Shown here: positions 1-64,000 of the stretch, piece after piece
Layout of the letters: every line of letters begins with the position of its first letter
How positions within the stretch are numbered: position 1 is the stretch's first letter
Source: an uncultured Bacteroidales bacterium
GTDB taxonomy: Bacteria; Bacteroidota; Bacteroidia; Bacteroidales; Bacteroidaceae
Direction of reading: 5' to 3'
Assembly (NCBI GenBank): GCA_902760965.1
Contig: CACWIN010000008.1
Span: 9,454-73,453 of the forward strand
Length of the DNA: 64,000 bases
The notes under the pieces: generated by a model
Databases searched by the model: none
Seen by the model: only the letters and a program-made list of their open reading frames with translations
Told to the model about the DNA's origin: nothing
Program-made: the position numbers and the translations under genes

Positions 1-512
1 CTTCATAGAAAAAATGTATCAATTATATTCTTGTTACAAATGTATCAACAAAATTCAAATTACACAATACACAAATGTAAATTACAATATTGCATTACAA
101 ATGTAAATTAGACACAATTGTTTCATCTGTATAACATAGATAATAAATAAGCCTCAAATTGGCAGCCCATATCGTTTTAAAATGATTTGGGATGATTGCG
201 TAAATGATTGGGAAACATGGTGTTATTAATGAATATTACAGCGCTTTGCGCCTGTTTTCCCGATTATGCAAAATTTGCCAGCCTATCCCGCACAAAAGAG
301 TTAACTTTAGTCTATTATATAGCTTATTATCAGCAATATATAATCAGCATTGCTTTTTGTATTCGATTTTGCATATTTTCAGCGACATGACAGGATCACC
401 ATATAGACCTGCGTTGACGCAGTAACATATGTAACTAAAACTGTCATTTTACACCCTGAAACATCTGTATACAAAGGGGTGATTTTTACAAATGTAATAG
501 TTAATAAAAATT

Positions 513-537
513 AAAGGCTACCTTTGGGGCAGCCTTT
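513..537 (-). terminator. stem-loop downstream of holA (putative intrinsic terminator)
   Basis: AAAGGCT (513-519) pairs with AGCCTTT (531-537). On the minus strand it is followed by AATTTTTATT. It lies about 70 nt past the holA stop. Confidence 0.35.
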
Positions 538-605
538 AAAACTCGTAATCGCTGAGATTTTAAAATTTGGAACAAATCCCTACATCGGGCCGGAATTTTG
601 AATTT

Positions 606-1652
606 TTAGTGAAGGATTAAATACAGCAACTCTTTCAGCAATCCCTCCCCCGAATTTGCCGTAGCGTCAACACCTTTTGATTTGGCGTCGTATCGGCGTA
701 TGGTATTGATTATATTCATTGTCTGTGTGGCTGTATAGTTGCGCATACCTGTTACATACTCCCTCACTCCCCAGGTACTCTTTAGGTCAAGCTGGTCGGC
801 AATTCCACGGTCCGTCTTGTCTGGAGCATAAAAAGCCAGCATTAGATTGGCAAAATACGGAAAAATAGTAGCGGTAACCAACTGCATGGGATATGCCTTG
901 GGATTGCTTTCGTAATATGCCGCAATCTTATTTGCCTTAAGAACGTTCTTGTTTACAATAGCGTCGCGGAATTCAAATATATTGTAATCCTTACTTATTC
1001 CCACATGTTCCTCTATAAACTCCGGAGTAATCTCCTTTGTGCCTTGCGGAAGAGCTGTGACAAGTTTTTCAAGTTCTCCGTTCATACGGCACAGGTCGGC
1101 TCCGACAAATTCGCTCATCATGGATATTCCTTTGGCCGACATCTTGAGTCCACGTTCATTCAGGAACTCCTCAACAAACTGAGGCAGATCCTCATCCTTT
1201 ACTTTCTTGGATTCAAACAGCACTCCTGCCTTATCAATGACAGCCACAATCTTTTTTCGGCCGTCCAGTTTACCGTTCTTGTGGCAAAATACCAGAATGG
1301 TGCTCAGCTGAGGCTGCTTAAGATATGCATTGAGTATATCCGATGCACTCCCGCCCGATTCGGAATCCCTCTTCATCAGATGCTGAGCCTCCTTGACTAT
1401 TATCACCTGACGTTCGGCTCCCATAGGATATGCCCTGGCACGCTGCACCACCTCGTTCATGGTAGTCTCATTGCCATAGAGTACAATCTGGTTAAAATCA
1501 CGCGCCTCTTCCGGGAGTGCGTGTTCCCTGATATAATCAGATATTGAGTCAATAAAAAACGCCTCGTCGCCCATAAGATAATATATGGGCTTATATATTC
1601 CGTTTTCCAGTTCCTGAATTATCTGACGGTATGCTGTTCCTGATGTTGCCAT
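606..1652 (-). CDS. holA: DNA polymerase III subunit delta
   Basis: 348-aa ORF. Length and the N-terminal block IYKPIYYLMGDEAFFID...IVLYG...IIVKEAQ are typical of HolA clamp-loader delta. Assigned by eye. Confidence 0.8.
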   Translation of the reverse strand: MATSGTAYRQIIQELENGIYKPIYYLMGDEAFFIDSISDYIREHALPEEARDFNQIVLYGNETTMNEVVQRARAYPMGAERQVIIVKEAQHLMKRDSESGGSASDILNAYLKQPQLSTILVFCHKNGKLDGRKKIVAVIDKAGVLFESKKVKDEDLPQFVEEFLNERGLKMSAKGISMMSEFVGADLCRMNGELEKLVTALPQGTKEITPEFIEEHVGISKDYNIFEFRDAIVNKNVLKANKIAAYYESNPKAYPMQLVTATIFPYFANLMLAFYAPDKTDRGIADQLDLKSTWGVREYVTGMRNYTATQTMNIINTIRRYDAKSKGVDATANSGEGLLKELLYLILH

Positions 1653-1698
1653 TTTAAATCCTTATTATTAACTTAGCCGATTAGTGAATAACAAAGAT

Positions 1699-2151
1699 AT
1701 GACTGATAATTTGAATTTGCCACCATTTGAGCCTAAAATATCCGAACAGGCAGGAAAAAACTTTGTTTGGGACCCCATTCGCAAGATATGGACTCCCCTC
1801 ACGCCAGAGGAACAGGTACGTCAGGCATTTGTGTCATATCTTATTAATTATAAAGGATTTCCGGCATCACATATAGCCAATGAACAGGCCATAGAACTTA
1901 ACGGAATGAGCCGCCGCTGCGACAGTGTCATATATGACAAGTCCGGCGCACCAAAAATCATCATAGAATACAAGCGACCCACCGTTTCAATTACCCAGAA
2001 AGTCTTTAATCAGATAAGCAGGTATAACCTGGTACTTCACGTAGATTACCTGATAATAACAAACGGCTTAAAACACTACTGTGTAAAAATGGAATATCCC
2101 ACAGGAAAGTTCTCATTCCTGCAGGATATTCCAAACTATTCTGATCTTTAA
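1699..2151 (+). CDS. type I restriction enzyme HsdR N-terminal domain-like small protein
   Basis: ORF 1684-2151 starts at GTG, and the first ATG is at 1699. About 150 aa with a RRCDSVIYD...IIIEYKRP core resembling the HSDR_N (PD-(D/E)xK-like) domain. This protein is commonly found next to holA in Bacteroidales. Confidence 0.55.
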   Translation: MTDNLNLPPFEPKISEQAGKNFVWDPIRKIWTPLTPEEQVRQAFVSYLINYKGFPASHIANEQAIELNGMSRRCDSVIYDKSGAPKIIIEYKRPTVSITQKVFNQISRYNLVLHVDYLIITNGLKHYCVKMEYPTGKFSFLQDIPNYSDL

Positions 2152-2158
2152 AAATAGT

Positions 2159-2219
2159 GCCAAAGGGGACGGTTCCGTTTGGCTCGTTTTTAACAAATGA
2201 GCCAAACGGAACCGTCCCC
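2159..2219. repeat. inverted-repeat hairpin (bidirectional terminator candidate) sharing the CAAAGGGGACGGTTC core with the 98-bp repeats
   Basis: The arm GCCAAAGGGGACGGTTCCGTTTGGCTC (2159-2185) is followed by a 13-nt spacer and then GAGCCAAACGGAACCGTCCCC (2199-2219), its reverse complement. It sits between convergent genes ending at 2151 and 2227. Confidence 0.7.
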
Positions 2220-2226
2220 AATGGTA

Positions 2227-3054
2227 TTAATCTTCTTCGGCAGCAGCTGCCTTGCGAGTGCGGCGCTTGGGAGCCTCAACCGGCTTGGGTTCCTCCTTTA
2301 CACCAGCCAGCTCGGGATCTATCATGATGCGTCCGCAATATTCGCAAACAATGATTTTTTTGCGCATGCGGATGTCCAGCTGACGCTGTGGCGGAATCTT
2401 ATTGAAGCAACCACCGCAAGACTCACGCTGTACATAAACAATACCCAGACCGTTGCGGGTGTTGTTGCGGATACGCTTGAACGACTGGAGCAGACGTGGT
2501 TCAATATTAAGCTCAAGAGTCTTGCACTTTTCACGGAGTCTCTCCTCCTCCTGACGGTTCTCCTCAATGATCTCCTGAAGCTCAGATCTTTTTACCTCAA
2601 GATCCTGCTGCTTTTCGGCAACAAGAGCACGGTTGTTCTCAATCTCCTCTTTCTTTGCGTTGATGGCTGAATTGTATTCACGGATGTGCTTTTCGGCCAA
2701 CTCAACCTCAAGGTTCTTGAACTCAATCTCCTTGTTCAGAGAATCAAACTCACGGTTGTTGCTTACGTGATCCTGCTGCTCCTGATATCTGGCAATCTGT
2801 GCCTTTGAAACTTCGATGGAGTTCTTGTTCTCGGTTACACTCTTGCTCATCTCTACAACATCGGCACTGGCCTTTTCAATACGGGTGGTCAGGCCGGCAA
2901 TCTCGTCCTCAAGGTCCTGAACCTCAAGAGGCAGTTCACCGCGCAATGTCTTGATCTTGTCTATCTCGGTCAGCATGGTCTGCAGCTGAAACAGAGACTG
3001 GAGTTTTTCCTCAACCGAATACTCCGACGGGTCTTTCTTAATGTTTGTTGCCAT
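2227..3054 (-). CDS. coiled-coil zinc-ribbon protein (COG1579/DUF164-like), usual partner of Nif3
   Basis: 275-aa ORF with a long heptad-rich E/K/L region and a C-terminal CGGC...CEYCGR zinc ribbon. It lies immediately downstream of the Nif3 gene on the same strand. Confidence 0.7.
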   Translation of the reverse strand: MATNIKKDPSEYSVEEKLQSLFQLQTMLTEIDKIKTLRGELPLEVQDLEDEIAGLTTRIEKASADVVEMSKSVTENKNSIEVSKAQIARYQEQQDHVSNNREFDSLNKEIEFKNLEVELAEKHIREYNSAINAKKEEIENNRALVAEKQQDLEVKRSELQEIIEENRQEEERLREKCKTLELNIEPRLLQSFKRIRNNTRNGLGIVYVQRESCGGCFNKIPPQRQLDIRMRKKIIVCEYCGRIMIDPELAGVKEEPKPVEAPKRRTRKAAAAEED

Positions 3055-3076
3055 AATTGTATTGTTTGTATTTAGT

Positions 3077-3880
3077 TTATCCTATGTAATAATTAATGGG
3101 ATTTGTCTTGTTTGCGGTCTTGATTACATCAAGTCCGGGGAACGAATCCTTCAGTATATCATAAATAAGGTCTACAGTAAACTGTTCGCTCTCAAAATGG
3201 CCGGCCTCAATCAGTTTTATTACGCCGTCATATCCAAAGAACCTGTGATACCCTATCTCACCGGTCATGAATGCATCGGCACCTGCCTGTACCGCTTTAT
3301 CAGTAAGGAAGGAACCGGCACCTCCGCATACAGCCATACGTTTTACAGAACGTCCCAACTCTCCGTTATGCCTTATGCAGGTAACGCCAAACTTATCCTT
3401 TATAAGGGCCAGTAACTGCTGCTCAGTGACAGGTTCCTTAAACAGGCCTATTACGCCTGCACCGTTTCCGTCAGGTTGCTCATCGAGCGTTTTTACATCC
3501 TGAAGACCCAAAATCTGTGCAATACGCATATTTACGCCCTTGGATGCGTTATCCAGGTTTGTATGACTGGCATAGATTGTTACTCCAGCCTTGACGGCAT
3601 CCATAACAATACTGCCAATAGGATCATCGGTAAGCTTTTTAAGCGGACGGAAAAGCAGCGGATGGTGCGAAACAATCAGGTTGCATCCGTTCCTTATGGC
3701 CTCATCAACAACCTGACGGGTCACGTCCAGACACAATAAAACCCCTGAAACTTCGGTCTCTGTAGTTCCAACCTGCAAGCCTGAATTGTCATAATGCAAG
3801 CCTGAATTGTCATAATCATCCTGCAGTGGCAGAGGCGCGAATCTCTCAAGGGCATCAATTACCTTCTTGATTTTCATCAC
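3077..3880 (-). CDS. Nif3-like dinuclear metal centre protein (GTP cyclohydrolase 1 type 2 homologue)
   Basis: 267-aa ORF. Blocks LIVSHHPLLF, YASHTNLD and GEIGYH are typical of the NIF3 family. Confidence 0.85.
   Translation of the reverse strand: MMKIKKVIDALERFAPLPLQDDYDNSGLHYDNSGLQVGTTETEVSGVLLCLDVTRQVVDEAIRNGCNLIVSHHPLLFRPLKKLTDDPIGSIVMDAVKAGVTIYASHTNLDNASKGVNMRIAQILGLQDVKTLDEQPDGNGAGVIGLFKEPVTEQQLLALIKDKFGVTCIRHNGELGRSVKRMAVCGGAGSFLTDKAVQAGADAFMTGEIGYHRFFGYDGVIKLIEAGHFESEQFTVDLIYDILKDSFPGLDVIKTANKTNPINYYIG
3775..3816. repeat. perfect 21-bp tandem duplication inside the Nif3 gene
   Basis: GCAAGCCTGAATTGTCATAAT occurs twice back to back (3775-3795 and 3796-3816). In frame this gives DNSGLHY-DNSGLQ in the protein. 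Confidence 0.95.
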
Positions 3881-3929
3881 CTTTTATATGTGCCGCAAAG
3901 GTAATATATTATATTGACATTTTAAAATT

Positions 3930-5060
3930 TTATTTTTCCCTGTCCATCCATTCCTTGACCGAATATCCGGTATGCTTTTTAAAGGCTACGCCAAATGTAC
4001 TGTAGCTGTGATATCCGCTCTGGAATGCCAGTTCCGATGCCGTAATGTTTGATGATGAGGCTAAAGCCTGGCGATACAGCCTTATGAAATGCTCTATACG
4101 AAGCTGATTAATATATGTGTTATAGTTTGTCCCCTGCTGGGCAAAATAGTTACTCAGATATGTTCTGTTGGTGCCGATGGAGGCCGCCAACTGCTGAAGC
4201 GAAAGGTCATGCTCCAGATACAGTTGCGAGGATTCACATTTCTGCTTGAGCAAAGCGCCTATCTTGACATATACATTCGTGTTGGCCGATTCCTCAACCT
4301 GTTCCGCCTGTTCACCCTGATCTTCCGGAACCTCAATTTCAGTCTGCTGAACAACCGGGGCTTCGGTCTCCAAAGGTTGAAGTGTTTCTACGCGCCACAC
4401 AAGGAATACAATAATTATCAATGTGTTAACCTGCGTAGAATATTCAATCAACAGACTCCCGTCATTGGAATTGTAGATTATATATACAATCAGGGTTATT
4501 GACAAAAAGACAAGACTCTGCCAAACCTCCTTATGCTCCAGATCCGCATAGTTCTCATGCAACCATTTACCGTATTTCCGGACTTTATCCACATACAACA
4601 ATACGAACATGGCGCATAGTCCCAAACAATAATATGTAGAATATAAAATACAATGCTCAGAGTGTGCCACAATACCCCATACGCATATTATAAGCATTGG
4701 AACCACCGAGACTGCTACAGGCCACAACGCTCTGCGCTTGTCCTGTAACATGCGCACCAGCACGCACATCATGAGTGGTATGAATGTCATCCTGTCAAGC
4801 GAAACAGCAATTATGTTACGGACCAGACGGTCATCGGCCAGGATATTAATGCCCAGTACCACCCACCAGATATGACTCAATGCAACCGATGCAAAAAAGG
4901 CTGCCGTCCACATACGCAGTTCTTTTACGGGTTTGTTTTGGGGATTGAACATATTGCCTTTACTGAACAGCAAATACAGATAAGCAACGATTGCCAGCAT
5001 GGCCGCTCCGCCGTAAAGCATCAAATAGGAGATTTCCTGAAGACCCTGATGATTGTACAT
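3930..5060 (-). CDS. membrane-anchored AraC-family transcriptional regulator
   Basis: 376 aa. The N-terminal roughly 220 aa form several hydrophobic segments. An acidic linker (ETEAPVVQQTEIEVPEDQGEQAEQVEE) follows, then an AraC HTH (LSLQQLAASIGTNRTYLSNYF...AFQSGYHSYSTFGVAFKKHTGYS). Confidence 0.75.
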   Translation of the reverse strand: MYNHQGLQEISYLMLYGGAAMLAIVAYLYLLFSKGNMFNPQNKPVKELRMWTAAFFASVALSHIWWVVLGINILADDRLVRNIIAVSLDRMTFIPLMMCVLVRMLQDKRRALWPVAVSVVPMLIICVWGIVAHSEHCILYSTYYCLGLCAMFVLLYVDKVRKYGKWLHENYADLEHKEVWQSLVFLSITLIVYIIYNSNDGSLLIEYSTQVNTLIIIVFLVWRVETLQPLETEAPVVQQTEIEVPEDQGEQAEQVEESANTNVYVKIGALLKQKCESSQLYLEHDLSLQQLAASIGTNRTYLSNYFAQQGTNYNTYINQLRIEHFIRLYRQALASSSNITASELAFQSGYHSYSTFGVAFKKHTGYSVKEWMDREK

Positions 5061-5220
5061 TTTATTTAATTATTATTTGCGGTTTGAAATTACTCATCTT
5101 TTCAAAGCGGACAATCATCATAGAGTTGCAGAAATAACAATTTTGTTTTATAATCTACAAAATCACTCTGCGCCGTGATATTCCCAAGCTATTCATTGCG
5201 CACTAAAAAAATTTTAGGAC

Positions 5221-6420
5221 TCAAATGAGCCCTAAAATTACCTTATAACTATGGACCTCATCGGGATCCCCCAGTTCCTTGCCCGGAGTATCGGACAGTT
5301 TTACGCAGCGGTATACATGCTGGCGGGGGTTAACCTGGAAGGTCTTTAGTTTCATTACAATGTTGAGCGGCTCAACCGTACCCACATCGTTTGTCAGGTT
5401 GGTACCTATGCCGAACGACACCTTTATCCTACCTTCAAAGTACTTCTGGATGGCCAGAGCGCGGTCAAAATCAAGCGCATCGCTGAATACGATTGACTTT
5501 GTCATGGGGTCTATATGGTATGACTCGTATTTGGCAATAATCTTGTCACCAAACTCAAACGGATCACCGCTGTCATGACGTACGCCGTCATACAGCTTTG
5601 CCATATCGAGTGAGAAATTACGCAGGAATACACGTGTGGTAAAGCAGTCCGGCAGCATGGTACCCATGTTTCCGCCGTAAATCTCGGCCCAGTGGCGCAT
5701 CACGTAGTAATTGGCCTCTTTAGGGCCCATGAATGCGGCCGTAGCCATCATAAGCTCATGCGCCATTGTGCCAATAGGTTTAAGGTCCGGACGGATTGAC
5801 TGGTATTTCATTGCAAAATATACAGTCGATGAGCCTATGAAATACTTGGCGTGACGGGTCAGATACTCGGTTACATGATCCTCAACCTCATGTGAATAGC
5901 GGCGGCGCATACCAAAATTGGCAAACTTGAGCTTGTTGTCATTTGATATGGCAATCTTCTTTTCCAGCTGGCTGTCTATGAAATCCCAATCCGGCTCAGT
6001 CTTTTCGTAGGTACGGTAATATACCTCCGATACTGTGCTAAGAATGGGGATTTCATAAAGGGTAACCTTATATATAAGGTCTGTAGCCTCAATATGCAGG
6101 TGTCCCTCCTCATCAAGCGAGATCTTTATGATATCGGGGTTGAACCTGAACCCCATGAGCCACTCAAAATAGCACTGGGGTATAAAATAGATATTATCAT
6201 GGCACCAACGGAACTCCTCCTCCGTCAGGGCAAGCGTGGATAGTTTCCTGAACTCGCTTTTTAGTAGGTCCACAAACTCTTGGGTGAACTTCTGGCCATT
6301 GCGGTCAGTGAAACTAAACGTACCTATTCCCTCGGGGGTTGTACGCTGGTAATAGTATGACATGGAGAACTTGTAAAGGTCGTTCTCAAGCATACTGATT
6401 ACAGTGGTGTCATTATCCAT
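5221..6420 (-). CDS. pncB: nicotinate phosphoribosyltransferase
   Basis: 399 aa. The N-terminal LENDLYKFSM and the internal GTMAHE and SDALD-type blocks are typical of PncB. Confidence 0.85.
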   Translation of the reverse strand: MDNDTTVISMLENDLYKFSMSYYYQRTTPEGIGTFSFTDRNGQKFTQEFVDLLKSEFRKLSTLALTEEEFRWCHDNIYFIPQCYFEWLMGFRFNPDIIKISLDEEGHLHIEATDLIYKVTLYEIPILSTVSEVYYRTYEKTEPDWDFIDSQLEKKIAISNDNKLKFANFGMRRRYSHEVEDHVTEYLTRHAKYFIGSSTVYFAMKYQSIRPDLKPIGTMAHELMMATAAFMGPKEANYYVMRHWAEIYGGNMGTMLPDCFTTRVFLRNFSLDMAKLYDGVRHDSGDPFEFGDKIIAKYESYHIDPMTKSIVFSDALDFDRALAIQKYFEGRIKVSFGIGTNLTNDVGTVEPLNIVMKLKTFQVNPRQHVYRCVKLSDTPGKELGDPDEVHSYKVILGLI

Positions 6421-6427
6421 AATATCC

Positions 6428-7066
6428 TTATTTATAAATCTTTATGTTGTTCTTGTTCATGTAGGTTACCAGCGGATCTACTGTCTCTATGCTGGCTACT
6501 CCCTCCAGATAAACAGAGAGTTCAAAACCTACCTCCTTGCTCAAGCGTACAAGATTCTTTAAGGTCTCAAGAACGCAGTACTCGGCAGCAATACCGCATA
6601 CTACAACATTGTCGCCCTTTACAAACAGGTCCTGGTTGTTGCCCTTTGTATTTTCAAACTGTCCGTACTCCTCCTTGTCCTGAGCCTGGCCTTTGGGCAG
6701 GAAACGTACGTTATCTATATCCAGATTATCCAGAATGCCGTCAGGCAGAGCTGCGCCTACGGTATAGCGTACGCAGTGCTGCGGCCATATTCCGCCGTTA
6801 GCCTTGAATGAGCAGTGGTTCCATGGGTGCCAGTCAAGTGTAAAATATACCTTGTCAAACTTGGTAAGAACACTCTTTACGGGCTCCACAACGCGTGTTC
6901 CATCGGTTGCAGGAAGATTGCCGTCAATGAAATCCTTTTGCAGGTCCACAACGACCATAATGTTTGCGGGTTCACGATTTGTCATAGCACTCTGATTCTT
7001 GTTTCCGCCACAAGCTGCCAACAGGACTGCAGCCATTACAGTGGCAATGATTTTAGTCAGTTTCAT
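6428..7066 (-). CDS. pncA: nicotinamidase / isochorismatase-family hydrolase with lipoprotein signal peptide
   Basis: 212 aa. VVVDLQKDF, TLDWHP and VVCGIAAEYCV are isochorismatase/PncA signatures. The N-terminus MKLTKIIATVMAAVLLAAC is a lipobox signal. The gene is 7 nt upstream of pncB in an operon. Confidence 0.75.
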   Translation of the reverse strand: MKLTKIIATVMAAVLLAACGGNKNQSAMTNREPANIMVVVDLQKDFIDGNLPATDGTRVVEPVKSVLTKFDKVYFTLDWHPWNHCSFKANGGIWPQHCVRYTVGAALPDGILDNLDIDNVRFLPKGQAQDKEEYGQFENTKGNNQDLFVKGDNVVVCGIAAEYCVLETLKNLVRLSKEVGFELSVYLEGVASIETVDPLVTYMNKNNIKIYK

Positions 7067-7102
7067 CTCTTAATAATAAATTCTTAATTCAAGGTGCAAA
7101 AT

Positions 7103-7128
7103 TACATAAAATCTGCCGTTTTTATGTA
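7103..7128. promoter_or_regulatory. 9-bp inverted repeat (operator candidate) in the divergent pncA / OMP-DMT promoter region
   Basis: TACATAAAA (7103-7111), an 8-nt spacer, then TTTTATGTA (7120-7128). It abuts the -7 box at 7127-7134. Confidence 0.3.
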
Positions 7129-7134
7129 TGTTTG
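7127..7134 (+). promoter_or_regulatory. Bacteroides-type -7 promoter box (TAnnTTTG)
   Basis: TATGTTTG is an exact match, 32 nt upstream of the ATG at 7166. Confidence 0.45.
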
Positions 7135-7165
7135 CAATAATATGTAATAAATCACTAAAAAGGAT

Positions 7166-8002
7166 ATGAAAAGAGTTTTATGCATTGTAGCCTTAGCTAC
7201 CGTTACATTGTCTGCTCTTGGCCAAAGCGCAGGAATCAAGAACCGTTATACTGACCCCGAAATTGGTTCTACAGTTTTTATTGAGAAGGGCAACCGGGCC
7301 ATAAACCTGATTGGCGGATACCGCAGTATAAAAGCCGGTGGCGATGCTACGGGCGACGGATACTCCATTCTTTCCCTGCTGAACATAGGCGAAGGAGAAT
7401 ATATAAACTACAGCATATCACCAAGTATTTCATTTTTCATTAAAGACGATCTCTCGGTAGACTTTCGTCTTGAATACAGCGGTTACAAACTTAACGCCGA
7501 TATAAGAGCCGATTTGCGTGAGGTTCTCAATCTGGGAGCAATAGATGACGAGGAAGAGCGCCAGGAGGTAGGCGATCTTCTTAATATCCACCTGTTTGGT
7601 CGCCACATGTCACGCCAATCATGGGGAACAGCAATAGCACTTAGACGGTACATGTCGTTCTTTGGCAGCAAAACCATAGGTGTTTTTGGCGAAGCCCGCA
7701 TGTACGGCGAGTATGGTAAGATTGAATCATACCCATTAAAGGGTGGCGTAGACAACACTAGCAAGCGCCGTGATTCGGATGTGTGGTCAGCGGGACTTAA
7801 GTTGGGTGCCGGTATTTGTGTAAAACTGCGTGACAACAGCGCCATTACATTAAGTATTCCTTTGTTGGGAGCAACCTACAGCTACACATCACAGCACAAG
7901 GTTAAGACCGACAGCAACGCACATCTGTCGCAATTCAACATATCACGTGACATTGACTATCTGGCAATCCAGATTGGCTACTCTCTCTATCTGAAAAAAT
8001 AA
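7166..8002 (+). CDS. outer-membrane beta-barrel protein, function unknown
   Basis: 278 aa with signal peptide MKRVLCIVALATVTLSALGQ. Alternating amphipathic strands run throughout. Confidence 0.5.
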   Translation: MKRVLCIVALATVTLSALGQSAGIKNRYTDPEIGSTVFIEKGNRAINLIGGYRSIKAGGDATGDGYSILSLLNIGEGEYINYSISPSISFFIKDDLSVDFRLEYSGYKLNADIRADLREVLNLGAIDDEEERQEVGDLLNIHLFGRHMSRQSWGTAIALRRYMSFFGSKTIGVFGEARMYGEYGKIESYPLKGGVDNTSKRRDSDVWSAGLKLGAGICVKLRDNSAITLSIPLLGATYSYTSQHKVKTDSNAHLSQFNISRDIDYLAIQIGYSLYLKK

Positions 8003-8013
8003 AACTCACCAAT

Positions 8014-8928
8014 ATGGCTATAACCGGAATTATATTTCTGATCATTGCGACCGTTCTGACCGCAATGTTCTCAATCGTATTCAAGATCTTTCACCGCAAA
8101 GACATTGATGCAAACCAGGCAATATTCTTCAATTACCTGACAGCGTTTGTCCTGGGAGTACTCTTCTCCCTGCATGGTGGAGCTGTTGTAAACCCATTTA
8201 AAGCCGATTGGCTGATTGACGTTATCATCCTTGGGTTCATCTTCATGGCCGGCATGGTAATGCTTTCCGCCTCGACACGTCGTGTTGGTGTTGCAATATC
8301 CACAGTATGCAGCCGTGCATCGATGGTAATCCCGATCATAGTGTCATACATGTTCATCCAAGGCAGTGCCAAGCCCAAGTGGCTGCTCATTTGCCTGGTC
8401 CTGGTCGCAATGACCCTTACCATCTGGACCGATAAACCCGAAGGAGGTCACAAATACACTCTTTTGGATATACTGGCACCCATCACCGTATTTCTTATGT
8501 TCGGCGCCAGCAATGCATACTTAAAGGTTCTGCAGCACCGTGTAACAGTAAAAGATACTGCAGCCGGCCTTTCGGATCAGGTAATCAACAGCGAGATATC
8601 GCTGGTAACCGCATCAGTATTCTTAGTGGCAACACTCATGTGCATATACTCATTCTTCAGGAAAGGAGAGGACGGCAAGCGTTCTCCCCTGCTACTCAAG
8701 AACGTCATTGGAGGCGTTATACTGGGTTTTGTGAACTATTTCTGCACTTTTACCCTGATGCTTTCCATGAAGTATATTGATTCATCAATACTGTTCCCCA
8801 TTCACAACATCGGTATAGTTGCGATAGGTGCACTTGTAGGAGTATTTGCATTCAAGGAAAAAATGAGACCGCATCAAGTAATAGGTATGGTACTCGCTGC
8901 GGTCTCTATTGCCCTGCTTTGTCTGTAA
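8014..8928 (+). CDS. 10-TM inner-membrane protein, DMT/EamA-like transporter
   Basis: 304 aa, almost entirely hydrophobic segments in two roughly 150-aa halves. It starts 12 nt after the OMP gene. Confidence 0.5.
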   Translation: MAITGIIFLIIATVLTAMFSIVFKIFHRKDIDANQAIFFNYLTAFVLGVLFSLHGGAVVNPFKADWLIDVIILGFIFMAGMVMLSASTRRVGVAISTVCSRASMVIPIIVSYMFIQGSAKPKWLLICLVLVAMTLTIWTDKPEGGHKYTLLDILAPITVFLMFGASNAYLKVLQHRVTVKDTAAGLSDQVINSEISLVTASVFLVATLMCIYSFFRKGEDGKRSPLLLKNVIGGVILGFVNYFCTFTLMLSMKYIDSSILFPIHNIGIVAIGALVGVFAFKEKMRPHQVIGMVLAAVSIALLCL

Positions 8929-8935
8929 GACAAGA

Positions 8936-11900
8936 TTATTCAAAAATCAGTTTAACGCCAAACTGCAGATACCAGCAGTTGGAGGTTGATTTTTTAGGTT
9001 CAAAGGCTTCGGTTATGAGGCCTTTGCTGTTTGTTGCCAGGTTGTACAAGGGGTTTCCGTTAGCGTTCTTTCCCACATATGTAAGGATCCTGCCGTCATT
9101 GCAGGCCGAAGGAGTCTGTGTTACACCCCACTTGTCATTCAAAAGGTTACCTATATTCATAACGTCAATTGACAGCTGCAAGGTTTCCTTGTTCTTTGAT
9201 GATTTGATCAGGCGTGCCAGATTAAAGTTCTGTGCTACATGCAGGTCAATACGGTTCACCCAAGGCATTTTGGCCTCGTTGGCACGGGCATACTGTCCCA
9301 GATGGGAGTTAAGATATGAATCCGAATTTACAAAATTGCGGAATGCCTCTCTCTGTTCCTTGGCAGTGTACAGCACGGTACCGTTTTTATCCTCAATATC
9401 GGCAAATTCTATATCCCAGATATTCGAAGGTATATATATCAGGTCATTTGTCACACCGTCGCCGTTCATGTCATTTGAGAACAGGTAGCTGTAATTGCCT
9501 GCCGACTGGCCCGAATAGAACAGACCAACCTCGGTGCTCATAAACTTATTTGACGCATAATCAATATGATAGGTGGCCGATGCCGTAACCTTATCGGGAA
9601 CCACATATGCCGAAGGTCTTAGAACAACCTCATTGGGAGTATTCACGTTTGGCAGATTAGCCCAGGTTGATTTAAGATCGGAACCGGTCATATCCGATAC
9701 CGACATTGAGGCCATGTGGATATATGAAACCTGAGTTTTAAGGTTGCGCAAAGGTTCGGCAGTCAGTGTAGCTGCTGCAGACCAGCTGTATCCCTTATCG
9801 GTATTGCTGATTACCATTGCACCACCCGACTTTGAAACCAATGGACTTACCACTTCCACGTCGTTATAATCGGCACGGTTGTCAAGCCCCTTAAAGGTGC
9901 TTACATTATCTATGTTGGTCTGGTTGTAGTTTTCTACGTAAACAGCATTGATATCCTTGTTGAATATACCCTCAACTGTAAGTGATGCAGGGAAACTCAA
10001 GCCCAGGTCCATATCGGCTGCAATTGAAAATTTGGCAACCTGAGGCAGTTTGAAATCGGGGTCTATACCTGTAATCGAAGCGCCCTTTAGAGTAGGATTT
10101 GGATTGGCGGTCATATTTACGCCCTGCGATGAAAGGTAATCCCTGAGTCCCTGCTCAGTGTAAATAAAGTTGTTCTGGAATCCGTCAAGTACGGCGCTGG
10201 AACCGTTGAACATTGCGGTATTCTGAAGCATACCGCTGCTGTTGGGCACGGTTGCAAAGAACACCAGCGGAATACGGCCTGTAAACAGACCTGCACCACC
10301 ACGGATCACATAACTGCCGTCACCGCTCATATCAAGGTTGAATCCTATTCTGGGTGACCACTGAATATTTGATTTTGGCCATATTCCGTTGTCAATTACG
10401 GGCGATGTATATCCATCGGGAGCAGGCACTGTCTCAAAGTGTTCCGTCCAGTCAATTGCCTTATAAGACTGATTGGTCTCCAGTTTTTCATAATACTGCA
10501 TAAGATCAGCTCTGATACCGTATGTAAGTGTGAATCTGTCCGTTATCCTAGTCTCAGACTGCACAAAAAGCGCTGTCTGTCCAAACGATGTCCTTGATGC
10601 CGGGTCATCAACTCCGTCATAAGCATAAGTCATGCCGAATGCCTCCGGAGTAGCCTGATTGATGAAATCATCGAGCGATGAATAACGGTAATAGCCGGTA
10701 CCGTACATCTTGTAGTTTGTAGCACCCTTCTGATACTGGTAGCTCATTCCAGCAGTAATTGTGCTGTGAGCCAGTGTCCAGCTGATATGGTCCATTACGC
10801 TGTATGTGCGCACATAGTTTCCTGTACCGTTCGTGAACAGTTCATAACCGGCGCTCATAAATGCATCACCGTCCTTACGGATATCAATGTGCGGGAACCA
10901 CGACGACTCCGAACCGCGCAGATTGCTTACGTCCGATACCGTAACAAGCAGTTTGTTGCTCAAGCGGCCGCTCAGACGGCTGTTCAGCTCGGCCACTCCT
11001 GACCATGCATTGTCATTGATGGTGTAGCAGTTGTTGCGGAAAGCATATCCGTTCTGTGAAATACGTTCCGATGCAGCTTTGGCGCCAACTGTACTCCTTG
11101 CATTTGGAGTGCTCCACTGCTTGTTGCCGGTCCAGTTATAACGCAGCATAAGATTGTGATTGGGAGATATGTTCCAGTCTATGCGTGCCAGCACCTTGGT
11201 GTTTGTCTGGTCGCCGTTTGTAAGGTCATAACCGCCGGCATCATAGCCGTAGGCCTTAAGCGCATCGCTAAAACGGTCCATGTCATCGGCCGTAACACGG
11301 CTTATCATTGCACCGGCATCGCCTACTCCGTCGGTTGAAAGTTTCCATTCGGTTATCACACCCGGAGTATTCTTGTATTCGGCATTTACAAAATAGAACA
11401 ACTTGTCTTTGAGTATGGGACCGCCAAGTGTCAGACCGTATGTAGTGTTGCTCTCTTTTGTCCTCTCGCCAAGGTCAGTTCCGTATACTGAGTTTCCACG
11501 GAGTTTCTCGTTTGTAAAATAGGTGTAAGCCGTGGCCTTGAATGTGTTGGTTCCTGATTTTGTAATGACGTTTATGCCGCCACCTGTAAAATTACTTTGA
11601 CGTACGTCATACGGAGCTATCGCCACCTGCATCTCCTCGACTGCATCAATTGAGATGGGTGTGCCTGCACCAGGAAGGTCGGAGCTCAAGCCAAAGCTGT
11701 TGTTCATTACGGCACCGTCAATGGTAAGAGCCGTGGTACGTCCGTCGCGTCCGGCCATGGTGTTGTTTGCTCCGTTGTATGGAGAGAGTCTGGTATAATC
11801 CAATAGGCTGCGGTTTACTGACGGCAGCATTGCTACATTCTCTTTTCCAATATTATAAGTCTGACCTGTACGTGTCTCTGTAAAATGGATGCTTCCGCCT

Positions 11901-12265
11901 CGGATAGTTACTTCGGGAATGTTGCTGGTATTCTCATCCAGCACCACATTTATATTATAATCCTTGCCAATAGACAGCATCACATTATCATACCCCTTGC
12001 TTGTGTAACCCACAAAGCTAACCATCACATTGTAATTACCAGGTTTTAGTCCTGATACTGAAAATACGCCGAATCTGTTTGTCACTGCACCGTAAAACGC
12101 TCCGTTGTCAGTGTTTTTTACCTGCACGGTTGCAGCCTCGACAGGATAGCCGTTGGAATCCTTGACCGATCCGCTTATGCTGGCTGTAGTATTCTGTGCC
12201 CATGCGCCTGCTGTAAACATCAGCAAGACAAACTGCATGAACAGAACCTTGAAGAGTCTGCCCAT
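8936..12265 (-). CDS. TonB-dependent receptor (carboxypeptidase-regulatory-like domain + plug + barrel), FMN-riboswitch controlled
   Basis: The ORF runs to 12382. The signal peptide MGRLFKVLFMQFVLLMFTAGAWAQ begins at the internal Met at 12265. A SGSVKDSNGYPVEAATVQV CarbopepD_reg-like domain follows, then plug and barrel blocks. The upstream 117 nt would be leader or expression platform. Confidence 0.8.
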   Translation of the reverse strand: MGRLFKVLFMQFVLLMFTAGAWAQNTTASISGSVKDSNGYPVEAATVQVKNTDNGAFYGAVTNRFGVFSVSGLKPGNYNVMVSFVGYTSKGYDNVMLSIGKDYNINVVLDENTSNIPEVTIRGGSIHFTETRTGQTYNIGKENVAMLPSVNRSLLDYTRLSPYNGANNTMAGRDGRTTALTIDGAVMNNSFGLSSDLPGAGTPISIDAVEEMQVAIAPYDVRQSNFTGGGINVITKSGTNTFKATAYTYFTNEKLRGNSVYGTDLGERTKESNTTYGLTLGGPILKDKLFYFVNAEYKNTPGVITEWKLSTDGVGDAGAMISRVTADDMDRFSDALKAYGYDAGGYDLTNGDQTNTKVLARIDWNISPNHNLMLRYNWTGNKQWSTPNARSTVGAKAASERISQNGYAFRNNCYTINDNAWSGVAELNSRLSGRLSNKLLVTVSDVSNLRGSESSWFPHIDIRKDGDAFMSAGYELFTNGTGNYVRTYSVMDHISWTLAHSTITAGMSYQYQKGATNYKMYGTGYYRYSSLDDFINQATPEAFGMTYAYDGVDDPASRTSFGQTALFVQSETRITDRFTLTYGIRADLMQYYEKLETNQSYKAIDWTEHFETVPAPDGYTSPVIDNGIWPKSNIQWSPRIGFNLDMSGDGSYVIRGGAGLFTGRIPLVFFATVPNSSGMLQNTAMFNGSSAVLDGFQNNFIYTEQGLRDYLSSQGVNMTANPNPTLKGASITGIDPDFKLPQVAKFSIAADMDLGLSFPASLTVEGIFNKDINAVYVENYNQTNIDNVSTFKGLDNRADYNDVEVVSPLVSKSGGAMVISNTDKGYSWSAAATLTAEPLRNLKTQVSYIHMASMSVSDMTGSDLKSTWANLPNVNTPNEVVLRPSAYVVPDKVTASATYHIDYASNKFMSTEVGLFYSGQSAGNYSYLFSNDMNGDGVTNDLIYIPSNIWDIEFADIEDKNGTVLYTAKEQREAFRNFVNSDSYLNSHLGQYARANEAKMPWVNRIDLHVAQNFNLARLIKSSKNKETLQLSIDVMNIGNLLNDKWGVTQTPSACNDGRILTYVGKNANGNPLYNLATNSKGLITEAFEPKKSTSNCWYLQFGVKLIFE

Positions 12266-12388
12266 TGACACACTGCCGGCGTTAGCCGAAATACCAAACT
12301 CACATGATTTCTCATTCATGCCCTTGGCATAAATGAGTTTTGCAGGCGCGATTACGCCTGACAGAACTGTTTTGATTTTCATAAATTT

Positions 12389-12491
12389 CTTCTCCCATCC
12401 AGACTATACTGTCGGTACCGTAGTTGCAACGGTTCGGCCTTTCGGCTCGCGGACTTTACCGCCGGTCGGGGAATTTCGCCCCACCCTGAAG
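12389..12491 (-). promoter_or_regulatory. FMN riboswitch (RFN element)
   Basis: The minus strand reads CUUCAGGGUGGGGCGAAAUUCCCCGACCGGCGGUAAAGUCCGCGAGCCGAAAGGCCGAACCGUUGCAACUACGGUACCGACAGUAUAGUCUGGAUGGGAGAAG. This matches the conserved RFN core (GGGUG.AAAUUCCC.ACCGGCGGUA..AGUCCGCGAGC...CCGACAGU.UAGUCUGGAUGGGAGAAG). The P1 helix is closed by CUUC/GAAG. Confidence 0.9.
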
Positions 12492-12581
12492 TTTTACGTC
12501 TGCAAATTTCCGCATTCTACGCGACTCTGCAAAGTATTTTCTGCTAAAAAAGATAAATGTTTTAGCCAGTTTCCTTTCTGT

Positions 12582-12614
12582 AAAAGAAAACCGCTCCTCA
12601 ATAACGAGAAGCGG
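12582..12614 (-). terminator. intrinsic terminator of def
   Basis: The minus strand reads CCGCTTCTC-GTTATT-GAGGAGCGG followed by TTTTCTTTT. It lies 24 nt past the def stop. Confidence 0.8.
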
Positions 12615-12637
12615 CTTATATATGTTCATTTGGTTAT

Positions 12638-13300
12638 TTACCACCAATCGGGACGAGTGTAGTCGAATTGTTTTAGTTCCTCCATCCAGGCTTGGTTTAC
12701 GAATACGGAATCGGCCTTATCTATATAGAGAATACCATCAAGATGGTCGCACTCATGCTGAAAAATGATTGCGGTATAGCCATTTACATGCTCTTTTTTG
12801 GTCTCGCCCGATTCCAGATCAGCGTATGAGATGATCACATCGGTCTTACGTGGTACAAATCCGGAGTAACCGGGCACAGACAGACAACCCTCACGTCCAT
12901 GAGTGGTTTCACCGTACAGGCTGTCCACACGGATGTTTACATAACACTCAAACGGTTCATCCTCCTTATCAAGGCGCTGCACCCAGATAATGCGCCTGTT
13001 TATACCCACCTGAGGAGCAGCAATCCCCACTCCATCCTGCGAAGGATCAGTAACGGTACGCAACATCTTAGCCATAAGAGTCTTAAGCTCTTCTGACTGC
13101 AACTGTCCTGCCTCAACATCAATACTAGGAGTACGCAACTGCACACTATCCTCAGGCAGAGTAGTCACGAACATCACAGAATCAGACAATGATATGATCA
13201 TCCTTTCTCTATCAGTCCATCCGCTCCCTGCACATGCCCCTAATACCATGCCGGCTCCCAAAACAAACGTCAATCTCAATCCGTACCTGCAATGTCTCAT
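12638..13300 (-). CDS. def: peptide deformylase
   Basis: All three PDF motifs are present: GIAAPQVG, EGCLSVPG and HECDHLDG. The longest ORF (220 aa) begins with a lipoprotein-like MRHCRYGLRLTFVLGAGMVLGAC. Internal Mets at 13201 or 13174 would give a canonical protein of about 185 aa. Confidence 0.85.
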   Translation of the reverse strand: MRHCRYGLRLTFVLGAGMVLGACAGSGWTDRERMIISLSDSVMFVTTLPEDSVQLRTPSIDVEAGQLQSEELKTLMAKMLRTVTDPSQDGVGIAAPQVGINRRIIWVQRLDKEDEPFECYVNIRVDSLYGETTHGREGCLSVPGYSGFVPRKTDVIISYADLESGETKKEHVNGYTAIIFQHECDHLDGILYIDKADSVFVNQAWMEELKQFDYTRPDWW

Positions 13301-13397
13301 ATTTGTCCGTTTTTTTGCAAATATACTGCAAATGTGGAATAAACTGTTTCTTATTAGCGTCCCTGCTGAAATAGTTCGACTGAATAAAATTCCCAGT

Positions 13398-13643
13398 GAG
13401 CAAAGGTTTTCTTTTGCACGGAGCCGGACTATGCCCTTGGGGGACCATCAGTGCAGTGGCGTAAGCGTAGCCCCATGGAGGATCCCGTTAAGAACGGCGC
13501 CTCGTTTAACGACCGTTAAGCCCCGAAGGGGATTAAAAGGGAGGCGTTCGCCGTTTAGGGTCCGGAAGGGAGGCGGAGTAGCCACGGAACGTTGCGTCCC
13601 CAAAGGGCATAGTCCGGCGGAGTGTAAAAGAAAACCGCTCCTC
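13398..13643. repeat. 246-bp GC-rich element bounded by 48-nt imperfect inverted repeats (MITE-like element or structured RNA)
   Basis: The left arm (13398-13445) and the reverse complement of the right arm (13596-13643) match at 39 of 48 positions, including a 15+6 bp near-perfect block CCGGACTATGCCCTT.GGGGAC. The 150-nt core is full of local hairpins (CCGTT-AAG-AACGG, CCCC-GAA-GGGG, CGCCTC...GAGGCG). Confidence 0.7.
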
Positions 13644-13658
13644 AATAACGAGAAGCGG
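13626..13658 (-). terminator. intrinsic terminator of aspS
   Basis: It has the same hairpin and T-tract as the def terminator and lies 8 nt past the aspS stop. Its 5' half overlaps the right arm of the inverted-repeat element. Confidence 0.8.
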
Positions 13659-13665
13659 CTTTTTC

Positions 13666-15423
13666 TTATGCTTTCAAGTCAACTTTGAGCTGGAGCTCAT
13701 CAAGCTGTGACTGGTCAAGAGGACCGGGAGCATCCAGCATAACGTCACGACCGGAGTTGTTCTTGGGGAAAGCAATGCAGTCGCGGATGCTGTCCAGGCC
13801 GGCAAAGATGCTAACAAAACGATCCAGACCGAATGCCAGACCACCATGAGGAGGTGCACCAAACTTGAAAGCATTCATCAGGAAACCAAACTTAGCCTGA
13901 GCCTGTTCAGGAGTAAAGCCCAGAATCTTGAATATGGTTGCCTGAAGTTTGCTGTCATGGATACGGATAGAGCCGCCGCCAACCTCAATGCCGTTAATGA
14001 CCATATCATAAGCATTGGCGCGAACGCTGGCAGGATCGGTATCAAGCAGAGGAACATCCTCGGGCTTGGGGCTTGTAAACGGATGGTGCATAGCCATAAG
14101 GCGGTTCTCTTCATCACTCCACTCGTACATTGGGAAGTCAATCACCCAAAGGCATTTGAACTGGTTCTTATTGCGAAGACCCAGCTCGTCGGCGACCTTA
14201 AGACGTAATTCGGATAGCTGTTTGCGGGTTTTCATTGCATCATCGCCGCTAAGAATCAGTATCAGGTCACCGGCCTCGGCATTCATGGCAGCCTTAAGCT
14301 GCTGCAGAACCTCCTGGCTGTAGAACTTGTCAACGCTTGATTTTACAGAACCGTCGGCCTCAACGCGGGCGTAAACCATACCCTTGGCACCTATCTGAGG
14401 ACGCTTAACATACTCGGTAAGAGCGTCAATCTGCTTGCGTGTATATGTAGCGGCACCTTTTGCGCAGATACCACCTATGTATGCGGCACCGTCAAATACA
14501 CCGAATCCATAGCCTTTGAGCACATCCATAAGCTCAACAAAGTGCATGTCAAAGCGCAGGTCAGGTTTGTCACTGCCGTAGTATTTCATTGCATCCTGCC
14601 ATGTCATACGCTGGAAGGGCTCCTTAAAGTCTATTCCAAGAATGCTCTTGAACAGGTGCTTTGCCATAGCCTCAAATATCTGCAGGATATCCTCCTGCTC
14701 CACAAATGACATCTCGCAGTCAATCTGTGTAAACTCAGGCTGACGGTCTGCACGCAAATCCTCGTCACGGAAGCACTTGGCTATCTGGAAATAACGGTCA
14801 AAACCTGATACCATAAGCAGCTGCTTAAGGATTTGGGGGCTCTGAGGCAGAGCATAGAACTGACCGGGATTCATGCGTGAAGGCACTACAAAGTCACGTG
14901 CGCCCTCTGGTGTTGAGTTGATAAGGATAGGTGTCTCAACCTCCATAAAGTTCAGGTCATCCAGGAACTTACGGATCTCCATAACCATCTTGTGGCGCAG
15001 TTCCAGGTTCTTGCGTACACACTGGCGGCGCAGGTCAAGATAGCGGTATTTCATACGCAGGTCATCACCGCCGTCGGTCTCATCCTCGATGGTAAACGGA
15101 GGCGTGTCGGCAGCGTTGATAACGTTCAGATTATCAACCAGTATCTCTATATCACCTGTAGCAATTTTGGAGTTCTTGCTGGAACGCTCGCTTACCTTTC
15201 CGGTCACCTGGATTACGTACTCGCGTCCCAGACGGCTGGCCTGCTCGCAAAGTGCGGCATTGGTAGCATCGTCAAATACCAGCTGGGTTATGCCGTAGCG
15301 GTCACGCAGGTCAACAAAGACCATACCACCCATTTTACGTACTCTCTGCACCCATCCTGCCAGTGTAACAACGGTTCCGGCATCGGTCAGGCGTAACTCT
15401 CCACAAGTTTTGCTTCTAAACAT
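13666..15423 (-). CDS. aspS: aspartate--tRNA ligase
   Basis: The ORF extends to 15645. The conserved N-terminus [44 protein letters not shown] starts at the Met at 15423. A TAAATTTG -7 box lies 27 nt upstream. Class II motifs are present ([22 protein letters not shown]). Confidence 0.92.
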
Positions 15424-15449
15424 AAAAGTCAGTTTCTTAAAAAGACCTG

Positions 15450-15457
15450 CAAATTTA
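15450..15457 (-). promoter_or_regulatory. Bacteroides-type -7 promoter box for aspS
   Basis: TAAATTTG on the minus strand, 27 nt upstream of the ATG at 15423. Confidence 0.45.
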
Positions 15458-15556
15458 CCCTTTTGTTTGGTATTTGTGAATAATTGGGATAAAATTCCTA
15501 ACTTCGCACCATTGTAATTATAATAATTAAGGAATAACTCTAAATTTGATTTATAT

Positions 15557-15913
15557 ATGAACAAGAGTTTGATTCGTCTGATATTTGCCTTCTCGGCCGT
15601 TGCGTTGTTGTTTGCCGGCTGTAAAAAAGATGTTGACGAGGACAACCTGATTGGCCGATGGAGATGTGAAAACGACGGTTATTACTATACTTTCCTGGAT
15701 GATGGTTCCGGCCGATGCGCCGATTCAAGAGATCGCGGACTAAACTTTTCATGGGATCTTGACCGTGATAATCTTACAATCAACTATAGCTCCAATGGAG
15801 ATATCCCCAAACCGGGCCGTGAAGAGTGGATTATAAAGAAACTGACTTCGACATATATGGAAGCATACGAGGTTGGTCTTGCGGATATTACGTATAAATT
15901 TGAAAAGCAATGA
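15557..15913 (+). CDS. small lipoprotein (lipocalin-like)
   Basis: 118 aa with lipobox ALLFAGC and a GRWRCE...YYYTF motif. Its stop overlaps the start of the next gene (ATGA). Confidence 0.5.
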
Positions 15914-18900
15914 ATCGCAAAGCTAAAAAAGCGCTCAAGATAACAGGAATAACCCTTGGCTCAATCTTGGGGCTCATTATCATAGCAGTTCTGCTTGTAT
16001 GCTGGACTGTATTCACACCTGGTAGACTTACAAAAGTTGCCAACAAGGCAATTGACAAATATGCTCCCTGCAAGGTGGATCTTGAACGGGTTGACCTTAC
16101 TCTTGTAAAGACATATCCGTTCCTGGCATTCCGCCTTAACGGACTGCTGGTATATGATGAAATGGAAACATCACCCAGCGATACCCTACTCTATATCAAG
16201 GAGTTCACCGTAACAACCAACCTTAAGGCGCTGCTCAAGGAAAAAAAGATTATCCTGACCAATATGCTGCTTGACAATGTGCAGGCAAACATGTTTGTCG
16301 ATGCCGCAGGCCACAGCAATATTGATTTCCTTACCAGTGGAGAGAAAAAGGAAAAGGAAACCGATGACAGCTCCGACCTGGATATTTACGCAGACCTGCA
16401 GAAAATTACGATTGACGACATAAATGCCAGTTACATAGACCTAAAGTCAGGAACAAAAGCCAATCTGAATAATCTGGGCATCAATCTTAAAGGCCTGCTA
16501 AATTATGACAGTCTTGATGCCAACATCAACGCAAAGATTGCTGGAGTCAAGGCATCAATCAAGAATGATTCGACCGATATTGACGCCAGACTCAATGACA
16601 TAAAGCTTAAGGGCACCCTTGCAAAACACAAGGATAACGTAACCTGCGGCATTACATTTGACCTTAAGAACACCAATGCATCGCTTGGTGAAATGAAAGC
16701 CGCCATCAATGACCTTAAGCTGGCCCTGAACAATCTTAGCTGCACATTGGGCAAAGAAGGTCTGGGTAATTTAAAGACAGACCTTAACCTAACTGTATCG
16801 GACATTAAATATGCCAATCAGGGCATGCAGGCCAATACAAACCATTTTTCGGTCAAGGCGGGCCAGGTTGCATTCAACGACAACAATCTTGATCTGAAAG
16901 GCTTGTCAATAGGTTCACGCGACATTGATTTTGAAATGAGCGACACAGTCGGTTCCAAGACCAGTGCCACAATTGACAATCTGCAGCTTGATGTAAACGG
17001 CAACCTTAAGACCGACATGTCGGTCATCAACACCAGTGTAAATACCAGCATTAACGGCATAGGTTTTAAAATTGACGGAGAATCACCAATGGCAATCTCG
17101 TCACCATCAATCAGTTTAAAGGCCGATGCCCTGATTGACAAGGACGATATTGCACTCACTCCTGAACTGTCAACCCCGTCAATCAACGTAAACATTGGCG
17201 GCGACGAGCTTGTACCCGACTGGTCATTAAGCCTATTTGCCCCTTTGACCACAAACAAGAGCTTTAACCGCTTTGACGTACTGAACGGCTCCAACCTTAA
17301 CGTTAACGGACAAAAGATTGGTTTTGCCGCAAACGGAACTCTTGGCGGTTCATCGGTCGTAAAGGGAAATGCATCGGTCAAGGCAAGCAATCTGGATATA
17401 GACAAGCTTGTTTCCATGATTCCTGACAAGTACAAGAACGTGCTTGACGGCATTGACGTTCATGGCATCCTTGGTTTGGATGTAAGCGTTAAAGGTGCTG
17501 TAAAACAGGACGGTATGCAGCTTGACAAGGCATCGGCCAACGTCTCTCTGGCCAGACTTGATGCCGGATTGAAAGACTCCATATTCGCCAATGCAAACAA
17601 GCTGACTGCAAAGGTGCAGTACCCCAGCCAGATTGCCGTTGACCCCAACCGCCAGACTGCCGATGTTTATCTCAATGCCGATGACCTTAAGTTGTCGCTC
17701 ATTGATTCTACAAACATTGATGCAGCATTGCGTGATTTTGCCTTTAGTGCATCGGTAGTTGGCCTGACAGACACCATAACCGAGATGAGTGCTCAGGCCG
17801 ACGTAGCGTTCTCGCATCTTGAGGCCACCATGGACACCATAAGCGGTTCTTTGGACAACACAAGCATAAGCGCCACAATGACCCCTGTTGACGGTACCGT
17901 TGCCTTTATGGCCCGTGCTGCATTTGACCAGCTTGAGGCTGCTATGGGTCAGAATATGGGTGCATCGCTCAGTTCTACATCGGTCGTTGCTATGGCTCAG
18001 TATGACCAGACTAAAGACGACATTCTGCTCAAGTGGAATCCAAACATAAAGTTTACGCTCGATGAAGGCTCGCTGGATATGCTTGAGGAGCCTGTTGAGA
18101 TTGACAATCTTGATGTGGACTTTACCCTGGGTCATTTCAATATCAATGACTGTCGCGTATCAATGGGCAACTCCGACATAATGTTCTGGGGTGACGTATA
18201 TAATATAGGTGCCTTTATTGAGAAAACCGGTTTGCTGACAGGCGAACTGTTCCTTGAGTCCGACCATGTTGACGTTACCCAGCTTATGGGTTGGTTCAGC
18301 GGCATGGGCAATGAGGAAACTCAGGAAGCCGTCCAGGAAGCTGCCGATAAGATTGAGGAGGGCGCCGACACCATTACAGCCAGCCCATTCATAGTTCCCA
18401 AGGGCATTGACCTGACACTCTATACCAACCTGGCCGAGATCAAGTACAACGACCACCTGTTCAACAATGTGGGTGGTGACGTGACAATCAAGGACGGTGT
18501 TGCAGTGCTCCAGGAGTTAGGTTTCTCGTCCGATGCAGCCGAGATGCAGCTCACTGCCATATACAAGACCCCCTCACCTCAGGATGACCCGTTCATTGAA
18601 CTTGATTTCCATCTGTTGGATATTGACATAAACGAACTTATCAGCCTTATACCATCGGTTGACTCAATCGTTCCTATGTTAAAGTCATTCAGCGGTCACG
18701 CCAATTTCCATCTGGCAGCCGAGACATATCTGGAGAACAATATGCCTATCATGTCTACCCTGCTTGGTGCAGCCGCCATTGAGGGTAAGGACCTTGTGGT
18801 GCTTGACGGTGATGTATTTAACGGCATTAAGCGCAAGCTTCTTATGAGCAAGAAAGCCGAGAACAAGATTGACAGCATTGACGTGGAGCTTCAGGTAATA

Positions 18901-19218
18901 AGGAACAAGGTAACGCTGTATCCTTTCCGTATTCATATGGACCGATATACCGCAATTGTTGACGGACGTCACTTTATAAACAAGGATCTGGACTGCAAGT
19001 ACACTGTATCGCTTATAGAGACACCTCTGCCTATACGCCTTGGCGTAAAGGTGAGCGGATCGCTGAACGAGATTGCCGCAAGCCCCATCAAGCACATAAG
19101 GATAATCCGTCCGCAGTACAAGAAACTGTATAATCCCGAAAAGCGTTCCGATACCGATGAAATGGTAATGGGAATAAAGGATCATATTCTTGAAACTCTT
19201 AAAGGAAACGTTAGGTAA
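15910..19218 (+). CDS. AsmA/TamB-like large envelope protein
   Basis: 1102 aa with a single N-terminal TM anchor. A long, repetitive, beta-rich, N/D/S/T/L-rich body follows, and the C-terminal region resembles AsmA_2. Confidence 0.6.
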   Translation: MNRKAKKALKITGITLGSILGLIIIAVLLVCWTVFTPGRLTKVANKAIDKYAPCKVDLERVDLTLVKTYPFLAFRLNGLLVYDEMETSPSDTLLYIKEFTVTTNLKALLKEKKIILTNMLLDNVQANMFVDAAGHSNIDFLTSGEKKEKETDDSSDLDIYADLQKITIDDINASYIDLKSGTKANLNNLGINLKGLLNYDSLDANINAKIAGVKASIKNDSTDIDARLNDIKLKGTLAKHKDNVTCGITFDLKNTNASLGEMKAAINDLKLALNNLSCTLGKEGLGNLKTDLNLTVSDIKYANQGMQANTNHFSVKAGQVAFNDNNLDLKGLSIGSRDIDFEMSDTVGSKTSATIDNLQLDVNGNLKTDMSVINTSVNTSINGIGFKIDGESPMAISSPSISLKADALIDKDDIALTPELSTPSINVNIGGDELVPDWSLSLFAPLTTNKSFNRFDVLNGSNLNVNGQKIGFAANGTLGGSSVVKGNASVKASNLDIDKLVSMIPDKYKNVLDGIDVHGILGLDVSVKGAVKQDGMQLDKASANVSLARLDAGLKDSIFANANKLTAKVQYPSQIAVDPNRQTADVYLNADDLKLSLIDSTNIDAALRDFAFSASVVGLTDTITEMSAQADVAFSHLEATMDTISGSLDNTSISATMTPVDGTVAFMARAAFDQLEAAMGQNMGASLSSTSVVAMAQYDQTKDDILLKWNPNIKFTLDEGSLDMLEEPVEIDNLDVDFTLGHFNINDCRVSMGNSDIMFWGDVYNIGAFIEKTGLLTGELFLESDHVDVTQLMGWFSGMGNEETQEAVQEAADKIEEGADTITASPFIVPKGIDLTLYTNLAEIKYNDHLFNNVGGDVTIKDGVAVLQELGFSSDAAEMQLTAIYKTPSPQDDPFIELDFHLLDIDINELISLIPSVDSIVPMLKSFSGHANFHLAAETYLENNMPIMSTLLGAAAIEGKDLVVLDGDVFNGIKRKLLMSKKAENKIDSIDVELQVIRNKVTLYPFRIHMDRYTAIVDGRHFINKDLDCKYTVSLIETPLPIRLGVKVSGSLNEIAASPIKHIRIIRPQYKKLYNPEKRSDTDEMVMGIKDHILETLKGNVR

Positions 19219-19238
19219 TGTAATTTCAAAAAAAATAT

Positions 19239-19246
19239 TACCTTTG
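19239..19246 (+). promoter_or_regulatory. Bacteroides-type -7 promoter box
   Basis: TACCTTTG is an exact match, about 60 nt upstream of the Na/Pi symporter ORF. Confidence 0.4.
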
Positions 19247-19306
19247 TCACGACATTAAGAGTTTTAAAAACAAAACGCACCAATACGGGTGCCTAATTAA
19301 GCAAAA

Positions 19307-21058
19307 GTGAACACAGTAGCTTACCAAATTCTCACTATGCTCGGTTGTCTTGCCCTATTCCTATGGGGCATGAACCTGATGAGCAGCTCACTTCAGAAAT
19401 TTGCAGGTAACGGTCTCCGTTCTTTTATCGAGAAAATGACATCCAACACAGGCAAGTGCCTGTTTACGGGTTTTCTTGTTACCGTTCTTGTACAGTCATC
19501 AACAGCCACCACGCTCATGCTTGTGAGCTTTGTAAACGCGGGCCTTATGACACTCCGCAGCGCCATCGGCGTAATCATGGGAGCAAACATAGGCACCACG
19601 GTAACTGCCTGGCTGTTTGCAGTAAGTATGGACGGCTCCTTTAGTTTGGGAGCAATTGCAATCCCACTCATTTTTGTGGGATTTGTTTTGTCCTCATTCT
19701 CCAAAAAGCAAAAGGCCAAGGATTTTGGCTCGTTCCTGATAGGATTCGCTTTCCTGTTCCTGGGACTGAGCATGCTTAAGGACACCTCCTATCCGCTTCT
19801 ATCAAGTGAGGGAGTCCGCAACTTCCTGGCACCTATAACCGATATGCGTCTCAGCACCATCCTGTTTATAATAATAGGTGCTGTAATGACATTCTGCCTT
19901 CAGTCATCGGCCGCAGCAACCAGTATCACCATGCTTTTGCTGGCTTGCGGTGTAATTACATTCCCCAACGCCGTAGCATTCATTCTTGGTGAGAACATAG
20001 GTACAACCATTACATCAAATCTGGCAGCCACATCGACCAACATCAGTTCCAAGCGTACAGCACGAGCACACTTGGTATTCAACCTGTTTGGTTCGGTACT
20101 GGTAATACTGTTGTTCAAGCCGTATATGATACTGAATGCCCAAATCGTAGAGTTGTTTGGATTCCCCAATCCCCTTACGGCCGATTTCAGTGTCCTGTCA
20201 CTCGATGACGCTACAGGAGGTGCTCTCAAGCAGCAGTTGGCAAGTAGCCTGCCCTACAGCGTGGCAATAGTACACTCATTGTTCAACATCATAACCACAC
20301 TCATTCTGGTATGGTTCATACCGCAGCTTGAAAAACTGGTTATGAAAATGGTTCCCAGCAAGGAGGACAACGAGAAAGAGGTATTCCATTTGGTTTATAT
20401 CAGCAAGGGTAATGCCAATCTGGCCGAATTATCCATTGCCGAGGCACGCAAGGAGATAAACCATTACAGCGAGATATGCACCAAGGGATTCGGCTATATT
20501 CGTCAGGCAATTGATACCTGCGAGACCGATGGTTTTGAGGAGTTCCGCCAAAAGCTGGTCAAGTATGAGGAGATTACGGACCGCATAGAGTTCGAGATTG
20601 CCACATACCTTAACCAGGTTAGCCAGAACGATATCTCAGAACAGGCCCGTATGCAGGTCAAGGCCTATTTCAAGATCATTGGCGAGTTGGAGTCACTTGG
20701 CGATTCAGGTGAGGCAATTTCACGCCTGCTGCAGCGCAAGAAAGATCACGAAAAGGTATTCGATGAGCTTATGATTAAGCGCATCCATGAGATGCTTGAC
20801 GTAATGCAAAACGCATATACCATCATGAACACCAACCTTAAGACTCCTATCCTTACCGATATATCAAATGCATACCAGGCCGAGGATGAGATAAACAAGA
20901 TGCGTGACCGCTTGCGTGAGGAGCACCTTAAGAATATGGAGCACAAGTCATATGACTACACCGCAGGTGTTTACTACTTTGACCTTATACAGGAGCTTGA
21001 AACCATGGGAGACTTTATGATCAATATCTCTCAGGCTCTGGTAGGATTAAATAATTGA
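19307..21058 (+). CDS. Na+/phosphate symporter family protein with PhoU-like C-terminal domain
   Basis: 583 aa. The FLWGMNLMSSSLQKFAG and GANIGTT repeats are typical of NptA-type Na/Pi cotransporters, and the C-terminal helical region is PhoU-like. The ORF starts at GTG, with an alternative ATG at 19337. Confidence 0.8.
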   Translation: MNTVAYQILTMLGCLALFLWGMNLMSSSLQKFAGNGLRSFIEKMTSNTGKCLFTGFLVTVLVQSSTATTLMLVSFVNAGLMTLRSAIGVIMGANIGTTVTAWLFAVSMDGSFSLGAIAIPLIFVGFVLSSFSKKQKAKDFGSFLIGFAFLFLGLSMLKDTSYPLLSSEGVRNFLAPITDMRLSTILFIIIGAVMTFCLQSSAAATSITMLLLACGVITFPNAVAFILGENIGTTITSNLAATSTNISSKRTARAHLVFNLFGSVLVILLFKPYMILNAQIVELFGFPNPLTADFSVLSLDDATGGALKQQLASSLPYSVAIVHSLFNIITTLILVWFIPQLEKLVMKMVPSKEDNEKEVFHLVYISKGNANLAELSIAEARKEINHYSEICTKGFGYIRQAIDTCETDGFEEFRQKLVKYEEITDRIEFEIATYLNQVSQNDISEQARMQVKAYFKIIGELESLGDSGEAISRLLQRKKDHEKVFDELMIKRIHEMLDVMQNAYTIMNTNLKTPILTDISNAYQAEDEINKMRDRLREEHLKNMEHKSYDYTAGVYYFDLIQELETMGDFMINISQALVGLNN

Positions 21059-21808
21059 TATTTCCTGGCCGTCGTAGGCAAACTGAATGTGAGCAGGGAA
21101 CTTGCCGTTCATGATAGCATGCATACCGGCACGATGGCTCATATGTATCAGATAGGTCTCACGGGCACCCACTCTTTGCGCAAACAGGACAGCCTGACGC
21201 ACATTCTGGTGCGTTGGATGTTCCTTTGTGTGCAAAGCGTTTACAACCAATGTATCGGTACCTTTTAATAGCTTGAACGTTTCCTCATCCATGGATTTCA
21301 TATCCGTAATGTAGGTAAGGCCTCCAATCCTATATCCCACTATGGGAAGGTTTCCGTGCATGACGCGCAACGGAAGTATTTCAAGGTCACCAATTGTAAA
21401 TTTCATTCCCGGAACAACCTCACGCAGTTCCATAGCCGGAACACGCGGGCTGCGGTCTTTGCAGAAACAGTACGGCATGCTCTGGACGATATGATCCATC
21501 ACATTCCTTTCGGCATATATCGGGATAGTGGTTGTGGTGCAGTAAGGGCGCAGGTCATCCAGGCCTCCAATGTGGTCATAGTGTTCATGCGTAACAATCA
21601 CTGCATCAAGTTGTTCAATGTCCGCTCTTAAAGCCTGCTGACGGAAATCAGGACCGCAGTCTATAATGATTTTTGTAGTATCGGTCTCTATTAGTGCCGA
21701 TGTGCGCAGACGCTTGTCATGAGGGTCTGTTGACATGCATGTCTGACAGTGGCAACGCATCTCCGGCACACCTATCGAAGTACCTGTTCCAAGGAATGTG
21801 AGTTTCAT
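21047..21808 (-). CDS. MBL-fold metallo-hydrolase
   Basis: 253 aa with an HEHYDH metal-binding motif and an LGTGTS N-terminus (PhnP/GloB-like). Confidence 0.75.
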   Translation of the reverse strand: MKLTFLGTGTSIGVPEMRCHCQTCMSTDPHDKRLRTSALIETDTTKIIIDCGPDFRQQALRADIEQLDAVIVTHEHYDHIGGLDDLRPYCTTTTIPIYAERNVMDHIVQSMPYCFCKDRSPRVPAMELREVVPGMKFTIGDLEILPLRVMHGNLPIVGYRIGGLTYITDMKSMDEETFKLLKGTDTLVVNALHTKEHPTHQNVRQAVLFAQRVGARETYLIHMSHRAGMHAIMNGKFPAHIQFAYDGQEISII

Positions 21809-22824
21809 ATGTAATTAACCTCAGTAGTAAGATTTATTCCAAATTTTTTCTTTACATCTCCCATTATGGTATCGGCCAACCTGATTATATCTGATCCGGC
21901 TGCGCCGCCCTTGTTCACAAGGACCAAAGCCTGTTTGTCATATACAGCTGCAGGTCCCAGGGAACGGCCTTTCCATCCAGCCTGCTCAATAAGCCAGCCC
22001 GCAGGTACCTTTACCATACCGTCTGGAGCAGGATATGAGGGTATATCCGGATATTCCCGCTTTAACTCCTCAAACTGGGAAGCCTGTATTACCGGATTCA
22101 TAAAGAAACTGCCTGCATTGCCCAACACTTTGGGATCTGGCAATTTACCGGCCCTAATCTCCATTACCGCTTTTCGGATATTCTCAAGTGTAGGCTCTCC
22201 TATTCTGCTTACTTGAGCCTGGAGCGCTCCATAACCCAGTTTTGGCTGTGCCTTGAGTGACAGACGGAACTGAACGTATGTAACGGCATACTGCCCTTTA
22301 AGTTCGTTCTTGAAAATACTCTGTCGATATGCATAGCGGCATTCCCGGTTACTGAACTCGCGGTCTGAACCGTCGTTAAGGCAAACAGTCTGAACGGTCT
22401 CAATCACATCCTTAGCCTCTACGCCATATGCTCCTATATTCTGAACGGCACTGGCACCAACCTCACCCGGTATTGCCGACAGGTTCTCAACGCCCCACCA
22501 ACCATGCAATACGGCATATGCCACAAAATCATCCCATACAACTCCGGCGCCTACACTCACCAGTACCGAATCGGCAGTCTCGTTGACAACCTGGATGGTA
22601 TCTATTGTAGAATGAAGGATCGTCCCCTTGTAGTTACCGGTAAAAAGCAGATTGCTTCCGCCACCAATCATGAGCAAGGGACGTTCTACACTGTTCAGGA
22701 GCGTTTTAAGCTCTTCCGGGCTGGACCATTCCGCCAGGCAATTAGCCTGGACATCCATCCCGAACGTATTCCTTCCGTAAAGCGGGCAGTTATCTATTAT
22801 TTTCATGGCCGCAAAATTACTCAA
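21805..22824 (-). CDS. murB: UDP-N-acetylenolpyruvoylglucosamine reductase
   Basis: 339 aa with an FAD-binding GGGSNLLF motif. The AGSFFMNP and AGWLIEQAGWKG blocks are typical of MurB. Confidence 0.9.
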   Translation of the reverse strand: MSNFAAMKIIDNCPLYGRNTFGMDVQANCLAEWSSPEELKTLLNSVERPLLMIGGGSNLLFTGNYKGTILHSTIDTIQVVNETADSVLVSVGAGVVWDDFVAYAVLHGWWGVENLSAIPGEVGASAVQNIGAYGVEAKDVIETVQTVCLNDGSDREFSNRECRYAYRQSIFKNELKGQYAVTYVQFRLSLKAQPKLGYGALQAQVSRIGEPTLENIRKAVMEIRAGKLPDPKVLGNAGSFFMNPVIQASQFEELKREYPDIPSYPAPDGMVKVPAGWLIEQAGWKGRSLGPAAVYDKQALVLVNKGGAAGSDIIRLADTIMGDVKKKFGINLTTEVNYI

Positions 22825-22834
22825 AATTTTTTGC

Positions 22835-22842
22835 TAATTTTG
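22835..22842 (+). promoter_or_regulatory. Bacteroides-type -7 promoter box for pheS
   Basis: TAATTTTG is an exact match. It sits only 5 nt before the first ORF Met, which argues for the ATG at 22865 as the true start. Confidence 0.45.
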
Positions 22843-22864
22843 CGCGTTGAAAAACAGAATAGCG

Positions 22865-23884
22865 ATGTTAGATAAAATAGAACAGCTTATAAACGAGGTT
22901 AACCAGCTCAAGGCATCAACTGCCGAAGAGCTTGAATCTCTGCGTCTTAAGTACCTGAGCAAGAAAGGTGCAATCAATGACCTCATGGCCGATTTCCGTA
23001 ACGTTCCCGCCGACCAGAAACGTGAGGTCGGTCAGCGTCTGAACGTGCTCAAGCAAATGGCTCAGGATAAGATCAACGCCCTTAAGGAGAGTTTTGAGGC
23101 TCAAAAGGCAGAATCCGAAAAGCCGGACCTGACCCGCACGGCCTACCCCGCTCCGCTTGGTACACGACATCCCCTGACCATTGTCAAGAATGAAATCATT
23201 GAGATATTCTCACGTCTGGGCTTTGTCCTAGCCGACGGCCCCGAGGTTGAGGATGACTGGCACGTATTTTCGTCAATGAACTTTGCCGAAGATCATCCTG
23301 CCCGTGACATGCAGGACACCTTCTTTGTGGAGGCACATCCCGATATCATACTTCGTACGCATACATCATCGGTCCAGAGTCGCGTCATGGAGGTTTCGGA
23401 ACCCCCTATCCGCATTATATGCCCGGGACGCGTATACCGCAACGAGGCTATCAGCTACCGCGCACACTGTTTCTTCCACCAGGTTGAGGCCCTGTATGTG
23501 GATAAGCACGTAAGCTTTGCCGACCTTAAGCAGGTCCTGCTCTATTTTGCACAGCAGATGTTCGGTCCCGATACTAAGATCCGTCTGCGTCCCAGCTACT
23601 TCCCCTTCACTGAGCCATCGGCCGAGATGGACATAAGCTGCAACATATGCGGCGGCAAGGGTTGCCCCTTCTGCAAGGGTACCGGTTGGGTTGAGATCCT
23701 GGGTTGCGGCATGGTTGATCCCAACGTACTGGAACTGAACGGCATAAACAGCAAGGAATACTCAGGCTTTGCTCTTGGTATGGGTATTGAGCGCATAACC
23801 AACCTTAAGTATCAGGTTAAGGATTTGCGCATGTTCTCCGAGAACGACATCCGTTTCCTTAAGGAGTTTGAATCAGCAAACTGA
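22865..23884 (+). CDS. pheS: phenylalanine--tRNA ligase subunit alpha
   Basis: 339 aa from the second Met. HPARDMQDTFF, FRNEAIS-type and GMGIERI class II motifs are present. Confidence 0.92.
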   Translation: MLDKIEQLINEVNQLKASTAEELESLRLKYLSKKGAINDLMADFRNVPADQKREVGQRLNVLKQMAQDKINALKESFEAQKAESEKPDLTRTAYPAPLGTRHPLTIVKNEIIEIFSRLGFVLADGPEVEDDWHVFSSMNFAEDHPARDMQDTFFVEAHPDIILRTHTSSVQSRVMEVSEPPIRIICPGRVYRNEAISYRAHCFFHQVEALYVDKHVSFADLKQVLLYFAQQMFGPDTKIRLRPSYFPFTEPSAEMDISCNICGGKGCPFCKGTGWVEILGCGMVDPNVLELNGINSKEYSGFALGMGIERITNLKYQVKDLRMFSENDIRFLKEFESAN

Positions 23885-23899
23885 TAAACCCTGTCCCTT

Positions 23900-24535
23900 A
23901 TGAAAAAGAGGGAACTATACGACAAATGCAGCGAGAGATTGGCTCAGGCATATCCTGAGGCAGCAACCGAGCTGCATTTTTCGTCTCCATATGAGCTGCT
24001 TGTAGCCGTAATGCTGTCGGCACAATGCACCGACAAGCGTGTCAACATGGTCACCCCAGCCCTTTTCAAGGCCTTTCCTACAGTTCAGGATATGGCCGCA
24101 GCTACGCCTGAGCAGATATTCCCATACGTAAAGAGCGTATCATACCCCAATGCAAAATCGGAACATCTGGCTGCAATGGCACGTATGGTTTGTGACAGAT
24201 TTGACGGGCAGATTCCACAGGATATGGACAGCATGACCTCACTTCCCGGCGTAGGCCGCAAAACCGCCAATGTAATGACCGCAGTAGCTTTTGGCGGCCA
24301 GGCTATGCCTGTCGATACCCATGTGTTCCGCTTGAGTCACCGCATAGGTCTGGTACCCCAACGCTGCACCACCCCGCTCAGCGTGGAGAAAGAACTTGTA
24401 AAATATTTCCCTCAGGACATACTCTCACGTGCGCACCACTGGCTGATCCTGCACGGCCGCTACGTATGTACAGCACGCGCTCCCAAATGCAAGGAGTGCT
24501 GTTTGTGTGACATATGCGCACATTCTGTAAAATAA
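23900..24535 (+). CDS. nth: endonuclease III
   Basis: 211 aa with the HhH-GPD motif LPGVGRKTANVM and the C-terminal 4Fe-4S cluster CX6CX2CX5C (CKECCLCDIC region). Confidence 0.9.
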   Translation: MKKRELYDKCSERLAQAYPEAATELHFSSPYELLVAVMLSAQCTDKRVNMVTPALFKAFPTVQDMAAATPEQIFPYVKSVSYPNAKSEHLAAMARMVCDRFDGQIPQDMDSMTSLPGVGRKTANVMTAVAFGGQAMPVDTHVFRLSHRIGLVPQRCTTPLSVEKELVKYFPQDILSRAHHWLILHGRYVCTARAPKCKECCLCDICAHSVK

Positions 24536-24540
24536 TTTTA

Positions 24541-24548
24541 TACATTTG
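24541..24548 (+). promoter_or_regulatory. Bacteroides-type -7 promoter box
   Basis: TACATTTG is an exact match, 34 nt upstream of the ATG at 24582. Confidence 0.45.
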
Positions 24549-24581
24549 TCAGTCTATTACGGTCAATAACTGTGCATTGAT

Positions 24582-25874
24582 ATGACAAACGCCCAAATCA
24601 TCAAACTGGTAAAAAGTGAGGTAATTCCCGCTGTGGGATGTACAGAACCTATGGCGGTTGCATTATGTACCGCATACGCGGCCGAGTCTCTTGGAACCGT
24701 TCCCCAAAAAATCAACATCCTGCTCAGTGCCAATATCCTTAAGAACGCTATGGGAGTAGGAATCCCCGGCACAGGAATGATAGGTCTGCCTATTGCCGTG
24801 GCGCTGGGTGCGCTCTATGGCAAGAGTTCTTACGGATTGGAGGTGCTAAAGGATATAACCCCTGACCGTGTTGAGAAAGGAAAGGAATTCATAAGCGGCA
24901 ACCGCATAAGCATATCACTAAAAAAAGAGATTGCCGAAAAACTCTATATTGAAGTCTGCTGCAGCGCCGGCGGCTGTTCATCGACCGCAATCATTGCCCA
25001 TGACCATACAAACCTGGTTTATCTGGATAAGGTTCAGACCGATGGCAAGCATCACATCCTTAAGGATACCCGCAACAAGCAGTCAGACACTGACCAGGAG
25101 GAAACCTTTGAGGAGTTGAACCTTAAACGTGTGTATGAATTTGCCACCACTGCACCTCTGGCCGACATTGAATTCATAAACGAGGCCCGCAAATTGAATG
25201 AGGCCGCATCAAACAATGCCCTTAAGGGAAACTACGGCCACAATCTGGGCAAGACCCTAACCCGACCGTTGGGCCGCGGAGTTATGGGCGAAAGCATATT
25301 CAGCCACATTCTGGCTGCCACAAGCAGCGCGTGCGATGCAAGAATGGCCGGAGCCATGATACCTGTAATGTGCAACTCGGGCAGCGGAAACCAGGGAATA
25401 GCGGCAACAATGCCGGTAGTGGTGTTTGCAAGGGAAAACCATAACACCGACGAGGAACTGACCCGAGCCCTTATGCTAAGCCACCTGACTGCAGTCTACA
25501 TTAAGCAAAGTCTGGGACGTTTGAGTGCCCTTTGCGGATGCGTTGTGGCTGCCACAGGCAGCAGTTGCGGCATTACATACCTGATGGGAGGCTCATACGA
25601 GCAGGTTGCCTACAGCGTAAAGAACATGATTGCCAACCTGGCCGGAATAGTGTGCGACGGAGCCAAGCCCAGTTGCTCGCTAAAGGTCAGCAGCGGCGTA
25701 TCAACAGCAGTCCTAAGTGCCATAATGGCCATTCAGAACGATGTGGTGACAAGTGTTGAGGGCATTATTGAGGAGGATGTTGACAAGAGCATACATAACC
25801 TCACTAAAGTAGGGTCCATCGGTATGAACGAGACCGACCGTCTTATTCTGGATATCATGACTCATAAGAGCTGA
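24582..25874 (+). CDS. UPF0597 / CyuA-like L-cysteine desulfidase (serine dehydratase alpha-like) family protein
   Basis: 430 aa. VGCTEPMAVAL and CNSGSGNQG blocks are typical of the YhaM/UPF0597 family. Confidence 0.75.
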   Translation: MTNAQIIKLVKSEVIPAVGCTEPMAVALCTAYAAESLGTVPQKINILLSANILKNAMGVGIPGTGMIGLPIAVALGALYGKSSYGLEVLKDITPDRVEKGKEFISGNRISISLKKEIAEKLYIEVCCSAGGCSSTAIIAHDHTNLVYLDKVQTDGKHHILKDTRNKQSDTDQEETFEELNLKRVYEFATTAPLADIEFINEARKLNEAASNNALKGNYGHNLGKTLTRPLGRGVMGESIFSHILAATSSACDARMAGAMIPVMCNSGSGNQGIAATMPVVVFARENHNTDEELTRALMLSHLTAVYIKQSLGRLSALCGCVVAATGSSCGITYLMGGSYEQVAYSVKNMIANLAGIVCDGAKPSCSLKVSSGVSTAVLSAIMAIQNDVVTSVEGIIEEDVDKSIHNLTKVGSIGMNETDRLILDIMTHKS

Positions 25875-26027
25875 ACGTATAGTCAAAACTGGGTATTTTG
25901 AGCTTTTACGGCTTATATTGAGTCATTTTATTACAGTTATATTACCTACTATATTATTTTTATTTTTATTTTTGCGCGGATATATGTGTGGATCCCTGTC
26001 CACCCAACCGGAATAATAAAGGACAAA

Positions 26028-28970
26028 ATGAAAACTTTTGGAACAATGAAATATATCAGAATTGCTGTTCTAACCCTTATTCTTACTGTTTTGAACGGTT
26101 ACTCGTTTGCGCAGAATTCCCGTAATCAGAGAAATGCAAACCAAGGTAAAGAGTACTCCATTAGCGGCCGTATCATTGACGGCTCAAACGGAGGTCCCCT
26201 GGAACTTGTAAACATCACCTTTGAGAACAACTCATTCTGGGCAGTAAGTGACCTTGAAGGCAAGTTCAGCCTTAAACTCAGAAACGGAGAATACCATTAC
26301 GAGGTTTCATACATTGGTTATGAAACAGTTAAGGGCATCCTTAAAGTTGAAGGAAAAGACATCACCAACTTTAACATCAAGATGGCCGCCTCAAGCCTTG
26401 CGCTACAGGAAGTAACTGTAACAGCCAAGCAACAGGCCATGGGCTCTTCGTCAGTAATTGACCAGACTGCATTGCAGCATCTTCAGCCCAAGAGTGTTGA
26501 GGATATCTTACAGTTGATGCCAGGAAACCTGACTAAGAATCCTGATGTCAATTACATTGGCCAGACATACATCAGAGAAGTATCAGGAAGTAACAACAAT
26601 GCCATGGGAGCACTTGTCATGGTAGATGGCGCCCCCATATCAAATGATGCCATAATGCAGTCAATGTCAACGTCAAAATATCAAATTAACGATGACCCCA
26701 AATCATCTTCACAGAATACCACTGGCGCTGGAGTAGATTTGAGAACAATTTCTACCGATAACATTGAGAACATGGAGGTTATCCGTGGCATACCTTCAGT
26801 AGAATATGGAAACCTGACCTCAGGTGCCGTTCTTATTAAGACCAAGAAAGGTGCCACTCCTCTTGAAGTTAAAGGAAAAGTGGATCCCAACTCAAAAATG
26901 TTATATGCCGGAAAGGGATTTACTTTAAACACAGGTGGAACCGTAAATCTTGCATTGGATTATACCGAGTCATACAATGACGTCAGGTTTCAAGCAAAAG
27001 GTTTTGAGCGTATTACCGGTGATTTCGGTTATGGCAGGACCTTTTTTAAGCAATATCCCTTAAGTGTCAATCTCAAGGTCTCATATTTCCAGAATGTATA
27101 TGATGTCCGCGTGGATAAGCAGCAGCATAATTTTGAGGTAAACAAAAGTGAGAATCGCGGCGTCAGGGTTAATCTTAACGGAGACTGGAATGTCAAGCGG
27201 AAACTGTTGTCCAATTTAAGTTACAATTTTTCATACAACAACAGTGTACAGCGCGATTATAATTATGAGGAAGTGTTGCTTACCACGGGTGTAACACCTG
27301 TTGCAGTATCAACGGTTCCCGGAGAGTTCCGCTCATATATGCTTAACGGAACATACAACACCGAGTATACCATGAGTGGAAATCCGGTTGATATTTTTGC
27401 TCAACTCAAAGGAACCAAGACTGTATTTATCAATGAAGGCTTCACAACATCTTTCAAAGAAGGCATTGAATACAAATATGATGTCAATCATGGTAAAGGG
27501 CTTGAGTTTGACCCCAAGACTCCTCCTTTTGTAAGAAATGTCCAGACTGTGCGTCCTCGCCCATATACAGACATTCCCGCCATGCAGACTGCATCTGCAT
27601 TTATTGAGAACAAGACTATAATGCCTATCGGCAAAACAAGTTTAACTGCCCAGATCGGAATAAGAGCCAACAGACTGTTCATTGACAGGAAATATCTGGA
27701 TCGTAGCGACATGAATACCTTTGAGCCACGTTTTAATCTGGAATGGTCTTTCCTTAACTCAAAAAACTCAGCATTTGACAATGTCAGTTTCAGTGCCGGT
27801 TGGGGCATGACATCAAAAATGCCTCCATTGGTTTACCTGTATCCTGACAAAGTCTATTTTGATGAAAAATCATTTGCCTATGTAGCCCCCTCAATGATTA
27901 TGGATGAGAGTATCGCTATTATGACGACCGATGTCATAGAAAGCACCGCTAATCCGGATATCAAGCCTTCAACGGGCAGAAAAATGGAACTTGGACTCAA
28001 TTTTGAAATAAAGAAGATGTCTGGCAACGTAACATTCTTTATGGAGAATTATGAGAATGAGTTTACATATCGTTCAACCCCTTATACATTCTCATACAGA
28101 ACATATGAAGCACCTGTCGGCGCTACGAACTACAGATATGAGAACGGTACGCTAAAATGCGATTATGACAATGCCACCATTGATGTTCCCAGCAGGAATG
28201 ATTCTACTTTTCAATCTTACAGCATACCCACAAACGGTAATTCCACTCAAAAGATGGGTATTGAGTACAGTTTGAATTTAGGACAGATAAAAGCACTCAG
28301 GACATCAATAGTAATTGATGGTGCATGGTTGTGGGTAAAAAGAAGGAACGAACTTGGTGCATGGTCCATAATATCAGTTACAGACCCTGTTAATGACAGT
28401 CGTACTACACCTAAAAAAAATTATCCGTTCCAGGCATATTATCCTGCAGGTTCAGGATCAGTTGAGTCACGTGTCAACACTAACGTAAGGTTTATCACCC
28501 ATATTCCCAAACTGTCTCTGATATTCTCAACAACGGCACAAATCGTATGGAGTGAGACCAGCCAGAATATTTATCAGGATTCTGACGGAAATGACATTTG
28601 GTATATGGCTCCCAACCAGCAATCTTCTACAGGAGAACTGAGACCTCATTATGATCCCGTAGGATTCCGCGATTTTGCAGGCAATTATTATGAGTGGAAC
28701 ACAAACTACAGGAGTCTGACCAATTACAGACGTGAATTTGAGATGGTTCAGTCACAGACCTATCCTACATATTATGATAAAGAGTCTTATCCGACATCTG
28801 TGATTATCAATTTCCGTCTTACAAAACAGTTCTCTGACATATTTGAGATATCATTTATGGCAAACAATCTGTTTAACACCCAGCAACTCTACCGCTCGCC
28901 AATTAACGGTGGCTATACCAACCTGGCCATTCCGCAATATTTTGGAGCGGAGTTGAAGATAAAGATTTGA
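26028..28970 (+). CDS. TonB-dependent receptor (CarbopepD_reg + plug + barrel), first gene of the peptidase-rich locus
   Basis: The ORF opens at 25986, but the signal peptide (MKTFGTMKYIRIAVLTLILTVLNGYSFAQ) starts at 26028. A SGRIIDGSNGGPLELVNITF regulatory-like domain is followed by the plug (NMEVIRGIPSVEYGNLTSGAVLIKTKKG). No SusC/RagA-type partner SusD is present. Confidence 0.8.
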   Translation: MKTFGTMKYIRIAVLTLILTVLNGYSFAQNSRNQRNANQGKEYSISGRIIDGSNGGPLELVNITFENNSFWAVSDLEGKFSLKLRNGEYHYEVSYIGYETVKGILKVEGKDITNFNIKMAASSLALQEVTVTAKQQAMGSSSVIDQTALQHLQPKSVEDILQLMPGNLTKNPDVNYIGQTYIREVSGSNNNAMGALVMVDGAPISNDAIMQSMSTSKYQINDDPKSSSQNTTGAGVDLRTISTDNIENMEVIRGIPSVEYGNLTSGAVLIKTKKGATPLEVKGKVDPNSKMLYAGKGFTLNTGGTVNLALDYTESYNDVRFQAKGFERITGDFGYGRTFFKQYPLSVNLKVSYFQNVYDVRVDKQQHNFEVNKSENRGVRVNLNGDWNVKRKLLSNLSYNFSYNNSVQRDYNYEEVLLTTGVTPVAVSTVPGEFRSYMLNGTYNTEYTMSGNPVDIFAQLKGTKTVFINEGFTTSFKEGIEYKYDVNHGKGLEFDPKTPPFVRNVQTVRPRPYTDIPAMQTASAFIENKTIMPIGKTSLTAQIGIRANRLFIDRKYLDRSDMNTFEPRFNLEWSFLNSKNSAFDNVSFSAGWGMTSKMPPLVYLYPDKVYFDEKSFAYVAPSMIMDESIAIMTTDVIESTANPDIKPSTGRKMELGLNFEIKKMSGNVTFFMENYENEFTYRSTPYTFSYRTYEAPVGATNYRYENGTLKCDYDNATIDVPSRNDSTFQSYSIPTNGNSTQKMGIEYSLNLGQIKALRTSIVIDGAWLWVKRRNELGAWSIISVTDPVNDSRTTPKKNYPFQAYYPAGSGSVESRVNTNVRFITHIPKLSLIFSTTAQIVWSETSQNIYQDSDGNDIWYMAPNQQSSTGELRPHYDPVGFRDFAGNYYEWNTNYRSLTNYRREFEMVQSQTYPTYYDKESYPTSVIINFRLTKQFSDIFEISFMANNLFNTQQLYRSPINGGYTNLAIPQYFGAELKIKI

Positions 28971-29011
28971 TGTTCAATTTTTTTATTAACTTATCAACTA
29001 ATTAAAAAAAG

Positions 29012-30211
29012 ATGAAGAAGTTTTTATTTGTAGCCCTGGTTGCTGTATTTGCAGCATTCACGGCATGTAATGATGATGACAAGGAGGCACAGAAGTACCA
29101 GGTGACAGTAAAAATCACTTGTGACGAGGCTGAACTTTCATCAATGAGTTCAATTAAAGCCACTGCCGTTAGCGAATCAGGCTCAGTAACAACTGTTGAT
29201 GCACAGAATGGCGTTGCAATCCTGAAACTTGTAGCCGGCTCATACACAATTTCTGTTGTAGGAGATGCTGGCGCTTACAACTATGTAGGCTCCACCAGAT
29301 GCGTTGTTGCAGAGGCCGATGTTCCTAACCTGAAAGTATCTCTTATCAAATCAAAGCCTACTGGTAAGATTATCTTCAAAGAGGTATATTCAACAGGTGT
29401 AAAGAGTTTCTATTGGACTGACGGTTTCTATGAACTGTTTAACAACAGTGATGAGGTACAGTATCTTGACGGTATCATTATGGGTATTGTTCAGTGCGGT
29501 TACGGTGATGTCAGCAGTTGGGCTGATGATGAGGGCAATCTTCCTGACTACTATCCTATGGGTAACCATACCGTATTTTTCCCTGGTAGTGGAAACGAAT
29601 ATCCCGTTCAGCCCGGACAGAGCGTAGTTGTTGCAACCCGTGCCATAAACCATTCTGCACGTGAACTTGGAGAGAACGATTCTGTTTCTCCAGTGGATTT
29701 GAGTGCTGCAGATTGGGAAATATTCATCCCGACATCTGCTCAGGATACCGATAACCCGGATGTTCCTAACCTTGAGGTTGCTTATTCACAGTTCGGATTT
29801 GACTTTATGCCTGCTGTAAGCGGACAGGCTCTCATTCTTGCCAAACTTCCTGCTGATTCAACCATGGAAAGTTTTGTTGCAAATAATGCTCTGAAGCCCG
29901 AAGGTCAATACCGTGCAGCACTTTGCATTCCTTCAGAGTATGTAATTGACGCTGTTGACATTGTTTACTTCAATGAGGATCTTAAGAAGAGTAAGACAAT
30001 TCTTGATTTGGATGATTCAGGCTATACATACTATAGCGGTTCAGATGACGAGTGGACTGATCCTATGTATTGCGGTAAGAGCCTTCGCAGAAAGTGCGTA
30101 GGAGTCAGCAACGGCCGTGCATATTTCAAGGATACAAACAATTCATCTGATGACTTTATCCTTGGCGGACAGAAACCTGTTGTACGCAGAACATTTACAT
30201 CAGCTGATTAA
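29012..30211 (+). CDS. surface lipoprotein, DUF4876-like (Ig-like N-domain + lamin-tail-like domain)
   Basis: 399 aa with lipobox AAFTAC. The block IIFKEVYSTG...YELFNNSDEVQYLDG resembles the LTD-like core of DUF4876 proteins, which usually follow TonB receptors. This is recalled from memory and not verified. Confidence 0.45.
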   Translation: MKKFLFVALVAVFAAFTACNDDDKEAQKYQVTVKITCDEAELSSMSSIKATAVSESGSVTTVDAQNGVAILKLVAGSYTISVVGDAGAYNYVGSTRCVVAEADVPNLKVSLIKSKPTGKIIFKEVYSTGVKSFYWTDGFYELFNNSDEVQYLDGIIMGIVQCGYGDVSSWADDEGNLPDYYPMGNHTVFFPGSGNEYPVQPGQSVVVATRAINHSARELGENDSVSPVDLSAADWEIFIPTSAQDTDNPDVPNLEVAYSQFGFDFMPAVSGQALILAKLPADSTMESFVANNALKPEGQYRAALCIPSEYVIDAVDIVYFNEDLKKSKTILDLDDSGYTYYSGSDDEWTDPMYCGKSLRRKCVGVSNGRAYFKDTNNSSDDFILGGQKPVVRRTFTSAD

Positions 30212-30224
30212 TTGACTTATTATG

Positions 30225-30263
30225 CCGCAGAGCAGGAGTCTGCTCCTGCCCTGCGGTTTTATT
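30225..30263 (+). terminator. strong hairpin + T-tract inside the locus (terminator/attenuator)
   Basis: CCGCAG-A-GCAGGAG-TCTG-CTCCTGC-C-CTGCGG followed by TTTTATT, 14 nt after the stop of the DUF4876-like gene. Confidence 0.7.
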
Positions 30264-30299
30264 ACTTTTTTATTAAGGATATATTATTTGTATTAAGAT

Positions 30300-31904
30300 A
30301 TGAAAAAGCTTTCTACCGGATTATCACTGTTTGTAGTTGCATTAACTATGGCTACATTAACTCAAAAAGTTTCTGCCCAGGCAGAACGGAAGGTTGATCC
30401 TTGGTATCAGGATGGGCTTTTCATACATAATATCACATACGGTTCCATTAATCCCGCCAACATTGTCAACATCCCCTATTCCGGGCTTAATGACATTGTT
30501 GTATCATATTCAGGACAAAATGGAAAATACAGAGCATTTGACGATGGCGTGAAAACACGTTTGTTTGATGCCAATGTATTTGGTATCAGGAAATTTGAGA
30601 AACTCTCATTCAAGGGTAATATCAACTACTCCAATCACTATTCTGAGGACATGAGGTGGAATGCCACCGTTTTGACGTCAGAATTGAATCCGTTCCTTTT
30701 GGCTGACACTCTCAGGTATGATACCCTGACAAATGATGCAAGAACAGAATCATTTGTCATTGACGGTTCAGTTGCATATGACTTGAGCAACCGTCTGACA
30801 GTCGGAGTTTCAGCAAAATACACCGTTGCACATAAAGCCGACCAATCAGATCCCCGCATGAAGGCAAATGCAGCCAGAACAGCAATCATGCCCGGTATCA
30901 ATTGGAATGTGAACGGTACAATCACACTCGGCTTAGCCGGAATCGTTGAAATTTATCATGAAAATGATAAATCATCGGTTGAGGATAACATGATAGGCGA
31001 ACATAATAAGGTATATATATATAAAGGCCTTGGAGGCTATGAGGGCAAAGACGGTCTTGGCTATAACCGCAGGTATGACGGTCTGAAATTCGGAGGGTCT
31101 CTTAATTTTAATTTCTCTACCAACGGTTCATTTAAAAACTTTACTGAGTTCAAATTCGTTTCCAATTCTGAGAATGCTACAGACGGCGGAGATTCTTACA
31201 GTTACAAAGGCGGAGATTTCTCACAAACCACAATGGCTCTTAACAGCCGATTCGTGCTGGCCAGACCAAAAATTCAGCATAATCTTATAATTGAAGCCAG
31301 CATGGATAATTGTAAGGGGGAATGGTCCGTTCAAAAACAAGAGAGAGACGAATGGAAAATGATCAGGTATAATGTCACTTCAACTGAAACGATACATAAG
31401 GAGAATGACATGACTGCCGCACTGACATATAATGCAACATTCTTAAAGTCAGGCACGCCACACTTGTCTGTTTCAGCAACCGCAGCGTATAAGCAGGTTA
31501 GCGTAAAGCAGTTTCCTGATGAGAATCATGCAAAATATACCAAACTGAATGCCGGACTGGTCATCAATAAGAAATGGACTGCAAATAAGATGCGTTTCCT
31601 TACTGAAGTAAGTGGTGGAATGAATCATGCCCTTAAGCCTCTTGATATTTCAGTTTTAACAAATGAAGCGCCTTTAGAAAGATTTTATAAGGGATACTAT
31701 CTCCCCAAATACACATATCTTTCAGCCGAAGACTATTACGCATCCATACAGTTGGGAGCATCATATCCGCTTGCTCTTTTTTCAAGCAACGGATGGCTTA
31801 ATCTGACAGTTGATGCCTCTATCAGAAAGTATTCAGATAAAAGCCCAATTTTTAAGGATACTGACAAAAAGAATATAGGCCTGAAATTGAATTATACATT
31901 TTAA
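30300..31904 (+). CDS. outer-membrane beta-barrel protein (DUF6850-like)
   Basis: 534 aa with signal peptide ...TQKVSAQ and alternating strands. The C-terminus LKLNYTF ends in Phe, as in an OMP beta-signal. Confidence 0.55.
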   Translation: MKKLSTGLSLFVVALTMATLTQKVSAQAERKVDPWYQDGLFIHNITYGSINPANIVNIPYSGLNDIVVSYSGQNGKYRAFDDGVKTRLFDANVFGIRKFEKLSFKGNINYSNHYSEDMRWNATVLTSELNPFLLADTLRYDTLTNDARTESFVIDGSVAYDLSNRLTVGVSAKYTVAHKADQSDPRMKANAARTAIMPGINWNVNGTITLGLAGIVEIYHENDKSSVEDNMIGEHNKVYIYKGLGGYEGKDGLGYNRRYDGLKFGGSLNFNFSTNGSFKNFTEFKFVSNSENATDGGDSYSYKGGDFSQTTMALNSRFVLARPKIQHNLIIEASMDNCKGEWSVQKQERDEWKMIRYNVTSTETIHKENDMTAALTYNATFLKSGTPHLSVSATAAYKQVSVKQFPDENHAKYTKLNAGLVINKKWTANKMRFLTEVSGGMNHALKPLDISVLTNEAPLERFYKGYYLPKYTYLSAEDYYASIQLGASYPLALFSSNGWLNLTVDASIRKYSDKSPIFKDTDKKNIGLKLNYTF

Positions 31905-31907
31905 AAC

Positions 31908-34067
31908 GTGATAAAGAAATGCATTCTGTTACTTGCCGGCATATTATTTATCATTTCATGTCGGGAAAGCACAAGTGGTTTTGCAGTTATAATTGACCCC
32001 GAAAGTTACAATGAGGCTAAAGATGAAATAGAGGGGTATTTGACTACTGTTCAGAACCGCGGTCTCCACCCTATTCTGGTTATTGACCGTTGGGGAGTAC
32101 CTGACAGCATAAGAGCAGAACTCATCAGGCTATACAATGCCAAGGACTATCCTATTGAAGGCTGTGTATTCATAGGTGACATACCTATTGCACGCACACG
32201 TGACGCACAGCATTTTACCACTGCATTCAAGATGGACCAGGACGGTCAGTTTGACCGCACGGAGTTTACGGTTGCATCAGACCGTTTCTATGACTCATTT
32301 GAACTGCAGTGGGATTTTCTGGACCGTGATTCAGTGCGCCCGGAGTATTTCTATTATCATTTACGTTCAGACTGTCCCCAAAGGCTCAGGCCCACTATTT
32401 ATTCTGCACGCATAATGCCCAGAACCAATGATCTGGGTAACAAATATGACAAACTGCGCCGTTATATGCAGCGCGTAAACAAAGCCGATGAACAGAATAA
32501 TCCGTTAGACAGGATGTTCTACTTTAGCGGCTACGGATATGTATCAGAATCTGTTGATGCACGCATTGATGAGAAAGCGGAGCATTATGATCATTTCCCG
32601 TGGATGAAGGGGCAACAGACAACAATAACATACCTTGATTACAAGCGTGAACCGTTCGTAAAGAAGCGTTTCATGACAGAGTTGCAGATGCCTGAATATG
32701 ACTGGGCTGTGCCACATCATCACGGCAGCCCTGACATTGAGCACCTGAGTGATATGCCCGTAGGATCAGATTATTATGAGGCTATTGATTGGATTAAGGA
32801 GTATATCCTTTCACAGGTAGCTAAAGGCAAAGCCAAGGGGCGCAGTATGGATGTCATTAAAAAGGCCATAAACGATGCATACGAATGCACATTCCCTGAC
32901 GAATGGTTCAAGGGTGAGCCTACATATAATTTTGAAAAGGAACGCAACCTTTATTATTCTGATTTCAAGGATTTCCATCCGCAGGTGCGCATGGTCACAC
33001 TGGACGGATGTTACAACGGATCATTCCACCAGGATGAAAGCATACAGGAGGGTTATCTCTTTGGCGAAGGCAACGGAACCCTGGTTGTAATGGGAAATAC
33101 CGTCAATGTGTTGCAGAATAAGTGGGTATGTCACTTTATGGGTATTGTTGGCTTGGGCGCCCGTGTAGGCAACATGGCCAAATATGGCGCATATCTTGAA
33201 GCACACCTGTTTGGTGATCCCACATTCGCATTCACACCCGGCGCCGACTGCGGTTTTGACATCAACCAGGCACTGCTCAACAACGATCCTGCTTTCTGGA
33301 AAAAACAACTTGACAGTGAGTTTACCGCCCTGCAGATTATGGCCATGGACAAACTGGCCGATAGTGAAGGCAACTATTCTGACCTTATTTTCAACAAGTT
33401 CTGCACTTCAAAATCAGGAATTGTACGCCAGGCTGCACTTGAGGAACTCAAAAAGTATCGTGATGACAATTACGTGAACGCAATTATTCTGGCACTGAAT
33501 GATTCACATGAAATGACACAACGTTTTGCTGTAATCCAGGCTGGAGACTGTGGTGACAGCCGTGTCATTGAGCCCCTGGTTAAACTGTATTGCGCAAACA
33601 CCTTGCCTGAACGCGTAGAATATTCCATATCAGGAAGCATTGAGATACTTGACTCAACACTTGTAATGAAGGCTTTTGATGAGTATTTCCCTACTCTTAC
33701 ATTCTACAATAATGCAGACAGTGTGTATAAGGCTAAACGCAAGGCTCTTAACCGCATATGCACCCGTAGGGTCAGAAACGTGGAAAATACCATATTCAAT
33801 CCAGAAGAGGATGCGTATGACCGCAAAATGACTCTGCGTACCACCCGCAATTACAATTACCACATATTGGTACCTAAGGAATTGGAATATTTGAGCAATC
33901 CTGATGATGTTACCCTGCAGACCATAATGTGGGAGGCATTGGGATGGTATGTAACATCATATCAGGCACCTGCCATTGCAGAACTTGCATTAAAGGTCGC
34001 CAATGATGAACGCTTTGACAGTAAGGTACGCGATGAAGCTTTGAAAACATATAACAGAGTAAAATAA
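31908..34067 (+). CDS. paralog 1 of 4: lipoprotein with gingipain/C25-like (clan CD) His-Cys domain and C-terminal HEAT-like repeats
   Basis: 719 aa with a GTG start 3 nt after the upstream stop and lipobox LFIISC. The N-terminal block AVIIDPESYNEAKDEIEGYL...IEGCVFIGDIPIA resembles the C25 N-terminal subdomain. The HHHG His is at codons 270-272, and the Cys of LDGCYNGSF is codon 368 (33009-33011). The C-terminal VRQAALEEL...HEMTQRFAV repeats are HEAT-like. Confidence 0.55.
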   Translation: MIKKCILLLAGILFIISCRESTSGFAVIIDPESYNEAKDEIEGYLTTVQNRGLHPILVIDRWGVPDSIRAELIRLYNAKDYPIEGCVFIGDIPIARTRDAQHFTTAFKMDQDGQFDRTEFTVASDRFYDSFELQWDFLDRDSVRPEYFYYHLRSDCPQRLRPTIYSARIMPRTNDLGNKYDKLRRYMQRVNKADEQNNPLDRMFYFSGYGYVSESVDARIDEKAEHYDHFPWMKGQQTTITYLDYKREPFVKKRFMTELQMPEYDWAVPHHHGSPDIEHLSDMPVGSDYYEAIDWIKEYILSQVAKGKAKGRSMDVIKKAINDAYECTFPDEWFKGEPTYNFEKERNLYYSDFKDFHPQVRMVTLDGCYNGSFHQDESIQEGYLFGEGNGTLVVMGNTVNVLQNKWVCHFMGIVGLGARVGNMAKYGAYLEAHLFGDPTFAFTPGADCGFDINQALLNNDPAFWKKQLDSEFTALQIMAMDKLADSEGNYSDLIFNKFCTSKSGIVRQAALEELKKYRDDNYVNAIILALNDSHEMTQRFAVIQAGDCGDSRVIEPLVKLYCANTLPERVEYSISGSIEILDSTLVMKAFDEYFPTLTFYNNADSVYKAKRKALNRICTRRVRNVENTIFNPEEDAYDRKMTLRTTRNYNYHILVPKELEYLSNPDDVTLQTIMWEALGWYVTSYQAPAIAELALKVANDERFDSKVRDEALKTYNRVK

Positions 34068-34084
34068 CAAAAACAATACGGAAA

Positions 34085-36076
34085 ATGAAAAAATGTGCAT
34101 TGATACTGACAATAGTAGCAGGAATCATGTTTTCGGCATGCACTCACAAGGTGCAATCAGGTTTAGCAGTAGTAATTGATCCAAAAAGTTACAATGAAGC
34201 CAAGGCTGAAATTGACCGCTATCTTGAAGTTGTTGAAAGCCGCGGTCTATACCCCATCCTTGTTATTGACCGCTGGGGTATCCCTGACAGCATACGTGAA
34301 GAACTTATAAGGCTTCACAACGACAAGGATCATCCGATTGAAGGTTGTGTCCTTATTGGAGACATACCGGTTCCGATGGTTCGTGACGCACAGCATATGG
34401 CAAGCGCATTCAAGATGGATCAGGACCGTTTTCCAAGGATTGAGTCACATATCCCGTCAGACCGTTTCTATGACTGCTTTGACCTTAAGTTTGACTATAT
34501 AGATCAGGATTCTTCACGCTGGTATTACTACAGTCTGCGTGCCGATTGTGCACAGAGACTTGCCCCAACCATATATTCAGCCCGTATTACACCGCGTGAC
34601 AATGAGCGTGGAGAACGTTATGAGAAACTGCGCCGTTACATGCAACGCGTGAATGAGGCTGACAGCAAGCAGAACAAACTGGACCGTGTATTGATGTTCG
34701 GCGGTGACGGAAACCTGTCCGGATCATTTGCAGCCCGCACGGATGCCAAAATGGAGTTTTACGAGCAGTTCCCATGGATGAGAGATCAGCAACTCTCTGT
34801 TGTTTATGTTGATTATACTCGTGACAAATTCATCAAAACACGTCTCACGGATGAACTTCAGGATCCGCGTACGGACTATGCCCTGCTCTCACATCATGGA
34901 GACCCCACTATTCAGTATCTGAGCGGCACAAGAGACCCGCGTGACATATTGCAGACATTTGAATTCAGTCATTATCATCCACAAACTCCCCTGGTCTCAC
35001 TTGACGCCTGCTACAACGGCTCTTTCCACCTGGATGACAACATTCAGGAGTCTTATCTGTTCGGTGAGGGTAACGGTACTCTGCTTGTACTTGCAAACAG
35101 TGTCAATGCCATTCAAGACAAATGGGTGAACCGCTATACAGGTCTTTTGGGATTGGGCATGCGTGCAGGATTCCTCTCCAAACTGGGTACATTCATGGAA
35201 TTTCACCTGTTTGGTGACCCCACCTACGCATTTGTCAAGTCTGCAGACTGCGGTTTTGATGTAAATGATGCCATTAATTATGCTCCTGACACATTCTGGT
35301 CAAAACAATTGAACAACCAGTATCCGGCCATACAAGGGTTGGCTACACACATGCTTGCATTGAACGGGCAACAATGGTCTGATGCAATATATCAGAAATT
35401 CATCACATCAGAGAGCAGCATTGTACGTCTGTCTTGCCTTATGGAGCTGGCTCCGTTCAGAGATGAGAACTTCATTAAGTGCGTAATTGCCTCATTGAAT
35501 GATGAGCATGAAATGACACAGCGCTTTGCTGTACTCTATGCAGGTAAAAGCGGTCATCCAGCCTTTGTAGAACCTATTTCACAGTTGCGTTGTGACAACA
35601 ACCTGAGTGAAAGGGTTGATTTTGACCTGGATAATGTGTTACGCAGTTTTGACTCCACGGCCGTTTACAATGCGGTTAATGCTTATCTGACAAAAGTCAA
35701 CTACCATGCAAATCCTGACAGTGTAATTAAGGCTATAAACGCAAACCTTGAGTATTATGCCGGACATCAGGCTTTTGACATTACAAAAGCTCTCAACAGC
35801 ACAAAAGCAAGCCAAAACAGTAAAATGAATGCTATCCACAGCATGCGTAACAATCCGCCTCACTACTACACTGATGCAATTCTGGAGTATCTGGGATCAT
35901 ATGCACCTGCTGAGGATTCTGTTATACAGCGTGCCACATGGGAAGCCATTGGTTGGTTCGATATGTCATACCGTGCACCGGATATTGCAGCACTTGCACT
36001 GAAGGTGTCACAAGACGGCAAATACCCTGTAACAGTTCGTAAAGAAGCACTTAAAACATATAATCGCACAAAATGA
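34085..36076 (+). CDS. paralog 2 of 4 (shortest; lacks the helical insert between His and Cys)
   Basis: 663 aa with lipobox IMFSAC. It has the same conserved blocks (SHHG ... LDACYNGSFH ... HLFGDPTYAF ... HEMTQRFAV). Only about 40 aa separate the His and Cys motifs. Confidence 0.55.
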   Translation: MKKCALILTIVAGIMFSACTHKVQSGLAVVIDPKSYNEAKAEIDRYLEVVESRGLYPILVIDRWGIPDSIREELIRLHNDKDHPIEGCVLIGDIPVPMVRDAQHMASAFKMDQDRFPRIESHIPSDRFYDCFDLKFDYIDQDSSRWYYYSLRADCAQRLAPTIYSARITPRDNERGERYEKLRRYMQRVNEADSKQNKLDRVLMFGGDGNLSGSFAARTDAKMEFYEQFPWMRDQQLSVVYVDYTRDKFIKTRLTDELQDPRTDYALLSHHGDPTIQYLSGTRDPRDILQTFEFSHYHPQTPLVSLDACYNGSFHLDDNIQESYLFGEGNGTLLVLANSVNAIQDKWVNRYTGLLGLGMRAGFLSKLGTFMEFHLFGDPTYAFVKSADCGFDVNDAINYAPDTFWSKQLNNQYPAIQGLATHMLALNGQQWSDAIYQKFITSESSIVRLSCLMELAPFRDENFIKCVIASLNDEHEMTQRFAVLYAGKSGHPAFVEPISQLRCDNNLSERVDFDLDNVLRSFDSTAVYNAVNAYLTKVNYHANPDSVIKAINANLEYYAGHQAFDITKALNSTKASQNSKMNAIHSMRNNPPHYYTDAILEYLGSYAPAEDSVIQRATWEAIGWFDMSYRAPDIAALALKVSQDGKYPVTVRKEALKTYNRTK

Positions 36077-38268
36077 TTTCATTAAAGAATTACATATTTG
36101 TCATTATTGCTTCAGTTTGTTTGTTTTCATGTTCCAATGCAAAAAGAGACGGTTTTGCAGTAGTTATTGACAAACAAAGTTACTCTGAGGCAAAAACTGA
36201 GATAGACGGCTATCTCAAGACAGTTGAGAAACGAGGACTCCACCCAATCCTTGTGATAGACCGCTGGGGTATTCCTGACAGCATACGCGCCGAACTGATA
36301 AGGCTATACAATGCAAAATCCAATCCTATAGAAGGATGTGTGTTCATTGGTGACATCCCAGTTGCCAAGGTACGTGACGCACAGTTCCTTACCAGCGCAT
36401 TCAAGATGGACCAGGGTGGCCGTAACGCAATGGCAGACTATTGCGTATCTACAGACCGTTTTTATGATTCATTTGACCTGGAGTGGGATTTCATTCAGCA
36501 GGATCCTGACCGGAAGGAATACTTTTATTATTCCCTGCGCAATGACTGCGCCCAGAAACTGCGTCCCACCATTTACAGCGCACGCATATTCCCGCGTACC
36601 AACGCCCGTGGCGACAAGTATGAAAAACTGCGTCGCTACATGCAGCGTGTAAACCAGGCCGATGCCAACAACAACCCCATTGACAACGTACTCTCATTTG
36701 GAGGTCACGGCAATGTATCGGACTCATGGGAGGCCCGTATGGACGAAAAGATTGAGATGTATGACCAGATGCCCTGGATGCGCCGTCAGCAGAAAGGCAT
36801 AATGTACATTGATTTCCGTCATGATGATTTCATAAAGGAGCGTCTTACCACCCAGCTGCAGATTCCTGAGCTGGATTATGCAGTTCTGCACCATCATGGC
36901 AGCGAGGAGGAGCAGCTGCTGTCAGGCTACCCCGTAACTTCATCCCTGCCCGTTGATATGGATAACGCCCGCCGTTATGCTCACTCACAGACACGCTCAT
37001 ACCTTAATCGCGGACGCACATTGGCCGAGGCTAAAAAGAGCATTGAGACATACTTGCGTTCACCCATCCCCGATGAATGGGTAAAAGAGGCCAACAACCC
37101 TGATGTGATTGCTGCCGATGAGGCTTACTCATATGCACAGGACCTGCATGTAGCCGAATTCAGCAACTTTCACCCTCAGGTCCGTATGGTATCGCTCGAT
37201 GCATGCTACAACGGCTCATTCCATGTAGACGAGAGCATCCAGGAGGCATATCTGTTTGGTCAGGGCAACGGTACCCTGATTGCCATAGCCAATACCGTTA
37301 ACTCAATTCAGGACCGCTGGATAAATCGTTATCTGGGTATGTTGGGTATGGGTTTGAGAGTGGGTTACGTTGCCGTGTTCAACAATACTCTTGAGAACCA
37401 TGTATTTGGTGATCCCACATTTGCTTTCACTCCTGCCGCAGATCCCGGTTTTGACGTTAACGAGGCCGTTAAGGACCATTCATCAAAATTCTGGAAAAAA
37501 CAGCTTGACAACCCCTATCCTGCCGTTCAGGTCCTGGCCTGCTATATGCTTGGCCAGAAATGTGACGGTAACTGGAACAGCCTGCTGCTTGACAAGTTCA
37601 AGACATCTCCATACGGCATGGTACGTCTGGCCGCACTGCTTGAGCTTGGCGAGAACCGCAGTGACGAGCTTGTTGAATGCATAAAACTTGGTATTAATGA
37701 CGGCAACGAGATGACTCAGCGCTTTGCTGTACTTCTGGCCGGAGACTGCGGTGACAAATCACTTGCCGAGACTCTGGTAAGACTCTATTGCGAGAACACA
37801 CAGCCGGACAGAGTCCGTTTTGACCTTACCAGCACTACCTTCAGATCATTTGATTCGGTATCGGTTGTATCAGCATTTGAAAGAGTGTTCCCCGAGTATA
37901 CATTCTACAACAACCCCGACAGTGTAGGAAACGTAATACGCCGTAATCTGATAAGCACTACCACATCAATGACCAGTGACTTTGACGAGGAGGTACTGTC
38001 AGACAAATATTCCGAAAAGAACCGCATATCAAACATACGCTCCATGCGCAACTACCCCGTTCACGAACTGGTTCCGGTAATGCTTAAGTATCTGTCCGAA
38101 CCTAAAGAACCGGCTATCCAGGAGGCAATGTGGGAGGCATTGGGTTGGTTTGAACTCTCATATCAGGCTCCGCTCATTGCAGCCAAAGCAAAGGACGTTA
38201 TGGATGACGAGCGTTATGACAAGGCGGTTCGCTACCAGGCACAAAGAGCATATAACAGACTTAAATGA
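36073..38268 (+). CDS. paralog 3 of 4
   Basis: 731 aa. Its start overlaps the paralog 2 stop (ATGA). Lipobox CLFSC, with HHHG ... LDACYNGSFH ... HVFGDPTFAF ... NEMTQRFAV. Confidence 0.55.
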   Translation: MISLKNYIFVIIASVCLFSCSNAKRDGFAVVIDKQSYSEAKTEIDGYLKTVEKRGLHPILVIDRWGIPDSIRAELIRLYNAKSNPIEGCVFIGDIPVAKVRDAQFLTSAFKMDQGGRNAMADYCVSTDRFYDSFDLEWDFIQQDPDRKEYFYYSLRNDCAQKLRPTIYSARIFPRTNARGDKYEKLRRYMQRVNQADANNNPIDNVLSFGGHGNVSDSWEARMDEKIEMYDQMPWMRRQQKGIMYIDFRHDDFIKERLTTQLQIPELDYAVLHHHGSEEEQLLSGYPVTSSLPVDMDNARRYAHSQTRSYLNRGRTLAEAKKSIETYLRSPIPDEWVKEANNPDVIAADEAYSYAQDLHVAEFSNFHPQVRMVSLDACYNGSFHVDESIQEAYLFGQGNGTLIAIANTVNSIQDRWINRYLGMLGMGLRVGYVAVFNNTLENHVFGDPTFAFTPAADPGFDVNEAVKDHSSKFWKKQLDNPYPAVQVLACYMLGQKCDGNWNSLLLDKFKTSPYGMVRLAALLELGENRSDELVECIKLGINDGNEMTQRFAVLLAGDCGDKSLAETLVRLYCENTQPDRVRFDLTSTTFRSFDSVSVVSAFERVFPEYTFYNNPDSVGNVIRRNLISTTTSMTSDFDEEVLSDKYSEKNRISNIRSMRNYPVHELVPVMLKYLSEPKEPAIQEAMWEALGWFELSYQAPLIAAKAKDVMDDERYDKAVRYQAQRAYNRLK

Positions 38269-38272
38269 CAAT

Positions 38273-40486
38273 ATGAACAGAATCAAATCTTTATATCATA
38301 GCATACTTGAAGCAGCAGGTTTGCTGCTCCTGGTATCTTGCGGCCAAACCAAACCCGGTTTTGCAATAATCATTGATCCTCAAAGCTACATTGAGGCTCA
38401 GGCAGAGATAAACCGTTATCTGGAGGTAGTTGAAAGCCGTGGTTTGCACCCGTTCCTGGTCATTGACAGTTGGGGAGTTCCGGACAGCATACGCGCAGAG
38501 CTGATGCGTCTGCACGCTGACCGCAGATATCCTATTGAGGGATGTGTGCTCATAGGCGATATCCCCGTAGCAATGGTTCGCGATGCGCAGCATTTTACTA
38601 CAGCGCTCAAGATGGACCAGTTCAATCCGTCGTTCAGCCGTAATGAATACTGTGTCCCTTCGGACCGTTTCTATGACTGTTTTGACCTTAAGTTTGACCT
38701 TATTGAACAGGATTCGGCCCGCAGTGAGTATTTCTTTTACTCACTTAGAGGCGACTGCCCGCAGCGTCTGCGCCCCACCATTTACAGTGCACGCATTATG
38801 CCGCGTGACAACGAGACCGGCAGCAAATATGACAAACTGCGCCGATACATGCAGCGCGTGAATGAGGCCGACAGTAACAACAACCCTCTGGACCGCATGT
38901 TCTACTTTAGCGGTGAAGGTTACATATCAGAATCGGTCGATGCACGTATTGACGAAAAGATAGAGTTGTATGACCAGTTCCCCTGGATGCGTACCCAGCA
39001 GCAGTCCATTGAGTATATAGACCACAAGAGGGAAAAGTTCGTAAAGAACCGCCTCATGCAGCAGATGCAGTACCGTGATGTGGATTTTGCCATACTCCAC
39101 CATCATGGAGCATTTGACACAGAGTACCTGAGCGTTTACCCCGAGGCCGAGACTATGATTGAGGATGTAGCCATGATGCGCCGCTTTATGCGTGAGCAGA
39201 TGCGCGAGGGCAACCGCAAGGGCATGAGCAAGCAGGAGGTGATGCGCCGCATCAACAACTACTTTGGCTGCGAGGTGCCCGAATCATGGTATAAGGGTGC
39301 ACTTGACCCTGAACAGATAGCCCGTGACGAGCAGGACGACATAGATGAGGAGAACAACATTAACCTGCATTTCTCCGATTTCACATACTATCACCCCCAG
39401 GTGCGCATGGTATCACTGGACGGTTGCTACAACGGATCTTTCCATCGTGACGAGAGCATTCAGGAGGGATACCTGTTTGGTAAGGGCAACGGTACCATAG
39501 TAGTTATGGCCAATACCGTAAACGTGCTGCAGGATAAATGGGCCGACCATTTTATAGGTCTTATGGGAATTGGAATGCGTGCCGGCCGTATGGCTCAGTT
39601 CGGAGCATTCATGGAGCAGCACATATTCGGTGACCCCACTTTCAGCTTTACACCTGCCGTGAAGACCGGTTTTGACGTGAATGACGCCATCAACAATGCC
39701 GATGACGGTTTCTGGAAGAAACAGCTCAAGAGCGGCAGCCCCGCCATGCAGATACTGGCACTTGATATGCTTGCCAACAGCAACACAAACTATTCTGACC
39801 TCATGGCCGATAAGTTCAAGACATCCAATTCCGGTATAGTACGTCTTGCCGCGCTCATGGAGCTGTCCGGCTACCGTGACGAGAACTTTGTGGAGTGTCT
39901 GGCCATGGCCCTTGATGACAGCCACGAAATGACTCAGCGCCTTGCAGTAAACATGGCTGGCCGCTCCGGTGACGAGCGCCTCATACCCGGACTGGTACGT
40001 ATTGCATCAAAGAACAACACCTCAGAGCGTATAGAATTTGACGTGACAAATGCGTTCCATACATTTGATTCCACTATGGTTCTCAATGAATTTGACCGAT
40101 ACTTCCCCACCGTGGACTGCTATCTTGACCATGACAGCATTGGAGGTCTTATCCGTAAAGCCTTGCACAGCTTTACCACATCAATCACCGATGAGGTAAA
40201 TACAAGGCTGTTTGACACCACGCTTACACAGACCCAGCGTAAAGCCGGCGCCCGTGCCCTGCGTAACAATCCCGTACACAGCATGATACCGCAGTTGCTT
40301 GAACTGCTTGACAATCCCGATGAGGATGACCTGATACTTACCGTACTGTGGGAGGCAATGGGTTGGTATGACCTGTCATACCGTGCCGATGAGATAGCTG
40401 CGGCCGCACTTAAGACCAGCACCGATGAGAGATTTTCCGAAAGAGTAAGAAATGAAGCACTAAAAACATACAACAGACTGCAATGA
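38273..40486 (+). CDS. paralog 4 of 4
   Basis: The ORF opens at 38150 inside paralog 3, but the lipoprotein signal MNRIKSLYHSILEAAGLLLLVSC begins at the ATG at 38273, 5 nt after the paralog 3 stop. It has HHHG ... LDGCYNGSFH ... HIFGDPTFSF ... HEMTQRLAV. Confidence 0.55.
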   Translation: MNRIKSLYHSILEAAGLLLLVSCGQTKPGFAIIIDPQSYIEAQAEINRYLEVVESRGLHPFLVIDSWGVPDSIRAELMRLHADRRYPIEGCVLIGDIPVAMVRDAQHFTTALKMDQFNPSFSRNEYCVPSDRFYDCFDLKFDLIEQDSARSEYFFYSLRGDCPQRLRPTIYSARIMPRDNETGSKYDKLRRYMQRVNEADSNNNPLDRMFYFSGEGYISESVDARIDEKIELYDQFPWMRTQQQSIEYIDHKREKFVKNRLMQQMQYRDVDFAILHHHGAFDTEYLSVYPEAETMIEDVAMMRRFMREQMREGNRKGMSKQEVMRRINNYFGCEVPESWYKGALDPEQIARDEQDDIDEENNINLHFSDFTYYHPQVRMVSLDGCYNGSFHRDESIQEGYLFGKGNGTIVVMANTVNVLQDKWADHFIGLMGIGMRAGRMAQFGAFMEQHIFGDPTFSFTPAVKTGFDVNDAINNADDGFWKKQLKSGSPAMQILALDMLANSNTNYSDLMADKFKTSNSGIVRLAALMELSGYRDENFVECLAMALDDSHEMTQRLAVNMAGRSGDERLIPGLVRIASKNNTSERIEFDVTNAFHTFDSTMVLNEFDRYFPTVDCYLDHDSIGGLIRKALHSFTTSITDEVNTRLFDTTLTQTQRKAGARALRNNPVHSMIPQLLELLDNPDEDDLILTVLWEAMGWYDLSYRADEIAAAALKTSTDERFSERVRNEALKTYNRLQ

Positions 40487-42057
40487 AAATATTATATAAG
40501 ATAATATTGTCTGCTCTATTTATTTGTCAGCCAGGAATAACGTATGCTCAGTTAGCCATACGTCCTGGTACCGTCTTGCCGGAGCTGGAACTGAAGAGTT
40601 CCCTTAAGTCTCCTGTAAGAAACGGTAATAATACTGATTTTCCGACATATATTGACAACTCTCTTTCGCCGTATTTCCCCGCCATTATTAATCAACATGG
40701 CGGTTCATGCGCACAAGCATCAGGGGTTCACTATCTTTTCACATATGAAATGAACAGAGTGTTGGAAAGAGAAGTCGCTTCAAATCCAAAAGAAAACACA
40801 TTCAGTTACCGTTATACATGGAATTTTCTCAATGAAGGAAAGGATAACGGGTCTCATGCCAGTGATGGTGTAAATCTGATATTGCATCACGGATGCGTTA
40901 CGGCAGCAGATTATGGAGATGAGGATGAATATGTTTACCGTTGGGTGACCGGATACTCCAAGTATTACAATGCCATGCATTATAAGGTAACTAAGGCAAG
41001 TTCCGTTAACCTGAAAGAACGTTCCGGTATTGAGAAACTGATGCAATATATGATTGACAAGGGTGATGGTCATCCTGGTGGAGGAATAGCATCATTTTCA
41101 TTAACCGGGAATTGGGATAAGACTAATTATGACGGACCATCAGAAGCCGGTATTGAATATATAATGGTACCAAGAGGAAGTGGCGGTTCTCATGCCATGA
41201 CACTTATCGGATATGATTTATCAGTAGAATTTGACTGCGATAACGATGGAAAAATAGATGATGATGAAAAAGGTGCCTTCATTTTTGTGAACAGTTGGGG
41301 AACATGGTGGGCAACCGGAGGAAAGGCATACATGCCTTTTTCAGGATTCACCAGAGAACTTGGAGATGGAGGATTTTACAAGTATGACTCACATGCCGAA
41401 GTCCTTTGTATAGAAACAGCCTATCATGAACCCACTTTGACTATGGAAATAAATATGACATATGATTCCAGAAATGATCTGACTCTAAGTATTGGAGTGG
41501 CAGATGGAATTCAGGAAAATACTCCAAAATATGCTGTATATCCTGTAATAGTCAAAGCTCAAGGCGGAGATTTGAGAATGCAAGGAACAAACTTTGATTC
41601 AGGAAAAACAATTGAAATGGGTTTTGACATCTCAGAACTTAAGTCGAAAGCAGATGAGATGAAAGCCCCCTGTTGGTTCTTTACAGTGTACAAAACGCAG
41701 TTAGGTAAAAACGGTACAGGAAAAGTGAATAAAATTGCAATACATGATTATAGTTCCGGACAAGATAATGTTATTTCTCAAACATTTATAAAATCAAATA
41801 CTATTCAAGTGGGCAGCAACAAATACAAGTTACCTACAAAAGAATGGTACATGGACAATAAAGGGAACTGGTTTAAAGTGGTTATGACACCTGCAAATAA
41901 ATATGTATCAAATTCAGATTATTTGAAAAAATTTGAATGGAATAAGATTTATGGTATCAGAAAGGCTAATGGAGGATATGCAAAAATTAAGTTTACTGAC
42001 TATAACCCCCAAACCGGCAAAGTGAAATTCTCAGTTAATAACTATGAATACAAATAG
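40483..42057 (+). CDS. secreted papain-like (C1 family) cysteine peptidase with extra C-terminal domain
   Basis: 524 aa with start overlapping the upstream stop (ATGA) and a signal peptide ending TYAQ. The catalytic triad context is present: NQHGGSCAQASG (Cys), GGSHAMTLIGYD (His) and FVNSWGTWW (Asn-Ser-Trp). Confidence 0.65.
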   Translation: MKILYKIILSALFICQPGITYAQLAIRPGTVLPELELKSSLKSPVRNGNNTDFPTYIDNSLSPYFPAIINQHGGSCAQASGVHYLFTYEMNRVLEREVASNPKENTFSYRYTWNFLNEGKDNGSHASDGVNLILHHGCVTAADYGDEDEYVYRWVTGYSKYYNAMHYKVTKASSVNLKERSGIEKLMQYMIDKGDGHPGGGIASFSLTGNWDKTNYDGPSEAGIEYIMVPRGSGGSHAMTLIGYDLSVEFDCDNDGKIDDDEKGAFIFVNSWGTWWATGGKAYMPFSGFTRELGDGGFYKYDSHAEVLCIETAYHEPTLTMEINMTYDSRNDLTLSIGVADGIQENTPKYAVYPVIVKAQGGDLRMQGTNFDSGKTIEMGFDISELKSKADEMKAPCWFFTVYKTQLGKNGTGKVNKIAIHDYSSGQDNVISQTFIKSNTIQVGSNKYKLPTKEWYMDNKGNWFKVVMTPANKYVSNSDYLKKFEWNKIYGIRKANGGYAKIKFTDYNPQTGKVKFSVNNYEYK

Positions 42058-42454
42058 ATATATAATAGTAATCCTGCTTTTTGTCATGTCGGCTTTTTTT
42101 GCATGCAAAAAAGAAAAAGATGAAAAGATTCCAGTTCAAACAACCAATGAAATGGAACTTACCCTTGAACCCGGGAAATGGGTTTATTACAGGTTCTCTG
42201 ACAGTACGGTGGTAGGGAAAAGCATCATAGGTAATTCTAACGATGACAAAGAATGGTATGACCGTATGGATTGGGACATAGCATTGAGCGAAAACGGCAT
42301 TCGCACCAACAGCGGAGAATCCGGTCGTGGTTATGGAGGCATCTGCTATATTGACAATGAAACATTTTATGAAGACTCATATAGTCATTTATCTTCAATT
42401 TATTATATGGTTGATACTCTAAATGTACCAATAGTGGTGCCTATTGACAGATAA
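42044..42454 (+). CDS. small lipoprotein with HmuY-like WDIA...NSG motif
   Basis: 136 aa with lipobox AFFAC, overlapping the upstream gene by 14 nt. The block MDWDIALSENGIRTNSGESG recalls the HmuY-family signature, but the protein is shorter than typical HmuY. Confidence 0.35.
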   Translation: MNTNRYIIVILLFVMSAFFACKKEKDEKIPVQTTNEMELTLEPGKWVYYRFSDSTVVGKSIIGNSNDDKEWYDRMDWDIALSENGIRTNSGESGRGYGGICYIDNETFYEDSYSHLSSIYYMVDTLNVPIVVPIDR

Positions 42455-42490
42455 CTTGGCAATTTGTTAAGTCATTCAGAAATAAATGCC

Positions 42491-42498
42491 TAATTTTG
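42491..42498 (+). promoter_or_regulatory. Bacteroides-type -7 promoter box for cysE
   Basis: TAATTTTG is an exact match, 20 nt upstream of the ATG at 42518. Confidence 0.45.
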
Positions 42499-42517
42499 CA
42501 GCCTGTTACAGCAGGCA

Positions 42518-43345
42518 ATGGAAAATAAAGACATTTTTGAAAGCATCAGGGACGTAAAAAAGTCTCTGCAGAAAGCCGACAAGTACATACCAAAGGTTGA
42601 GGAGCGCTCAATTGACCGTGCCGAGATAAAGGAGGCGGTCAAGTTGTTCCGTCATGTGGTATTCGGCAATTTTTTTGGAGCGCTTGATCTCTCCACGTCT
42701 TTAAGCAGGCTCTATACAATCCTTTCCCATCAGATTGATTATATAGGCCGTATATTCCATGAGTCATTGCCTTGCCCGGCCGAGGATATATCCCAGCAAT
42801 TCATAGAGAGCATACCGGAACTGCGCCGCATGCTTGGTACCGATGTCAAGGCCATCTTTGACGGAGACCCTGCAGCTGTAAGTCATGAGGAGGTAATACT
42901 GTGCTACCCGTCACTGGTAGCCATGTACCATTACCGTATGGCACACCGTCTGCTTGAGCTGGGCGTGCCTATCCTGCCCCGCGTAATCACCGAACTTGCC
43001 CATTCACTTACCGGAATTGACATCCATCCCGGAGCCAGGATCGGTGAGTTCTTCAGCATAGACCACGGTACCGGAGTGGTTATTGGCGAGACTGCTATCA
43101 TTGGCAATCATGTTCAACTGTATCAGGGCGTTACGCTTGGTGCCAAGAGCTTTAAGTTTGATGAGAACGGCAATCCCATCAACGTTCCGCGCCATCCTAT
43201 CATTGAGGATAATGTGGTCATATACTCCAACACATCGGTACTTGGCCGCGTGACTATTGGGCATGACACTATCATTGGCGGTAACGTCTGGCTTACTCAG
43301 GACCTTCCGCCCCACTCCAAGTTCTTCCAAAACCGTGAGCGATAA
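42518..43345 (+). CDS. cysE: serine O-acetyltransferase
   Basis: 275 aa. GIDIHPGARIGEFFSIDHGTGVVIGETAIIGNHVQLYQGVTLG is the hexapeptide-repeat core of SAT. Confidence 0.85.
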   Translation: MENKDIFESIRDVKKSLQKADKYIPKVEERSIDRAEIKEAVKLFRHVVFGNFFGALDLSTSLSRLYTILSHQIDYIGRIFHESLPCPAEDISQQFIESIPELRRMLGTDVKAIFDGDPAAVSHEEVILCYPSLVAMYHYRMAHRLLELGVPILPRVITELAHSLTGIDIHPGARIGEFFSIDHGTGVVIGETAIIGNHVQLYQGVTLGAKSFKFDENGNPINVPRHPIIEDNVVIYSNTSVLGRVTIGHDTIIGGNVWLTQDLPPHSKFFQNRER

Positions 43346-43374
43346 CCGCTCACGGACTGTTGGCTATTAGCTAT

Positions 43375-43452
43375 TAGCTATTGGCCCTTAACCTTAAGCG
43401 GCCCTCTGGGCCGAAAGTAACGCACCGGATGGAAGCCAAAAGCCAATAGCTA
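43375..43452. other. 78-nt structured spacer element between cysE and pgk
   Basis: TAGCTATTGGC (43375-43385) pairs with GCCAATAGCTA (43442-43452). These enclose the hairpin GGCCC-TCT-GGGCC (43400-43412). The element lies upstream of the pgk -7 box, so it is not the pgk leader. Confidence 0.35.
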
Positions 43453-43497
43453 AAAGCCAAAGTTTAAAAATAGCGTAGCTATTTGCTCAAAAAACAC

Positions 43498-43505
43498 TAT
43501 CTTTG
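43498..43505 (+). promoter_or_regulatory. Bacteroides-type -7 promoter box for pgk
   Basis: TATCTTTG is an exact match, 35 nt upstream of the ATG at 43540. Confidence 0.5.
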
Positions 43506-43539
43506 CAACTCGAAAAAAATAAACCAAAACCATATAATT

Positions 43540-44790
43540 ATGACAATTGACCAATTCAACTTCGCCGGAAAGAAAACTTTCGTACGCGTAGACTTCAACG
43601 TTCCTGTTGATGAGAACTTTAACATTACAGACGATACCCGTATCGTAGCTGCAATGCCTACCCTCAAGAAGATCATCGCCGATGGCGGTCGTCTTATCAT
43701 CGCTTCACACATGGGTCGTCCCAAAAAGAACCCGGATCCCAAGTACTCACTCAAGCACATCCTGAAGCATGTTTCAGAGTGCCTTGGTGTTGATGTTAAG
43801 TTCGCTGAGGATTGCGCAAAGGCTCAGGAGCAGGTTGCCGCTCTTAAGGACGGTGAGGCTCTGCTGCTTGAGAACGTTCGTTTCTATGCTGAGGAAGAGG
43901 GCAAGCCCCGTGGCATTGAAAAGGAGGATCCCGCATACGACGCTGCCAAGAAGGAGCTCAAGGCTGCTCAGAAGGAGTTCGCCAAGACTCTTGCTTCATA
44001 TGCTGACGTTTATGTAAACGATGCATTCGGTACCGCTCACCGCAAGCACGCTACCACAGCTGTTATGGCTGACTACTTTGATGCTGACCACAAGATGTTC
44101 GGCTATCTGATGGAGAAAGAGGTTGTAGCTGTTGAGAAGGTGCTCAATAACTCAGTTAAGCCTGTAACCGCCATCATCGGTGGTTCAAAGGTATCTTCAA
44201 AGATCACCATCATTGAGAACCTGCTGCAGAAGGTTGACAACCTGGTTATCATTGGCGGTATGGCTTACACATTCGTTCTGGCTAAGGGCGGTAAGGTTGG
44301 TAACTCACTCTGCGAGCCCGATCAGGTTGATGTTGCTCTGGCAGTTCTCAAGAAGGCCGAGGAGCTTGGCGTAAAGATTGTTCTGCCCGTTGACTGCCTT
44401 GCAGCCGATAAGTTTGACAACGAGGCCAACACTCAGGTTGTTGACAACAACAACGTACCCGACGGTTGGGAAGGTATGGATATAGGTCCTGCTTCAGCCA
44501 AGGCAATGGCAAGCGTAATCGAGTCATCAAAGACCATCCTGTGGAACGGTCCTGCCGGTGTATTCGAGTTCAGCAACTTCCAGGCCGGTACAAAGGCTAT
44601 CGCTACTGCTGTTGCCAACGCTACTTCAAAGAACGGCGCATTCTCACTTGTTGGTGGCGGTGACTCCGTAAGCGCTGTTAAGCAGTTCGGTTTTGCCGAT
44701 AAGGTATCATACGTATCAACCGGTGGCGGTGCTCTTCTGGAGGCTATCGAGGGTAAAGTTCTGCCCGGTATAGCTGCTATCAAGGGATAA
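43540..44790 (+). CDS. pgk: phosphoglycerate kinase
   Basis: The conserved N-terminus [22 protein letters not shown] starts at 43540, whereas the ORF opens at 43483. SHMGRPK and GGGDS motifs are present. Confidence 0.93.
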
Positions 44791-44815
44791 TTCCAATAAT
44801 TTTTATATCTTTGAA

Positions 44816-44850
44816 ACCGCTGGAGCCATTCTCCGGCGGTTTCTGTTTTT
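44816..44850 (+). terminator. intrinsic terminator of pgk
   Basis: ACCGCTGGAG-CCATT-CTCCGGCGGT followed by TTCTGTTTTT. Confidence 0.75.
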
Positions 44851-44861
44851 AATTACTGACA

Positions 44862-46994
44862 ATGACAGCAGATGAGGATTTAAAAAGGCGTGCCGCGCAG
44901 ATTAAGGATCTGCTGCTTTCGTCACGGCTTAAGGAGGCTCTGGAGCAGATTCAGATGCAAATGACGGGTGTATCGGACTGGGCGGCCACATCCAGGTTTG
45001 AGGACATAGACCGTTCATACCATTATATGCTACAGTATTTTGGTCAGGGTTCGCCCGATGAACACCGTACAGACCTGTATCATCAGCTTATACGCCGTGC
45101 CATCCTGCTCAATGACCAGGTCCTGCAGGCCCGCATGCAGCCCGAATCCATGCTGCTCTATTATCAGCACCTTCGTTCAAGTCTTTCCAGGACTGAGAAT
45201 ATTGAAGGCCTACGCATTGCCCTTGAATCATTCACTGAGACAAATGATGTTGCCGCTCACGAACATATCCTGGGAATTCTGTTTGACCTTATCTGGACCA
45301 ACGGACAGTGGAGTTCAAGCGATTCAACATCGCTATTGGAACTTATTGATTCTCCGCTTATTATCGAGGATGATTCGGCCCTTGTGGTAAGTGCCGTTAC
45401 GCTATCTCTTTTAGAGCGTTTTGATCCGCTTAAATGCCTGTTCCTTTGTCAGGCGGCACAGAACCTGAGCATGGTTGTATCAATCCGCGCACTGACCGGG
45501 TTGGCAATTGCTCTTACCGGATACAGTGACATCCTTCCCTATTTCCCTGAAATAAAGGACCGTATTGCAATCCTGTCCGATGAGCCTGGCATCAGTGAGC
45601 GTATGCTTAAGGTCCAGATGGCATTGCTGTTGTGCCGCGAGACCAAGGAGATTGACCGCCGTATGCGTGAAGAGTTCATTCCCACCATGCTTCGTAACCC
45701 CAAGTTGGGCGACCTTATGCGTGAGGAACTTGAACGTGATGACGTAAGCCCCGACTGGAACGAGTGGATAGAGAAACCTGAAATAAAAAACAAGCTCATA
45801 CAGATGACCGAACTCCAGATGGAGGGCGCCGATGTCTATATGAGCACCTTCTCAAACCTTAAGAACTATCCGTTTTTCCGCCAGATTCATAACTGGTTCC
45901 GTATTTTCAGCATAGAGCAGCCCGATGTGGCGCATAGTCTGGGCAAAAACATAATCAAGTCGGCAATAGGCAAGTCCATGCTTTCAAGCGGCATGTTCTG
46001 CAATTCTGACAAATACTCTTTTGCGCTCACTTTTTCGCAAATTCCGGAACAGCAGCGCGACATGATTATGGCCCAGGTCGATGAGCAGGTGCATGAGGAA
46101 CTGCAGGATTCCAAATCGGACAGCATTCCGTCTGACCTTAAGGAAAACTATGCAGCCCGTCAGTACGCCCAGGACCTGTACCGTTTCTTTAACCTGTTTT
46201 CACGCAGACACGAGTTCAGGAATCCTTTTGATAGCGACCTTAATCTGTTATCGGACAACACGTTATCAATTCTTGTTAAAGCCGATGAATCGGTCAGGAC
46301 AATAGCTGTTTGGCTGCTTGGCAAGAACTATTATCCCGAGGCCGTACAGGCATACAGGCTTATGGAAGAGAACGCAAACCCCTACTCCGCCGACTACCGT
46401 TTTTACCAGCAGATGGGATATGCCCAGCAGCGTATTCAAAAGTACAACGATGCTCTTGAATCATACCGCAGGGCCGATCTGCTGCAGTCCGATAACGGCT
46501 GGACGCTGCGTCATATGGCACAGTGCCTGCGCCTTACATCGCATGCGGCCCAGGCCTTGGAACTGCTCCTCCAGGCTGAGAAACGTGATTCGGACAACAT
46601 GTCGCTACAAATCCAGATAGGAGACTGCCTGGTTGACCTTAAACGTTATGACGAAGCCCTGACCCGTTTCTTTAAAGTGGATTACCTTAAGCCCGATTAT
46701 CCTAAAGCGTGGCGTGCAATAGCCTGGTGCGCTTTTCTGGCAGGACGTATGGACAGGGCAAAAGAGTATTATGAAAAGCTTTTGAACGCCAAACCCACCG
46801 GGATAGACTGTCTGAATGCCGGCCACGCATGGCTGGCTGACGGTGATATCCAGCGGGCAATATACCTGTACCGTCAGGGCCGTGACAAACTGGGGGCCGA
46901 TACTTTTGAAACCGAATTCAGGAAAGACAGTGAGATACTGATTGACAAGGGTATAAATGAATCAGACTTCCCGTTGCTGCTTGACCTGCTGTGA
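44862..46994 (+). CDS. large cytoplasmic protein with C-terminal tetratricopeptide repeats
   Basis: 710 aa with no signal peptide. The last roughly 250 aa show TPR-like A/Y/L periodicity (YRFYQQMGYAQQRIQKYNDALESYRRA...). Confidence 0.6.
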   Translation: MTADEDLKRRAAQIKDLLLSSRLKEALEQIQMQMTGVSDWAATSRFEDIDRSYHYMLQYFGQGSPDEHRTDLYHQLIRRAILLNDQVLQARMQPESMLLYYQHLRSSLSRTENIEGLRIALESFTETNDVAAHEHILGILFDLIWTNGQWSSSDSTSLLELIDSPLIIEDDSALVVSAVTLSLLERFDPLKCLFLCQAAQNLSMVVSIRALTGLAIALTGYSDILPYFPEIKDRIAILSDEPGISERMLKVQMALLLCRETKEIDRRMREEFIPTMLRNPKLGDLMREELERDDVSPDWNEWIEKPEIKNKLIQMTELQMEGADVYMSTFSNLKNYPFFRQIHNWFRIFSIEQPDVAHSLGKNIIKSAIGKSMLSSGMFCNSDKYSFALTFSQIPEQQRDMIMAQVDEQVHEELQDSKSDSIPSDLKENYAARQYAQDLYRFFNLFSRRHEFRNPFDSDLNLLSDNTLSILVKADESVRTIAVWLLGKNYYPEAVQAYRLMEENANPYSADYRFYQQMGYAQQRIQKYNDALESYRRADLLQSDNGWTLRHMAQCLRLTSHAAQALELLLQAEKRDSDNMSLQIQIGDCLVDLKRYDEALTRFFKVDYLKPDYPKAWRAIAWCAFLAGRMDRAKEYYEKLLNAKPTGIDCLNAGHAWLADGDIQRAIYLYRQGRDKLGADTFETEFRKDSEILIDKGINESDFPLLLDLL

Positions 46995-47042
46995 TTGTGA
47001 AATAAAATTCAAAAAAAGACTTAACTTTTTGTTACTTTTGCA

Positions 47043-47050
47043 ATCTAATA
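47043..47050 (+). promoter_or_regulatory. Bacteroides-type -7 promoter box
   Basis: TACTTTTG is an exact match, 40 nt upstream of the ATG at 47090. Confidence 0.45.
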
Positions 47051-47089
47051 AACAGTGACAACAATAACCAAATAACCAATTATATTAAA

Positions 47090-49240
47090 ATGACAGCCAA
47101 TAGACTTTTCAAATGCGTAATGCTGCTCATGGCATTCGCTTTGGTTCTGTCCACACAGAACATCTCCGCTGCTAAAAAGGTCCAGGAAGGCCCTGTTAAA
47201 GCTTCGCAGCGTTTTGTGCATAACTACGGTGGCCGAGGCAACCCTTACCTGCCCCTTTGGGAGCATGTACCCGACGGCGAGCCCAAGGTATTTGAGGATC
47301 CTGACCGTCCCGGTCACTATCGTGCATATATCATAGGTTCACACGATGTTAGTGCCAACCGTTACTGCGGTCCCGATATCCGTATCTGGTCTGCACCTAT
47401 TGAGAACCTTAACGAGTGGCGTGATGACGGCCCCGTATTCACTTATCAGGCAGCCAACGGCCGTTGGGACGTAATGTACGCTCCTGACCTGGTTGAGGTT
47501 ATCGAGAAGGACGCCAAAGGTAAGAGCAAGAAAGTTTATTATCTGTATCCCCATAGCCGTGGTCCCCGTCGTGAGGCAATGGTCTGCAAGGGTGACCGTC
47601 CCGATGGCCCCTTCACTCCCCTGAACCTTGATGAGAATGAGGCAGCCATAGCAGGTAGCTGCATCGGCTTTGACCCCTCGGTATTCATTGAGAAGATTAC
47701 AGATCAGAATGATCCCGATTACGCAAAGGGCTTCCGTGCTTATGCATATTGGGGCTTCCAGCACTCAACAGGTGCACAGCTTGACCAGGAGACCATGTAC
47801 TCCGTACGTCCAGGCACCACTCCTGTAGATCCCCTGCTGCCTGCCAGCTCACGCTACGGTGTGGTACGCGACCGTCAGGGAACCGTATATTCAGCTCTTG
47901 CCGAAGGCCAGAACCCCGGTGAGTTCAATTTCTTTGAGGCATCATCAATCCGCCAGGTAGGTAACAAATACGTGATGATATTCTCCGGTTACTCAGGTCC
48001 TGACTACGGTCTGGGTTCAACCAACTCAGCTCTGCGTTACTGCTATGCAGACTCTCCTCTGGGTCCCTGGAAGAGCGGTGGCGTAGCTGTCGATTCACGT
48101 GGTGTAACCCTGAATGAGGATGGTACCAAGCTTATGACCAGCAACTTTGCTCACAATACACACGGTAGTATCCAGCAGATTGGCGACCAGTGGTACATTT
48201 TCTACCATCGTCCTCCAAGAGGCAACGGTAACGCCCGTCAGGCTATGGTTGCTCCTATCAAGATTGAGTGGGACGAGAAGCCGGTTTCCGAAGGTGGTAA
48301 GGTTGTTCTGCACGGATATGATCCCTATGCTCCCGATGAAATCTGGGAGGCCAAGGCTTCGAACGGTGACTGCTACAGCGGTGCCGAGGTTACATCCGAG
48401 GGATTCAACATTTACGGTCTTCCCCCATATGCTTACTATTCAGCAGGTTATGCTTGCGTATTCATGAACAAGGAAGGCGGCCAGAACCGCAACTCTCTGC
48501 AGGACAACTGGGATATCTGGAACAACGAGCAGGTTTGCAACGTTGACGCAGGCGATATTATCGGTTACAAATACTTCGGTCTGGGTGGTCTTAAGAAAGA
48601 CAGCAAGGGAGTTGAGGCATTTGACGGCACAACCTCCAAGTTGCACTCATCATTCAACATATGGTTCAAGCGTACAGCCGGTGAAGGCGGTATCACTGTA
48701 AAGGTCATGATGGACGGTCCTTGGAAGAACGACGTTTGGAAAGGAAAGGAGATCGGTAAGATCAAGATTCCGGCCAACTCACCCGTTGACAAGATTGAAA
48801 AGTATACAGTCGATGTATCAGAGTTTGTTGATGATGTACAGGGCAAGCACGCCATCTACCTGGTATTTGACGCTGCTATCGATGGTGCTATCGGTCAGTT
48901 CTACGGCTGCGGATTCAACACCAAGACCACATCACTCAAGCGTCCTGTACCTCCCACCCTTAACGTAAAGATTGGTGGTAAGGATATTGAGCTTCCCGCA
49001 GAGCCTATTCACTCAAATGACAACAACGGCTACACTGACAACACTCACTACGAGATGGATTACAAGCTGGAGCCCGGCCAGAAGTCAAAGGTATCTGTAG
49101 AGTGCCTCTGGTCAACAATGCAGTTCTGGGTAGAGCAGATCAAGGGTGATGAGGGCACCGCCGTTATCACTGCCGAGTACCTCTTCCCCGGTACCAACAG
49201 CAAGCAAACCAAGGTCTACAAGATCAACATCTCAAAGTAA
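47090..49240 (+). CDS. secreted glycoside hydrolase, GH43-like catalytic domain plus C-terminal beta-sandwich (CBM-like) domains
   Basis: 716 aa with a signal peptide. YAPDLVEV, FDPSVFIE and FFEASSIRQVGNKYVMIFSG are spaced as in five-bladed GH43 enzymes. Family assigned by eye. Confidence 0.55.
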   Translation: MTANRLFKCVMLLMAFALVLSTQNISAAKKVQEGPVKASQRFVHNYGGRGNPYLPLWEHVPDGEPKVFEDPDRPGHYRAYIIGSHDVSANRYCGPDIRIWSAPIENLNEWRDDGPVFTYQAANGRWDVMYAPDLVEVIEKDAKGKSKKVYYLYPHSRGPRREAMVCKGDRPDGPFTPLNLDENEAAIAGSCIGFDPSVFIEKITDQNDPDYAKGFRAYAYWGFQHSTGAQLDQETMYSVRPGTTPVDPLLPASSRYGVVRDRQGTVYSALAEGQNPGEFNFFEASSIRQVGNKYVMIFSGYSGPDYGLGSTNSALRYCYADSPLGPWKSGGVAVDSRGVTLNEDGTKLMTSNFAHNTHGSIQQIGDQWYIFYHRPPRGNGNARQAMVAPIKIEWDEKPVSEGGKVVLHGYDPYAPDEIWEAKASNGDCYSGAEVTSEGFNIYGLPPYAYYSAGYACVFMNKEGGQNRNSLQDNWDIWNNEQVCNVDAGDIIGYKYFGLGGLKKDSKGVEAFDGTTSKLHSSFNIWFKRTAGEGGITVKVMMDGPWKNDVWKGKEIGKIKIPANSPVDKIEKYTVDVSEFVDDVQGKHAIYLVFDAAIDGAIGQFYGCGFNTKTTSLKRPVPPTLNVKIGGKDIELPAEPIHSNDNNGYTDNTHYEMDYKLEPGQKSKVSVECLWSTMQFWVEQIKGDEGTAVITAEYLFPGTNSKQTKVYKINISK

Positions 49241-49275
49241 ATTGAAAATTGAGAATTGAGAATTGAGAATTAAAA
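49241..49275. repeat. heptanucleotide tandem repeat (ATTGARA x5)
   Basis: ATTGAAA ATTGAGA ATTGAGA ATTGAGA ATTAAAA, starting at the base after the GH43-like stop codon. Confidence 0.9.
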
Positions 49276-49276
49276 A

Positions 49277-49306
49277 GAACCTGCGTTTCCACGTAGGTTC
49301 TTTTTT
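49277..49306 (+). terminator. intrinsic terminator of the GH43-like gene
   Basis: GAACCTGCGT-TTCC-ACGTAGGTTC (one mismatch) followed by TTTTTT. Confidence 0.7.
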
Positions 49307-49384
49307 GCACATAGGACCCGTGCCATAGCGAACGGTAGTGAGCGTGTTTACGGAGTAAACTAAAAATAGGTTGGTTGACCAAGC

Positions 49385-49412
49385 GGGTCCGGGTGGTTTG
49401 AATCCCTCTTCT
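49385..49412 (+). other. degenerate inverted copy of the tRNA-Ser 3' end (T-arm + acceptor strand)
   Basis: The plus strand GGGTCCGGGTGGTTTGAATCCCTCTTCT compares with the tRNA (minus strand) GGGTCCGGGGGTTCGAATCCCTCTTCT. The differences are one substitution and one inserted base. Confidence 0.6.
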
Positions 49413-49416
49413 GGAG

Positions 49417-49451
49417 AAAAAATTAGGGCCGCGTTAAGCGACCCTTTTTTT
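49417..49451. terminator. bidirectional terminator (A-tract, hairpin, T-tract) just 3' of tRNA-Ser
   Basis: AAAAAA-TT-AGGGCCGCG-TTAA-GCGACCCT-TTTTTT. Confidence 0.65.
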
Positions 49452-49452
49452 G

Positions 49453-49537
49453 CGGAAGAAGAGGGATTCGAACCCCCGGACCCGTGAAGGTCAACGGTTT
49501 TCAAGACCGCCGCATTCGACCACTCTGCCATCCTTCC
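49453..49537 (-). tRNA. tRNA-Ser (anticodon UGA)
   Basis: The minus strand reads GGAAGGATGGCAGAGTGGTCGAATGCGGCGGTCTTGAAAACCGTTGACCTTCACGGGTCCGGGGGTTCGAATCCCTCTTCTTCCG. It has a 7-bp acceptor stem, a CT-TGA-AA anticodon loop, a long variable arm and a GTTCGAATC T-loop. Confidence 0.93.
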
Positions 49538-49626
49538 AAACTAGGCACAGAGTATTTGAAAGATTTGCTCTGGGGGCCGATGCCGCATCGCAGGAGGAGG
49601 TCAACTCCAACGTACAGAAAGGCATA

Positions 49627-50871
49627 ATGATTAAGGGCACAAACCTTTGGGTCCTTATATTTGCCATATTCATTGCCTCGCTTGGCCTTAACACCAACTC
49701 TACCGCAGTAATTATAGGCGCCATGCTCATATCCCCTCTTATGGGTCCTATCATAGGAATGGGTTATTCAATGGGCGTGTATGACTTTGCACTGCTCAAG
49801 GAATCATTCCGCAACTTTATCATAATGATTGTGGTAAGCCTTATCACATCGGCCATTTTCTTTACTCTCCCGCTTATCAGCGCTACACAGAGTGAGCTGT
49901 TGGCCCGAACCCAACCTACCACATATGACATACTGATTGCACTCTTTGGCGGTCTGGCAGGTATGGTTGCGCAAACCCGTAAGGACCGAACCGGCACCGT
50001 CATTCCAGGTGTTGCTATTGCGACAGCCCTGATGCCTCCGCTCTGCACGGTGGGTTACGGACTTGCAACATTCCAGTTCCGATTTATGCTGGGTGCCCTT
50101 TACCTGTTTACCATAAACTCCATATTCATTGCCCTGGCATCGTTCATTGTCACCAGAGTAATGAAATTCAAGATGATAGGTGAACTTGACCCGTTAAAGA
50201 TCAAGAAACTTAAGAGCGCAATGATTGCCGTGATTATTCTTGTAACATTCCCCAGCATCCTGATAGCCATCTCCATCATCAAGCGTTCAAACTTTGAGGC
50301 CAACTACAAACACTTTGTCGAGGAGGCGTTCAATTATGACAACACATTTGTGGTTGAATCATCGGCCGAATACAATCCCGGACGCAAAAAACAATCCGTA
50401 ATTGAGGTGCGTCTGTTTGGCGAACCGCTATCGGAGAATGTGGTAAACAATATCCGCGGACAGATGTCAAGCGTTTATCATCTGCCCAAAGTTGACCTGG
50501 TAGTACGGCAGTCCAACCAGGAGGGCGGCGGAATAGCCATTACGGCCCTGCAAAGCAACTATACCGATATGCTTAACGAAAAGAACCTGCAGATATCACG
50601 CCTGCAGGAGCAGTTGTCGTCCATTCGTGCCGTCGATACACTGGCCGTAAGCAATATGACCCGTGAACTTGGCATATTTGTACCTCAAATAGACGATATG
50701 TCCATGTCACGCCACATATCATACAACACAAACGGCACCCCAACAGATACAACATATCTGTGCATCATCAAGTTCCAGCAGGATATTGAGGAACAGCCCG
50801 ATATGGACCTGATAAGACATTGGCTCACCAATAGGACTGGCACAGCCAACATTAAGATACTTGTTGAATAA
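49627..50871 (+). CDS. DUF389-family integral membrane protein
   Basis: The ORF opens at 49450 on top of the tRNA, and the first plausible start is the ATG at 49627 (MIKGTNLWVLIFAIF...). STAVIIGAMLISPLMGPI and GVAIATALMPPLC blocks are typical of DUF389, and the C-terminal half is soluble. Confidence 0.55.
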   Translation: MIKGTNLWVLIFAIFIASLGLNTNSTAVIIGAMLISPLMGPIIGMGYSMGVYDFALLKESFRNFIIMIVVSLITSAIFFTLPLISATQSELLARTQPTTYDILIALFGGLAGMVAQTRKDRTGTVIPGVAIATALMPPLCTVGYGLATFQFRFMLGALYLFTINSIFIALASFIVTRVMKFKMIGELDPLKIKKLKSAMIAVIILVTFPSILIAISIIKRSNFEANYKHFVEEAFNYDNTFVVESSAEYNPGRKKQSVIEVRLFGEPLSENVVNNIRGQMSSVYHLPKVDLVVRQSNQEGGGIAITALQSNYTDMLNEKNLQISRLQEQLSSIRAVDTLAVSNMTRELGIFVPQIDDMSMSRHISYNTNGTPTDTTYLCIIKFQQDIEEQPDMDLIRHWLTNRTGTANIKILVE

Positions 50872-50885
50872 ACCATTCAAATACA

Positions 50886-53444
50886 ATGATTTACCCTGAC
50901 AACTTTGAACATAAGACCGGTTTTGACGAAATAAGGCAGATGCTTTCTGACCGATGCATCTGTCCTCTTGGAGCGCAGCTAGTCCAGGAGATGCAGTTCC
51001 TAACCGATTTTGGTCCTGTCGAAAAGGCATTGGACCAGACTATGGAGTTTGTCAGGATACTCACCCAAGGCAAGTCTTTCCCCGACCAGAACTACCACGA
51101 CCTGCGCGAGGCTCTGGCCCGAATCAAGGTCATCGGCACCTGGATGGACGAGACCGAACTGCTGGGTTTGTGGCGCTCGTTGGAAACCATTAGCGGAATA
51201 GTTGAATTCCTGAATAAAGAAGAGAATCAGGGCCTATACCCCAACCTGTCGGAACTGGCATCAAGCGTGGCGCTTTTCCCGGCAATAACGCAGGGAATAA
51301 GCCGCATATTGACCAAATTCGGCAAGCTGAAGGACAACGCATCGCCCGAGCTGTACCGCATACGCATGGACCTGGCCAACACCTCATTCAGCATTTCACG
51401 TATCCTGAACGGTATCCTTAAACAGGCCCAGGCCGATGGATATGTCGAAAAGGATGCCGCTCCGACCATGCGTGACGGCCGTCTGGTACTCCCCGTTGCT
51501 CCTGGACTCAAGCGCAAGATTCGCGGAATTGTTCATGACGAGTCTGCATCGGGCAAAACCGTATTTATTGAACCGGAGGAGGTGGTCGAGGCCAACAACC
51601 GCATTCGCGAACTTGAGGCCGATGAACGCCGCGAGGTTACCCGCATCCTGATTGCATTCACTGATTCAATACGCCCGGAAATTCCGTCAATACTGGAGTC
51701 ATACGCATTCATGGCTCAGATAGACTTTATCCGCGCCAAGGCTCGTCTGGCAATTGATTTTGACGGATGCAAGCCCATTCTTGAACACAAGACCGTGGTT
51801 GATTGGGTCCAGGCCGTGCATCCGCTGCTCAAGCAGTCCCTTGCAAGACATGACAAGACAGTGGTCCCTCTGGATATTGATCTGGATTCAAAGAACAGCA
51901 TATTGCTTATATCGGGCCCCAATGCAGGCGGTAAATCGGTCTGCCTTAAGACCGTAGGATTGTTGCAGTACATGCTCCAATGCGGAATTCCAGTGCCGAT
52001 GCGACCCAACAGCCACGCCGGCATATTCAAGAGCATTTTCATAGACATAGGCGATGAGCAGAGCATTGACGACGATTTGAGTACCTACTCCAGCCACCTG
52101 CTCAACATGAAAAACATGCTCAAGTATGCCGATAACCGCAGCCTGATACTTATTGATGAGTTTGGAAGCGGTACCGAACCCGGAATAGGCGGTGCCATAG
52201 CCGAGGCCGTCCTGTCACGGTTTAACCGCAACCGCGTGTTTGGCATAATCACCACCCACTATCAGAATCTTAAGCATTTTGCCGATGGCAACGAAGGCAT
52301 TCGTAACGGCGCCATGCTTTACGACCGCCATCTTATGCAACCCCTTTATATTCTGCAGATTGGAAATCCCGGCTGCTCGTTTGCCGTTGAGATTGCCCGC
52401 AAGATAGGTCTGCCCGAGGATGTGATTGAGGATGCCACGCAGATTGTAGGCCGCGATTACGTGAATGCCGACAAGTATCTGCAGGATATTGTCCGTGACA
52501 AACGTTATTGGGAAAACAAGCGCCAGAACGTGCATCAGCTTGAAAAACAGCTTGACCAACAGATTGAGCAGCACCGTCAGGAACTGGAATCACTGCAAAA
52601 GGAACGTAAATCAATCATTCGTGAGGCCAAGGAGAAAGCCGATCAGCTTATCCAGGACTCCAACGCCATGATTGAGAACACAATACGCACCATCAAGGAG
52701 GCTCAGGCCGATAAGGAACTTACCCGTCTGGCACGTCAGGAGCTTACCGAATTCAAGGAGACCATTGATGACCGTCAGGCCAACTCCGAGGAGGAACTCA
52801 AGATACAGCGCAAGATGGAGCGCATCCGCCAAAGTCAGGAGCGCCGCGACCAACGCAAGCGTGACAAACTTAAGGAGCATCGCCCACAGCCCGCTGCCAA
52901 CGCACCGGATGGTAGCCTCGCACCGGATGGCAGCCACGCACCGGATGGCAGCCAACGCCAAAGCCAACGCCAAAGTCAAACCATCAAGGTTGGTGACACG
53001 GTCCGCCTGGCCGGTCAGACCCAGGTTGGCGAGGTTATATCGGTCAACAAGAGCGATGTTACCGTTGCATTCGGCCTTATCAAGACATCGGTCAAGGCAA
53101 ACCGTCTGGAGCCGGCTCAGCCTGTCAAGGTTCAGGATGTCCGCACCGCCACATATGTGAGTAAACAGACCCACGATGACATATACAACCGCAAACTGGC
53201 TTTCAAGCCCGATATTGACGTGCGCGGCATGCGGGGTGATGAGGCAATCCAGACTGTAATGCACTTTATTGACGATGCCACGCTCATCGGCATGAGCCGC
53301 GTCCGCATCCTGCACGGCACGGGCAACGGCATACTGCGCAACCTTATCCGCCAGTATCTGCACACCGTTCCCGCCGTCAAGGACTACCACGACGAGCACA
53401 TCCAGTTTGGCGGCCACGGAATAACAGTAGTAGACCTTGGGTAA
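50886..53444 (+). CDS. mutS2: endonuclease MutS2 (MutS ATPase + Smr domain)
   Basis: 852 aa with Walker A LLISGPNAGGKS and Walker B LILIDEFGSGTEP. A coiled-coil linker precedes the C-terminal Smr domain (DVRGMRGDEAI...RILHGTGNGILR). Confidence 0.92.
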   Translation: MIYPDNFEHKTGFDEIRQMLSDRCICPLGAQLVQEMQFLTDFGPVEKALDQTMEFVRILTQGKSFPDQNYHDLREALARIKVIGTWMDETELLGLWRSLETISGIVEFLNKEENQGLYPNLSELASSVALFPAITQGISRILTKFGKLKDNASPELYRIRMDLANTSFSISRILNGILKQAQADGYVEKDAAPTMRDGRLVLPVAPGLKRKIRGIVHDESASGKTVFIEPEEVVEANNRIRELEADERREVTRILIAFTDSIRPEIPSILESYAFMAQIDFIRAKARLAIDFDGCKPILEHKTVVDWVQAVHPLLKQSLARHDKTVVPLDIDLDSKNSILLISGPNAGGKSVCLKTVGLLQYMLQCGIPVPMRPNSHAGIFKSIFIDIGDEQSIDDDLSTYSSHLLNMKNMLKYADNRSLILIDEFGSGTEPGIGGAIAEAVLSRFNRNRVFGIITTHYQNLKHFADGNEGIRNGAMLYDRHLMQPLYILQIGNPGCSFAVEIARKIGLPEDVIEDATQIVGRDYVNADKYLQDIVRDKRYWENKRQNVHQLEKQLDQQIEQHRQELESLQKERKSIIREAKEKADQLIQDSNAMIENTIRTIKEAQADKELTRLARQELTEFKETIDDRQANSEEELKIQRKMERIRQSQERRDQRKRDKLKEHRPQPAANAPDGSLAPDGSHAPDGSQRQSQRQSQTIKVGDTVRLAGQTQVGEVISVNKSDVTVAFGLIKTSVKANRLEPAQPVKVQDVRTATYVSKQTHDDIYNRKLAFKPDIDVRGMRGDEAIQTVMHFIDDATLIGMSRVRILHGTGNGILRNLIRQYLHTVPAVKDYHDEHIQFGGHGITVVDLG
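52902..52979. repeat. in-frame tandem repeats in the MutS2 linker (3 x 18 bp, then 2 x 12 bp)
   Basis: GCACCGGATGGTAGCCTC, GCACCGGATGGCAGCCAC and GCACCGGATGGCAGCCAA are followed by CGCCAAAGCCAA and CGCCAAAGTCAA. Translated, this is APDGSL APDGSH APDGSQ RQSQ RQSQ. Confidence 0.95.
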
Positions 53445-53453
53445 AATTGAGAT

Positions 53454-54290
53454 ATGAAGAAAATTGGTCCACATGTATCGGCTTCGGGAGGCGTTTTCAA
53501 CGCTCCCATCAACGCAGTTTCTGTTGGGGCTTCGGCCTTTGCTTTGTTTACCAAGAACCAGCGGCAGTGGTTTAGTACACCTCTGCAATCTGCTGAAATT
53601 GAACGGTTTAAGGCTGAGGTTTTGAAGTCAGGAATTGAGGCTCGATACATACTTCCTCATGACAGTTACCTTATAAATCTGGGCAGTCCTGATCCTGAGG
53701 GATTGGAAAAATCACGCTCATCGTTCCTTGAAGAGATGCAGCGTTGCGAGCAGTTGGGTCTTACCATGCTCAACTTTCATCCCGGCAGTCACCTCAAGCA
53801 GATTACCCCCGAGGAGTGCATGGACCGTATAGCCGAGAGTATCAATATAACCCTTGAAAAGACCAGCGGCGTAACTGCAGTAATCGAGAACACCGCAGGA
53901 CAAGGCTCCAACATCGGTTTTGCATTCTGGCAGATAAAGCGTATCATTGACGGTGTGGCCGATAAATCCCGCGTGGGAGTGTGCATCGACACCTGTCATA
54001 CCTACACCGCCGGCTACGACCTTAAAAACGCCTATGAGAGCGTCTGGGAAGAGTTTGATAACGAGGTTGGAATGAATTACCTGCGCGCCATCCACCTGAA
54101 CGACAGCAAGAAAGAGCTAGGGTCCCGCGTAGATCGCCACGACTCCATCGGCAAAGGCTTCCTCGGTCTTGACTTCTTCAAAAAGATCATGCAGGATAAG
54201 AACTTGGATCACATCCCCTTCATCCTGGAAACCCCCGACGAAACTCTCTGGCCTCAAGAAATCACACTCCTCCACTCCCTGGAGCAGTAA
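53454..54290 (+). CDS. nfo: deoxyribonuclease IV (endonuclease IV)
   Basis: 278 aa. The N-terminal [10 protein letters not shown], plus [21 protein letters not shown] and HLNDSK, are metal-ligand blocks of Nfo. Confidence 0.92.
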
Positions 54291-54296
54291 ACCCAG

Positions 54297-54394
54297 AGGG
54301 GCACAAAGGGGACGGTTCTTTTTGTGCCCCTAGTTACAACACCTCCTAGAGCCATATTTAGGGGCACAAAAAGAACCGTCCCCTTTGTGCCCCT
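54297..54394. repeat. 98-bp double-hairpin repeat, copy 1
   Basis: The 35-nt unit AGGGGCACAAAGGGGACGGTTCTTTTTGTGCCCCT (54297-54331) is itself an 11-bp stem with a 13-nt loop. A 28-nt spacer follows, then the exact reverse complement (54360-54394). The copy sits between the convergent nfo and HTCS genes. Confidence 0.95.
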
Positions 54395-54409
54395 CGGTGC
54401 CGCTCTAAA

Positions 54410-57400
54410 TCACTGAGCGTTTTTTTCGTCTTCTTCAAGCTGACGGATGAATTCCGTGGGACTGACGCCGTAATACTGCTTAAAGGTGGTTGAGAAGTGC
54501 GTCTGAGATGAGAATCCCACGCTATAAGCAATCTGAGAAACATTTACGCGCTTTTCCTTGAGCAGCTTCATAGCCTGCTGCATACGGATATTCTGAAGGA
54601 ATCTTGCAGCCGAGAACCCGGTAAGCTCCTTAAGCTTGCGGTGCAGCTGAGTACGGCTCAACCCCACCTCATCGACCAGCTGCGTAATATTGAAATCGCT
54701 GTTTGAGATATTCTTGTTTACAATAGCCATCAACCGTTTCATAAACAGCTCGTCACTGGACTCAAAATTGACCGGCGTAACCTTTTCGGCCTGTTCCTGC
54801 TGCCCCGAGTACTTGCCCTTAACAATCAGACGGTTGTTGATCAAATTAGCCATGACCGATTTCAACTCGCTTATATAGAACGGTTTAGGCAGATAACTAT
54901 CGGCTCCGGTATCAAATCCCATCATGCGGTCCTGCAATTTGTTTTTACCCGATAACATAATGACCGGAATATGACTTACCAGCGAATTGCCCTTAAGAGC
55001 CTTGACCAGCTGCATACCGTCCATCTCGGGCATGACCACATCGGTAATGATAAGGTCCGGCATCTGCGATACCGCCAGCTTAAGGCCCTCGTTTCCGTTA
55101 CGTGCGGTAATTATCTTATAGCTGTGCTTAAGGCTGTCCGAAAGGTAATCCAGCATGGAATCGTCATCATCCACAACCAGCACTTTAATAGTACCCTTGG
55201 TCTGATTTGTATCCTGCGGCTCATCAAAATCCATACTTGTCCTGGTACGTTCAAGCTGCTGACGCGATGTCTGTTCGGCATCCACAATATCCTCCTGCGG
55301 GATATGCTTGTTTCCAAGCGGCAGTCGGAAAGAGAACACGCTTCCGCTCTGTCCGTCAATACGGTTGCCGGCCTTAATGGTTCCATGATGCATATTAATA
55401 AGCATCTGACTGTAATTCAGGCCGATACCCATACCCATTGTAGTACTTGTAAGCTTATTGTCGGCACGGTAAAAACGCTGGAAAATCCTGTTTATATCCT
55501 CCTTGTCCAACCCCACTCCGGTATCAGTTATTGACACCTCAACATAGTTGTGAAGCGGCCCGCTATCGTGGTCATCGGTCCCCACCTCAAGATTGATCTC
55601 TATTGAGCCATCATCGGGGGTATATTTGAACGCATTTGACAGCAGGTTCATCATTACCTTGTCTATACTGTCGCGGTCTATCCACACCGGCTGCTCAACC
55701 ATGGAGTGATTAAAGCTGAAATTAATGTTCCTGCGCTCGGCAGTCTGAGTGTACAGCTCAAAAGGTCCCATAAGGAAATTAACAAGGTCCGTCTCGGCAA
55801 AATGAAGCTGCATCTGGCCCTCGTCGTACTTACGCATATCCAACAGCTGGTTAATGAGCGACAGGATCCTGGTTGAGCTGCGGTGCATCTGACGCAGGTT
55901 TGACTGGATTTCGGGCGCCAGGCTGTCATCCCTGAGCATATCCTCGAGCGGCGATATCACCATAGTCATAGGAGCGCAAATCTCATGCGCTACATTAATG
56001 AATGACTGGAACTTGGCCTCATCCATCTCCCTCTCGCGGCTCTTGCGGCGCAGCAGGATAATCACCATCATGATAGCCAGCACAATGATCACATAAATGC
56101 AAATTGCGACCGATGTAGCATACCACGGGGCCTCAATCTTGATGATATATGTCTTTGGGTTCGATACAATGTCATTCAGCCTGGCCCTGACAGAGAGCGT
56201 GTATCGGCCAAAACCAAGCTGCGAGAACGTGAATCGGTTCAATCCCGCCGGGTTGCTGGTCCATTCGTTCTTTTCGGGGTTCAGGGAGTACTCGTAAATA
56301 AGACTCATCTCGTCGCCGTAATTGAGCGTACTGAATTCAAGGGTGAACGAATTGTCCCTGTATGCCAGCCTGAAGAACTCCGATACATTGAGCGGTTTTT
56401 CCGAAATCTTTTTGCCGCCCGACAACGATTCCGATGTAATTCGCTGACCGTTAAGGTAAAAGCCCGTCAGGATAGGCCTGTTGACCGATGACTCGGTGGT
56501 AATCCTGTAAGGCCAGAACGATGTAATACCTACGTTGCTGCCAAAATACGCCTTGTCATCGGTCGATGAAAATGCCGAAACACGGTTAAACGCCTTTTCC
56601 TCGGTGTAGTATCGGCTTACCTCGTAATCCTCGGGGTTTATGCGGTTAATGCCACCGGGGGTTGCAACCCAAATGTAGCCGTCGTTATCCTTTACAATGC
56701 CTCTTATATCGTCACTCGAGAGGCCCGATGCAGTATTGAGCAGGCGTGCATCGCCGTTCCGGGAATTGTACACAATCAGGCCCTTGGTGGTGCCGAACAG
56801 CATCACACCCTCCTTTTGTTCCATTATGCACGAACAGCCCGATGTACCCATAACAGCCTGCAGTTTGCTGTTGTTCAGGAATGTATTGTTCACAATATCA
56901 AAGCAGTCGGCACCATTGTCATGACCTATCCACAGGCGGTTGTAGCTGTCCACAACCATGATATGGATCCAGTCATTTGAAAGCCACTGACCGTTCTTGC
57001 CGCTCTTGGCAAATGTTGTGTACAGTTCCGTCTTCATGCTATTGGGATCCAGACGGCTGAATCCGTTGCCCTGTTCAGAGTAATAGATACGCCCCTGAAT
57101 ATCCTCGGCTATCGATGACACATTGGAATAGTCATCACGCACCACGGTCCTGAGCATTCCGTTGTTGGTATTGAGCAGAGCCAATCCTCCACTGGGTAAA
57201 CCGGCCCAGATCCTGTTACGGCTGTCACGGAACAGACAACTTATATAAGGAGAATTGCGTCCGTCTTTCAACACTCGTCCGTCACTTGACAGGCAGGTAA
57301 GACCGTTGTTGTTATATCCAACCCACAGACGGCCTTGTGTATCGGTCACCATTGCCGTTACTGTACCGGACACATCCTGCTGATAATCAGCAAATTTCCA

Positions 57401-58387
57401 AAAGTCAAAATCATTCCTGTCCTTTGTTACCAGAATCAGGTCCGATATAAAGCAACCCATCCATCTGTTGCCTGATTTATCCATGTAATAGGCACTCACG
57501 TCCAGCTTTTCCAGGCTTCGGTCCGATGGCTTAAGCTCCACCCGTTCCAGCCTGCGTCCGTCAGCCAGTGCCAACAGGCCTTTACCGCGCAGGGATATCT
57601 TAAGTCCCTCTTTATCAAGAAAAGAGTGAGTTATTTCCCATAAGCCCTCATCGGGAGTTATCCTGTCCAGCCTTCGCCTTGCAGGATCCCACACAAACAG
57701 ATGGTTGTTCGTTGAAATGTACACCAAACCGTTCTGGTCGCAGTTAAGGCCCGTAATACCGCCGTCAATCACGTCACGGCGGAATTCCGTTATCTTATCG
57801 GTCTTGGGATCATATAAAAGTACTCCCACATTAGTGCCTAACCAGATTGTTCCCTCCTGATCCTCCAATAACGTACGGTAAATAATCTGTGTCTCGGAAT
57901 GTGTATTGATACTCACCACGCTGTTAAGCTGGTCCGGACTCGCGGGATCGACCCAATAAATACCGCCGCCCTGTGCAGTAATCCATATCTTTCCGTCACT
58001 GAACTGACTTATTTTCTGGACATAATGGGCACGGTCACCCGGAAATCTTACGGTATGGAAACTCTTTTCACTCGGGGTAAGATATTGCAGGCCTCGGTTG
58101 GTTCCTATCCATAATGTTCCATCCAGGTCAACATACAGACTGCGCACATAGTTGCTCATAAGTGACAGAGAATCATTGTCATCATGGTAGAATTGATTAA
58201 AATGGTATCCGTCGTAGCGGTTAAGACCGTTCTCGGTTCCTATCCACATAAAACCGGACAGATCCTCGCAGATGGCATGGAAACGGTTGTCCGACAGCTG
58301 TCCTATTGAATAACGGTAAGTTCTTTGCGCATAAGTTGCTGATGCAAGAAACATTACCGCCAAAAGTGCAAATATGTGTTTAAGCAT
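54410..58387 (-). CDS. hybrid two-component system sensor kinase / response regulator with AraC-type HTH (HTCS)
   Basis: 1325 aa with a signal/anchor and periplasmic beta-propeller repeats (WIGT..GL motifs) plus a Y_Y_Y region. After a TM segment come the H-box HEICAPM, an HATPase domain (DTGVGL), a receiver (VLVVDDDD...ITDVVMPEMDG) and a C-terminal AraC HTH. Confidence 0.9.
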   Translation of the reverse strand: MLKHIFALLAVMFLASATYAQRTYRYSIGQLSDNRFHAICEDLSGFMWIGTENGLNRYDGYHFNQFYHDDNDSLSLMSNYVRSLYVDLDGTLWIGTNRGLQYLTPSEKSFHTVRFPGDRAHYVQKISQFSDGKIWITAQGGGIYWVDPASPDQLNSVVSINTHSETQIIYRTLLEDQEGTIWLGTNVGVLLYDPKTDKITEFRRDVIDGGITGLNCDQNGLVYISTNNHLFVWDPARRRLDRITPDEGLWEITHSFLDKEGLKISLRGKGLLALADGRRLERVELKPSDRSLEKLDVSAYYMDKSGNRWMGCFISDLILVTKDRNDFDFWKFADYQQDVSGTVTAMVTDTQGRLWVGYNNNGLTCLSSDGRVLKDGRNSPYISCLFRDSRNRIWAGLPSGGLALLNTNNGMLRTVVRDDYSNVSSIAEDIQGRIYYSEQGNGFSRLDPNSMKTELYTTFAKSGKNGQWLSNDWIHIMVVDSYNRLWIGHDNGADCFDIVNNTFLNNSKLQAVMGTSGCSCIMEQKEGVMLFGTTKGLIVYNSRNGDARLLNTASGLSSDDIRGIVKDNDGYIWVATPGGINRINPEDYEVSRYYTEEKAFNRVSAFSSTDDKAYFGSNVGITSFWPYRITTESSVNRPILTGFYLNGQRITSESLSGGKKISEKPLNVSEFFRLAYRDNSFTLEFSTLNYGDEMSLIYEYSLNPEKNEWTSNPAGLNRFTFSQLGFGRYTLSVRARLNDIVSNPKTYIIKIEAPWYATSVAICIYVIIVLAIMMVIILLRRKSREREMDEAKFQSFINVAHEICAPMTMVISPLEDMLRDDSLAPEIQSNLRQMHRSSTRILSLINQLLDMRKYDEGQMQLHFAETDLVNFLMGPFELYTQTAERRNINFSFNHSMVEQPVWIDRDSIDKVMMNLLSNAFKYTPDDGSIEINLEVGTDDHDSGPLHNYVEVSITDTGVGLDKEDINRIFQRFYRADNKLTSTTMGMGIGLNYSQMLINMHHGTIKAGNRIDGQSGSVFSFRLPLGNKHIPQEDIVDAEQTSRQQLERTRTSMDFDEPQDTNQTKGTIKVLVVDDDDSMLDYLSDSLKHSYKIITARNGNEGLKLAVSQMPDLIITDVVMPEMDGMQLVKALKGNSLVSHIPVIMLSGKNKLQDRMMGFDTGADSYLPKPFYISELKSVMANLINNRLIVKGKYSGQQEQAEKVTPVNFESSDELFMKRLMAIVNKNISNSDFNITQLVDEVGLSRTQLHRKLKELTGFSAARFLQNIRMQQAMKLLKEKRVNVSQIAYSVGFSSQTHFSTTFKQYYGVSPTEFIRQLEEDEKNAQ

Positions 58388-58467
58388 ATGTGTTGTAATC
58401 AGGTTGAAACATCACAAAGATAATCCAATATTTCCGGATTTGATTTCGCTAAAAACTCAAATATGCG

Positions 58468-58475
58468 TACCTTTG
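58468..58475 (+). promoter_or_regulatory. Bacteroides-type -7 promoter box
   Basis: TACCTTTG is an exact match, 39 nt upstream of the ATG at 58514. Confidence 0.45.
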
Positions 58476-58513
58476 GTTTGCAATAAGCAATTAACAATTA
58501 AAACCAAATAACT

Positions 58514-59713
58514 ATGAGAATTAAATGTGCATTTCTTACAGCAGTCCTGTCAGTATTGACAATCAGCACGGCCAGCGCCGGTAAGCATTGGGTAGCAACA
58601 TGGGCCACCGCCGAACAGGTGGTTGAACCTCACAACTGCCCCCCTGCCCCGGGTCTTGAAAACAACTCTATCCGTCAGATTGTCCAGACATCCATAAGCG
58701 GCAAGATAGTACGCGTAAAGTTTTCAAATGAGTTCAGCCAGGGTCCTGTTACCATAAACGCAGCCGAGATTGCTCATGCAGCAACCGCAGGTTCCAGCAG
58801 TGACATTGTTGCCGGAACCCAGGTAAGCCTCACTTTTAATGGCAGCAAATCCGTTACCATTCAGCCGGGTCAGTTGGTTACATCGGACCCTGTAAAGTTC
58901 CCCATGGGCATTCGTCAGAACGTGGCCATCACAATGCATCTCGGTCAGGCTTCATCGACCAGCGTTACCGGTCATCCGGGTTCACGTACCGATTCTTATC
59001 TTATTGAAGGTCAAGGTTCTGACTTTTCAAACGCAGTCAAGACCGCTCACTGGTACATAATTAACGCCATTGAGATCAAGGCCGAAAAGAAAGCCCGCGC
59101 CGTTGTGGTTCTTGGCAACTCCATTACCGATGGCCGCGGTTCAACCACAAACCAGCAGAACCGCTGGACCGACAACCTTTCACGCCGTCTGCTGGCCAAC
59201 AAAAAGACCAGCCGTGTATCGGTCCTGAACATGGGTCTTGGCGGCAACTGCATTCTTAACGGCGGCCTTGGCCCCACCGGCAAGAGCCGTTATCCGCGTG
59301 ACCTGTTCCAGCAGGAGGGCGTAAAGTATATCATCCTGTTTGAGGGTGTGAATGACCTTGGCGGTTTTGGCGATGCCACAGCAAAGGCAAAGCAGATAAT
59401 TGAGGTTTACAAGCAGATCATAAACGAGGCGCACGAGCGCGGAATTCTGGTTTACGGTGCTCCTGTAATGCAGTTCAAGGGCAACAATTACTACAGCGAG
59501 AACCACGAGGCAGGGCGTCAGCAGCTTAACCAGTGGATTCTTTCCGGCGGTTATTTTGACGGAGTGATTGATTTTGACTCTGCAATGGCTAACCCCGATG
59601 ATCCTGCTCAGCTCAATCCCAAGTATCTGTTTGAGAATGACTACCTGCATCCCAATGCCGAGGGCTACGTCCAAATGGGTAACTGCATTGACCTAAAACT
59701 CTTCGAAAAGTAA
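58514..59713 (+). CDS. secreted SGNH/GDSL-family hydrolase (esterase)
   Basis: 399 aa with a signal peptide and an N-terminal beta-sandwich. The SGNH blocks are present: LGNSITDG, GLGGN, GVNDL and DYLHPN. Confidence 0.8.
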   Translation: MRIKCAFLTAVLSVLTISTASAGKHWVATWATAEQVVEPHNCPPAPGLENNSIRQIVQTSISGKIVRVKFSNEFSQGPVTINAAEIAHAATAGSSSDIVAGTQVSLTFNGSKSVTIQPGQLVTSDPVKFPMGIRQNVAITMHLGQASSTSVTGHPGSRTDSYLIEGQGSDFSNAVKTAHWYIINAIEIKAEKKARAVVVLGNSITDGRGSTTNQQNRWTDNLSRRLLANKKTSRVSVLNMGLGGNCILNGGLGPTGKSRYPRDLFQQEGVKYIILFEGVNDLGGFGDATAKAKQIIEVYKQIINEAHERGILVYGAPVMQFKGNNYYSENHEAGRQQLNQWILSGGYFDGVIDFDSAMANPDDPAQLNPKYLFENDYLHPNAEGYVQMGNCIDLKLFEK

Positions 59714-59735
59714 TCCTTTCGAGTAGGCGCACAGC

Positions 59736-59833
59736 AGGGGCACAAAGGGGACGGTTCTTTTTGTGCCCCTAAATATGGCTCTAGAAGGTGTTGTAGCGAG
59801 GGGCACAAAAAGAACCGTCCCCTTTGTGCCCCT
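59736..59833. repeat. 98-bp double-hairpin repeat, copy 2 (spacer inverted relative to copy 1)
   Basis: It has the same 35-nt arms at 59736-59770 and 59799-59833. The spacer AAATATGGCTCTAGAAGGTGTTGTAGCG is the near reverse complement of the copy 1 spacer. Confidence 0.95.
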
Positions 59834-59889
59834 GCGGATTTAACATTCGGCAATTCTGGTAATAATTTTATGTGAATTACCAGAATAAT

Positions 59890-61611
59890 ATGAGAGCAAA
59901 CCGATTATTTACAACATTTTCTGTAGTCCTGCTTTCCGCAGCATGCTTTGCACAGTTCCCCGGAAGAGGATTTCCTGGCGGAGGCGGATTTGGAGGAGGA
60001 TTTCCGGGAGGATTTGGAGGACGTTTTCCTGTTCCTGAGCAACAGGAGGGCGGACAGATGCCTGGTTTTCTCGGTGGTGGAATGCCCATGGGCGGAGGAT
60101 TTGGCGGAGGTTTTGGTATGAATGCCGAATACAACCCGGCGTCATCGGCCAACAACGTGGAGTTTACATCGTCCAACCTCCCGATAGTAATCATAGAGAC
60201 CGACGACAAGACTCTGACCAACAGGCAGAAATCGGCCGCTACCATGAAAATAATTGACAACGGCAGCAAGCGCAACAAACTCACCGACACTCCAAACGGA
60301 TACAACGGCAACATAAAGATCAAACTTCGCGGAAACTCATCGTTGTTCTTTGACCAGAAGCGCTTTACGCTTGAGACCGTCACCCCCGAGGGCAAGGCCA
60401 ACAACGTTGAACTCCTGGGCATGCCGGCCGATAACGACTGGGTGCTGCTGGCTCCCTTCAATGACATATCCATGATGCGCGACCCCTTTGCATTCGACCT
60501 CTGGAACGAGATGGGCCACTGGGCACCGCGCAACCGTTATTGTGAGGTGGTCATGAACGGCCATTACATCGGTGTCTACATACTCTGCGAGAAGATTAAA
60601 CGTGCCGAAAACCGTCTGAGCATAGCAAAACTCAAGAAGACCGATACCAGCGGCCTAGAACTCACAGGCGGTTACATAGTACGTATAGACCCGCCCGATG
60701 AAGGCGAAAAGTCATTCCAGTCCGAAGTTCCCGGCATCATCACCAGCGGTGGTATGGGAGGCTTTGGCGGCATGGGCGGATTCGGAGGTCCAGGCGGCGG
60801 ATTCGGCGGAGGCCGTGCCACGGTTACCTGGAGTTACTTCTACCCCAAGTCCGAAAACCTTGCCCCCGAGCAGGAAAAGTACATCAGTGATTACATCAAG
60901 ACAACCGAGAAAGTAATCCAGAGCGATAATTTTGCCGATCCCAAGGAGGGTTACGCCAAATATATCGACGTAGAGTCATTCGTGGACTACATAATCCATA
61001 CCGAGCTCAGCCTGAATGCCGACGGCCTTAAGCGCAGCACCTACTTTTACAAAACCAAGCAGAATGCCGATGGCACCGGCGGCAAACTTCACGCAGGCAC
61101 TGTCTGGGACTATAACCTGGCATACGGAAACTGCAATTTTGCCAATGGCAACAACATAGAGGCATGGATTTATAATGGCGGTGAGACCAACCCCACCCCT
61201 GCCATGTTCAAGCGCCTCATGGAGGATCCCGCATTCGTGGCTAAAGTCAAAGCGCGCTGGAAAGAGCTCCGCAAAGGCGTTTTGAGCATCGACAATATCA
61301 ACAAATACATTGATAATCATGCCGCTCAGCTGGCCGAAGCAAAGGACCGTCAGTTTGCCAAATATCCCAACCTTCTGGTATCGGAATCAAGCAACCGCAA
61401 CCAGGCAGCCCGTAACGGCGGATTCGGTGGAGGATTTGGCGGTGGTTTTGGATTCGGAGGCGGTATGGGAGGCTTCGGAGGAGGCTTTGGAGGCGGTGAC
61501 GCTGTAGGAATGTTTGCCGCATACCGCGTGTCAAGCTATCAAGAAGAAATAACCATCCTAAAGAAATTCTTTGCAGACCGCATTGCTTTCCTTGACAAAA
61601 ACTGGAAGTAA
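59890..61611 (+). CDS. secreted CotH-family protein (atypical kinase fold) interrupted by GGFGG low-complexity blocks
   Basis: The signal peptide MRANRLFTTFSVVLLSAACFAQ starts at the ATG at 59890, whereas the ORF opens at 59872. The CotH-like core includes LPIVIIETDD, DNDWVLLAPFNDISMMRDPFAFDLW, YCEVVMNGHYIGVYILCEKIKR and STYFYK. There are three Gly/Phe/Met-rich blocks: N-terminal, central and C-terminal. Confidence 0.7.
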   Translation: MRANRLFTTFSVVLLSAACFAQFPGRGFPGGGGFGGGFPGGFGGRFPVPEQQEGGQMPGFLGGGMPMGGGFGGGFGMNAEYNPASSANNVEFTSSNLPIVIIETDDKTLTNRQKSAATMKIIDNGSKRNKLTDTPNGYNGNIKIKLRGNSSLFFDQKRFTLETVTPEGKANNVELLGMPADNDWVLLAPFNDISMMRDPFAFDLWNEMGHWAPRNRYCEVVMNGHYIGVYILCEKIKRAENRLSIAKLKKTDTSGLELTGGYIVRIDPPDEGEKSFQSEVPGIITSGGMGGFGGMGGFGGPGGGFGGGRATVTWSYFYPKSENLAPEQEKYISDYIKTTEKVIQSDNFADPKEGYAKYIDVESFVDYIIHTELSLNADGLKRSTYFYKTKQNADGTGGKLHAGTVWDYNLAYGNCNFANGNNIEAWIYNGGETNPTPAMFKRLMEDPAFVAKVKARWKELRKGVLSIDNINKYIDNHAAQLAEAKDRQFAKYPNLLVSESSNRNQAARNGGFGGGFGGGFGFGGGMGGFGGGFGGGDAVGMFAAYRVSSYQEEITILKKFFADRIAFLDKNWK

Positions 61612-61667
61612 TTAAACCATTTACCATATTTGGAGTCACAATATAAATCCTTAGATTTATAACCGTT

Positions 61668-62405
61668 ATGCCAAATATGCTTAAAAAGATTCTGTCAGTA
61701 CTGTTTGTCATCATGTTGTCTATCGCTGCAGCTGCCCAACCCGGCGGAGGCGGTGGCGGAGGAGGCGGCTTTGGTGGCGGCGGTGGCTTCGGCGGAGGCG
61801 GAGGCTTTGGCGGACCTGGCGGTGGTGGCCGTGGTGGTGGTGGCCGTGGTGGAGGCGGAAACTTTCAGGGTGGACGTGGCGGTGGCGGCGGTTGGGGCAA
61901 CTATGCCGTCCTTAACGACAGCACCGAACTGGAAAGATTAAGCGGCAGCCTTACATTTGCCGAAGGACGTGGAGCAGGCAATGCCATCCGTGAAGATGAC
62001 CTTAAAAAGCTTTTGGACTCAATTCAGTTCCAAAAATATGAGGTTGCCCAGAAAAAGTTCATTAGAGGAGACAAACAGGAAACCGTTGGAACTTTATTGG
62101 CAATTCCTACAGCAATTCTGGCACTTATTGCCGTAACCCACAAAGCCGAGGATGACCCGGAATTATCAAAAAAACTCTACATAATATCGGGCGCATTGGC
62201 CGTCCCGGCCCTATCTTTCTACTGCGCGGGACGCATTAACAGGGGAAAAGCCAAAAGGGCTTTGGAAACTATAGCCGATGACTATAACCGGGAACTGGAA
62301 CTAAAAAGAGCAGCCAAACTCCTTCAGTTTGAGTTTGAACCCACTGTGCTCATCCCGTACAACACATCCCCCAGCCTAGGCCTGACAGTCAGCCTGAATT
62401 TTTAA
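61668..62405 (+). CDS. exported protein with about 55-aa poly-Gly / FGG / RGG tract and two hydrophobic helices
   Basis: 245 aa with a signal peptide ending AAAQP. The tract GGGGGGGGFGGGGGFGGGGGFGGPGGGGRGGGGRGGGGNFQGGRGGGGGWG is followed by a soluble region and two TM-like segments. No family was recognised. Confidence 0.5.
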   Translation: MPNMLKKILSVLFVIMLSIAAAAQPGGGGGGGGGFGGGGGFGGGGGFGGPGGGGRGGGGRGGGGNFQGGRGGGGGWGNYAVLNDSTELERLSGSLTFAEGRGAGNAIREDDLKKLLDSIQFQKYEVAQKKFIRGDKQETVGTLLAIPTAILALIAVTHKAEDDPELSKKLYIISGALAVPALSFYCAGRINRGKAKRALETIADDYNRELELKRAAKLLQFEFEPTVLIPYNTSPSLGLTVSLNF

Positions 62406-62426
62406 TCGCATCACAGTAGCACATCG

Positions 62427-62524
62427 AGGGGCACAAAGGGGACGGTTCTTTTTGTGCCCCTCTCTACAACACCTTCTAGAGCAATAATTAGGGGCACAAA
62501 AAGAACCGTCCCCTTTGTGCCCCT
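62427..62524. repeat. 98-bp double-hairpin repeat, copy 3
   Basis: It has the same 35-nt arms at 62427-62461 and 62490-62524. The spacer has the same orientation as copy 1. Here the inverted repeat extends 8 nt further on each side (GCACATCG / CGATGTGC). Confidence 0.95.
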
Positions 62525-62555
62525 CGATGTGCGCCTCAATTTGCACCATTTTGCT

Positions 62556-64000
62556 TCAATTCTCTCGGACGTATGGAGATTCCGGCATGAAGAGGTAGCT
62601 CTTAATGTAGCCGCCGGCGTCAATCACCACTTTCTCAAAGACCGTGCCCGGTTCAATGGGACGGATGGTCAGAGTATGCTCACCCTTGGCTGCCTTGCCC
62701 AGCTGTACGCGGTCATCCTTGACGCGGGTTGCAACTGTGGGATAGTAAACAGAGTAAATGTTGCGCTGGTCCTCATTCAGACGCTCGTTGAACACAACCT
62801 CAACCTCATCGCCACCATCCAGGCTTACCATATAACGGTGTCCTTCAAGACGATAGAATGTAAGCGTTGCATTCACAGCAATTACGGCCGATAAATTCTC
62901 AACATCATCGGTCAGATTAAACTTGTATGTCATGCTGGCACCATCGGTAGGCTGGCTGTAAGGCATCAGAGCCACACCAGACAGTGTACGGCCCATGAAC
63001 GGAATTGTTGTCCACTGAGCCGAACCGGCAGTAACGGGAGCCTGTGCGTAAAAATGTTCAGCCTCCATTGCCACTACGCCGTCCTTCTGCGTAAATACGT
63101 ATCCGCCTACCTTATCCCCTACTTCAACGCGTGAAACCCTGGGCTGTGTATCGGCACGGAAATTATCGTTCCAAGATGTATAGCCAATGTGCTTCTGAAT
63201 CATCATACCGTTCCACTTGCCGCCGGCCATCTCCTTATTATAATATGCGCACAGCTCGGCGTCACGCTTAAAGTCACGCTCGCAACGCTCTGCCCAGTAG
63301 TTGGCAGCCGGATCATTGTTTCGGGCCAGTTTCTGGTTCATTGCCTGGCTGTAATACATATCATAAATGTTACCCATTGCCTGAACGGGGAACAGGATTA
63401 TCTGCTGATAAGCGTCACGATATTCAGGGCCGATGCGCAAGTACTGGCGCAAAGCCTCAGCCTCCAGACGTGCATAATCGTCGCAAACCTGCTCAAACTC
63501 ACCGGTCTCAAGTGTGTAGTACTGACGTGCATCAAGCATCTCGGCGCTGATACGGCCGTTGTACTTACAGCACAGGTTCAGAATGCGTGCAGCCTCGGCA
63601 GCCTCCTCCTCGCCAAAGAACTCCTTGCAGAACTCATAAGTATGGTCAAGCAGGTTGTCAACCGTGAATGATGTGGGATTCCAGGCCATATCCAGGAACA
63701 GGGTTATAGGATACTCCATAGGCTTAAGATCACCTACGTTGAGCACCCAGATCTTGTCAACTCCGTAGTCATATGTAAGCTGCATCTGCTCCCAGAGGTG
63801 CTGTATGGGAGTGATGTTCAACCACTTGGAGTTACGCGGTGCACCCACGTAATCAACGTGATAATACATACCCCAACCGCCTTTGCGCTTGCGCTCCTCG
63901 GCATTAGGCAGACGGCGAATGTCACCCCAGTTGTCATCGGACAAAAGGATAATCACATCGTCAGGCACGCGCAGACCCTTATTATAATAGGTCTGAACCT
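62556..64000 (-). CDS. glycoside hydrolase family 115 (alpha-glucuronidase-like), C-terminal part; gene continues past the window end
   Basis: The frame stays open from 63968 to the window edge. DDNWGDIRRLP...GGWGMYYHVDYVGAPRNSKWLNITP is the characteristic GH115 block, and a C-terminal beta-sandwich follows. Confidence 0.75.
   Translation of the reverse strand, partial: VQTYYNKGLRVPDDVIILLSDDNWGDIRRLPNAEERKRKGGWGMYYHVDYVGAPRNSKWLNITPIQHLWEQMQLTYDYGVDKIWVLNVGDLKPMEYPITLFLDMAWNPTSFTVDNLLDHTYEFCKEFFGEEEAAEAARILNLCCKYNGRISAEMLDARQYYTLETGEFEQVCDDYARLEAEALRQYLRIGPEYRDAYQQIILFPVQAMGNIYDMYYSQAMNQKLARNNDPAANYWAERCERDFKRDAELCAYYNKEMAGGKWNGMMIQKHIGYTSWNDNFRADTQPRVSRVEVGDKVGGYVFTQKDGVVAMEAEHFYAQAPVTAGSAQWTTIPFMGRTLSGVALMPYSQPTDGASMTYKFNLTDDVENLSAVIAVNATLTFYRLEGHRYMVSLDGGDEVEVVFNERLNEDQRNIYSVYYPTVATRVKDDRVQLGKAAKGEHTLTIRPIEPGTVFEKVVIDAGGYIKSYLFMPESPYVREN

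What the first reader, a model, noticed from the sequence alone, without database searches (positions are those of the whole stretch)
12383..12540. FMN riboswitch directly upstream of a TonB-dependent receptor: candidate outer-membrane riboflavin importer
The minus-strand leader carries an essentially complete RFN aptamer, with its P1 3' strand (GGGAGAAG) ending 6 nt before the first in-frame ATG at 12382. The receptor signal peptide only starts at 12265, so the intervening 117 nt may be the expression platform. That stretch contains the hairpin CAGGCGT-AATC-GCGCCTG. FMN riboswitches classically control rib biosynthesis genes and inner-membrane transporters (RibU, PnuX, ImpX, RfnT and others). 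A TonB-dependent receptor as the regulated gene predicts active outer-membrane scavenging of riboflavin or another flavin. To my knowledge no such receptor has been characterised experimentally.
Basis: partly seen in the sequence, partly recalled or inferred. Interest (0 to 1): 0.65.

Follow-up and report, generated by a model that had tools for sequence, protein, structure and literature searches.

The report
FMN riboswitch controlling an outer-membrane transporter

Summary
Window 12497-12383 (minus strand) is a full-length FMN riboswitch aptamer: Rfam RF00050, 98.1 bits against a threshold of 66.2.

- **Setting.** It lies between a Bacteroides-type promoter and a 1148-codon ORF. The ORF's predicted fold is a plug-and-barrel TonB-dependent transporter (TBDT) with no SusD partner.
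- **Conservation.** At least 31 distinct orthologous loci from ruminant and horse-gut Bacteroidaceae MAGs keep the aptamer in the same place. At least ten syntenic orthologues lack it.
The 117 nt after the aptamer are not an untranslated platform.
  - The ATG at 12382 is the only start conserved in all orthologues, and its frame is always open.
  - The ATG at 12265 is not conserved.
  - The core P1 3' strand ends 6 nt before ATG 12382, so FMN most likely blocks translation initiation directly.
- **Hairpins.** The 39 extra codons carry three hairpins. Two show strong compensatory covariation, so this stretch is both coding and structured RNA. What the hairpins do is unknown.
- **Substrate.** Flavin import is inferred only from the known content of FMN regulons.
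- **Literature.** The papers I could search report no FMN-regulated TBDT, and one survey found no FMN regulons in Bacteroidaceae.

I rate it a new variant of a known kind and moderately interesting.

The parts
12588..12617 (-). Intrinsic terminator of the upstream peptide deformylase gene. It marks the 5' boundary of the transcription unit.
   Evidence: The terminator scan finds a 13-bp stem followed by a T-run. The def ORF is 12638-13300.
12503..12533 (-). Bacteroides-type promoter: -33 TTTG (12533-12530), a 19-nt spacer, then the -7 box GAAATTTG (12510-12503). The expected transcription start is about 12496 +/- 3.
   Evidence: Read from the sequence. The same motif is conserved in orthologous leaders. 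The consensus TTTG / TAnnTTTG is from my own knowledge of Bacteroides promoters. Metatranscriptome contigs cover 12153-12478 and none lie on 12479-12650.
12383..12497 (-). FMN riboswitch aptamer (RFN element) with helices P1-P6. The core P1 is 5' CUUC (12491-12488) paired with 3' GAAG (12392-12389).
   Evidence: RF00050 at 98.1 bits, full length. Fourteen orthologous leaders score 93-115 bits.
12380..12392 (-). Translation initiation region: the P1 3' strand GAAG, the A/U-rich linker AAAUUU and the start codon ATG (12382-12380). The segment UUUAUG can also pair with 5' CGUAAA (12498-12493) as an extension of P1.
   Evidence: for the sequence. Duplex predictions on 30 leaders give P1 pairing that reaches the AUG in 22 of them. 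The ATG is conserved in all 32 sequences (31 distinct).
12343..12360 (-). Hairpin HP1 (7 bp, 4-nt loop), starting at +23 from the A of the start codon, inside codons 8-14.
   Evidence: 99.5% of cells are paired and 4 of 7 pairs change on both sides across 26 sequences. RNAfold predicts it in every sequence that has the extension.
12311..12337 (-). Hairpin HP2 (12 bp, loop AAG), inside codons 16-24.
   Evidence: 96.8% of cells are paired and 9 of 12 pairs have compensatory changes, for example CUCAUU/AAUGAG against CUUGUU/AACAAG.
12276..12289 (-). Hairpin HP3 (5 bp, loop UAAC), inside codons 32-36. Support is weaker than for HP1 and HP2.
   Evidence: 92% of cells are paired and 2 of 5 pairs are compensatory.
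12197..12382 (-). A 62-codon extended signal peptide. It consists of a 39-codon N-terminal extension that holds HP1-HP3, then a classical n/h/c region ending AWA|Q.
   Evidence: Translation, N-terminal alignments and an open frame in all orthologues. The cleavage site before Gln is inferred from the Bacteroidetes 'Q-rule' (my own knowledge).
8936..12382 (-). TonB-dependent transporter gene (1148 codons). It has an N-terminal CarboxypepD_reg domain, a putative TonB box (EVTIRG), a plug and a large beta-barrel. It is monocistronic, because the next gene is convergent.
   Evidence: Pfam PF13620 and PF25183. AlphaFold model at pLDDT 83.9. Foldseek top hits are FusA, YddB, PirA, FepA, BtuB and PqqU, all at probability 1.0. 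ORF map.

Best explanation
This is a canonical FMN riboswitch that switches off translation of a monocistronic TonB-dependent outer-membrane transporter when cellular FMN is high.

**Proposed mechanism.**
1. Transcription starts at a Bacteroides-type promoter a few nucleotides upstream of the aptamer.
2. The core P1 3' strand (GAAG) ends 6 nt before the conserved start codon ATG 12382. In most orthologues an extension of P1 pairs with the nucleotides just before the AUG, and often with the AUG itself.
3. Bacteroidetes initiate translation on unstructured, A-rich mRNA rather than on a Shine-Dalgarno sequence. FMN-stabilised P1 therefore removes the upstream half of the ribosome landing site. 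Without FMN the purine-rich 3' strand is free and initiation proceeds.

**The hairpins.** The first 39 codons encode a dispensable extension of the signal peptide. Their real constraint is RNA structure: hairpins HP1 and HP2, and probably HP3. A stable hairpin begins 20-24 nt after the AUG in every riboswitch-bearing orthologue. I infer that these hairpins wall off the downstream side of the landing site and insulate aptamer folding. They may also protect the untranslated mRNA from Rho or RNases.

**The transporter.** By analogy with BtuB (B12 riboswitch) and OMthi (TPP riboswitch), it most likely imports riboflavin or another flavin across the outer membrane.

**Shown here.** The aptamer, the promoter motif, the conserved start codon and open frame, hairpin covariation, the TBDT fold, and conservation of the pairing.

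**Inferred only.** FMN binding, translational repression, the role of the hairpins, and the substrate.
For: **Aptamer.**
- 98.1 bits, full length. Fourteen orthologues score 93-115 bits.
- All consensus junction nucleotides are kept in the Rfam alignment. The conserved G residues that variant, non-FMN aptamers change to A (PMC6298564) are not changed here.

**Translational control.**
- No terminator-like site follows the aptamer.
- ATG 12382 is conserved in all 32 riboswitch-bearing sequences (31 distinct), and its frame is uniquely open.
- Predicted P1 pairing reaches the AUG in 22 of 30 leaders.
- In B. thetaiotaomicron, TPP riboswitches directly adjacent to the start codons of OMthi and pnuT act on translation only (bioRxiv 10.1101/867226).

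**Hairpins.**
- HP1 is 99.5% paired and HP2 is 96.8% paired. Together, 13 of their 19 pairs show double-sided changes. None of 500 shuffles reaches the observed values.
- A hairpin sits at +20 to +24 even in L022 and L205, which lack the long extension. It is mostly absent from riboswitch-less orthologues.

**Transporter and conservation.**
- TBDT fold.
- The pairing is kept in two loci with a different gene neighbourhood.
- FMN regulons are known to contain only riboflavin biosynthesis and transport genes (PMC3766115; PMC4418817).
- Rumen metatranscriptome contigs join the aptamer to the early ORF.
Against: - No experiment supports ligand binding, regulation or transport.
- At least ten syntenic orthologues (52-57% identical) lack the riboswitch and sit 7-100 nt behind aspS. 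Either the substrate is useful regardless of flavin status, or regulation was lost in those lineages.
- No riboflavin biosynthesis gene and no recognised inner-membrane riboflavin transporter was found in the 64-kb window. I could not examine the rest of the genome.
- A 62-residue signal peptide is unusual.
- Codon 38 (GTG at 12271) is ATG, TTG or GTG in most close orthologues and never CTG. This leaves room for a second, internal start.
- Thermodynamic folding of whole leaders does not by itself show a clean two-state switch.
- The exact transcription start is unknown, so the 5' partner of the P1 extension may not be fully transcribed.
Confidence: 0.6

Rival explanations
1. Translation starts near the signal peptide (ATG 12265 or GTG 12271). 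The 111-117 nt after the aptamer are an untranslated expression platform whose hairpins switch between alternative folds.
For: - The three hairpins are real and covary.
- Codon 38 is an NTG start-type codon in most close orthologues and is never the synonymous CTG.
- In some sequences a long-range pairing of the AUG region with +118 to +130 is predicted.
Against: - ATG 12265 is unique to the window lineage.
- The NTG at codon 38 is missing in L026 and L202, and has no counterpart in L016, L017, L018, L207, L022 or L205.
- The frame from ATG 12382 has no stop in any of the 31 distinct sequences, while the other frames carry up to 4 stops. All indels are multiples of 3.
- The long-range helix is only 78% paired, and many cells do not pair.
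- L022 and L205 run from the aptamer-adjacent ATG straight into a signal peptide.
Confidence: 0.1
2. The riboswitch is genuine, but the transporter's substrate is not a flavin. It could be a peptide, protein, metal complex or another cofactor. FMN control would then reflect an indirect link, or be a lineage-specific add-on to a housekeeping transporter.
For: - Syntenic orthologues without the riboswitch are common.
- The best structural matches are FusA and YddB, which are large TBDTs.
- The gene sits in a conserved housekeeping block, aspS-TBDT-EamA-pncA-pncB-NIF3.
- No flavin gene lies nearby.
Against: - Surveys of FMN regulons found essentially only riboflavin biosynthesis and uptake genes (PMC3766115; PMC4418817).
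- The aptamer-TBDT unit is kept together in two different neighbourhoods.
- The aptamer has remained at 93-115 bits across orthologues whose proteins are only 53-60% identical.
- TBDTs under B12 and TPP riboswitches do carry the cognate vitamin (PMC6977713).
Confidence: 0.2
3. Control acts mainly on the transcript rather than on initiation alone. FMN binding would trigger Rho-dependent termination or RNase cleavage in the early ORF, with HP1-HP3 acting as pause, rut-masking or processing elements. This can coexist with translational control.
For: - The E. coli ribB FMN riboswitch is reported to act on both transcription and translation (cited in PMC6041382; PMC5756330).
- Metatranscriptome contig depth is higher over the aptamer (27) than over 12167-12370 (13) or further downstream (about 3).
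- The conserved hairpins have no other assigned role.
Against: - There is no intrinsic terminator.
- Contig depth is a poor measure of expression, as the output itself states.
- In B. thetaiotaomicron, start-codon-adjacent TPP riboswitches left mRNA levels unchanged.
- G+C-rich hairpins are the opposite of a Rho loading site.
Confidence: 0.2
4. The aptamer is a specificity variant that senses something other than FMN, such as riboflavin, lumichrome or another flavin breakdown product. The clostridial FMN variants that control transporters behave this way.
For: Variant FMN aptamers typically sit in front of transporter genes (PMC6298564).
Against: - The variants replace the conserved phosphate- and ribityl-contacting G residues with A, and they fall away from the consensus.
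- Here every conserved junction position of the Rfam consensus is matched, and scores are 93-115 bits.
Confidence: 0.05

Closest known systems
btuB under the AdoCbl (B12) riboswitch (E. coli; B12-riboswitch-controlled BtuB loci in Bacteroides)
   Same: [quoted passage not shown] The TBDT fold is shared: BtuB chains 1nqg and 2gsk are among the Foldseek hits.
   Different: The aptamer class and ligand differ. This transporter is about 1086 residues when mature, has an N-terminal CarboxypepD_reg domain and belongs to the PF25183 barrel type. It shares only about 11% identity with BtuB in the structural alignment. No BtuG- or BtuF-like partner genes lie next to it.
OMthi (with pnuT) under TPP riboswitches in Bacteroides thetaiotaomicron (PMC5613172; PMC6977713; bioRxiv 10.1101/867226)
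   Same: The host is a Bacteroidales bacterium. A small B vitamin is taken up by a dedicated TBDT. The riboswitch lies directly against the start codon, and the reported control is purely translational. This is the closest mechanistic precedent.
   Different: The ligand is TPP rather than FMN. In some species OMthi is linked to an inner-membrane PnuT under the same control, whereas here no co-regulated inner-membrane transporter is evident. As far as I could find, covarying hairpins inside the ORF have not been described for OMthi.
FMN-riboswitch-controlled inner-membrane riboflavin transporters (RibU/YpaA, RibM/PnuX, ImpX, RibN, RibXY, RibZ)
   Same: The same aptamer family and the same logic: low FMN turns uptake on. 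Several of these genes are also monocistronic (PMC4418817).
   Different: All of them are cytoplasmic-membrane proteins. None is an outer-membrane TBDT. The published lists of FMN-regulated non-biosynthetic genes contain no TBDT.
E. coli ribB FMN riboswitch
   Same: An FMN aptamer in a Gram-negative bacterium that controls access to the translation start.
   Different: The ribB switch uses a Shine-Dalgarno sequestor helix and is also reported to affect transcription. Here there is no Shine-Dalgarno-dependent initiation, P1 itself abuts the AUG, and conserved structure continues into the ORF.
PqqU (YncD), the TBDT for the cofactor PQQ
   Same: A TBDT dedicated to a small redox cofactor. It is a structural neighbour (9c4o and 6v81).
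   Different: It is not riboswitch-controlled, it is a much smaller barrel protein, and sequence similarity is only about 11%.

Membership tests
FMN riboswitch (Rfam RF00050, RFN element) | Six-helix junction architecture (P1-P6) with conserved junction sequences, scored by the covariance model above the gathering threshold | tested here: met
   98.1 bits against 66.2, model positions 1-138 of 138, E 1.8e-21. Orthologues score 93-115 bits.
FMN riboswitch (Rfam RF00050, RFN element) | Conserved ligand-pocket nucleotides are kept. The G residues contacting ribityl and phosphate are not mutated to A as in the specificity variants. | tested here: met
   Every upper-case junction position of the consensus is matched in the alignment: AGGG, ACCGGCGGU, CCGCGAGC, CCGAC and GGAUGGGAGA. 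The criterion comes from PMC6298564. I did not attempt residue-by-residue mapping onto 3F2Q.
FMN riboswitch (Rfam RF00050, RFN element) | Binds FMN and changes gene expression in response | not testable with these tools
   Needs in-line probing or ITC, and reporter assays.
FMN riboswitch (Rfam RF00050, RFN element) | Located in the 5' leader of the regulated gene, on the same strand, downstream of a promoter | tested here: met
   The order is def terminator, promoter motif, aptamer, then ATG 6 nt after the core P1 3' strand. RNA contigs span the aptamer and the ORF.
TonB-dependent transporter | N-terminal plug inside a 22-strand beta-barrel | tested here: met
   The AlphaFold model has pLDDT 83.9 and pTM 0.78. 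The 50 listed Foldseek PDB hits are all TBDTs at probability 1.0, with TM-scores normalised to the target of 0.45-0.74. Pfam PF25183 scores 160 bits. The Pfam Plug model itself did not hit, and I did not count the strands.
TonB-dependent transporter | TonB box upstream of the plug | tested here: inconclusive
   A candidate motif, IPEVTIRG, follows the CarboxypepD_reg domain. Homologues keep an (E/D)V.I/V pattern at this position. This is judged by eye only, and the region has low pLDDT.
TonB-dependent transporter | Energy coupling to TonB-ExbBD and active import of a defined substrate | not testable with these tools
   Needs genetics and uptake assays.
SusC/RagA-type TBDT (SusCD pair) | A SusD-family lipoprotein gene immediately downstream in the same operon | tested here: not met
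   The next gene is a convergent EamA transporter, both in the window and in most of the orthologous loci whose downstream gene was seen. No SusD gene was seen.
Oar-like / PF25183 TBDTs with an N-terminal CarboxypepD_reg domain | CarboxypepD_reg domain followed by an OMP_b-brl_4 barrel | tested here: met
   PF13620 at 70 bits and PF25183 at 160 bits. All 120 listed homologues carry PF25183, and all but one also carry PF13620 (CarboxypepD_reg).
Riboflavin uptake system | Transports riboflavin, FMN or FAD, or rescues a riboflavin auxotroph | not testable with these tools
   This is inferred only from the FMN riboswitch. No homology to RibU, PnuX, ImpX, RibN or RfnT is expected for an outer-membrane protein.

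The most novel reading that the evidence does not exclude
The locus would combine two firsts.
1. It would be the first outer-membrane TonB-dependent importer dedicated to riboflavin or flavins. That would extend the B12 and B1 'riboswitch plus TBDT' pattern to vitamin B2, in a lineage previously reported to lack FMN regulons.
2. It would be a riboswitch whose functional RNA continues into the ORF. Covarying hairpins written into a cleavable, otherwise dispensable extension of the signal peptide would form part of the expression platform. They could define the ribosome landing site in a bacterium that does not use Shine-Dalgarno sequences, or shield the repressed mRNA.
Probability: 0.35. Interest if true: 0.78.

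Novelty: new variant of a known kind. Interest (0 to 1): 0.62.

Why it matters
- **Flavin uptake across the outer membrane.** Riboflavin transporters have been catalogued only for the cytoplasmic membrane. How Gram-negative bacteria that lack general porins, such as Bacteroidales, move flavins across the outer membrane is unknown. A riboswitch-marked TBDT gives a directly testable candidate.
- **Vitamin cross-feeding.** It would add vitamin B2 to the vitamins (B12, B1) for which gut Bacteroidales compete using high-affinity outer-membrane machinery. This bears on cross-feeding in the rumen and gut.
- **Riboswitch distribution.** FMN riboswitches do occur in a Bacteroidaceae lineage, with a pattern suggesting one gain and repeated loss at a single orthologous locus. 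That makes a natural comparison set for asking when flavin-responsive control pays off.
- **Riboswitch mechanism.** The covarying hairpins inside the first 39 codons are a clean case of sequence constrained as both RNA and protein. They may show how riboswitches gate translation where there is no Shine-Dalgarno sequence.

Tried and rejected
1. **Metagenome scan with the aptamer P6/J6-1 pattern.** I hoped to harvest more TBDT leaders. The pattern is common to many FMN riboswitches. Of 120 loci, only L099 has this transporter downstream; the rest precede ORFs of about 80-460 aa. The scan is useful only as a rough sign that the TBDT association is rare.
2. **A long-range helix pairing the AUG region with +118 to +130.** RNAfold predicts it in many sequences, but only 78% of cells pair and it has little covariation. 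I do not adopt it.
3. **Alternative start codons.** ATG 12265 is not conserved. The NTG at codon 38 is suggestive, but it is absent from L026, L202 and the shorter lineages.
4. **A transcription-terminator platform.** No hairpin with a U-tract follows the aptamer.
5. **A second known RNA family in the 117 nt.** Nothing credible appeared at relaxed E-values.
6. **Whole-leader thermodynamic folding to show a two-state switch.** Inconclusive.
7. **Sequence search of the PDB with the transporter.** No hits. The fold had to be established by prediction plus Foldseek.
8. **Literature searches for an FMN-controlled TBDT.** The co-occurrences found were unrelated, for example a cobalamin riboswitch before a TBDT in Gluconobacter and tonB1 in Vibrio cholerae.
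9. **Riboflavin biosynthesis or known riboflavin transporter genes in the window.** None was found among the ORFs scanned.
Full report
**1.

- An Rfam scan of the whole window gives two hits above threshold. One is RF00050 (FMN riboswitch) at 12497-12383 on the minus strand: 98.1 bits against a gathering score of 66.2, E 1.8e-21, all 138 model positions, not truncated.
  - GGGAGAAG is at 12396-12389.
  - Six bases follow, then ATG at 12382-12380.
  - An in-frame ATG is at 12265.
  - The hairpin CAGGCGT-AATC-GCGCCTG is at 12360-12343.
- Every conserved junction nucleotide of the family consensus is matched in the alignment. The rare specificity variants that reject FMN replace the conserved phosphate- and ribityl-contacting G residues with A (PMC6298564). 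That is not the case here.

**2. The transcription unit**

- Upstream, the peptide deformylase gene (12638-13300) ends with an intrinsic terminator at 12617-12588.
- Next comes TTTG (12533-12530), 19 nt, then GAAATTTG (12510-12503). This fits the Bacteroides -33/-7 promoter type (consensus from my own knowledge) and is conserved in orthologous leaders.
- That places the transcription start at about 12496, the 5' edge of the aptamer.
- No terminator-like site follows the aptamer.
- Contigs from two rumen metatranscriptomes, more than 99% identical to the window, run continuously from 12478 to 12153 or 12213. Nothing lies on 12479-12650. This is consistent with the layout but not decisive.
- The downstream gene (12382-8936) is followed by a convergent gene, so it is monocistronic.

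**3. The regulated gene**

- The 1148-codon product has Pfam CarboxypepD_reg and OMP_b-brl_4 domains. It has no sequence-level match in the PDB.
- An AlphaFold model built on 68 homologues has pLDDT 83.9.
- Foldseek places it among solved TonB-dependent transporters at probability 1.0. Hits include FusA, YddB, PirA, FepA, Cir, FecA, BtuB, PqqU and SusC.
- No SusD gene follows, so it is not a SusCD pair.
- A candidate TonB box (EVTIRG) lies after the N-terminal domain. I judged this by eye.

**4. Conservation and distribution**

- One scan of species-representative genomes returned 80 relatives.
- The close ones come from MAGs labelled with ruminant (cattle, buffalo, yak, sheep, reindeer) or horse sources. 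Their records name them Bacteroidaceae or Bacteroidales, and one names Prevotellaceae.
- The aptamer lies directly upstream of the orthologue in 23 of these loci (nhmmer), and in further metagenomic loci fetched through the protein.
- Fourteen representatives, including the most divergent (53-60% protein identity), give full-length RF00050 hits of 93-115 bits.
- The neighbourhood aspS-[riboswitch]-TBDT-EamA-pncA-pncB-NIF3 is syntenic across the clade.
- Ten syntenic orthologues (L019, L020, L023, L024, L027, L028, L030-L033) have no FMN element. In these the transporter starts 7-100 nt after aspS.
- On a neighbour-joining tree, riboswitch-bearing and riboswitch-less genes interleave within one clade (L203 is a regex false negative there). 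This fits one gain and at least two losses.
- In L204 and L205 the aptamer-transporter unit sits in other neighbourhoods. The two parts therefore travel together.

**5. Where translation starts**

- In an alignment of the leaders, the ATG right after the aptamer is present in all 32 sequences (31 distinct). The gap from the GAAG core of P1 is 2-6 nt.
- ATG 12265 exists only in the window's own lineage.
- The frame opened by ATG 12382 has no stop codon in any of the 31 distinct sequences. One of the other two frames has 1-4 stops in every sequence and the other has 0-3.
- The indels in this stretch are multiples of three.
- Two proteins that gene callers had started late (P0012, P0013) turn out to have the same open extension.
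- In L022 and L205 the aptamer-adjacent ATG leads straight into a normal signal peptide. In L017, L018 and L207 the extension is about 25 codons long.
- Codon 38 (GTG at 12271) is ATG, TTG or GTG in most close relatives and never CTG. That is intriguing, but it fails in L026 and L202 and has no equivalent in the shorter lineages. I keep an internal second start only as a minor possibility.
- The product therefore most likely begins at 12382, with a 62-residue signal peptide cleaved at AWA|Q.

**6. How the switch probably works**

- The core P1 is CUUC/GAAG, and its 3' strand ends 6 nt before the AUG.
- In seven leaders (L001, L003, L005, L008, L009, L029, L040) the 5' side reads (A)AUUUUUC. 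In L003, L005 and L029 it pairs continuously with GAAGAAUUU up to position -1 (my reading of the sequences).
- In the window and its relatives, CGUAAA (12498-12493) can pair with UUUAUG, the start codon included. In L017, L022 and L026, different 5' sequences (AUA, CAUA) do the same.
- Predicted P1 pairing reaches the AUG in 22 of 30 leaders.
- Whether the outermost 5' bases are transcribed depends on the unmapped transcription start.
- Bacteroidetes initiate translation on unstructured, A-rich mRNA (my own knowledge). FMN-stabilised P1 would therefore remove the upstream half of the ribosome binding region.
- This is the same layout as the TPP riboswitches in front of OMthi and pnuT in B. thetaiotaomicron. 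Those lie directly against the start codon and change translation without changing mRNA level (bioRxiv 10.1101/867226).

**7. Structured RNA inside the ORF**

- The 39-codon extension looked conserved as protein, but the pattern is that of RNA.
- On a 26-sequence alignment I counted pairs for three hairpins and one long-range helix.

| Element | Window coordinates | Cells paired | Pairs changed on both sides |
|---|---|---|---|
| HP1 | 12360-12343 | 99.5% | 4 of 7 |
| HP2 | 12337-12311 | 96.8% | 9 of 12 |
| HP3 | 12289-12276 | 92% | 2 of 5 |
| Long-range helix (AUG region with +118 to +130) | 12388-12377 with 12260-12248 | 78% | 4 of 12 |

- An example in HP2 is CUCAUU/AAUGAG against CUUGUU/AACAAG, which changes the peptide from KLIY..MNE to KLVC..MNK.
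- None of 500 shuffles reaches the observed values, and sliding the partners drops pairing to 30-44%.
- The long-range helix is not supported.
- Every riboswitch-bearing sequence has a stable hairpin starting 20-24 nt after the AUG. This includes L022 and L205, which lack the long extension. Riboswitch-less orthologues mostly do not.
- No known RNA family matches this stretch.
- I infer that the hairpins belong to the regulatory design. They may delimit the downstream edge of the ribosome landing site, keep the ORF from interfering with aptamer folding, or shield the repressed mRNA from Rho or RNases. None of this is shown.

**8. Function of the transporter**

- The only evidence is guilt by association. 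It is reasonably strong, because surveys of FMN regulons found riboflavin biosynthesis and uptake genes almost exclusively (PMC3766115; PMC4418817).
- B12 and TPP riboswitches in front of TBDTs do mark transporters of the cognate vitamin (PMC6977713).
- Three things count against over-confidence.
  - Some orthologues have no riboswitch.
  - No flavin genes were found in the 64-kb window.
  - I could not inspect the rest of the genome.
- The convergent neighbour is an EamA/DMT permease (8014-8928), conserved next to the transporter in most loci. From memory, RibN-type riboflavin permeases belong to that superfamily. I did not test this, and the adjacency may simply reflect synteny.

**9. Novelty**

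- Sun et al. 2013 state that FMN regulons were found in all groups examined except Bacteroidaceae, Mycobacteriaceae and Cyanobacteria.
- Full-text searches combining FMN riboswitch or riboflavin with TonB found nothing relevant. The library does not cover subscription journals, so absence is not proof.
- Among 120 metagenomic FMN aptamers picked by a shared core motif, only one preceded this transporter.
- I class the finding as a new variant of a known kind. Both the aptamer and the idea of a riboswitch-controlled vitamin TBDT are known. The combination is new, and so are the covarying hairpins embedded in an extended signal-peptide coding region.

**10. Verdict**

- The riboswitch call is secure.
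- The regulated gene is a TBDT.
- Translational control at ATG 12382 is likely, and flavin import is plausible.
- The role of the in-ORF hairpins is open.
- Overall confidence in the combined explanation is about 0.6, and interest is 0.62.

Noticed in passing
window 8014-8928 (+) and 7166-8002 (+): An EamA/DMT-family permease (304 aa), preceded by a 278-aa protein with no Pfam hit, lies convergent to the transporter. The EamA gene is kept next to the transporter in most orthologous loci, on the same strand in L019, L020 and L022. It could be the inner-membrane partner, or merely a syntenic neighbour.
   Followed up: partly
window 12271-12269 (codon 38 of the transporter ORF): This codon is ATG, TTG or GTG in nearly all close orthologues and never the synonymous CTG. 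That pattern is typical of a start codon. It sits 4 nt after hairpin HP3, so a second, riboswitch-independent initiation site is possible.
   Followed up: partly
L019, L020, L023, L024, L027, L028, L030-L033 (orthologous loci): In the riboswitch-less orthologues the transporter gene starts only 7-100 nt after aspS, with no promoter-like spacer in several of them. This suggests co-transcription with the aspartyl-tRNA synthetase gene after the switch was lost.
   Followed up: partly
window 5221-7066 (-): A nicotinamidase-like isochorismatase (pncA-like) and a nicotinate phosphoribosyltransferase (pncB) sit side by side. This is a niacin-salvage pair, and it lies in the same conserved block as the transporter and the EamA gene.
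   Followed up: no
window 25986-42057 (+): A second TonB-dependent transporter (994 aa, with Plug and TonB_dep_Rec hits) is followed by DUF4876 and DUF6850 proteins and then a run of five large ORFs. Three of the four I scanned have HEAT-repeat hits, one has no Pfam hit, and I did not scan the fifth (36073-38268). This is an uncharacterised outer-membrane uptake cluster.
   Followed up: no
window 49452-49537 (-): A tRNA-Ser (anticodon TGA) gene. The mechanical ORF 49450-50871 (+, DUF389 domain) overlaps it at its annotated start, so the real start of that gene is probably further downstream.
   Followed up: no
window 12437-12470; loose ends in metatranscriptome runs X25 and X30: Rumen metatranscriptome contigs from other organisms share the conserved aptamer core but continue into different flanks. 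FMN riboswitch leaders from several taxa are therefore expressed in the same samples.
   Followed up: no
L081-L200 (metagenomic FMN aptamers): Almost all of the 120 aptamers that share the P6/J6-1 core motif precede ORFs of about 80-460 aa, presumably rib genes or small permeases. Many come from human-gut assemblies. I did not classify them.
   Followed up: no

What the first reader, a model, noticed from the sequence alone, without database searches (positions are those of the whole stretch)
26028..42454. 16-kb outer-membrane locus joining a TonB receptor module to two different cysteine-peptidase folds
Ten consecutive plus-strand genes are separated by -14 to +88 nt, and three junctions overlap (two ATGA, one 14-nt). 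Every product has a signal peptide or lipobox. In order they are: TonB-dependent receptor, DUF4876-like lipoprotein, beta-barrel OMP, four paralogous gingipain-like/HEAT lipoproteins, a papain-like peptidase and a small HmuY-like lipoprotein. There is no SusD partner, glycoside hydrolase, ABC or MFS importer, or local regulator, so this is not a canonical PUL. The only comparable logic I know is the dispersed Porphyromonas gingipain + HmuY + HmuR haem-harvesting scheme. Here the analogous parts would be physically fused into one operon-like block, with a quadruplicated and possibly non-catalytic C25-like component. I interpret it as a candidate surface proteolysis-coupled uptake machine for haem, a protein-bound cofactor or peptides. 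I do not recognise it as a described system.
Basis: partly seen in the sequence, partly recalled or inferred. Interest (0 to 1): 0.85.

Follow-up and report, generated by a model that had tools for sequence, protein, structure and literature searches.

The report
Conserved outer-membrane uptake cassette with two cysteine peptidases
This is a real, tightly packed operon found in hundreds of gut Bacteroidales species, joining a TonB-dependent outer-membrane transporter to two kinds of predicted active cysteine peptidase; it is probably switched on by iron shortage, and nobody has yet described it as a system.

Summary
The block is real, but it has nine genes, not ten. In order they are:
- T: a TonB-dependent receptor.
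- L: a DUF4876 'lid' lipoprotein.
- B: a DUF6850 barrel.
- H: four gingipain-fold + HEAT paralogs.
- P: a papain-fold peptidase.
- y: a small HmuY-like lipoprotein.

The order T-L-B-H(1-5)-P-y recurs in almost all of about 160 related loci from at least six Bacteroidales lineages. T-L-B-H is the core, and P-y is an accessory pair that is present or absent together.

- All 152 H copies examined keep the His/Cys dyad, so they look catalytic.
- H mostly lacks a lipid anchor or surface-export signal, so it is probably periplasmic.
- y is only the N-terminal ~60% of an HmuY fold. The C-terminal tail of P supplies the missing part, so I infer a split domain that tethers P to y. No haem-ligand residues are conserved.

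A palindrome (AATACC-N8-GGTATT) marks the cassette promoters in related loci. It also sits upstream of a flavodoxin gene and another TonB receptor gene. Published RNA-seq shows iron-limitation induction of the apparent B. thetaiotaomicron counterpart.

Best reading: an iron-starvation-induced transporter that uses proteolysis to free a protein-bound nutrient. The substrate is unknown.

The parts
25878..25897 (.). Weak match (TATAGTCAAAACTGGGTATT) to the palindromic operator AATACC-N8-GGTATT that marks the promoters of related cassettes
   Evidence: The PWM score is 10.7 bits. The 99th percentile of random 270-nt windows is 8.9 bits. Sites in related loci score 14-26 bits. In this window the match is marginal.
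25967..25974 (+). Candidate Bacteroidetes -7 promoter box TATTTTTG (TAnnTTTG), 53 nt before the g1 ATG
   Evidence: Read from the sequence. The TAnnTTTG consensus is from my own knowledge of Bacteroides promoters and was not tested here.
26028..28970 (+). g1 (T): TonB-dependent receptor, 980 aa, with an N-terminal CarboxypepD_reg-like domain, a plug, and about 710 aa of barrel after the plug
   Evidence: Pfam CarbopepD_reg_2 9.3e-17, Plug 3.3e-12, TonB_dep_Rec_b-barrel 1.4e-10. NCBIfam lists no SusC/RagA model for it.
29012..30211 (+). g2 (L): DUF4876 lipoprotein. Its lipobox is followed by CNDDDKE, an acidic surface-export-like signal. Putative lid of the receptor.
   Evidence: Pfam DUF4876 1.4e-36. 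PDB 4q1z E = 3.2e-24. 64 of 66 family members have a lipobox, with a mean of 1.95 acidic residues after the Cys. The lid role comes from Price et al., bioRxiv 10.1101/2023.03.17.533168.
30300..31904 (+). g3 (B): DUF6850 outer-membrane beta-barrel protein with an SPI signal peptide; always lies directly before the H genes
   Evidence: Pfam DUF6850 1.8e-66, covering profile positions 8-464 of 464. It has no solved relative by sequence. Its position is conserved.
31908..34067 (+). g4 (H1): gingipain-fold (C25-like) peptidase domain + HEAT solenoid; lipobox IISC, no acidic export signal
   Evidence: HEAT_2 hit. 52% identical to g6. The His/Cys dyad is kept.
34085..36076 (+). g5 (H2): short paralog (663 aa) that lacks the helical insert between the catalytic His and Cys
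   Evidence: Orthologues of this type pass the Pfam Peptidase_C25 gathering score (P0098, 32.4 bits against 23).
36073..38268 (+). g6 (H3): the paralog that was modelled. Residues ~27-460 have the gingipain-like fold, with H274-H275-G276 and C378. Residues ~470-731 form a HEAT solenoid.
   Evidence: AF2 model pLDDT 88.8. Foldseek top hit is RgpB 1cvr, E = 1.4e-7, probability 1.0, followed by alphaRep/HEAT proteins.
38273..40486 (+). g7 (H4): fourth paralog. The true start is the ATG at 38273 (MNRIKSL...), not the TTG at 38150.
   Evidence: Lipobox LVSC. Weak NblB-type HEAT hit, 9.7e-5.
40483..42057 (+). g8 (P): papain-fold cysteine peptidase (Q71, C76, H237, N270) with an SPI signal peptide, a middle beta-sandwich (~306-440) and a C-terminal tail
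   Evidence: AF2 pLDDT 88.5. Foldseek hits to xylellain, Cwp84, Der f 1 and cathepsins at E ~1e-7. The catalytic residues are invariant in 83 of 83. Homologues pass the Peptidase_C1 gathering score.
41800..42054 (+). Tail of g8 (residues ~440-524): the C-terminal third of an HmuY-like fold
   Evidence: It matches Pfam HmuY profile positions 92-149, and 115-157 in homologues. The tail profile aligns to residues ~150-212 of full-length HmuY-like proteins, i-E down to 2.6e-11. pLDDT is lower here, 57-86.
42044..42454 (+). g9 (y): 136-aa lipoprotein (FFAC|KKEKDEK) that makes up only the N-terminal ~60% of an HmuY-like fold
   Evidence: Pfam HmuY profile positions 4-49, 31 bits. PDB 8b6a E = 2e-7; HmuY 3h8t residues 25-94. 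The y profile aligns to residues ~1-135 of full-length relatives. 78 of 80 family members have a lipobox.

Best explanation
The block is a self-contained cassette for outer-membrane nutrient capture, probably induced by iron limitation.

**Shown**
- Nine co-oriented, translationally coupled genes encode a TonB-dependent receptor (T), a DUF4876 lipoprotein (L), a DUF6850 barrel (B), four C25-fold/HEAT proteins (H), a papain-fold protein (P) and a half-HmuY lipoprotein (y).
- The order T-L-B-H(n)-P-y is conserved across Bacteroidales.
- The catalytic residues of both peptidase families are invariant.

**Inferred**
1. T and its surface lid L bind and import the cargo, using TonB energy.
2. y is exported to the cell surface. 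It completes its beta-sandwich with the C-terminal tail of P and so tethers the papain-like peptidase next to the transporter. There P cuts a carrier protein or exposes the cargo.
3. The H proteins mostly lack a lipid anchor or surface-export signal, so they work in the periplasm, possibly docked to the barrel B. They grip the imported protein or peptide-bound cargo with the HEAT solenoid and cleave it with the gingipain-like domain. This releases iron, haem or another cofactor for a generic inner-membrane transporter encoded elsewhere.
4. H copy number (1 to 5) tunes the substrate range.
5. A trans-encoded regulator binds the AATACC-N8-GGTATT palindrome over the promoter and ties expression to iron status.

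The identity of the substrate is not established.
For: **Operon and conservation**
- establish the operon structure.
- T-L-B-H(n)-P-y is found in almost all 80 loci reached through P. At least 537 species genomes encode a P relative.
- T-L-B-H is found in every sufficiently long locus reached through H except L111. Searches agree.
- No other gene recurs next to the cassette.

**Catalytic competence**
- H275/G276/C378 are invariant in 152 of 152 H copies. Q71/C76/H237/N270 are invariant in 83 of 83 P proteins.
- The folds are supported, and by Pfam C25 and C1 hits above the gathering score in orthologues.

**Topology signals**
- L: 64 of 66 have a lipobox, with 1.95 acidic residues after the Cys.
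- y: 78 of 80 have a lipobox, with 1.49 acidic residues.
- H: 54 of 145 have a lipobox, with 0.37 acidic residues.
- P: mostly SPI-type signal.

**Split domain**
- The y profile and the P-tail profile cover adjacent, non-overlapping parts of the same full-length HmuY-like proteins.
- The two pieces are not homologous to each other.
- P and y are present or absent together.
- The commonest P-to-y spacing is -4 nt.
- Relatives of P carry a T9SS sorting domain in place of the tail. One of them, P0197, was checked and stands alone with no y beside it.

**Iron link**
- Literature.
- In a held-out set, 41 of 49 palindrome hits lie upstream of T, and 31 of 42 promoters carry it.
- Off-cassette hits lie upstream of a flavodoxin gene, another TonB receptor gene and a hemerythrin-LuxR regulator gene.
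- In L103 the cassette is followed by genes for ApbE and a PepSY_TM-flavodoxin-reductase fusion.

**Lid role of L:** Price et al..
Against: - No substrate is known. Price et al. saw no clear fitness phenotype for BT1939/BT1938 in any of their fitness experiments.
- I could not recover the B. thetaiotaomicron proteins. Equating BT1934-39 with this cassette therefore rests only on the matching list of annotations in PMC10434189.
- Induction in B. thetaiotaomicron is modest, 3.5-7.4x.
- The window's own promoter has only a marginal palindrome match, 10.7 bits.
- Localisation is inferred from signal sequences only.
- How P, which has no lipid anchor or T9SS domain, would cross the outer membrane is unexplained.
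- The y-P complementation is inferred from profile coordinates. It is not backed by a complex model or by coevolution analysis.
- No inner-membrane transporter belongs to the cassette.
- No conserved His or Met haem ligands are present in y or the P tail.
Confidence: 0.45

Rival explanations
1. It is a dedicated haem-harvesting machine of the Porphyromonas type. The peptidases degrade haemoproteins at the surface, the HmuY-like protein acts as a haemophore, and it hands haem to the receptor.
For: - y passes the Pfam HmuY gathering score and matches solved HmuY-family structures.
- The related T-L pair PG1019/PG1020 is induced together with hmu when haem or iron is scarce.
- Both peptidase folds resemble enzymes used for haemoglobin breakdown. 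That resemblance is from my own knowledge of gingipains.
Against: - y is only the N-terminal ~60% of the fold.
- No His or Met reaches even 40% conservation in y or in the P tail.
- The cassette has no hmuS/T/U/V-like genes.
- About a fifth of cassettes lack P-y altogether.
- H lacks surface-export signals.
Confidence: 0.15
2. It is a peptide or protein nutrient importer, functionally like RagAB with gingipains. It supplies amino acids or nitrogen and is unrelated to metal or cofactor acquisition.
For: - It has two endopeptidase families with intact active sites.
- The receptor has a long, SusC-sized barrel region, about 710 aa after the plug.
- H copy number expands in herbivore-gut lineages.
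Against: - There is an iron-limitation response in the literature.
- The operator is shared with the promoters of a flavodoxin gene and a TonB receptor gene.
- There is no SusD/RagB partner.
- Price et al. argue that lid-type, non-SusC transporters carry small substrates.
Confidence: 0.2
3. The peptidases do not attack a nutrient. Instead they process or assemble the transporter complex itself, in a sortase-like or maturase role comparable to PorU in the type IX secretion attachment complex. The barrel B would act as their membrane dock or as an exporter for lipoproteins without an export signal.
For: - B and H are always adjacent.
- H has the C25 fold. PorU is a C25-like sortase held by the barrel protein PorV; this is from my own knowledge and was not tested here.
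- In relatives of P (P0176, P0197), a T9SS sorting domain occupies the place of the tail, which points to an anchoring role for that position.
Against: - One to five diverged H paralogs, kept as orthologous sets, fit diversified substrates better than a single housekeeping processing step.
- No cleavage or sorting motif was identified in L, y or P.
- Many gut Bacteroides lack T9SS; this is from my own knowledge.
Confidence: 0.1
4. The adjacency is fortuitous: neighbouring but unrelated secreted-protein genes, not a functional unit.
For: No tool result supports this. No experimental operon data exist for this organism.
Against: - The same order is found in about 160 loci set in different genomic contexts.
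- The genes overlap or are only a few nt apart.
Confidence: 0.02

Closest known systems
TonB-dependent transporter + DUF4876 'lid' pairs of Bacteroides (BT1939/BT1938, BT3633/BT3632; Price et al., bioRxiv 10.1101/2023.03.17.533168)
   Same: It has the same two families in the same order, and the lipoprotein carries an acidic surface-export signal. The pairs co-localise in 81 genera, and AlphaFold-Multimer places the lipoprotein on the outer face of the receptor. BT1933-39 also lists a 'HEAT repeat domain-containing protein', which is the PGAP name of the H family.
   Different: That work treats only the T-L pair. The barrel, the C25/HEAT proteins, the papain-like protein and the half-HmuY lipoprotein are not discussed there. 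BT3633/32 sits in a different context, with PepSY and ABC genes.
Porphyromonas gingivalis PG1019 (DUF4876 lipoprotein) / PG1020 (TonB receptor)
   Same: It is the same T-L module. It is strongly induced by iron or haem limitation and is co-regulated with hmu (PMC10434189, PMC13096392).
   Different: It is described as an uncharacterised transport system. The published listing shows only hypothetical proteins beside it, with no HEAT, C1-like or HmuY-like genes named. I did not inspect that genome.
Hmu haem system plus gingipains of P. gingivalis (HmuY, HmuR, Kgp/Rgp)
   Same: It has the same kinds of parts: a TonB receptor, an HmuY-family lipoprotein and C25-fold cysteine peptidases. The logic is proteolysis feeding an outer-membrane receptor.
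   Different: - Here the parts lie in one operon.
- The HmuY fold is split between two proteins and has no conserved haem ligands.
- The C25-like proteins have no prodomain, Ig domain or T9SS tail; they carry a HEAT solenoid instead.
- Sequence similarity to gingipain is too low for a profile search of PDB sequences to detect.
- There is no hmuSTUV.
Fus ferredoxin-piracy system of Pectobacterium (FusA receptor, FusC periplasmic protease) - from my own knowledge, not tested here
   Same: A TonB-dependent receptor is paired with a dedicated protease that is predicted to act in the periplasm on an imported protein, releasing iron.
   Different: There is no homology. FusC is an M16 metalloprotease. 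Fus includes its own TonB homologue and an ABC transporter, and it has no lid lipoprotein.
SusC/SusD-type utilisation loci, including the peptide importer RagAB
   Same: It has the Bacteroidetes receptor with an N-terminal CarboxypepD_reg-like domain, a long barrel and a surface lipoprotein partner, and the degradative enzymes are encoded in the same locus.
   Different: NCBIfam lists no SusC-family model for the receptor, and there is no SusD/RagB, no glycoside hydrolase and no local sensor.

Membership tests
Canonical PUL (SusC/SusD locus) | SusC-family TonB-dependent transporter | tested here: not met
   For g1, the NCBIfam scan at E <= 0.01 returns only weak, sub-threshold hits to a siderophore-receptor subfamily and one other receptor model. 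No SusC/RagA model is listed.
Canonical PUL (SusC/SusD locus) | Adjacent SusD-like lipoprotein, plus glycan-degrading enzymes and a local sensor or regulator | tested here: not met
   The gene after the receptor is DUF4876, not SusD. No glycoside hydrolase or regulator lies in the block or its flanks. None recurs in related loci.
TBDT + DUF4876 lid pair (Price et al. 2023) | Non-SusC TonB receptor directly followed on the same strand by a DUF4876 lipoprotein with a surface-export signal | tested here: met
   g1 and g2 are 41 nt apart. DUF4876 E = 1.4e-36. The lipobox is followed by CNDDDKE.
Peptidase family C25 (gingipain-like, clan CD) | Caspase-like alpha/beta fold of the gingipain catalytic domain | tested here: met
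   RgpB 1cvr is the top Foldseek hit for the g6 model: E = 1.4e-7, probability 1.0, 486 aligned columns.
Peptidase family C25 (gingipain-like, clan CD) | Sequence match to the Pfam Peptidase_C25 model | tested here: inconclusive
   None of the four window paralogs hits Peptidase_C25 at E <= 0.01. 11 of the 34 family members in alignment A2 hit it at E <= 0.1. Homologues P0098, P0071, P0092, P0105 and P0102 score 26.7-32.4 bits against a gathering cut-off of 23. A family profile finds no gingipain among PDB sequences.
Peptidase family C25 (gingipain-like, clan CD) | Conserved catalytic His (His-Gly) and Cys after consecutive beta-strands | tested here: met
   H275-G276 and C378 are invariant in 152 of 152 copies. 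They follow strands E269-273 and E372-376 in the model. Residue-by-residue superposition on RgpB His211/Cys244 could not be done with these tools.
Gingipains proper (Rgp/Kgp) | N-terminal prodomain, Ig-like domain and T9SS C-terminal sorting domain | tested here: not met
   The fold starts directly after the lipobox, and a HEAT solenoid follows the catalytic domain. Neither the Pfam scan of the window paralogs nor the scan of 34 family members lists Por_Secre_tail.
Peptidase family C1 (papain-like) | Papain fold with the Gln-Cys-His-Asn catalytic set | tested here: met
   Foldseek hits to xylellain, Cwp84, Der f 1 and cathepsins at E ~1e-7, probability 1.0. Q71, C76, H237 and N270 are invariant in 83 of 83. 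g8 itself gives no Pfam C1 hit, but homologues pass the gathering score (P0187, 32.2 bits against 20.7).
HmuY haemophore family | Complete HmuY beta-sandwich domain in one polypeptide | tested here: not met
   y covers Pfam profile positions 4-49 and residues 25-94 of HmuY 3h8t. In full-length relatives the y profile ends near residue 135 of about 215.
HmuY haemophore family | Conserved axial haem ligands (His/His in HmuY, Met in some homologues; ligand identities from my own knowledge) | tested here: not met
   No His or Met reaches 40% conservation in y residues 22-136 or in P residues 440-524.
Hmu operon | hmuR plus hmuS/T/U/V accessory genes | tested here: not met
   No such genes lie in the block or its flanks. 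None recurs in related loci.
Cobalamin transporters of Bacteroides (BtuB/BtuG) | Cobalamin riboswitch leader and a BtuG beta-propeller lipoprotein | tested here: not met
   There is no Rfam match at gathering score in 25000-43500. There is no BtuG-like hit.
Fus-type protein import with a periplasmic protease | Homology to FusA/FusC, plus experimental import of an intact protein | not testable with these tools
   This is a functional analogy only. The peptidases here are cysteine peptidases, not M16 metalloproteases.

The most novel reading that the evidence does not exclude
Gut Bacteroidales share a widespread, previously unrecognised 'protein piracy' system. A TonB-dependent receptor with a DUF4876 lid imports a protein-bound iron or tetrapyrrole cargo. 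Periplasmic gingipain-fold peptidases, fused to bilin-lyase-type HEAT solenoids, strip the cofactor from its carrier. A papain-fold peptidase is held at the surface by a new anchoring device: an HmuY fold split between the enzyme's tail and a separate lipoprotein. The whole cassette belongs to a conserved iron-starvation regulon defined by the AATACC-N8-GGTATT operator.
Probability: 0.22. Interest if true: 0.85.

Novelty: new variant of a known kind. Interest (0 to 1): 0.66.

Why it matters
Non-SusC TonB transporters of gut Bacteroidales are largely uncharacterised, and how these anaerobes obtain iron in the gut is only partly known. It spans Bacteroidaceae, Prevotellaceae, Rikenellaceae, Muribaculaceae, Barnesiellaceae and other lineages.

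If the cassette couples proteolysis to TonB-dependent uptake under iron starvation, three things follow:
- It would define a major nutrient-acquisition route of the gut microbiota.
- It would give functions to three DUF-level families (DUF4876, DUF6850 and the 'HEAT repeat domain-containing protein' family).
- It would add two new subfamilies of cysteine peptidases.

The split HmuY fold is a concrete, testable example of anchoring a secreted enzyme by fold complementation. The promoter palindrome offers a handle on the still poorly defined iron regulon of Bacteroidales.

Tried and rejected
1. **Recovering the B. thetaiotaomicron counterpart.** I tried to recover BT1936 so as to verify the BT1934-39 gene content directly. 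The third homologue search, seeded from a Bacteroides sp. H protein, listed no B. thetaiotaomicron entry among its best 120. The held supplement of PMC10434189 has no per-gene table. The link therefore rests on matching annotation strings.
2. **Sequence-level tie to gingipain.** A profile of the H N-terminal domain finds no C25 entry among PDB sequences. Only the fold search and Pfam hits in orthologues support the assignment.
3. **Solved relatives by sequence.** g8 has none, its C-terminal half has none, and g3 has only chance hits.
4. **Are y and the P tail two copies of one domain?** hhalign gives a probability of 0.15%, so I rejected this in favour of complementary halves.
5. **Further conserved neighbours** (regulator, inner-membrane transporter, TonB/ExbBD). 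Clustering of 996 flanking ORFs found only local synteny.
6. **Riboswitch or other RNA leader.** None was found.
7. **Sigma-70-type promoter and terminator scan.** Not informative for this organism.
8. **Recent tandem duplication as the origin of the four paralogs.** Rejected. The paralogs are only 50-52% identical to g6, and the same four types occur in the same order in at least five other species genomes.
9. **E. coli-type Fur box.** None is evident by eye in the upstream region. The conserved palindrome is a different sequence.

Full report
**1. What is in the sequence**

Between 26028 and 42454 there are nine consecutive plus-strand ORFs. With the seventh gene started at its ATG (38273, MNRIKSL...), the gaps are 41, 88, 3, 17, -4, 4, -4 and -14 nt. 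I read the two ATGA overlaps and the 14-nt overlap directly from the sequence.

All nine products begin with a secretion signal:
- g1, g3 and g8 have SPI-type signals ending in AQ.
- g2, g4, g5, g6, g7 and g9 have a lipobox cysteine.

The flanks are housekeeping genes: MurB, PheS, endonuclease III and serine dehydratase upstream, and a hexapeptide transferase, PGK and a TPR protein downstream. There is no SusD, glycoside hydrolase, importer or regulator nearby. A TAnnTTTG-type -7 box (TATTTTTG, 25967-25974) lies 53 nt before the first ATG. No Rfam family matches the region.

**2. Identity of the parts**

- **g1 (T)** is a TonB-dependent receptor with an N-terminal CarboxypepD_reg-like domain, a plug and a long barrel. 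NCBIfam lists no SusC model for it.
- **g2 (L)** is a DUF4876 lipoprotein (E = 1.4e-36). It is related to the solved 'putative lipoprotein' 4q1z.
- **g3 (B)** is a full-length DUF6850 barrel (E = 1.8e-66).
- **g4-g7 (H)** are paralogs 50-52% identical to g6. Pfam sees only HEAT_2 in them.
  - An AlphaFold2 model of g6 (pLDDT 88.8) has gingipain R (RgpB, 1cvr) as its best PDB match: E = 1.4e-7, probability 1.0, 486 columns. HEAT/alphaRep solenoids match the C-terminal ~260 residues.
  - At sequence level the link to C25 is thin. None of the four window proteins hits Peptidase_C25. 11 of 34 family members do, and several homologues score above the gathering cut-off. A family profile finds no gingipain among PDB sequences.
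- **g8 (P)** models well (pLDDT 88.5). It matches xylellain, Cwp84, mite allergens and cathepsins. Homologues pass the Peptidase_C1 gathering score.
- **g9 (y)** passes the HmuY gathering score, but only over profile positions 4-49.

**3. Are the peptidases active?**

I collected 152 H copies and 83 P proteins from related loci.
- In H, His275, Gly276 and Cys378 are invariant in 152 of 152. They sit right after consecutive strands in the model.
- In P, Gln71, Cys76, His237 and Asn270 are invariant in 83 of 83.

The HEAT domain also has invariant charged residues (R518, D543, E546, R550, R580, W692, R729). This points to a fixed binding surface.

**4. Do the genes travel together?**

Yes, very strongly.
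- **Starting from P.** The 80 best loci show T-L-B-H(1-5)-P-y in almost every case that is long enough. The lineages include Bacteroidaceae, Prevotellaceae, Alistipes, Muribaculaceae, Coprobacter, Cryptobacteroides and Tidjanibacter.
- **Starting from H.** Four look-ups and 79 metagenome loci give T-L-B directly before H in every locus that is long enough, with one exception (L111, see section 9). P-y follows in most. About ten loci end after H.

The layers are therefore T-L (already noted in 81 genera by Price et al.), then T-L-B-H, then the accessory pair P-y. P and y are always present or absent together.

H copy number in 66 complete loci is two in 41, one in 18, four in 5, three in 1 and none in 1. 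The window's four types recur in the same order in other species. This is an old, lineage-specific expansion in herbivore-gut Bacteroidaceae, not a recent duplication. No other gene family recurs next to the cassette.

**5. Where the proteins probably sit (inference from signals)**

Across the loci:

| Family | With lipobox | Acidic residues in the six positions after the Cys |
|---|---|---|
| L | 64 of 66 | 1.95 |
| y | 78 of 80 | 1.49 |
| H | 54 of 145 | 0.37 |

- The L and y pattern is the one associated with export of Bacteroidetes lipoproteins to the cell surface (as used in Price et al.).
- Most H proteins have a plain signal peptide. This fits a periplasmic location better than a surface one.
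- P has a plain signal peptide.

**6. A split HmuY fold**

y matches only the N-terminal part of HmuY-family structures (8b6a, 3h8t residues 25-94). The last ~80 residues of P match the C-terminal part of the Pfam HmuY model.

I searched 1.84 billion representative proteins with y. I then aligned both profiles to the full-length HmuY-like proteins recovered.
- In single-domain relatives of 200-230 aa (for example P0479, P0378, P0400), y covers residues ~1-135.
- The P tail covers residues ~150-212, with i-E down to 2.6e-11.
- The two never overlap.
- The lengths, ~115 aa plus ~75 aa, add up to one domain.

Further observations fit a split domain:
- The two pieces are not homologous to each other (hhalign probability 0.15%).
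- The tail is the least confident part of the P model.
- The commonest P-to-y spacing is -4 nt.
- Relatives of P carry a type IX secretion sorting domain exactly where the tail would be. One of them, P0197, was checked and stands alone with no y beside it.

I infer that y and the tail of P assemble into one beta-sandwich, so that the lipoprotein tethers the peptidase. This is an inference. No His or Met is conserved even at 40% in y or in the tail, so the canonical haem-ligand arrangement is absent.

**7. Regulation**

While reading the upstream regions of related cassettes I noticed a palindrome, AATACCTATT|AATAGGTATT.
- A weight matrix built from 11 sites finds 17 hits of at least 14 bits in 1.56 Mb. 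Fifteen of them lie just upstream of T.
- In the independent metagenome set, 41 of 49 hits lie within 450 nt upstream of T, and 31 of 42 promoters carry the site.
- The few off-cassette hits sit upstream of a flavodoxin gene, another TonB-dependent receptor gene, a hemerythrin-LuxR regulator gene and the enolase gene.

Flavodoxin and TonB receptors are classic iron-starvation genes, and flavodoxin is among the most induced genes in PMC10434189.

Published data agree:
- BT1933-39 is listed as transposase, hypothetical proteins, HEAT repeat protein, DUF4876 protein and TonB receptor. It rises 3.5-7.4-fold on iron depletion, and PG1019-22 rises 20-214-fold.
- A 2026 paper still calls PG1019/PG1020 an uncharacterised transport system that is induced without haem.

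The window's own promoter has only a marginal match, 10.7 bits at 25878.

**8. Interpretation**

The best-supported reading is an iron-limitation-responsive TonB transporter cassette in which proteolysis frees a protein-bound nutrient.
- T and L capture and import the cargo at the surface.
- P, tethered by y, cuts outside the cell.
- The H proteins process imported material in the periplasm, with their HEAT solenoids as the gripping part.
- The released cofactor then uses a transporter encoded elsewhere.

The closest functional analogy for the periplasmic step is the Fus ferredoxin system (my own knowledge).

The substrate is unknown. Rival readings remain open: a haem-specific system, a peptide-nutrition system, or peptidases that mature the complex as PorU does. 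They are scored in the Rival explanations section of this report. Price et al. saw no clear fitness phenotype for BT1939/BT1938 in any of their fitness experiments. The inducing condition or the substrate was probably missing from that panel.

**9. Novelty**

The T-L pair and its iron response are in the literature. The whole cassette, the two peptidase families, their invariant active sites, the split HmuY fold and the operator are not in any paper I could find. I file it as a new variant of a known kind: a TonB-dependent uptake locus with dedicated degradative enzymes. It is widespread and testable.

**Limits**
- I could not confirm the B. thetaiotaomicron gene content directly.
- Localisation and the y-P complex are inferred.
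- Catalytic residues were not superposed on RgpB.
- The barrel B could not be modelled.
- One marine H homologue (L111) sits outside any cassette, so the H family is not strictly confined to this context.

Noticed in passing
Related loci, e.g. L081:1782-1801, L084:494-513, L017:1974-1993 and 2005-2024, L001:4009-4028, L022:1807-1826, L121:271-290; window 25878-25897 (weak): A conserved 20-bp palindrome, AATACC-N8-GGTATT, lies 20-170 nt upstream of the receptor gene in cassettes from several Bacteroidales families. It lies over or just upstream of the promoter -33 region. The transcription factor is unknown, and the sequence is not the E. coli Fur box.
   Followed up: yes
L165:3009 (before flavodoxin gene 3118-3624), L039:18848 (before TonB receptor gene 16360-18789, minus strand), L137:16750 (before hemerythrin-LuxR gene 15674-16636, minus strand), L153:10915 (before enolase gene): The few occurrences of the palindrome outside cassettes sit in front of genes typical of iron-starvation regulons, with enolase as an odd one out. 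The motif may therefore define the Bacteroidales iron regulon.
   Followed up: partly
L103:12255-15473: In one P-y-less cassette, the H gene is followed by an ApbE gene and a convergent gene for a PepSY_TM-flavodoxin-NAD-binding reductase fusion. This looks like a ferric or siderophore reductase and is another iron-related neighbour.
   Followed up: partly
L111:10001-12166 (contig labelled marine metagenome): An H-family protein (721 aa, plain signal peptide) has no T, L, B, P or y nearby. It sits next to what look, from their N-terminal sequences, like an RND efflux operon and a LysR-type regulator, after an 833-aa secreted protein. It may be an occurrence of the family outside Bacteroidales.
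   Followed up: no
L087:5613-12172 and L143:5551-12115: These cassettes have three H paralogs but no P-y pair. H expansion and the presence of P-y are therefore independent.
   Followed up: partly
L016:425-8222: The only complete cassette seen without any H gene (T-L-B-P-y), in an uncultured Bacteroides sp.
   Followed up: no
Proteins P0359 (1182 aa), P0461, P0464, P0495 and others: Many proteins of 370-1180 aa carry two or three tandem HmuY-like units. Each unit has the y-type part followed by the tail-type part. The HmuY fold is thus widely reused as a module beyond haemophores.
   Followed up: no
window 26001-32000 and 40001-42000 versus 32001-40000 and the flanks: G+C is 0.40-0.42 over T-L-B and over P-y, 0.45-0.50 over the four H genes, and ~0.49 in the flanks. 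This is a compositional mosaic within one operon.
   Followed up: no
window 41560-41583 (g8 residues 360-368, QGGDLRMQG): The motif Q-G-G-D-x-x-M-x-G in the middle beta-sandwich of P is nearly invariant: G361, G362 and G368 in 83 of 83, and M366 in 80 of 83. Its role is unknown.
   Followed up: no

What the first reader, a model, noticed from the sequence alone, without database searches (positions are those of the whole stretch)
31908..40486. Fourfold tandem array of about 700-aa lipoproteins with a conserved clan-CD-like His/Cys dyad and HEAT-like tail
All four proteins share long identical blocks:
- RGLHPILVIDRWG[VI]PDSIR.ELIRL
- IEGCV[FL]IGDIP
- DRFYD[SC]F[ED]L
- PTIYSARI.PR
- Y[DE]KLRRYMQRVN.AD
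- HHG
- LD[AG]CYNGSFH
- IQE.YLFG.GNGT
- H.FGDPT[FY].F
- HEMTQR[FL]AV
- EA[LMI]GW[YF]

A hydrophobic strand followed by HG, then a hydrophobic strand followed by [AG]C, is the caspase/gingipain (clan CD) catalytic signature. The N-terminal 90 aa look like the C25 N-terminal subdomain. Paralogs 1, 3 and 4 carry a variable helical insert of about 70-100 aa between His and Cys that paralog 2 lacks. The C-terminal roughly 250 aa resemble PBS-lyase/HEAT repeats. A C25 fold fused to HEAT repeats, present four times in tandem, is not an architecture I know. The retained dyad in all copies argues for activity, or at least purifying selection, rather than decay.
Basis: partly seen in the sequence, partly recalled or inferred. 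Interest (0 to 1): 0.8.

Follow-up and report, generated by a model that had tools for sequence, protein, structure and literature searches.

The report
Four gingipain-fold/HEAT proteins in iron-uptake operon
Four tandem genes encode uncharacterised proteins that join a gingipain-type cysteine-protease fold to a HEAT-repeat tail, and they are a lineage-specific expansion of a normally single-copy gene in a widespread Bacteroidota outer-membrane uptake operon whose B. thetaiotaomicron and P. gingivalis versions are induced by iron or haem shortage.

Summary
Four co-directional ORFs (719, 663, 731 and 737 aa; 51-56% identical) fill 31908-40486.

The fold reading holds. AlphaFold models (pLDDT 89-90) hit gingipain RgpB first in Foldseek (E 4e-8, prob 1.0). 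Close orthologues of paralog 2 pass Pfam's Peptidase_C25 cutoff. The conserved His and Cys align with RgpB His211 and Cys244. The tail is a PBS-type HEAT_2 domain. All four copies have dN/dS of 0.04-0.13.

New points:
- **Operon:** the gene is a core part of a conserved operon (TonB-dependent receptor, DUF4876 lid, DUF6850, C25/HEAT), directly upstream in 47 of 50 testable loci. A papain-like peptidase and a HmuY-like lipoprotein often follow.
- **Regulation:** related loci (BT1933-39, PG1019-22) are induced by iron or haem limitation.
- **Copy number:** most genomes have one or two copies. Four is a lineage-specific expansion.
- **Insert:** the helical insert between His and Cys is ancestral, and paralog 2 lost it.
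- **Location:** most relatives have plain signal peptides, and the window copies lack an acidic export signal. Unlike the fast-diverging surface components, they are well conserved. I therefore infer a periplasmic location.

Catalysis, substrate and location are untested. This is a new variant of a known kind.

The parts
25986..28970 (+). TonB-dependent receptor and first gene of the operon. The true start is probably a downstream ATG (MKTFGTMKYIRIAV...).
   Evidence: Pfam CarbopepD_reg_2, Plug and TonB_dep_Rec_b-barrel. It lies directly upstream of the family, together with DUF4876 and DUF6850, in 47 of 50 loci.
29012..30211 (+). DUF4876 lipoprotein, the predicted surface lid of the receptor. 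The residues after the lipid-attachment Cys (CNDDDKE) form an acidic export signal.
   Evidence: Pfam DUF4876, E 1.4e-36. DUF4876 proteins are predicted lids of BT1939 and BT3633 in bioRxiv 10.1101/2023.03.17.533168.
30300..31904 (+). DUF6850 protein with a type I signal peptide and a C-terminal ...NYTF, read here as a likely outer-membrane beta-barrel.
   Evidence: Pfam DUF6850, E 1.8e-66. Synteny is conserved. The barrel reading is my inference from the sequence ends; no structure was predicted.
31908..34067 (+). Paralog 1 (719 aa), C25-like domain plus HEAT_2 tail. Lipobox Cys18; His272 at 32721-32723; Cys368 at 33009-33011.
34085..36076 (+). Paralog 2 (663 aa), lacking the helical insert. 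Lipobox Cys19; His271 at 34895-34897; Cys309 at 35009-35011.
   Evidence: AF2 pLDDT 89. Foldseek to RgpB at E 4e-8. Orthologues pass the Pfam C25 cutoff. hhalign mapping to RgpB.
36073..38268 (+). Paralog 3 (731 aa). Its start overlaps the paralog 2 stop by 4 nt. His275 at 36895-36897; Cys378 at 37204-37206.
38273..40486 (+). Paralog 4 (737 aa; corrected start ATG 38273), the copy closest to single-copy relatives. His278 at 39104-39106; Cys385 at 39425-39427; four-helix insert at residues 286-372.
   Evidence: AF2 pLDDT 89.8. Foldseek to RgpB at E 4.7e-7. It is the best tblastn match of most single-copy loci.
40483..42057 (+). Papain-like (C1-type) cysteine peptidase homologue with a type I signal peptide and a C-terminal HmuY-like beta domain. 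Its start overlaps the paralog 4 stop by 4 nt.
   Evidence: Q71, C76, H237, N270 and W272 are invariant in 15 relatives. A PDB profile search hits Lpg2622 (3.9e-8), the 3ois cysteine protease, SERA5 and falcipain-3. A weak Pfam HmuY match covers residues 445-514. It lies downstream of the family in 41 of 65 loci.
42044..42454 (+). Small HmuY-like lipoprotein (136 aa). The residues after the lipid-attachment Cys are CKKEKDEK; relatives have CSSDSD-type export signals.
   Evidence: Pfam HmuY, E 2.8e-7, 31.2 bits against a cutoff of 27. N-termini of relatives. The Bacteroides sp. locus L076 has HmuY in the same position.

Best explanation
Each of the four genes encodes a two-domain protein.

**Domains.**
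- The N-terminal 440 or so residues have the gingipain (MEROPS C25, clan CD) fold with both subdomains. A His-Gly follows one strand and an Asp-Ala/Gly-Cys follows the next, in the positions of RgpB His211 and Cys244.
- There is no prodomain and no type IX secretion C-terminal domain.
- The C-terminal 270 or so residues are PBS-type HEAT repeats. Judging from the high pTM, they pack as a fixed platform against the catalytic domain.

**Proposed function.** I propose a cysteine hydrolase, a peptidase or amidase, that works on the periplasmic side of the outer membrane. In this lineage it is lipid-anchored there. It would be the fourth core component of a conserved, iron/haem-limitation-type TonB-dependent uptake module (receptor, DUF4876 surface lid, DUF6850 protein, C25/HEAT protein). 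It would process the imported cargo or a partner protein, with the HEAT domain holding the substrate or partner.

**Origin of the four copies.** They arose by tandem duplication inside one rumen and hindgut Bacteroidaceae lineage. Each has since been kept as a separate orthologue group under strong purifying selection, so they have probably diverged in substrate or partner.

**Shown:**
- the fold;
- invariance of the dyad;
- the HEAT domain;
- operon membership;
- duplication history;
- purifying selection.

**Inferred:**
- catalytic activity;
- periplasmic location;
- iron/haem regulation of this particular locus;
- the nature of the substrate.
For: **Fold**
- Foldseek puts RgpB first for two independent models.
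- Orthologues pass the Pfam PF01364 cutoff.
- Motifs match RgpB in the same order: GD..IP, H-G, A-C-x-N-G-x-F, W, FGDP (on the RgpB sequence verified).

**Conservation**
- The His, Gly, Asp and Cys are invariant in alignments A2 and A3.
- The C25 domain is the most conserved part: 34-50% of columns are invariant across 32 orthologues, against 16% in the HEAT domain.
- dN/dS is 0.04-0.13.

**Operon**
- Gaps between genes are -14 to 88 nt.
- The same gene order is found in 47 of 50 loci, from Prevotella and Muribaculaceae to Prolixibacteraceae and Flavobacteriaceae, and in a Bacteroides sp. contig.

**Iron link**
- BT1933-39 (TonB-dependent receptor, DUF4876, HEAT repeat protein) rises 3.5-7.4-fold under iron limitation, and PG1019-22 rises 21-214-fold (PMC10434189).
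- The P. gingivalis DUF4876 gene falls with excess hemin, together with hmuY (PMC10470040).
- HmuY-like domains are encoded in the operon.

**Location**
- Most relatives have a type I signal peptide that ends directly before the first strand.
- The window copies have a lipobox followed by neutral or basic residues and only about a 6-residue tether.
- DUF4876 and the HmuY-like protein carry acidic export signals.
- No T9SS sorting domain is detected.
- Against close relatives, the receptor, lid, DUF6850, C1-like and HmuY-like genes are only 35-59% identical. The paralogs are 76-95% identical and the flanking genes 78-99%.

**Duplication history**
- The NJ tree shows four orthologue groups within one clade.
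Against: - No biochemical evidence for catalysis exists for any family member.
- The window's own four sequences do not reach Pfam C25 at E below 1.
- A profile of the N-domain finds no gingipain by sequence in the PDB. The residue-level mapping therefore rests on a statistically weak hhalign alignment (E 0.0035-0.019), supported by fold and motif agreement.
- Equivalents of RgpB Glu152 and Asp163 could not be assigned with confidence.
- Absence of a recognisable export signal does not exclude surface exposure. BtuG2 is surface-exposed without one.
- DUF6850 could be a dedicated exporter.
- The link to BT1936 rests on matching annotation and synteny, not on a sequence comparison made here.
- Iron regulation of this rumen organism's locus is untested.
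Confidence: 0.55

Rival explanations
1. Surface-exposed gingipain-like proteases. The lipoproteins are flipped to the cell surface, possibly through the DUF6850 protein. There they degrade host or dietary iron- or haem-carrying proteins, so that the HmuY-like proteins and the receptor can capture the released ligand. This is the gingipain/HmuY/HmuR logic compressed into one operon.
For: - The fold is gingipain-like.
- All four window copies have lipoboxes.
- The operon holds surface components and HmuY-like domains.
- Lack of a scored export signal is not decisive, as BtuG2 shows.
Against: - Most family members are not lipoproteins and have no T9SS C-terminal domain.
- There is no acidic export signal, and the tether is only about 6 residues.
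- The paralogs do not share the rapid divergence and low G+C of the predicted surface genes in the same operon.
Confidence: 0.2
2. Non-catalytic binding or scaffold protein (a pseudo-protease). In this reading the conserved His cluster (HHHG) and Cys bind a metal or tetrapyrrole, or the domain only docks partners. The HEAT domain acts as in PBS-lyase-type proteins, or as the repeats next to Raptor's caspase-like domain. The protein would shuttle or hold the imported ligand in the periplasm.
For: - The context is iron and haem.
- A conserved run of three His precedes the Gly, and a further His follows the Cys motif.
- The HEAT_2 and NblB-like similarity belongs to a repeat class used by bilin lyases.
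- Raptor, a caspase-like domain next to helical repeats, appears as a weak full-length Foldseek match (prob 0.44).
Against: - The invariant residues are exactly those of the clan CD catalytic geometry: His-Gly after one strand and Ala-Cys-x-Asn-Gly-x-Phe after the next. They align with RgpB.
- The first two His of HHHG vary (paralog 2 has SHHG), while the catalytic one does not.
- The NblB score is 22 bits against a cutoff of 300.
Confidence: 0.18
3. Transpeptidase or sortase-like enzyme. Like the C25 homologue PorU, the enzyme would cleave a partner protein and transfer it to an acceptor, for example to mature or anchor another product of the operon.
For: PorU is a C25-fold protein that matches RgpB by sequence in the PDB. 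The operon encodes several secreted partners.
Against: Nothing ties this family specifically to PorU. No conserved cleavage motif was found in the partners. The minimal four-gene loci lack the C1-like and HmuY-like genes.
Confidence: 0.07

Closest known systems
Gingipains RgpB and Kgp (MEROPS C25, clan CD; Pfam PF01364) of Porphyromonas gingivalis
   Same: - Both have the two-subdomain alpha/beta fold.
- The dyad order is His then Cys, with the motifs H-G and A-C-x-N-G-x-F and a terminal FGDP.
- Both are linked to a Bacteroidota haem/iron economy.
   Different: - This family has no N-terminal prodomain, no Ig-like domain and no T9SS C-terminal domain.
- It carries a C-terminal HEAT domain instead.
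- A four-helix insert of about 65 residues lies between His and Cys in the ancestral form.
- It has a type I or lipoprotein signal with a predicted periplasmic location.
- It is encoded inside a TonB-dependent receptor operon.
- Sequence similarity is so low that only insert-free members pass Pfam's cutoff.
PorU (C25-like sortase of the type IX secretion system)
   Same: Both have a C25 fold used for something other than bulk proteolysis, and both act in the Bacteroidota cell envelope (one search lists 6za2 as an RgpB relative).
   Different: PorU is a surface-located T9SS component of about 1150 aa with other domains. No link to T9SS was found here.
Eukaryotic clan-CD-fold plus helical-repeat proteins: separase, and Raptor with its caspase-like domain
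   Same: All combine a caspase/gingipain-type fold with ARM/HEAT-type repeats in one chain. Raptor gives a weak full-length Foldseek match (prob 0.44).
   Different: - They are eukaryotic and cytosolic.
- The repeat types are unrelated.
- In separase, from my own knowledge, the domain order is reversed.
- There is no evidence of common descent of the fusion.
BT1939-BT1938 and PG1019-PG1022 type loci (DUF4876-lidded TonB-dependent transporters)
   Same: The gene order matches the window's locus: receptor, DUF4876 lipoprotein, then, in B. thetaiotaomicron, a 'HEAT repeat domain-containing protein'. These loci are induced by iron limitation and are called uncharacterised transport systems.
   Different: Those loci are described with one HEAT-repeat gene at most, and its C25 fold has not been noted in the papers I could read. 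The window has four copies.
PBS-lyase HEAT-like repeat proteins (Pfam HEAT_2; CpcE/F, NblB, YibA, the alphaRep scaffold)
   Same: The repeat type is the same: HEAT_2 at 28-41 bits, alphaRep at E down to 5e-24, and YibA and deoxyhypusine hydroxylase among the Foldseek hits.
   Different: The NblB equivalog model scores 22 bits against a cutoff of 300. There is no evidence of bilin or metal binding. Here the repeats are an appendage of an enzyme fold.

Membership tests
Peptidase family C25 (gingipain family, clan CD) | Caspase/gingipain-type alpha/beta fold with both the N-terminal (A) and catalytic (B) subdomains | tested here: met
   RgpB (1cvr/4ief) is the top Foldseek hit for both models: E 4e-8 and 5e-7, prob 1.00, TM on target 0.53-0.57, over 412-484 columns.
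Peptidase family C25 (gingipain family, clan CD) | Match to the Pfam PF01364 profile above the gathering score | tested here: inconclusive
   The window's four proteins give no hit at E below 1. Orthologues 77-86% identical to paralog 2 score 27-33 bits against a cutoff of 23 and cover profile positions 46-371 of 374. In all, 18 of 62 relatives match at E up to 0.1.
Peptidase family C25 (gingipain family, clan CD) | Catalytic dyad: His-Gly after one beta-strand, then Ala-Cys after the next | tested here: met
   The AF2 model of paralog 2 has strand 265-268 followed by H271-G272, and strand 303-306 followed by D307-A308-C309. These residues are invariant in 62 and in 29 relatives. They align with RgpB His211-Gly212 and Ala243-Cys244. 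The alignment on its own is statistically weak.
Peptidase family C25 (gingipain family, clan CD) | S1 pocket and third residue (RgpB Asp163 and Glu152 equivalents) | tested here: inconclusive
   One greedy hhalign run pairs D220 with Asp163 and W347 with Trp284, but the posterior support is low.
Peptidase family C25 (gingipain family, clan CD) | Peptide-bond hydrolysis that depends on the Cys | not testable with these tools
   This needs recombinant protein, activity-based probes and mutants.
Gingipains proper (secreted virulence proteases) | N-terminal inhibitory prodomain and a T9SS C-terminal sorting domain | tested here: not met
   The mature protein starts about 6 residues before the first strand of the A subdomain. 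NCBIfam finds no T9SS sorting domain. The models end in a HEAT helix.
PBS-lyase-type HEAT repeats (Pfam HEAT_2) | Tandem helical hairpins that match the HEAT_2 profile | tested here: met
   The four copies score 27.7-41.3 bits against a cutoff of 27.7. All 62 relatives match. alphaRep proteins match at E 5e-24.
Phycobilisome degradation protein NblB / bilin lyases | Equivalog-level match to NF045915 | tested here: not met
   The score is 22.1 bits against a cutoff of 300, for paralog 4 only.
Surface-exposed Bacteroidota lipoproteins | Lipobox followed by an acidic lipoprotein export signal | tested here: not met
   A lipobox is present, but the residues after the Cys are RESTSG, THKVQS, SNAKRD and GQTKPG. 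The neighbouring DUF4876 has NDDDKE, and relatives of the HmuY-like protein have SSDSD. Absence of the signal is not proof of a periplasmic location.
DUF4876-lidded TonB-dependent transporter loci (BT1939 / PG1020 type) | Co-directional receptor, DUF4876 and DUF6850 genes immediately upstream | tested here: met
   This holds in the window, in 47 of 50 loci with enough flank and in Bacteroides sp. L076.
DUF4876-lidded TonB-dependent transporter loci (BT1939 / PG1020 type) | Induction by iron or haem limitation | not tested
   Known only from the literature on B. thetaiotaomicron and P. gingivalis. There are no expression data for this organism.

The most novel reading that the evidence does not exclude
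A gingipain-fold enzyme in the periplasm is an obligatory step of a previously unrecognised kind of TonB-dependent iron/haem acquisition. The receptor imports a peptide- or protein-bound ligand. The C25/HEAT enzyme, helped where present by the papain-like/HmuY-like protein, cleaves the carrier to free the ligand. Tandem expansion to four or five paralogs widens the range of carriers that rumen and hindgut Bacteroidaceae can exploit.
Probability: 0.2. Interest if true: 0.8.

Novelty: new variant of a known kind. Interest (0 to 1): 0.58.

Why it matters
The receptor/DUF4876 loci are among the genes most strongly induced by iron or haem limitation in P. gingivalis, and they are also induced in B. 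thetaiotaomicron. Even so, they are still called uncharacterised transport systems.

This work shows that their 'HEAT repeat protein' is a conserved gingipain-fold protein with an invariant Cys/His dyad, usually accompanied by a second, papain-like cysteine peptidase homologue. That gives the system a concrete, testable biochemical handle in genetically tractable species.

It also extends the C25 family beyond secreted virulence proteases and the T9SS sortase, to a probably periplasmic, nutrient-uptake-linked branch with a new domain architecture.

Tried and rejected
- **PDB sequence search with N-domain profiles.** The search returned only HEAT proteins or nothing, so sequence alone does not reach gingipains.
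- **Default hhalign against RgpB.** It aligned only the A subdomain at low probability. A greedy local alignment was needed, and I treat it as supportive only.
- **Sigma-70 promoter and terminator scan.** It was uninformative for this organism. Its repeated 'terminators' are just the conserved KLRRYMQRVN coding block on the opposite strand.
- **Literature.** Searches for BT1936/BT1937 and for C25 together with HEAT found nothing on this architecture.
- **Cluster look-up.** It did not tie any homologue to B. thetaiotaomicron by accession.
- **Pseudogenisation.** Rejected for the window copies, given intact ORFs and low dN/dS.
- **Recent gene conversion.** Rejected, because DNA identity between copies is at most 85%.
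- **Bilin-lyase identity of the tail.** Rejected on the NblB score.
- **Upstream and downstream neighbours as parts of the system.** The pheS-like, HhH-GPD, serine dehydratase, hexapeptide transferase and pgk-like genes are housekeeping genes and not part of it.

Full report
**1. Observation**

Four co-directional ORFs fill the stated interval:
- 31908-34067 (719 aa)
- 34085-36076 (663 aa)
- 36073-38268 (731 aa)
- a fourth ending at 40486

The fourth ORF's mechanical TTG start at 38150 overlaps paralog 3. The credible start is ATG 38273 (737 aa), which restores a signal peptide and lipobox like those of the others.

The proteins are 51-56% identical to paralog 1, and mean column identity is 67%.

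At the DNA level the shared blocks are only 63-85% identical. The array is therefore old and is not being homogenised. All four have lipoboxes. The His-Cys spacing is 95, 37, 102 and 106 residues.

**2. What the protein is**

*The tail.* Pfam sees only HEAT_2 in the window's proteins, at residues 436-585 depending on the copy. A PDB sequence search with their profile returns alphaRep/HEAT and armadillo designs. The HEAT-like tail is confirmed.

*The N-terminal part.* It needed structure prediction.
- I made a 62-sequence alignment from 937 database relatives.
- With it, AlphaFold2 gave a confident model of paralog 2: pLDDT 89.0, pTM 0.89.
- Its best PDB matches by Foldseek are gingipain R structures 4ief and 1cvr: E 4e-8, probability 1.00, TM-score 0.55-0.57 on the target, over 412-418 columns. 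HEAT proteins follow.
- A second model, of paralog 4, has pLDDT 89.8 and pTM 0.87. It gives the same top hits at E 5e-7.

*Sequence support from relatives.*
- Among the 62 relatives, 18 match Pfam Peptidase_C25, with a best E of 1.5e-9.
- Orthologues 77-86% identical to paralog 2 score 27-33 bits against the curated cutoff of 23. They cover almost the whole profile.

*Mapping the catalytic residues.*
- I verified the RgpB sequence against the PDB and aligned family profiles to it with hhalign.
- The default alignment covers only the N-terminal subdomain.
- Greedy local alignments with two different family profiles extend over the whole domain, and both give the same pairs.

| Paralog 2 residue or motif | RgpB equivalent |
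|---|---|
| H271-G272 | His211-Gly212 |
| A308-C309 | Ala243-Cys244 |
| N311, G312, F314 | Asn246, Gly247, Phe249 |
| W347 | Trp284 |
| F376-G-D-P379 | Phe339-Gly-Asp-Pro342 |

- These alignments are weak statistically (E 0.0035-0.019). They agree with the model, where strand 265-268 precedes H271 and strand 303-306 precedes C309.
- The His, Gly, Asp and Cys are invariant in the 62 full-length relatives. They are also invariant in 29 N-domains from diverse Bacteroidota at 35-59% identity.

Catalysis itself remains untested.

**3. The insert**

In paralog 4 the segment between His and Cys forms four confidently predicted helices within residues 286-372. Most single-copy relatives have a His-Cys gap of 93-100 residues. 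The insert is therefore the ancestral state.

The orthologue group of paralog 2 lost it, as its sister L013_c2 still has a gap of 99. Several upstream extra copies in Prevotellaceae lost it independently. With the insert gone, the spacing (34-44) is close to RgpB's 32, which explains why only these members pass Pfam's C25 model.

**4. Genomic context**

The array sits in a tightly spaced operon, with gaps of -14 to 88 nt. Its genes, in order:
- a TonB-dependent receptor;
- a DUF4876 lipoprotein;
- a DUF6850 protein;
- the four paralogs;
- a 524-aa protein;
- a 136-aa HmuY-like lipoprotein.

The 524-aa protein is a papain-like homologue. Gln71, Cys76, His237, Asn270 and Trp272 are invariant in 15 relatives. 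Its profile hits the Legionella C1-type protein Lpg2622 (3.9e-8), the 3ois cysteine protease, SERA5 and falcipain-3. Its C-terminus shows weak HmuY similarity.

The flanking genes are housekeeping genes.

*Related loci.* A scan of species-representative genomes found at least 544 stretches that encode relatives, and I fetched 75 loci. They came from:
- Prevotella
- Muribaculaceae
- Odoribacter
- Rikenellaceae
- Prolixibacteraceae
- Maribellus
- Flavobacteriaceae

*Synteny.*
- Receptor, DUF4876 and DUF6850 lie directly upstream in 47 of 50 loci with enough flank.
- The papain-like gene follows in 41 of 65.
- A Bacteroides sp. contig has the single-copy form of the same six-gene locus.
- In one Prolixibacteraceae locus, the downstream genes encode an ABC ATPase and a DUF4857 protein. 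These are also components of the iron-induced BT3625-33 cluster.

*Family size.* An exhaustive HMMER scan with the N-domain profile found 473 representative proteins at E up to 1e-3, and 228 at E up to 1e-30. Nearly all are 650-750 aa long. The C25-like domain of this type therefore occurs essentially only in this architecture.

**5. Literature**

- DUF4876 proteins are predicted surface lids of the non-SusC transporters BT1939 and BT3633. Their proximity to the receptor is conserved in 81 and 59 genera respectively (bioRxiv 10.1101/2023.03.17.533168).
- Under iron limitation, BT1933-39 rises 3.5-7.4-fold. It is listed as TonB-dependent receptor, DUF4876 protein, HEAT repeat domain-containing protein and hypothetical proteins. 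PG1019-22 rises 21-214-fold (PMC10434189).
- The P. gingivalis DUF4876 gene is repressed by excess hemin together with hmuY (PMC10470040).
- PG1019 and PG1020 are called an uncharacterised transport system (PMC13096392).
- I found no paper that notes a C25 fold in these loci.
- That BT1936 belongs to this family is my inference from annotation and synteny.

**6. Copy number and selection**

Arrays lying fully inside a fetched locus have these copy numbers:

| Copies | Loci |
|---|---|
| 1 | 29 |
| 2 | 25 |
| 3 | 1 |
| 4 | 7 |
| 5 | 2 |

- A neighbour-joining tree puts the window's four paralogs in one clade, confined to rumen, horse and related Bacteroidaceae genomes.
- Within that clade each paralog forms its own orthologue group across at least seven genomes.
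- The two-copy state of Prevotellaceae is a separate duplication.
- Against orthologues, dN/dS is 0.04-0.13 for every paralog, in the C25 domain, the HEAT domain and the insert. None of the window's copies is decaying.
- Across 32 orthologues, the C25 domain has 34-50% invariant columns. The HEAT domain has 16% and the insert 9%.
- The few paralog-specific fixed differences include sites 4-7 residues after the catalytic His and 33-60 residues after the Cys.

**7. Location (inferred)**

- Most relatives have a type I signal peptide that is cleaved directly before the first strand.
- Members of the window clade and of Prolixibacteraceae have a lipobox, followed by neutral or basic residues and only about six residues of tether.
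- The neighbouring DUF4876 (CNDDDKE) and the HmuY-like proteins (CSSDSD-type) carry typical acidic export signals.
- No T9SS sorting domain is detected.

An independent observation fits this. The comparison below is with the closest relatives, L002-L004.

| Genes | Identity to the window's copy |
|---|---|
| Flanking genes | 78-99% |
| The four paralogs | 76-95% |
| Receptor | 55-59% |
| DUF4876 | 45-47% |
| DUF6850 | 35-36% |
| Papain-like | 46-50% |
| HmuY-like | 44-49% |

The fast-diverging genes also have lower G+C, 0.40-0.42 against 0.45-0.50. Rapid turnover is expected for exposed components and not for periplasmic ones.

Two caveats remain. Absence of a scored export signal does not prove retention in the periplasm. 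DUF6850 could be an exporter.

**8. Mechanism**

The best-supported model is a Cys/His hydrolase of gingipain fold with a fixed HEAT platform. It would act on the periplasmic side as the fourth core part of an uptake module of the iron/haem-limitation type. It would process imported cargo or a partner protein. The four paralogs would have diverged in specificity.

The rivals are:
- a surface protease that harvests haem or iron, as gingipains do;
- a non-catalytic ligand-binding or scaffold protein;
- a PorU-like transpeptidase.

The evidence here cannot settle the substrate.

**9. Novelty**

The fold families are known. The following are not described in the literature I could search:
- the combination of a C25 fold without prodomain or sorting domain, a helical insert between the catalytic residues and a HEAT tail;
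- the probable periplasmic location;
- the fixed place in a TonB-dependent receptor operon.

Public annotation calls these proteins only 'HEAT repeat domain-containing protein'. I rate it a new variant of a known kind. It is of moderate to good interest, because it gives a testable handle on a strongly iron-regulated but uncharacterised uptake system.

Noticed in passing
window 25986-31904 and 40483-42454, compared with 31908-40486 and the flanks: Conservation within the operon is mosaic. Against the closest relatives (L002-L004), the receptor, DUF4876, DUF6850, papain-like and HmuY-like genes are only 35-59% identical and have low G+C (0.40-0.42). The four paralogs are 76-95% identical and the flanking genes 78-99%. 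This suggests rapid diversification or allelic replacement of the exposed components.
   Followed up: partly
window 40483-42057: An unannotated papain-like cysteine peptidase homologue with an invariant Gln/Cys/His/Asn/Trp set and a C-terminal HmuY-like domain. No Pfam C1 match was found; a PDB profile search detected the relationship. The operon therefore encodes a second, unrelated cysteine-peptidase fold.
   Followed up: partly
window 42044-42454: A 136-aa HmuY-like lipoprotein whose start overlaps the preceding gene by 14 nt. It is much shorter than classical HmuY, and only the N-terminal part of the HmuY profile matches.
   Followed up: no
L017, L022, L044, L046, L051, L041, L061, L037 (upstream copies) and the paralog 2 group: The helical insert between the catalytic His and Cys has been lost several times independently in extra copies. 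Nearly every locus keeps at least one copy with the insert.
   Followed up: partly
L006 1906-3940; L050 about 12271-13620; L057 12002-13717; P0121 and P0122: Possible decay or assembly errors in relatives. Paralog 3 is split into two ORFs in L006, the second copy of L050 has an in-frame stop, and a copy in L057 is truncated at 571 aa. Two database representatives of about 1400 aa look like fusions of two tandem copies.
   Followed up: no
L062 12190-14985: In a Prolixibacteraceae genome the family gene is followed by an ABC ATPase, a 222-aa protein and a DUF4857 protein. The ABC ATPase and DUF4857 are also components of the strongly iron-induced BT3625-33 cluster of B. thetaiotaomicron. This hints at a shared inner-membrane step.
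   Followed up: no
window 38150-38272: The listed ORF start of paralog 4 (TTG 38150) is an artefact of the first-start rule. It would add 41 residues that overlap the end of paralog 3.
   Followed up: yes
L020, L026, L034 record titles: Some loci that carry this Bacteroidota operon are labelled Oscillospiraceae, Clostridiaceae or Pseudoflavonifractor. These are probably binning or labelling errors in the source assemblies.
   Followed up: no
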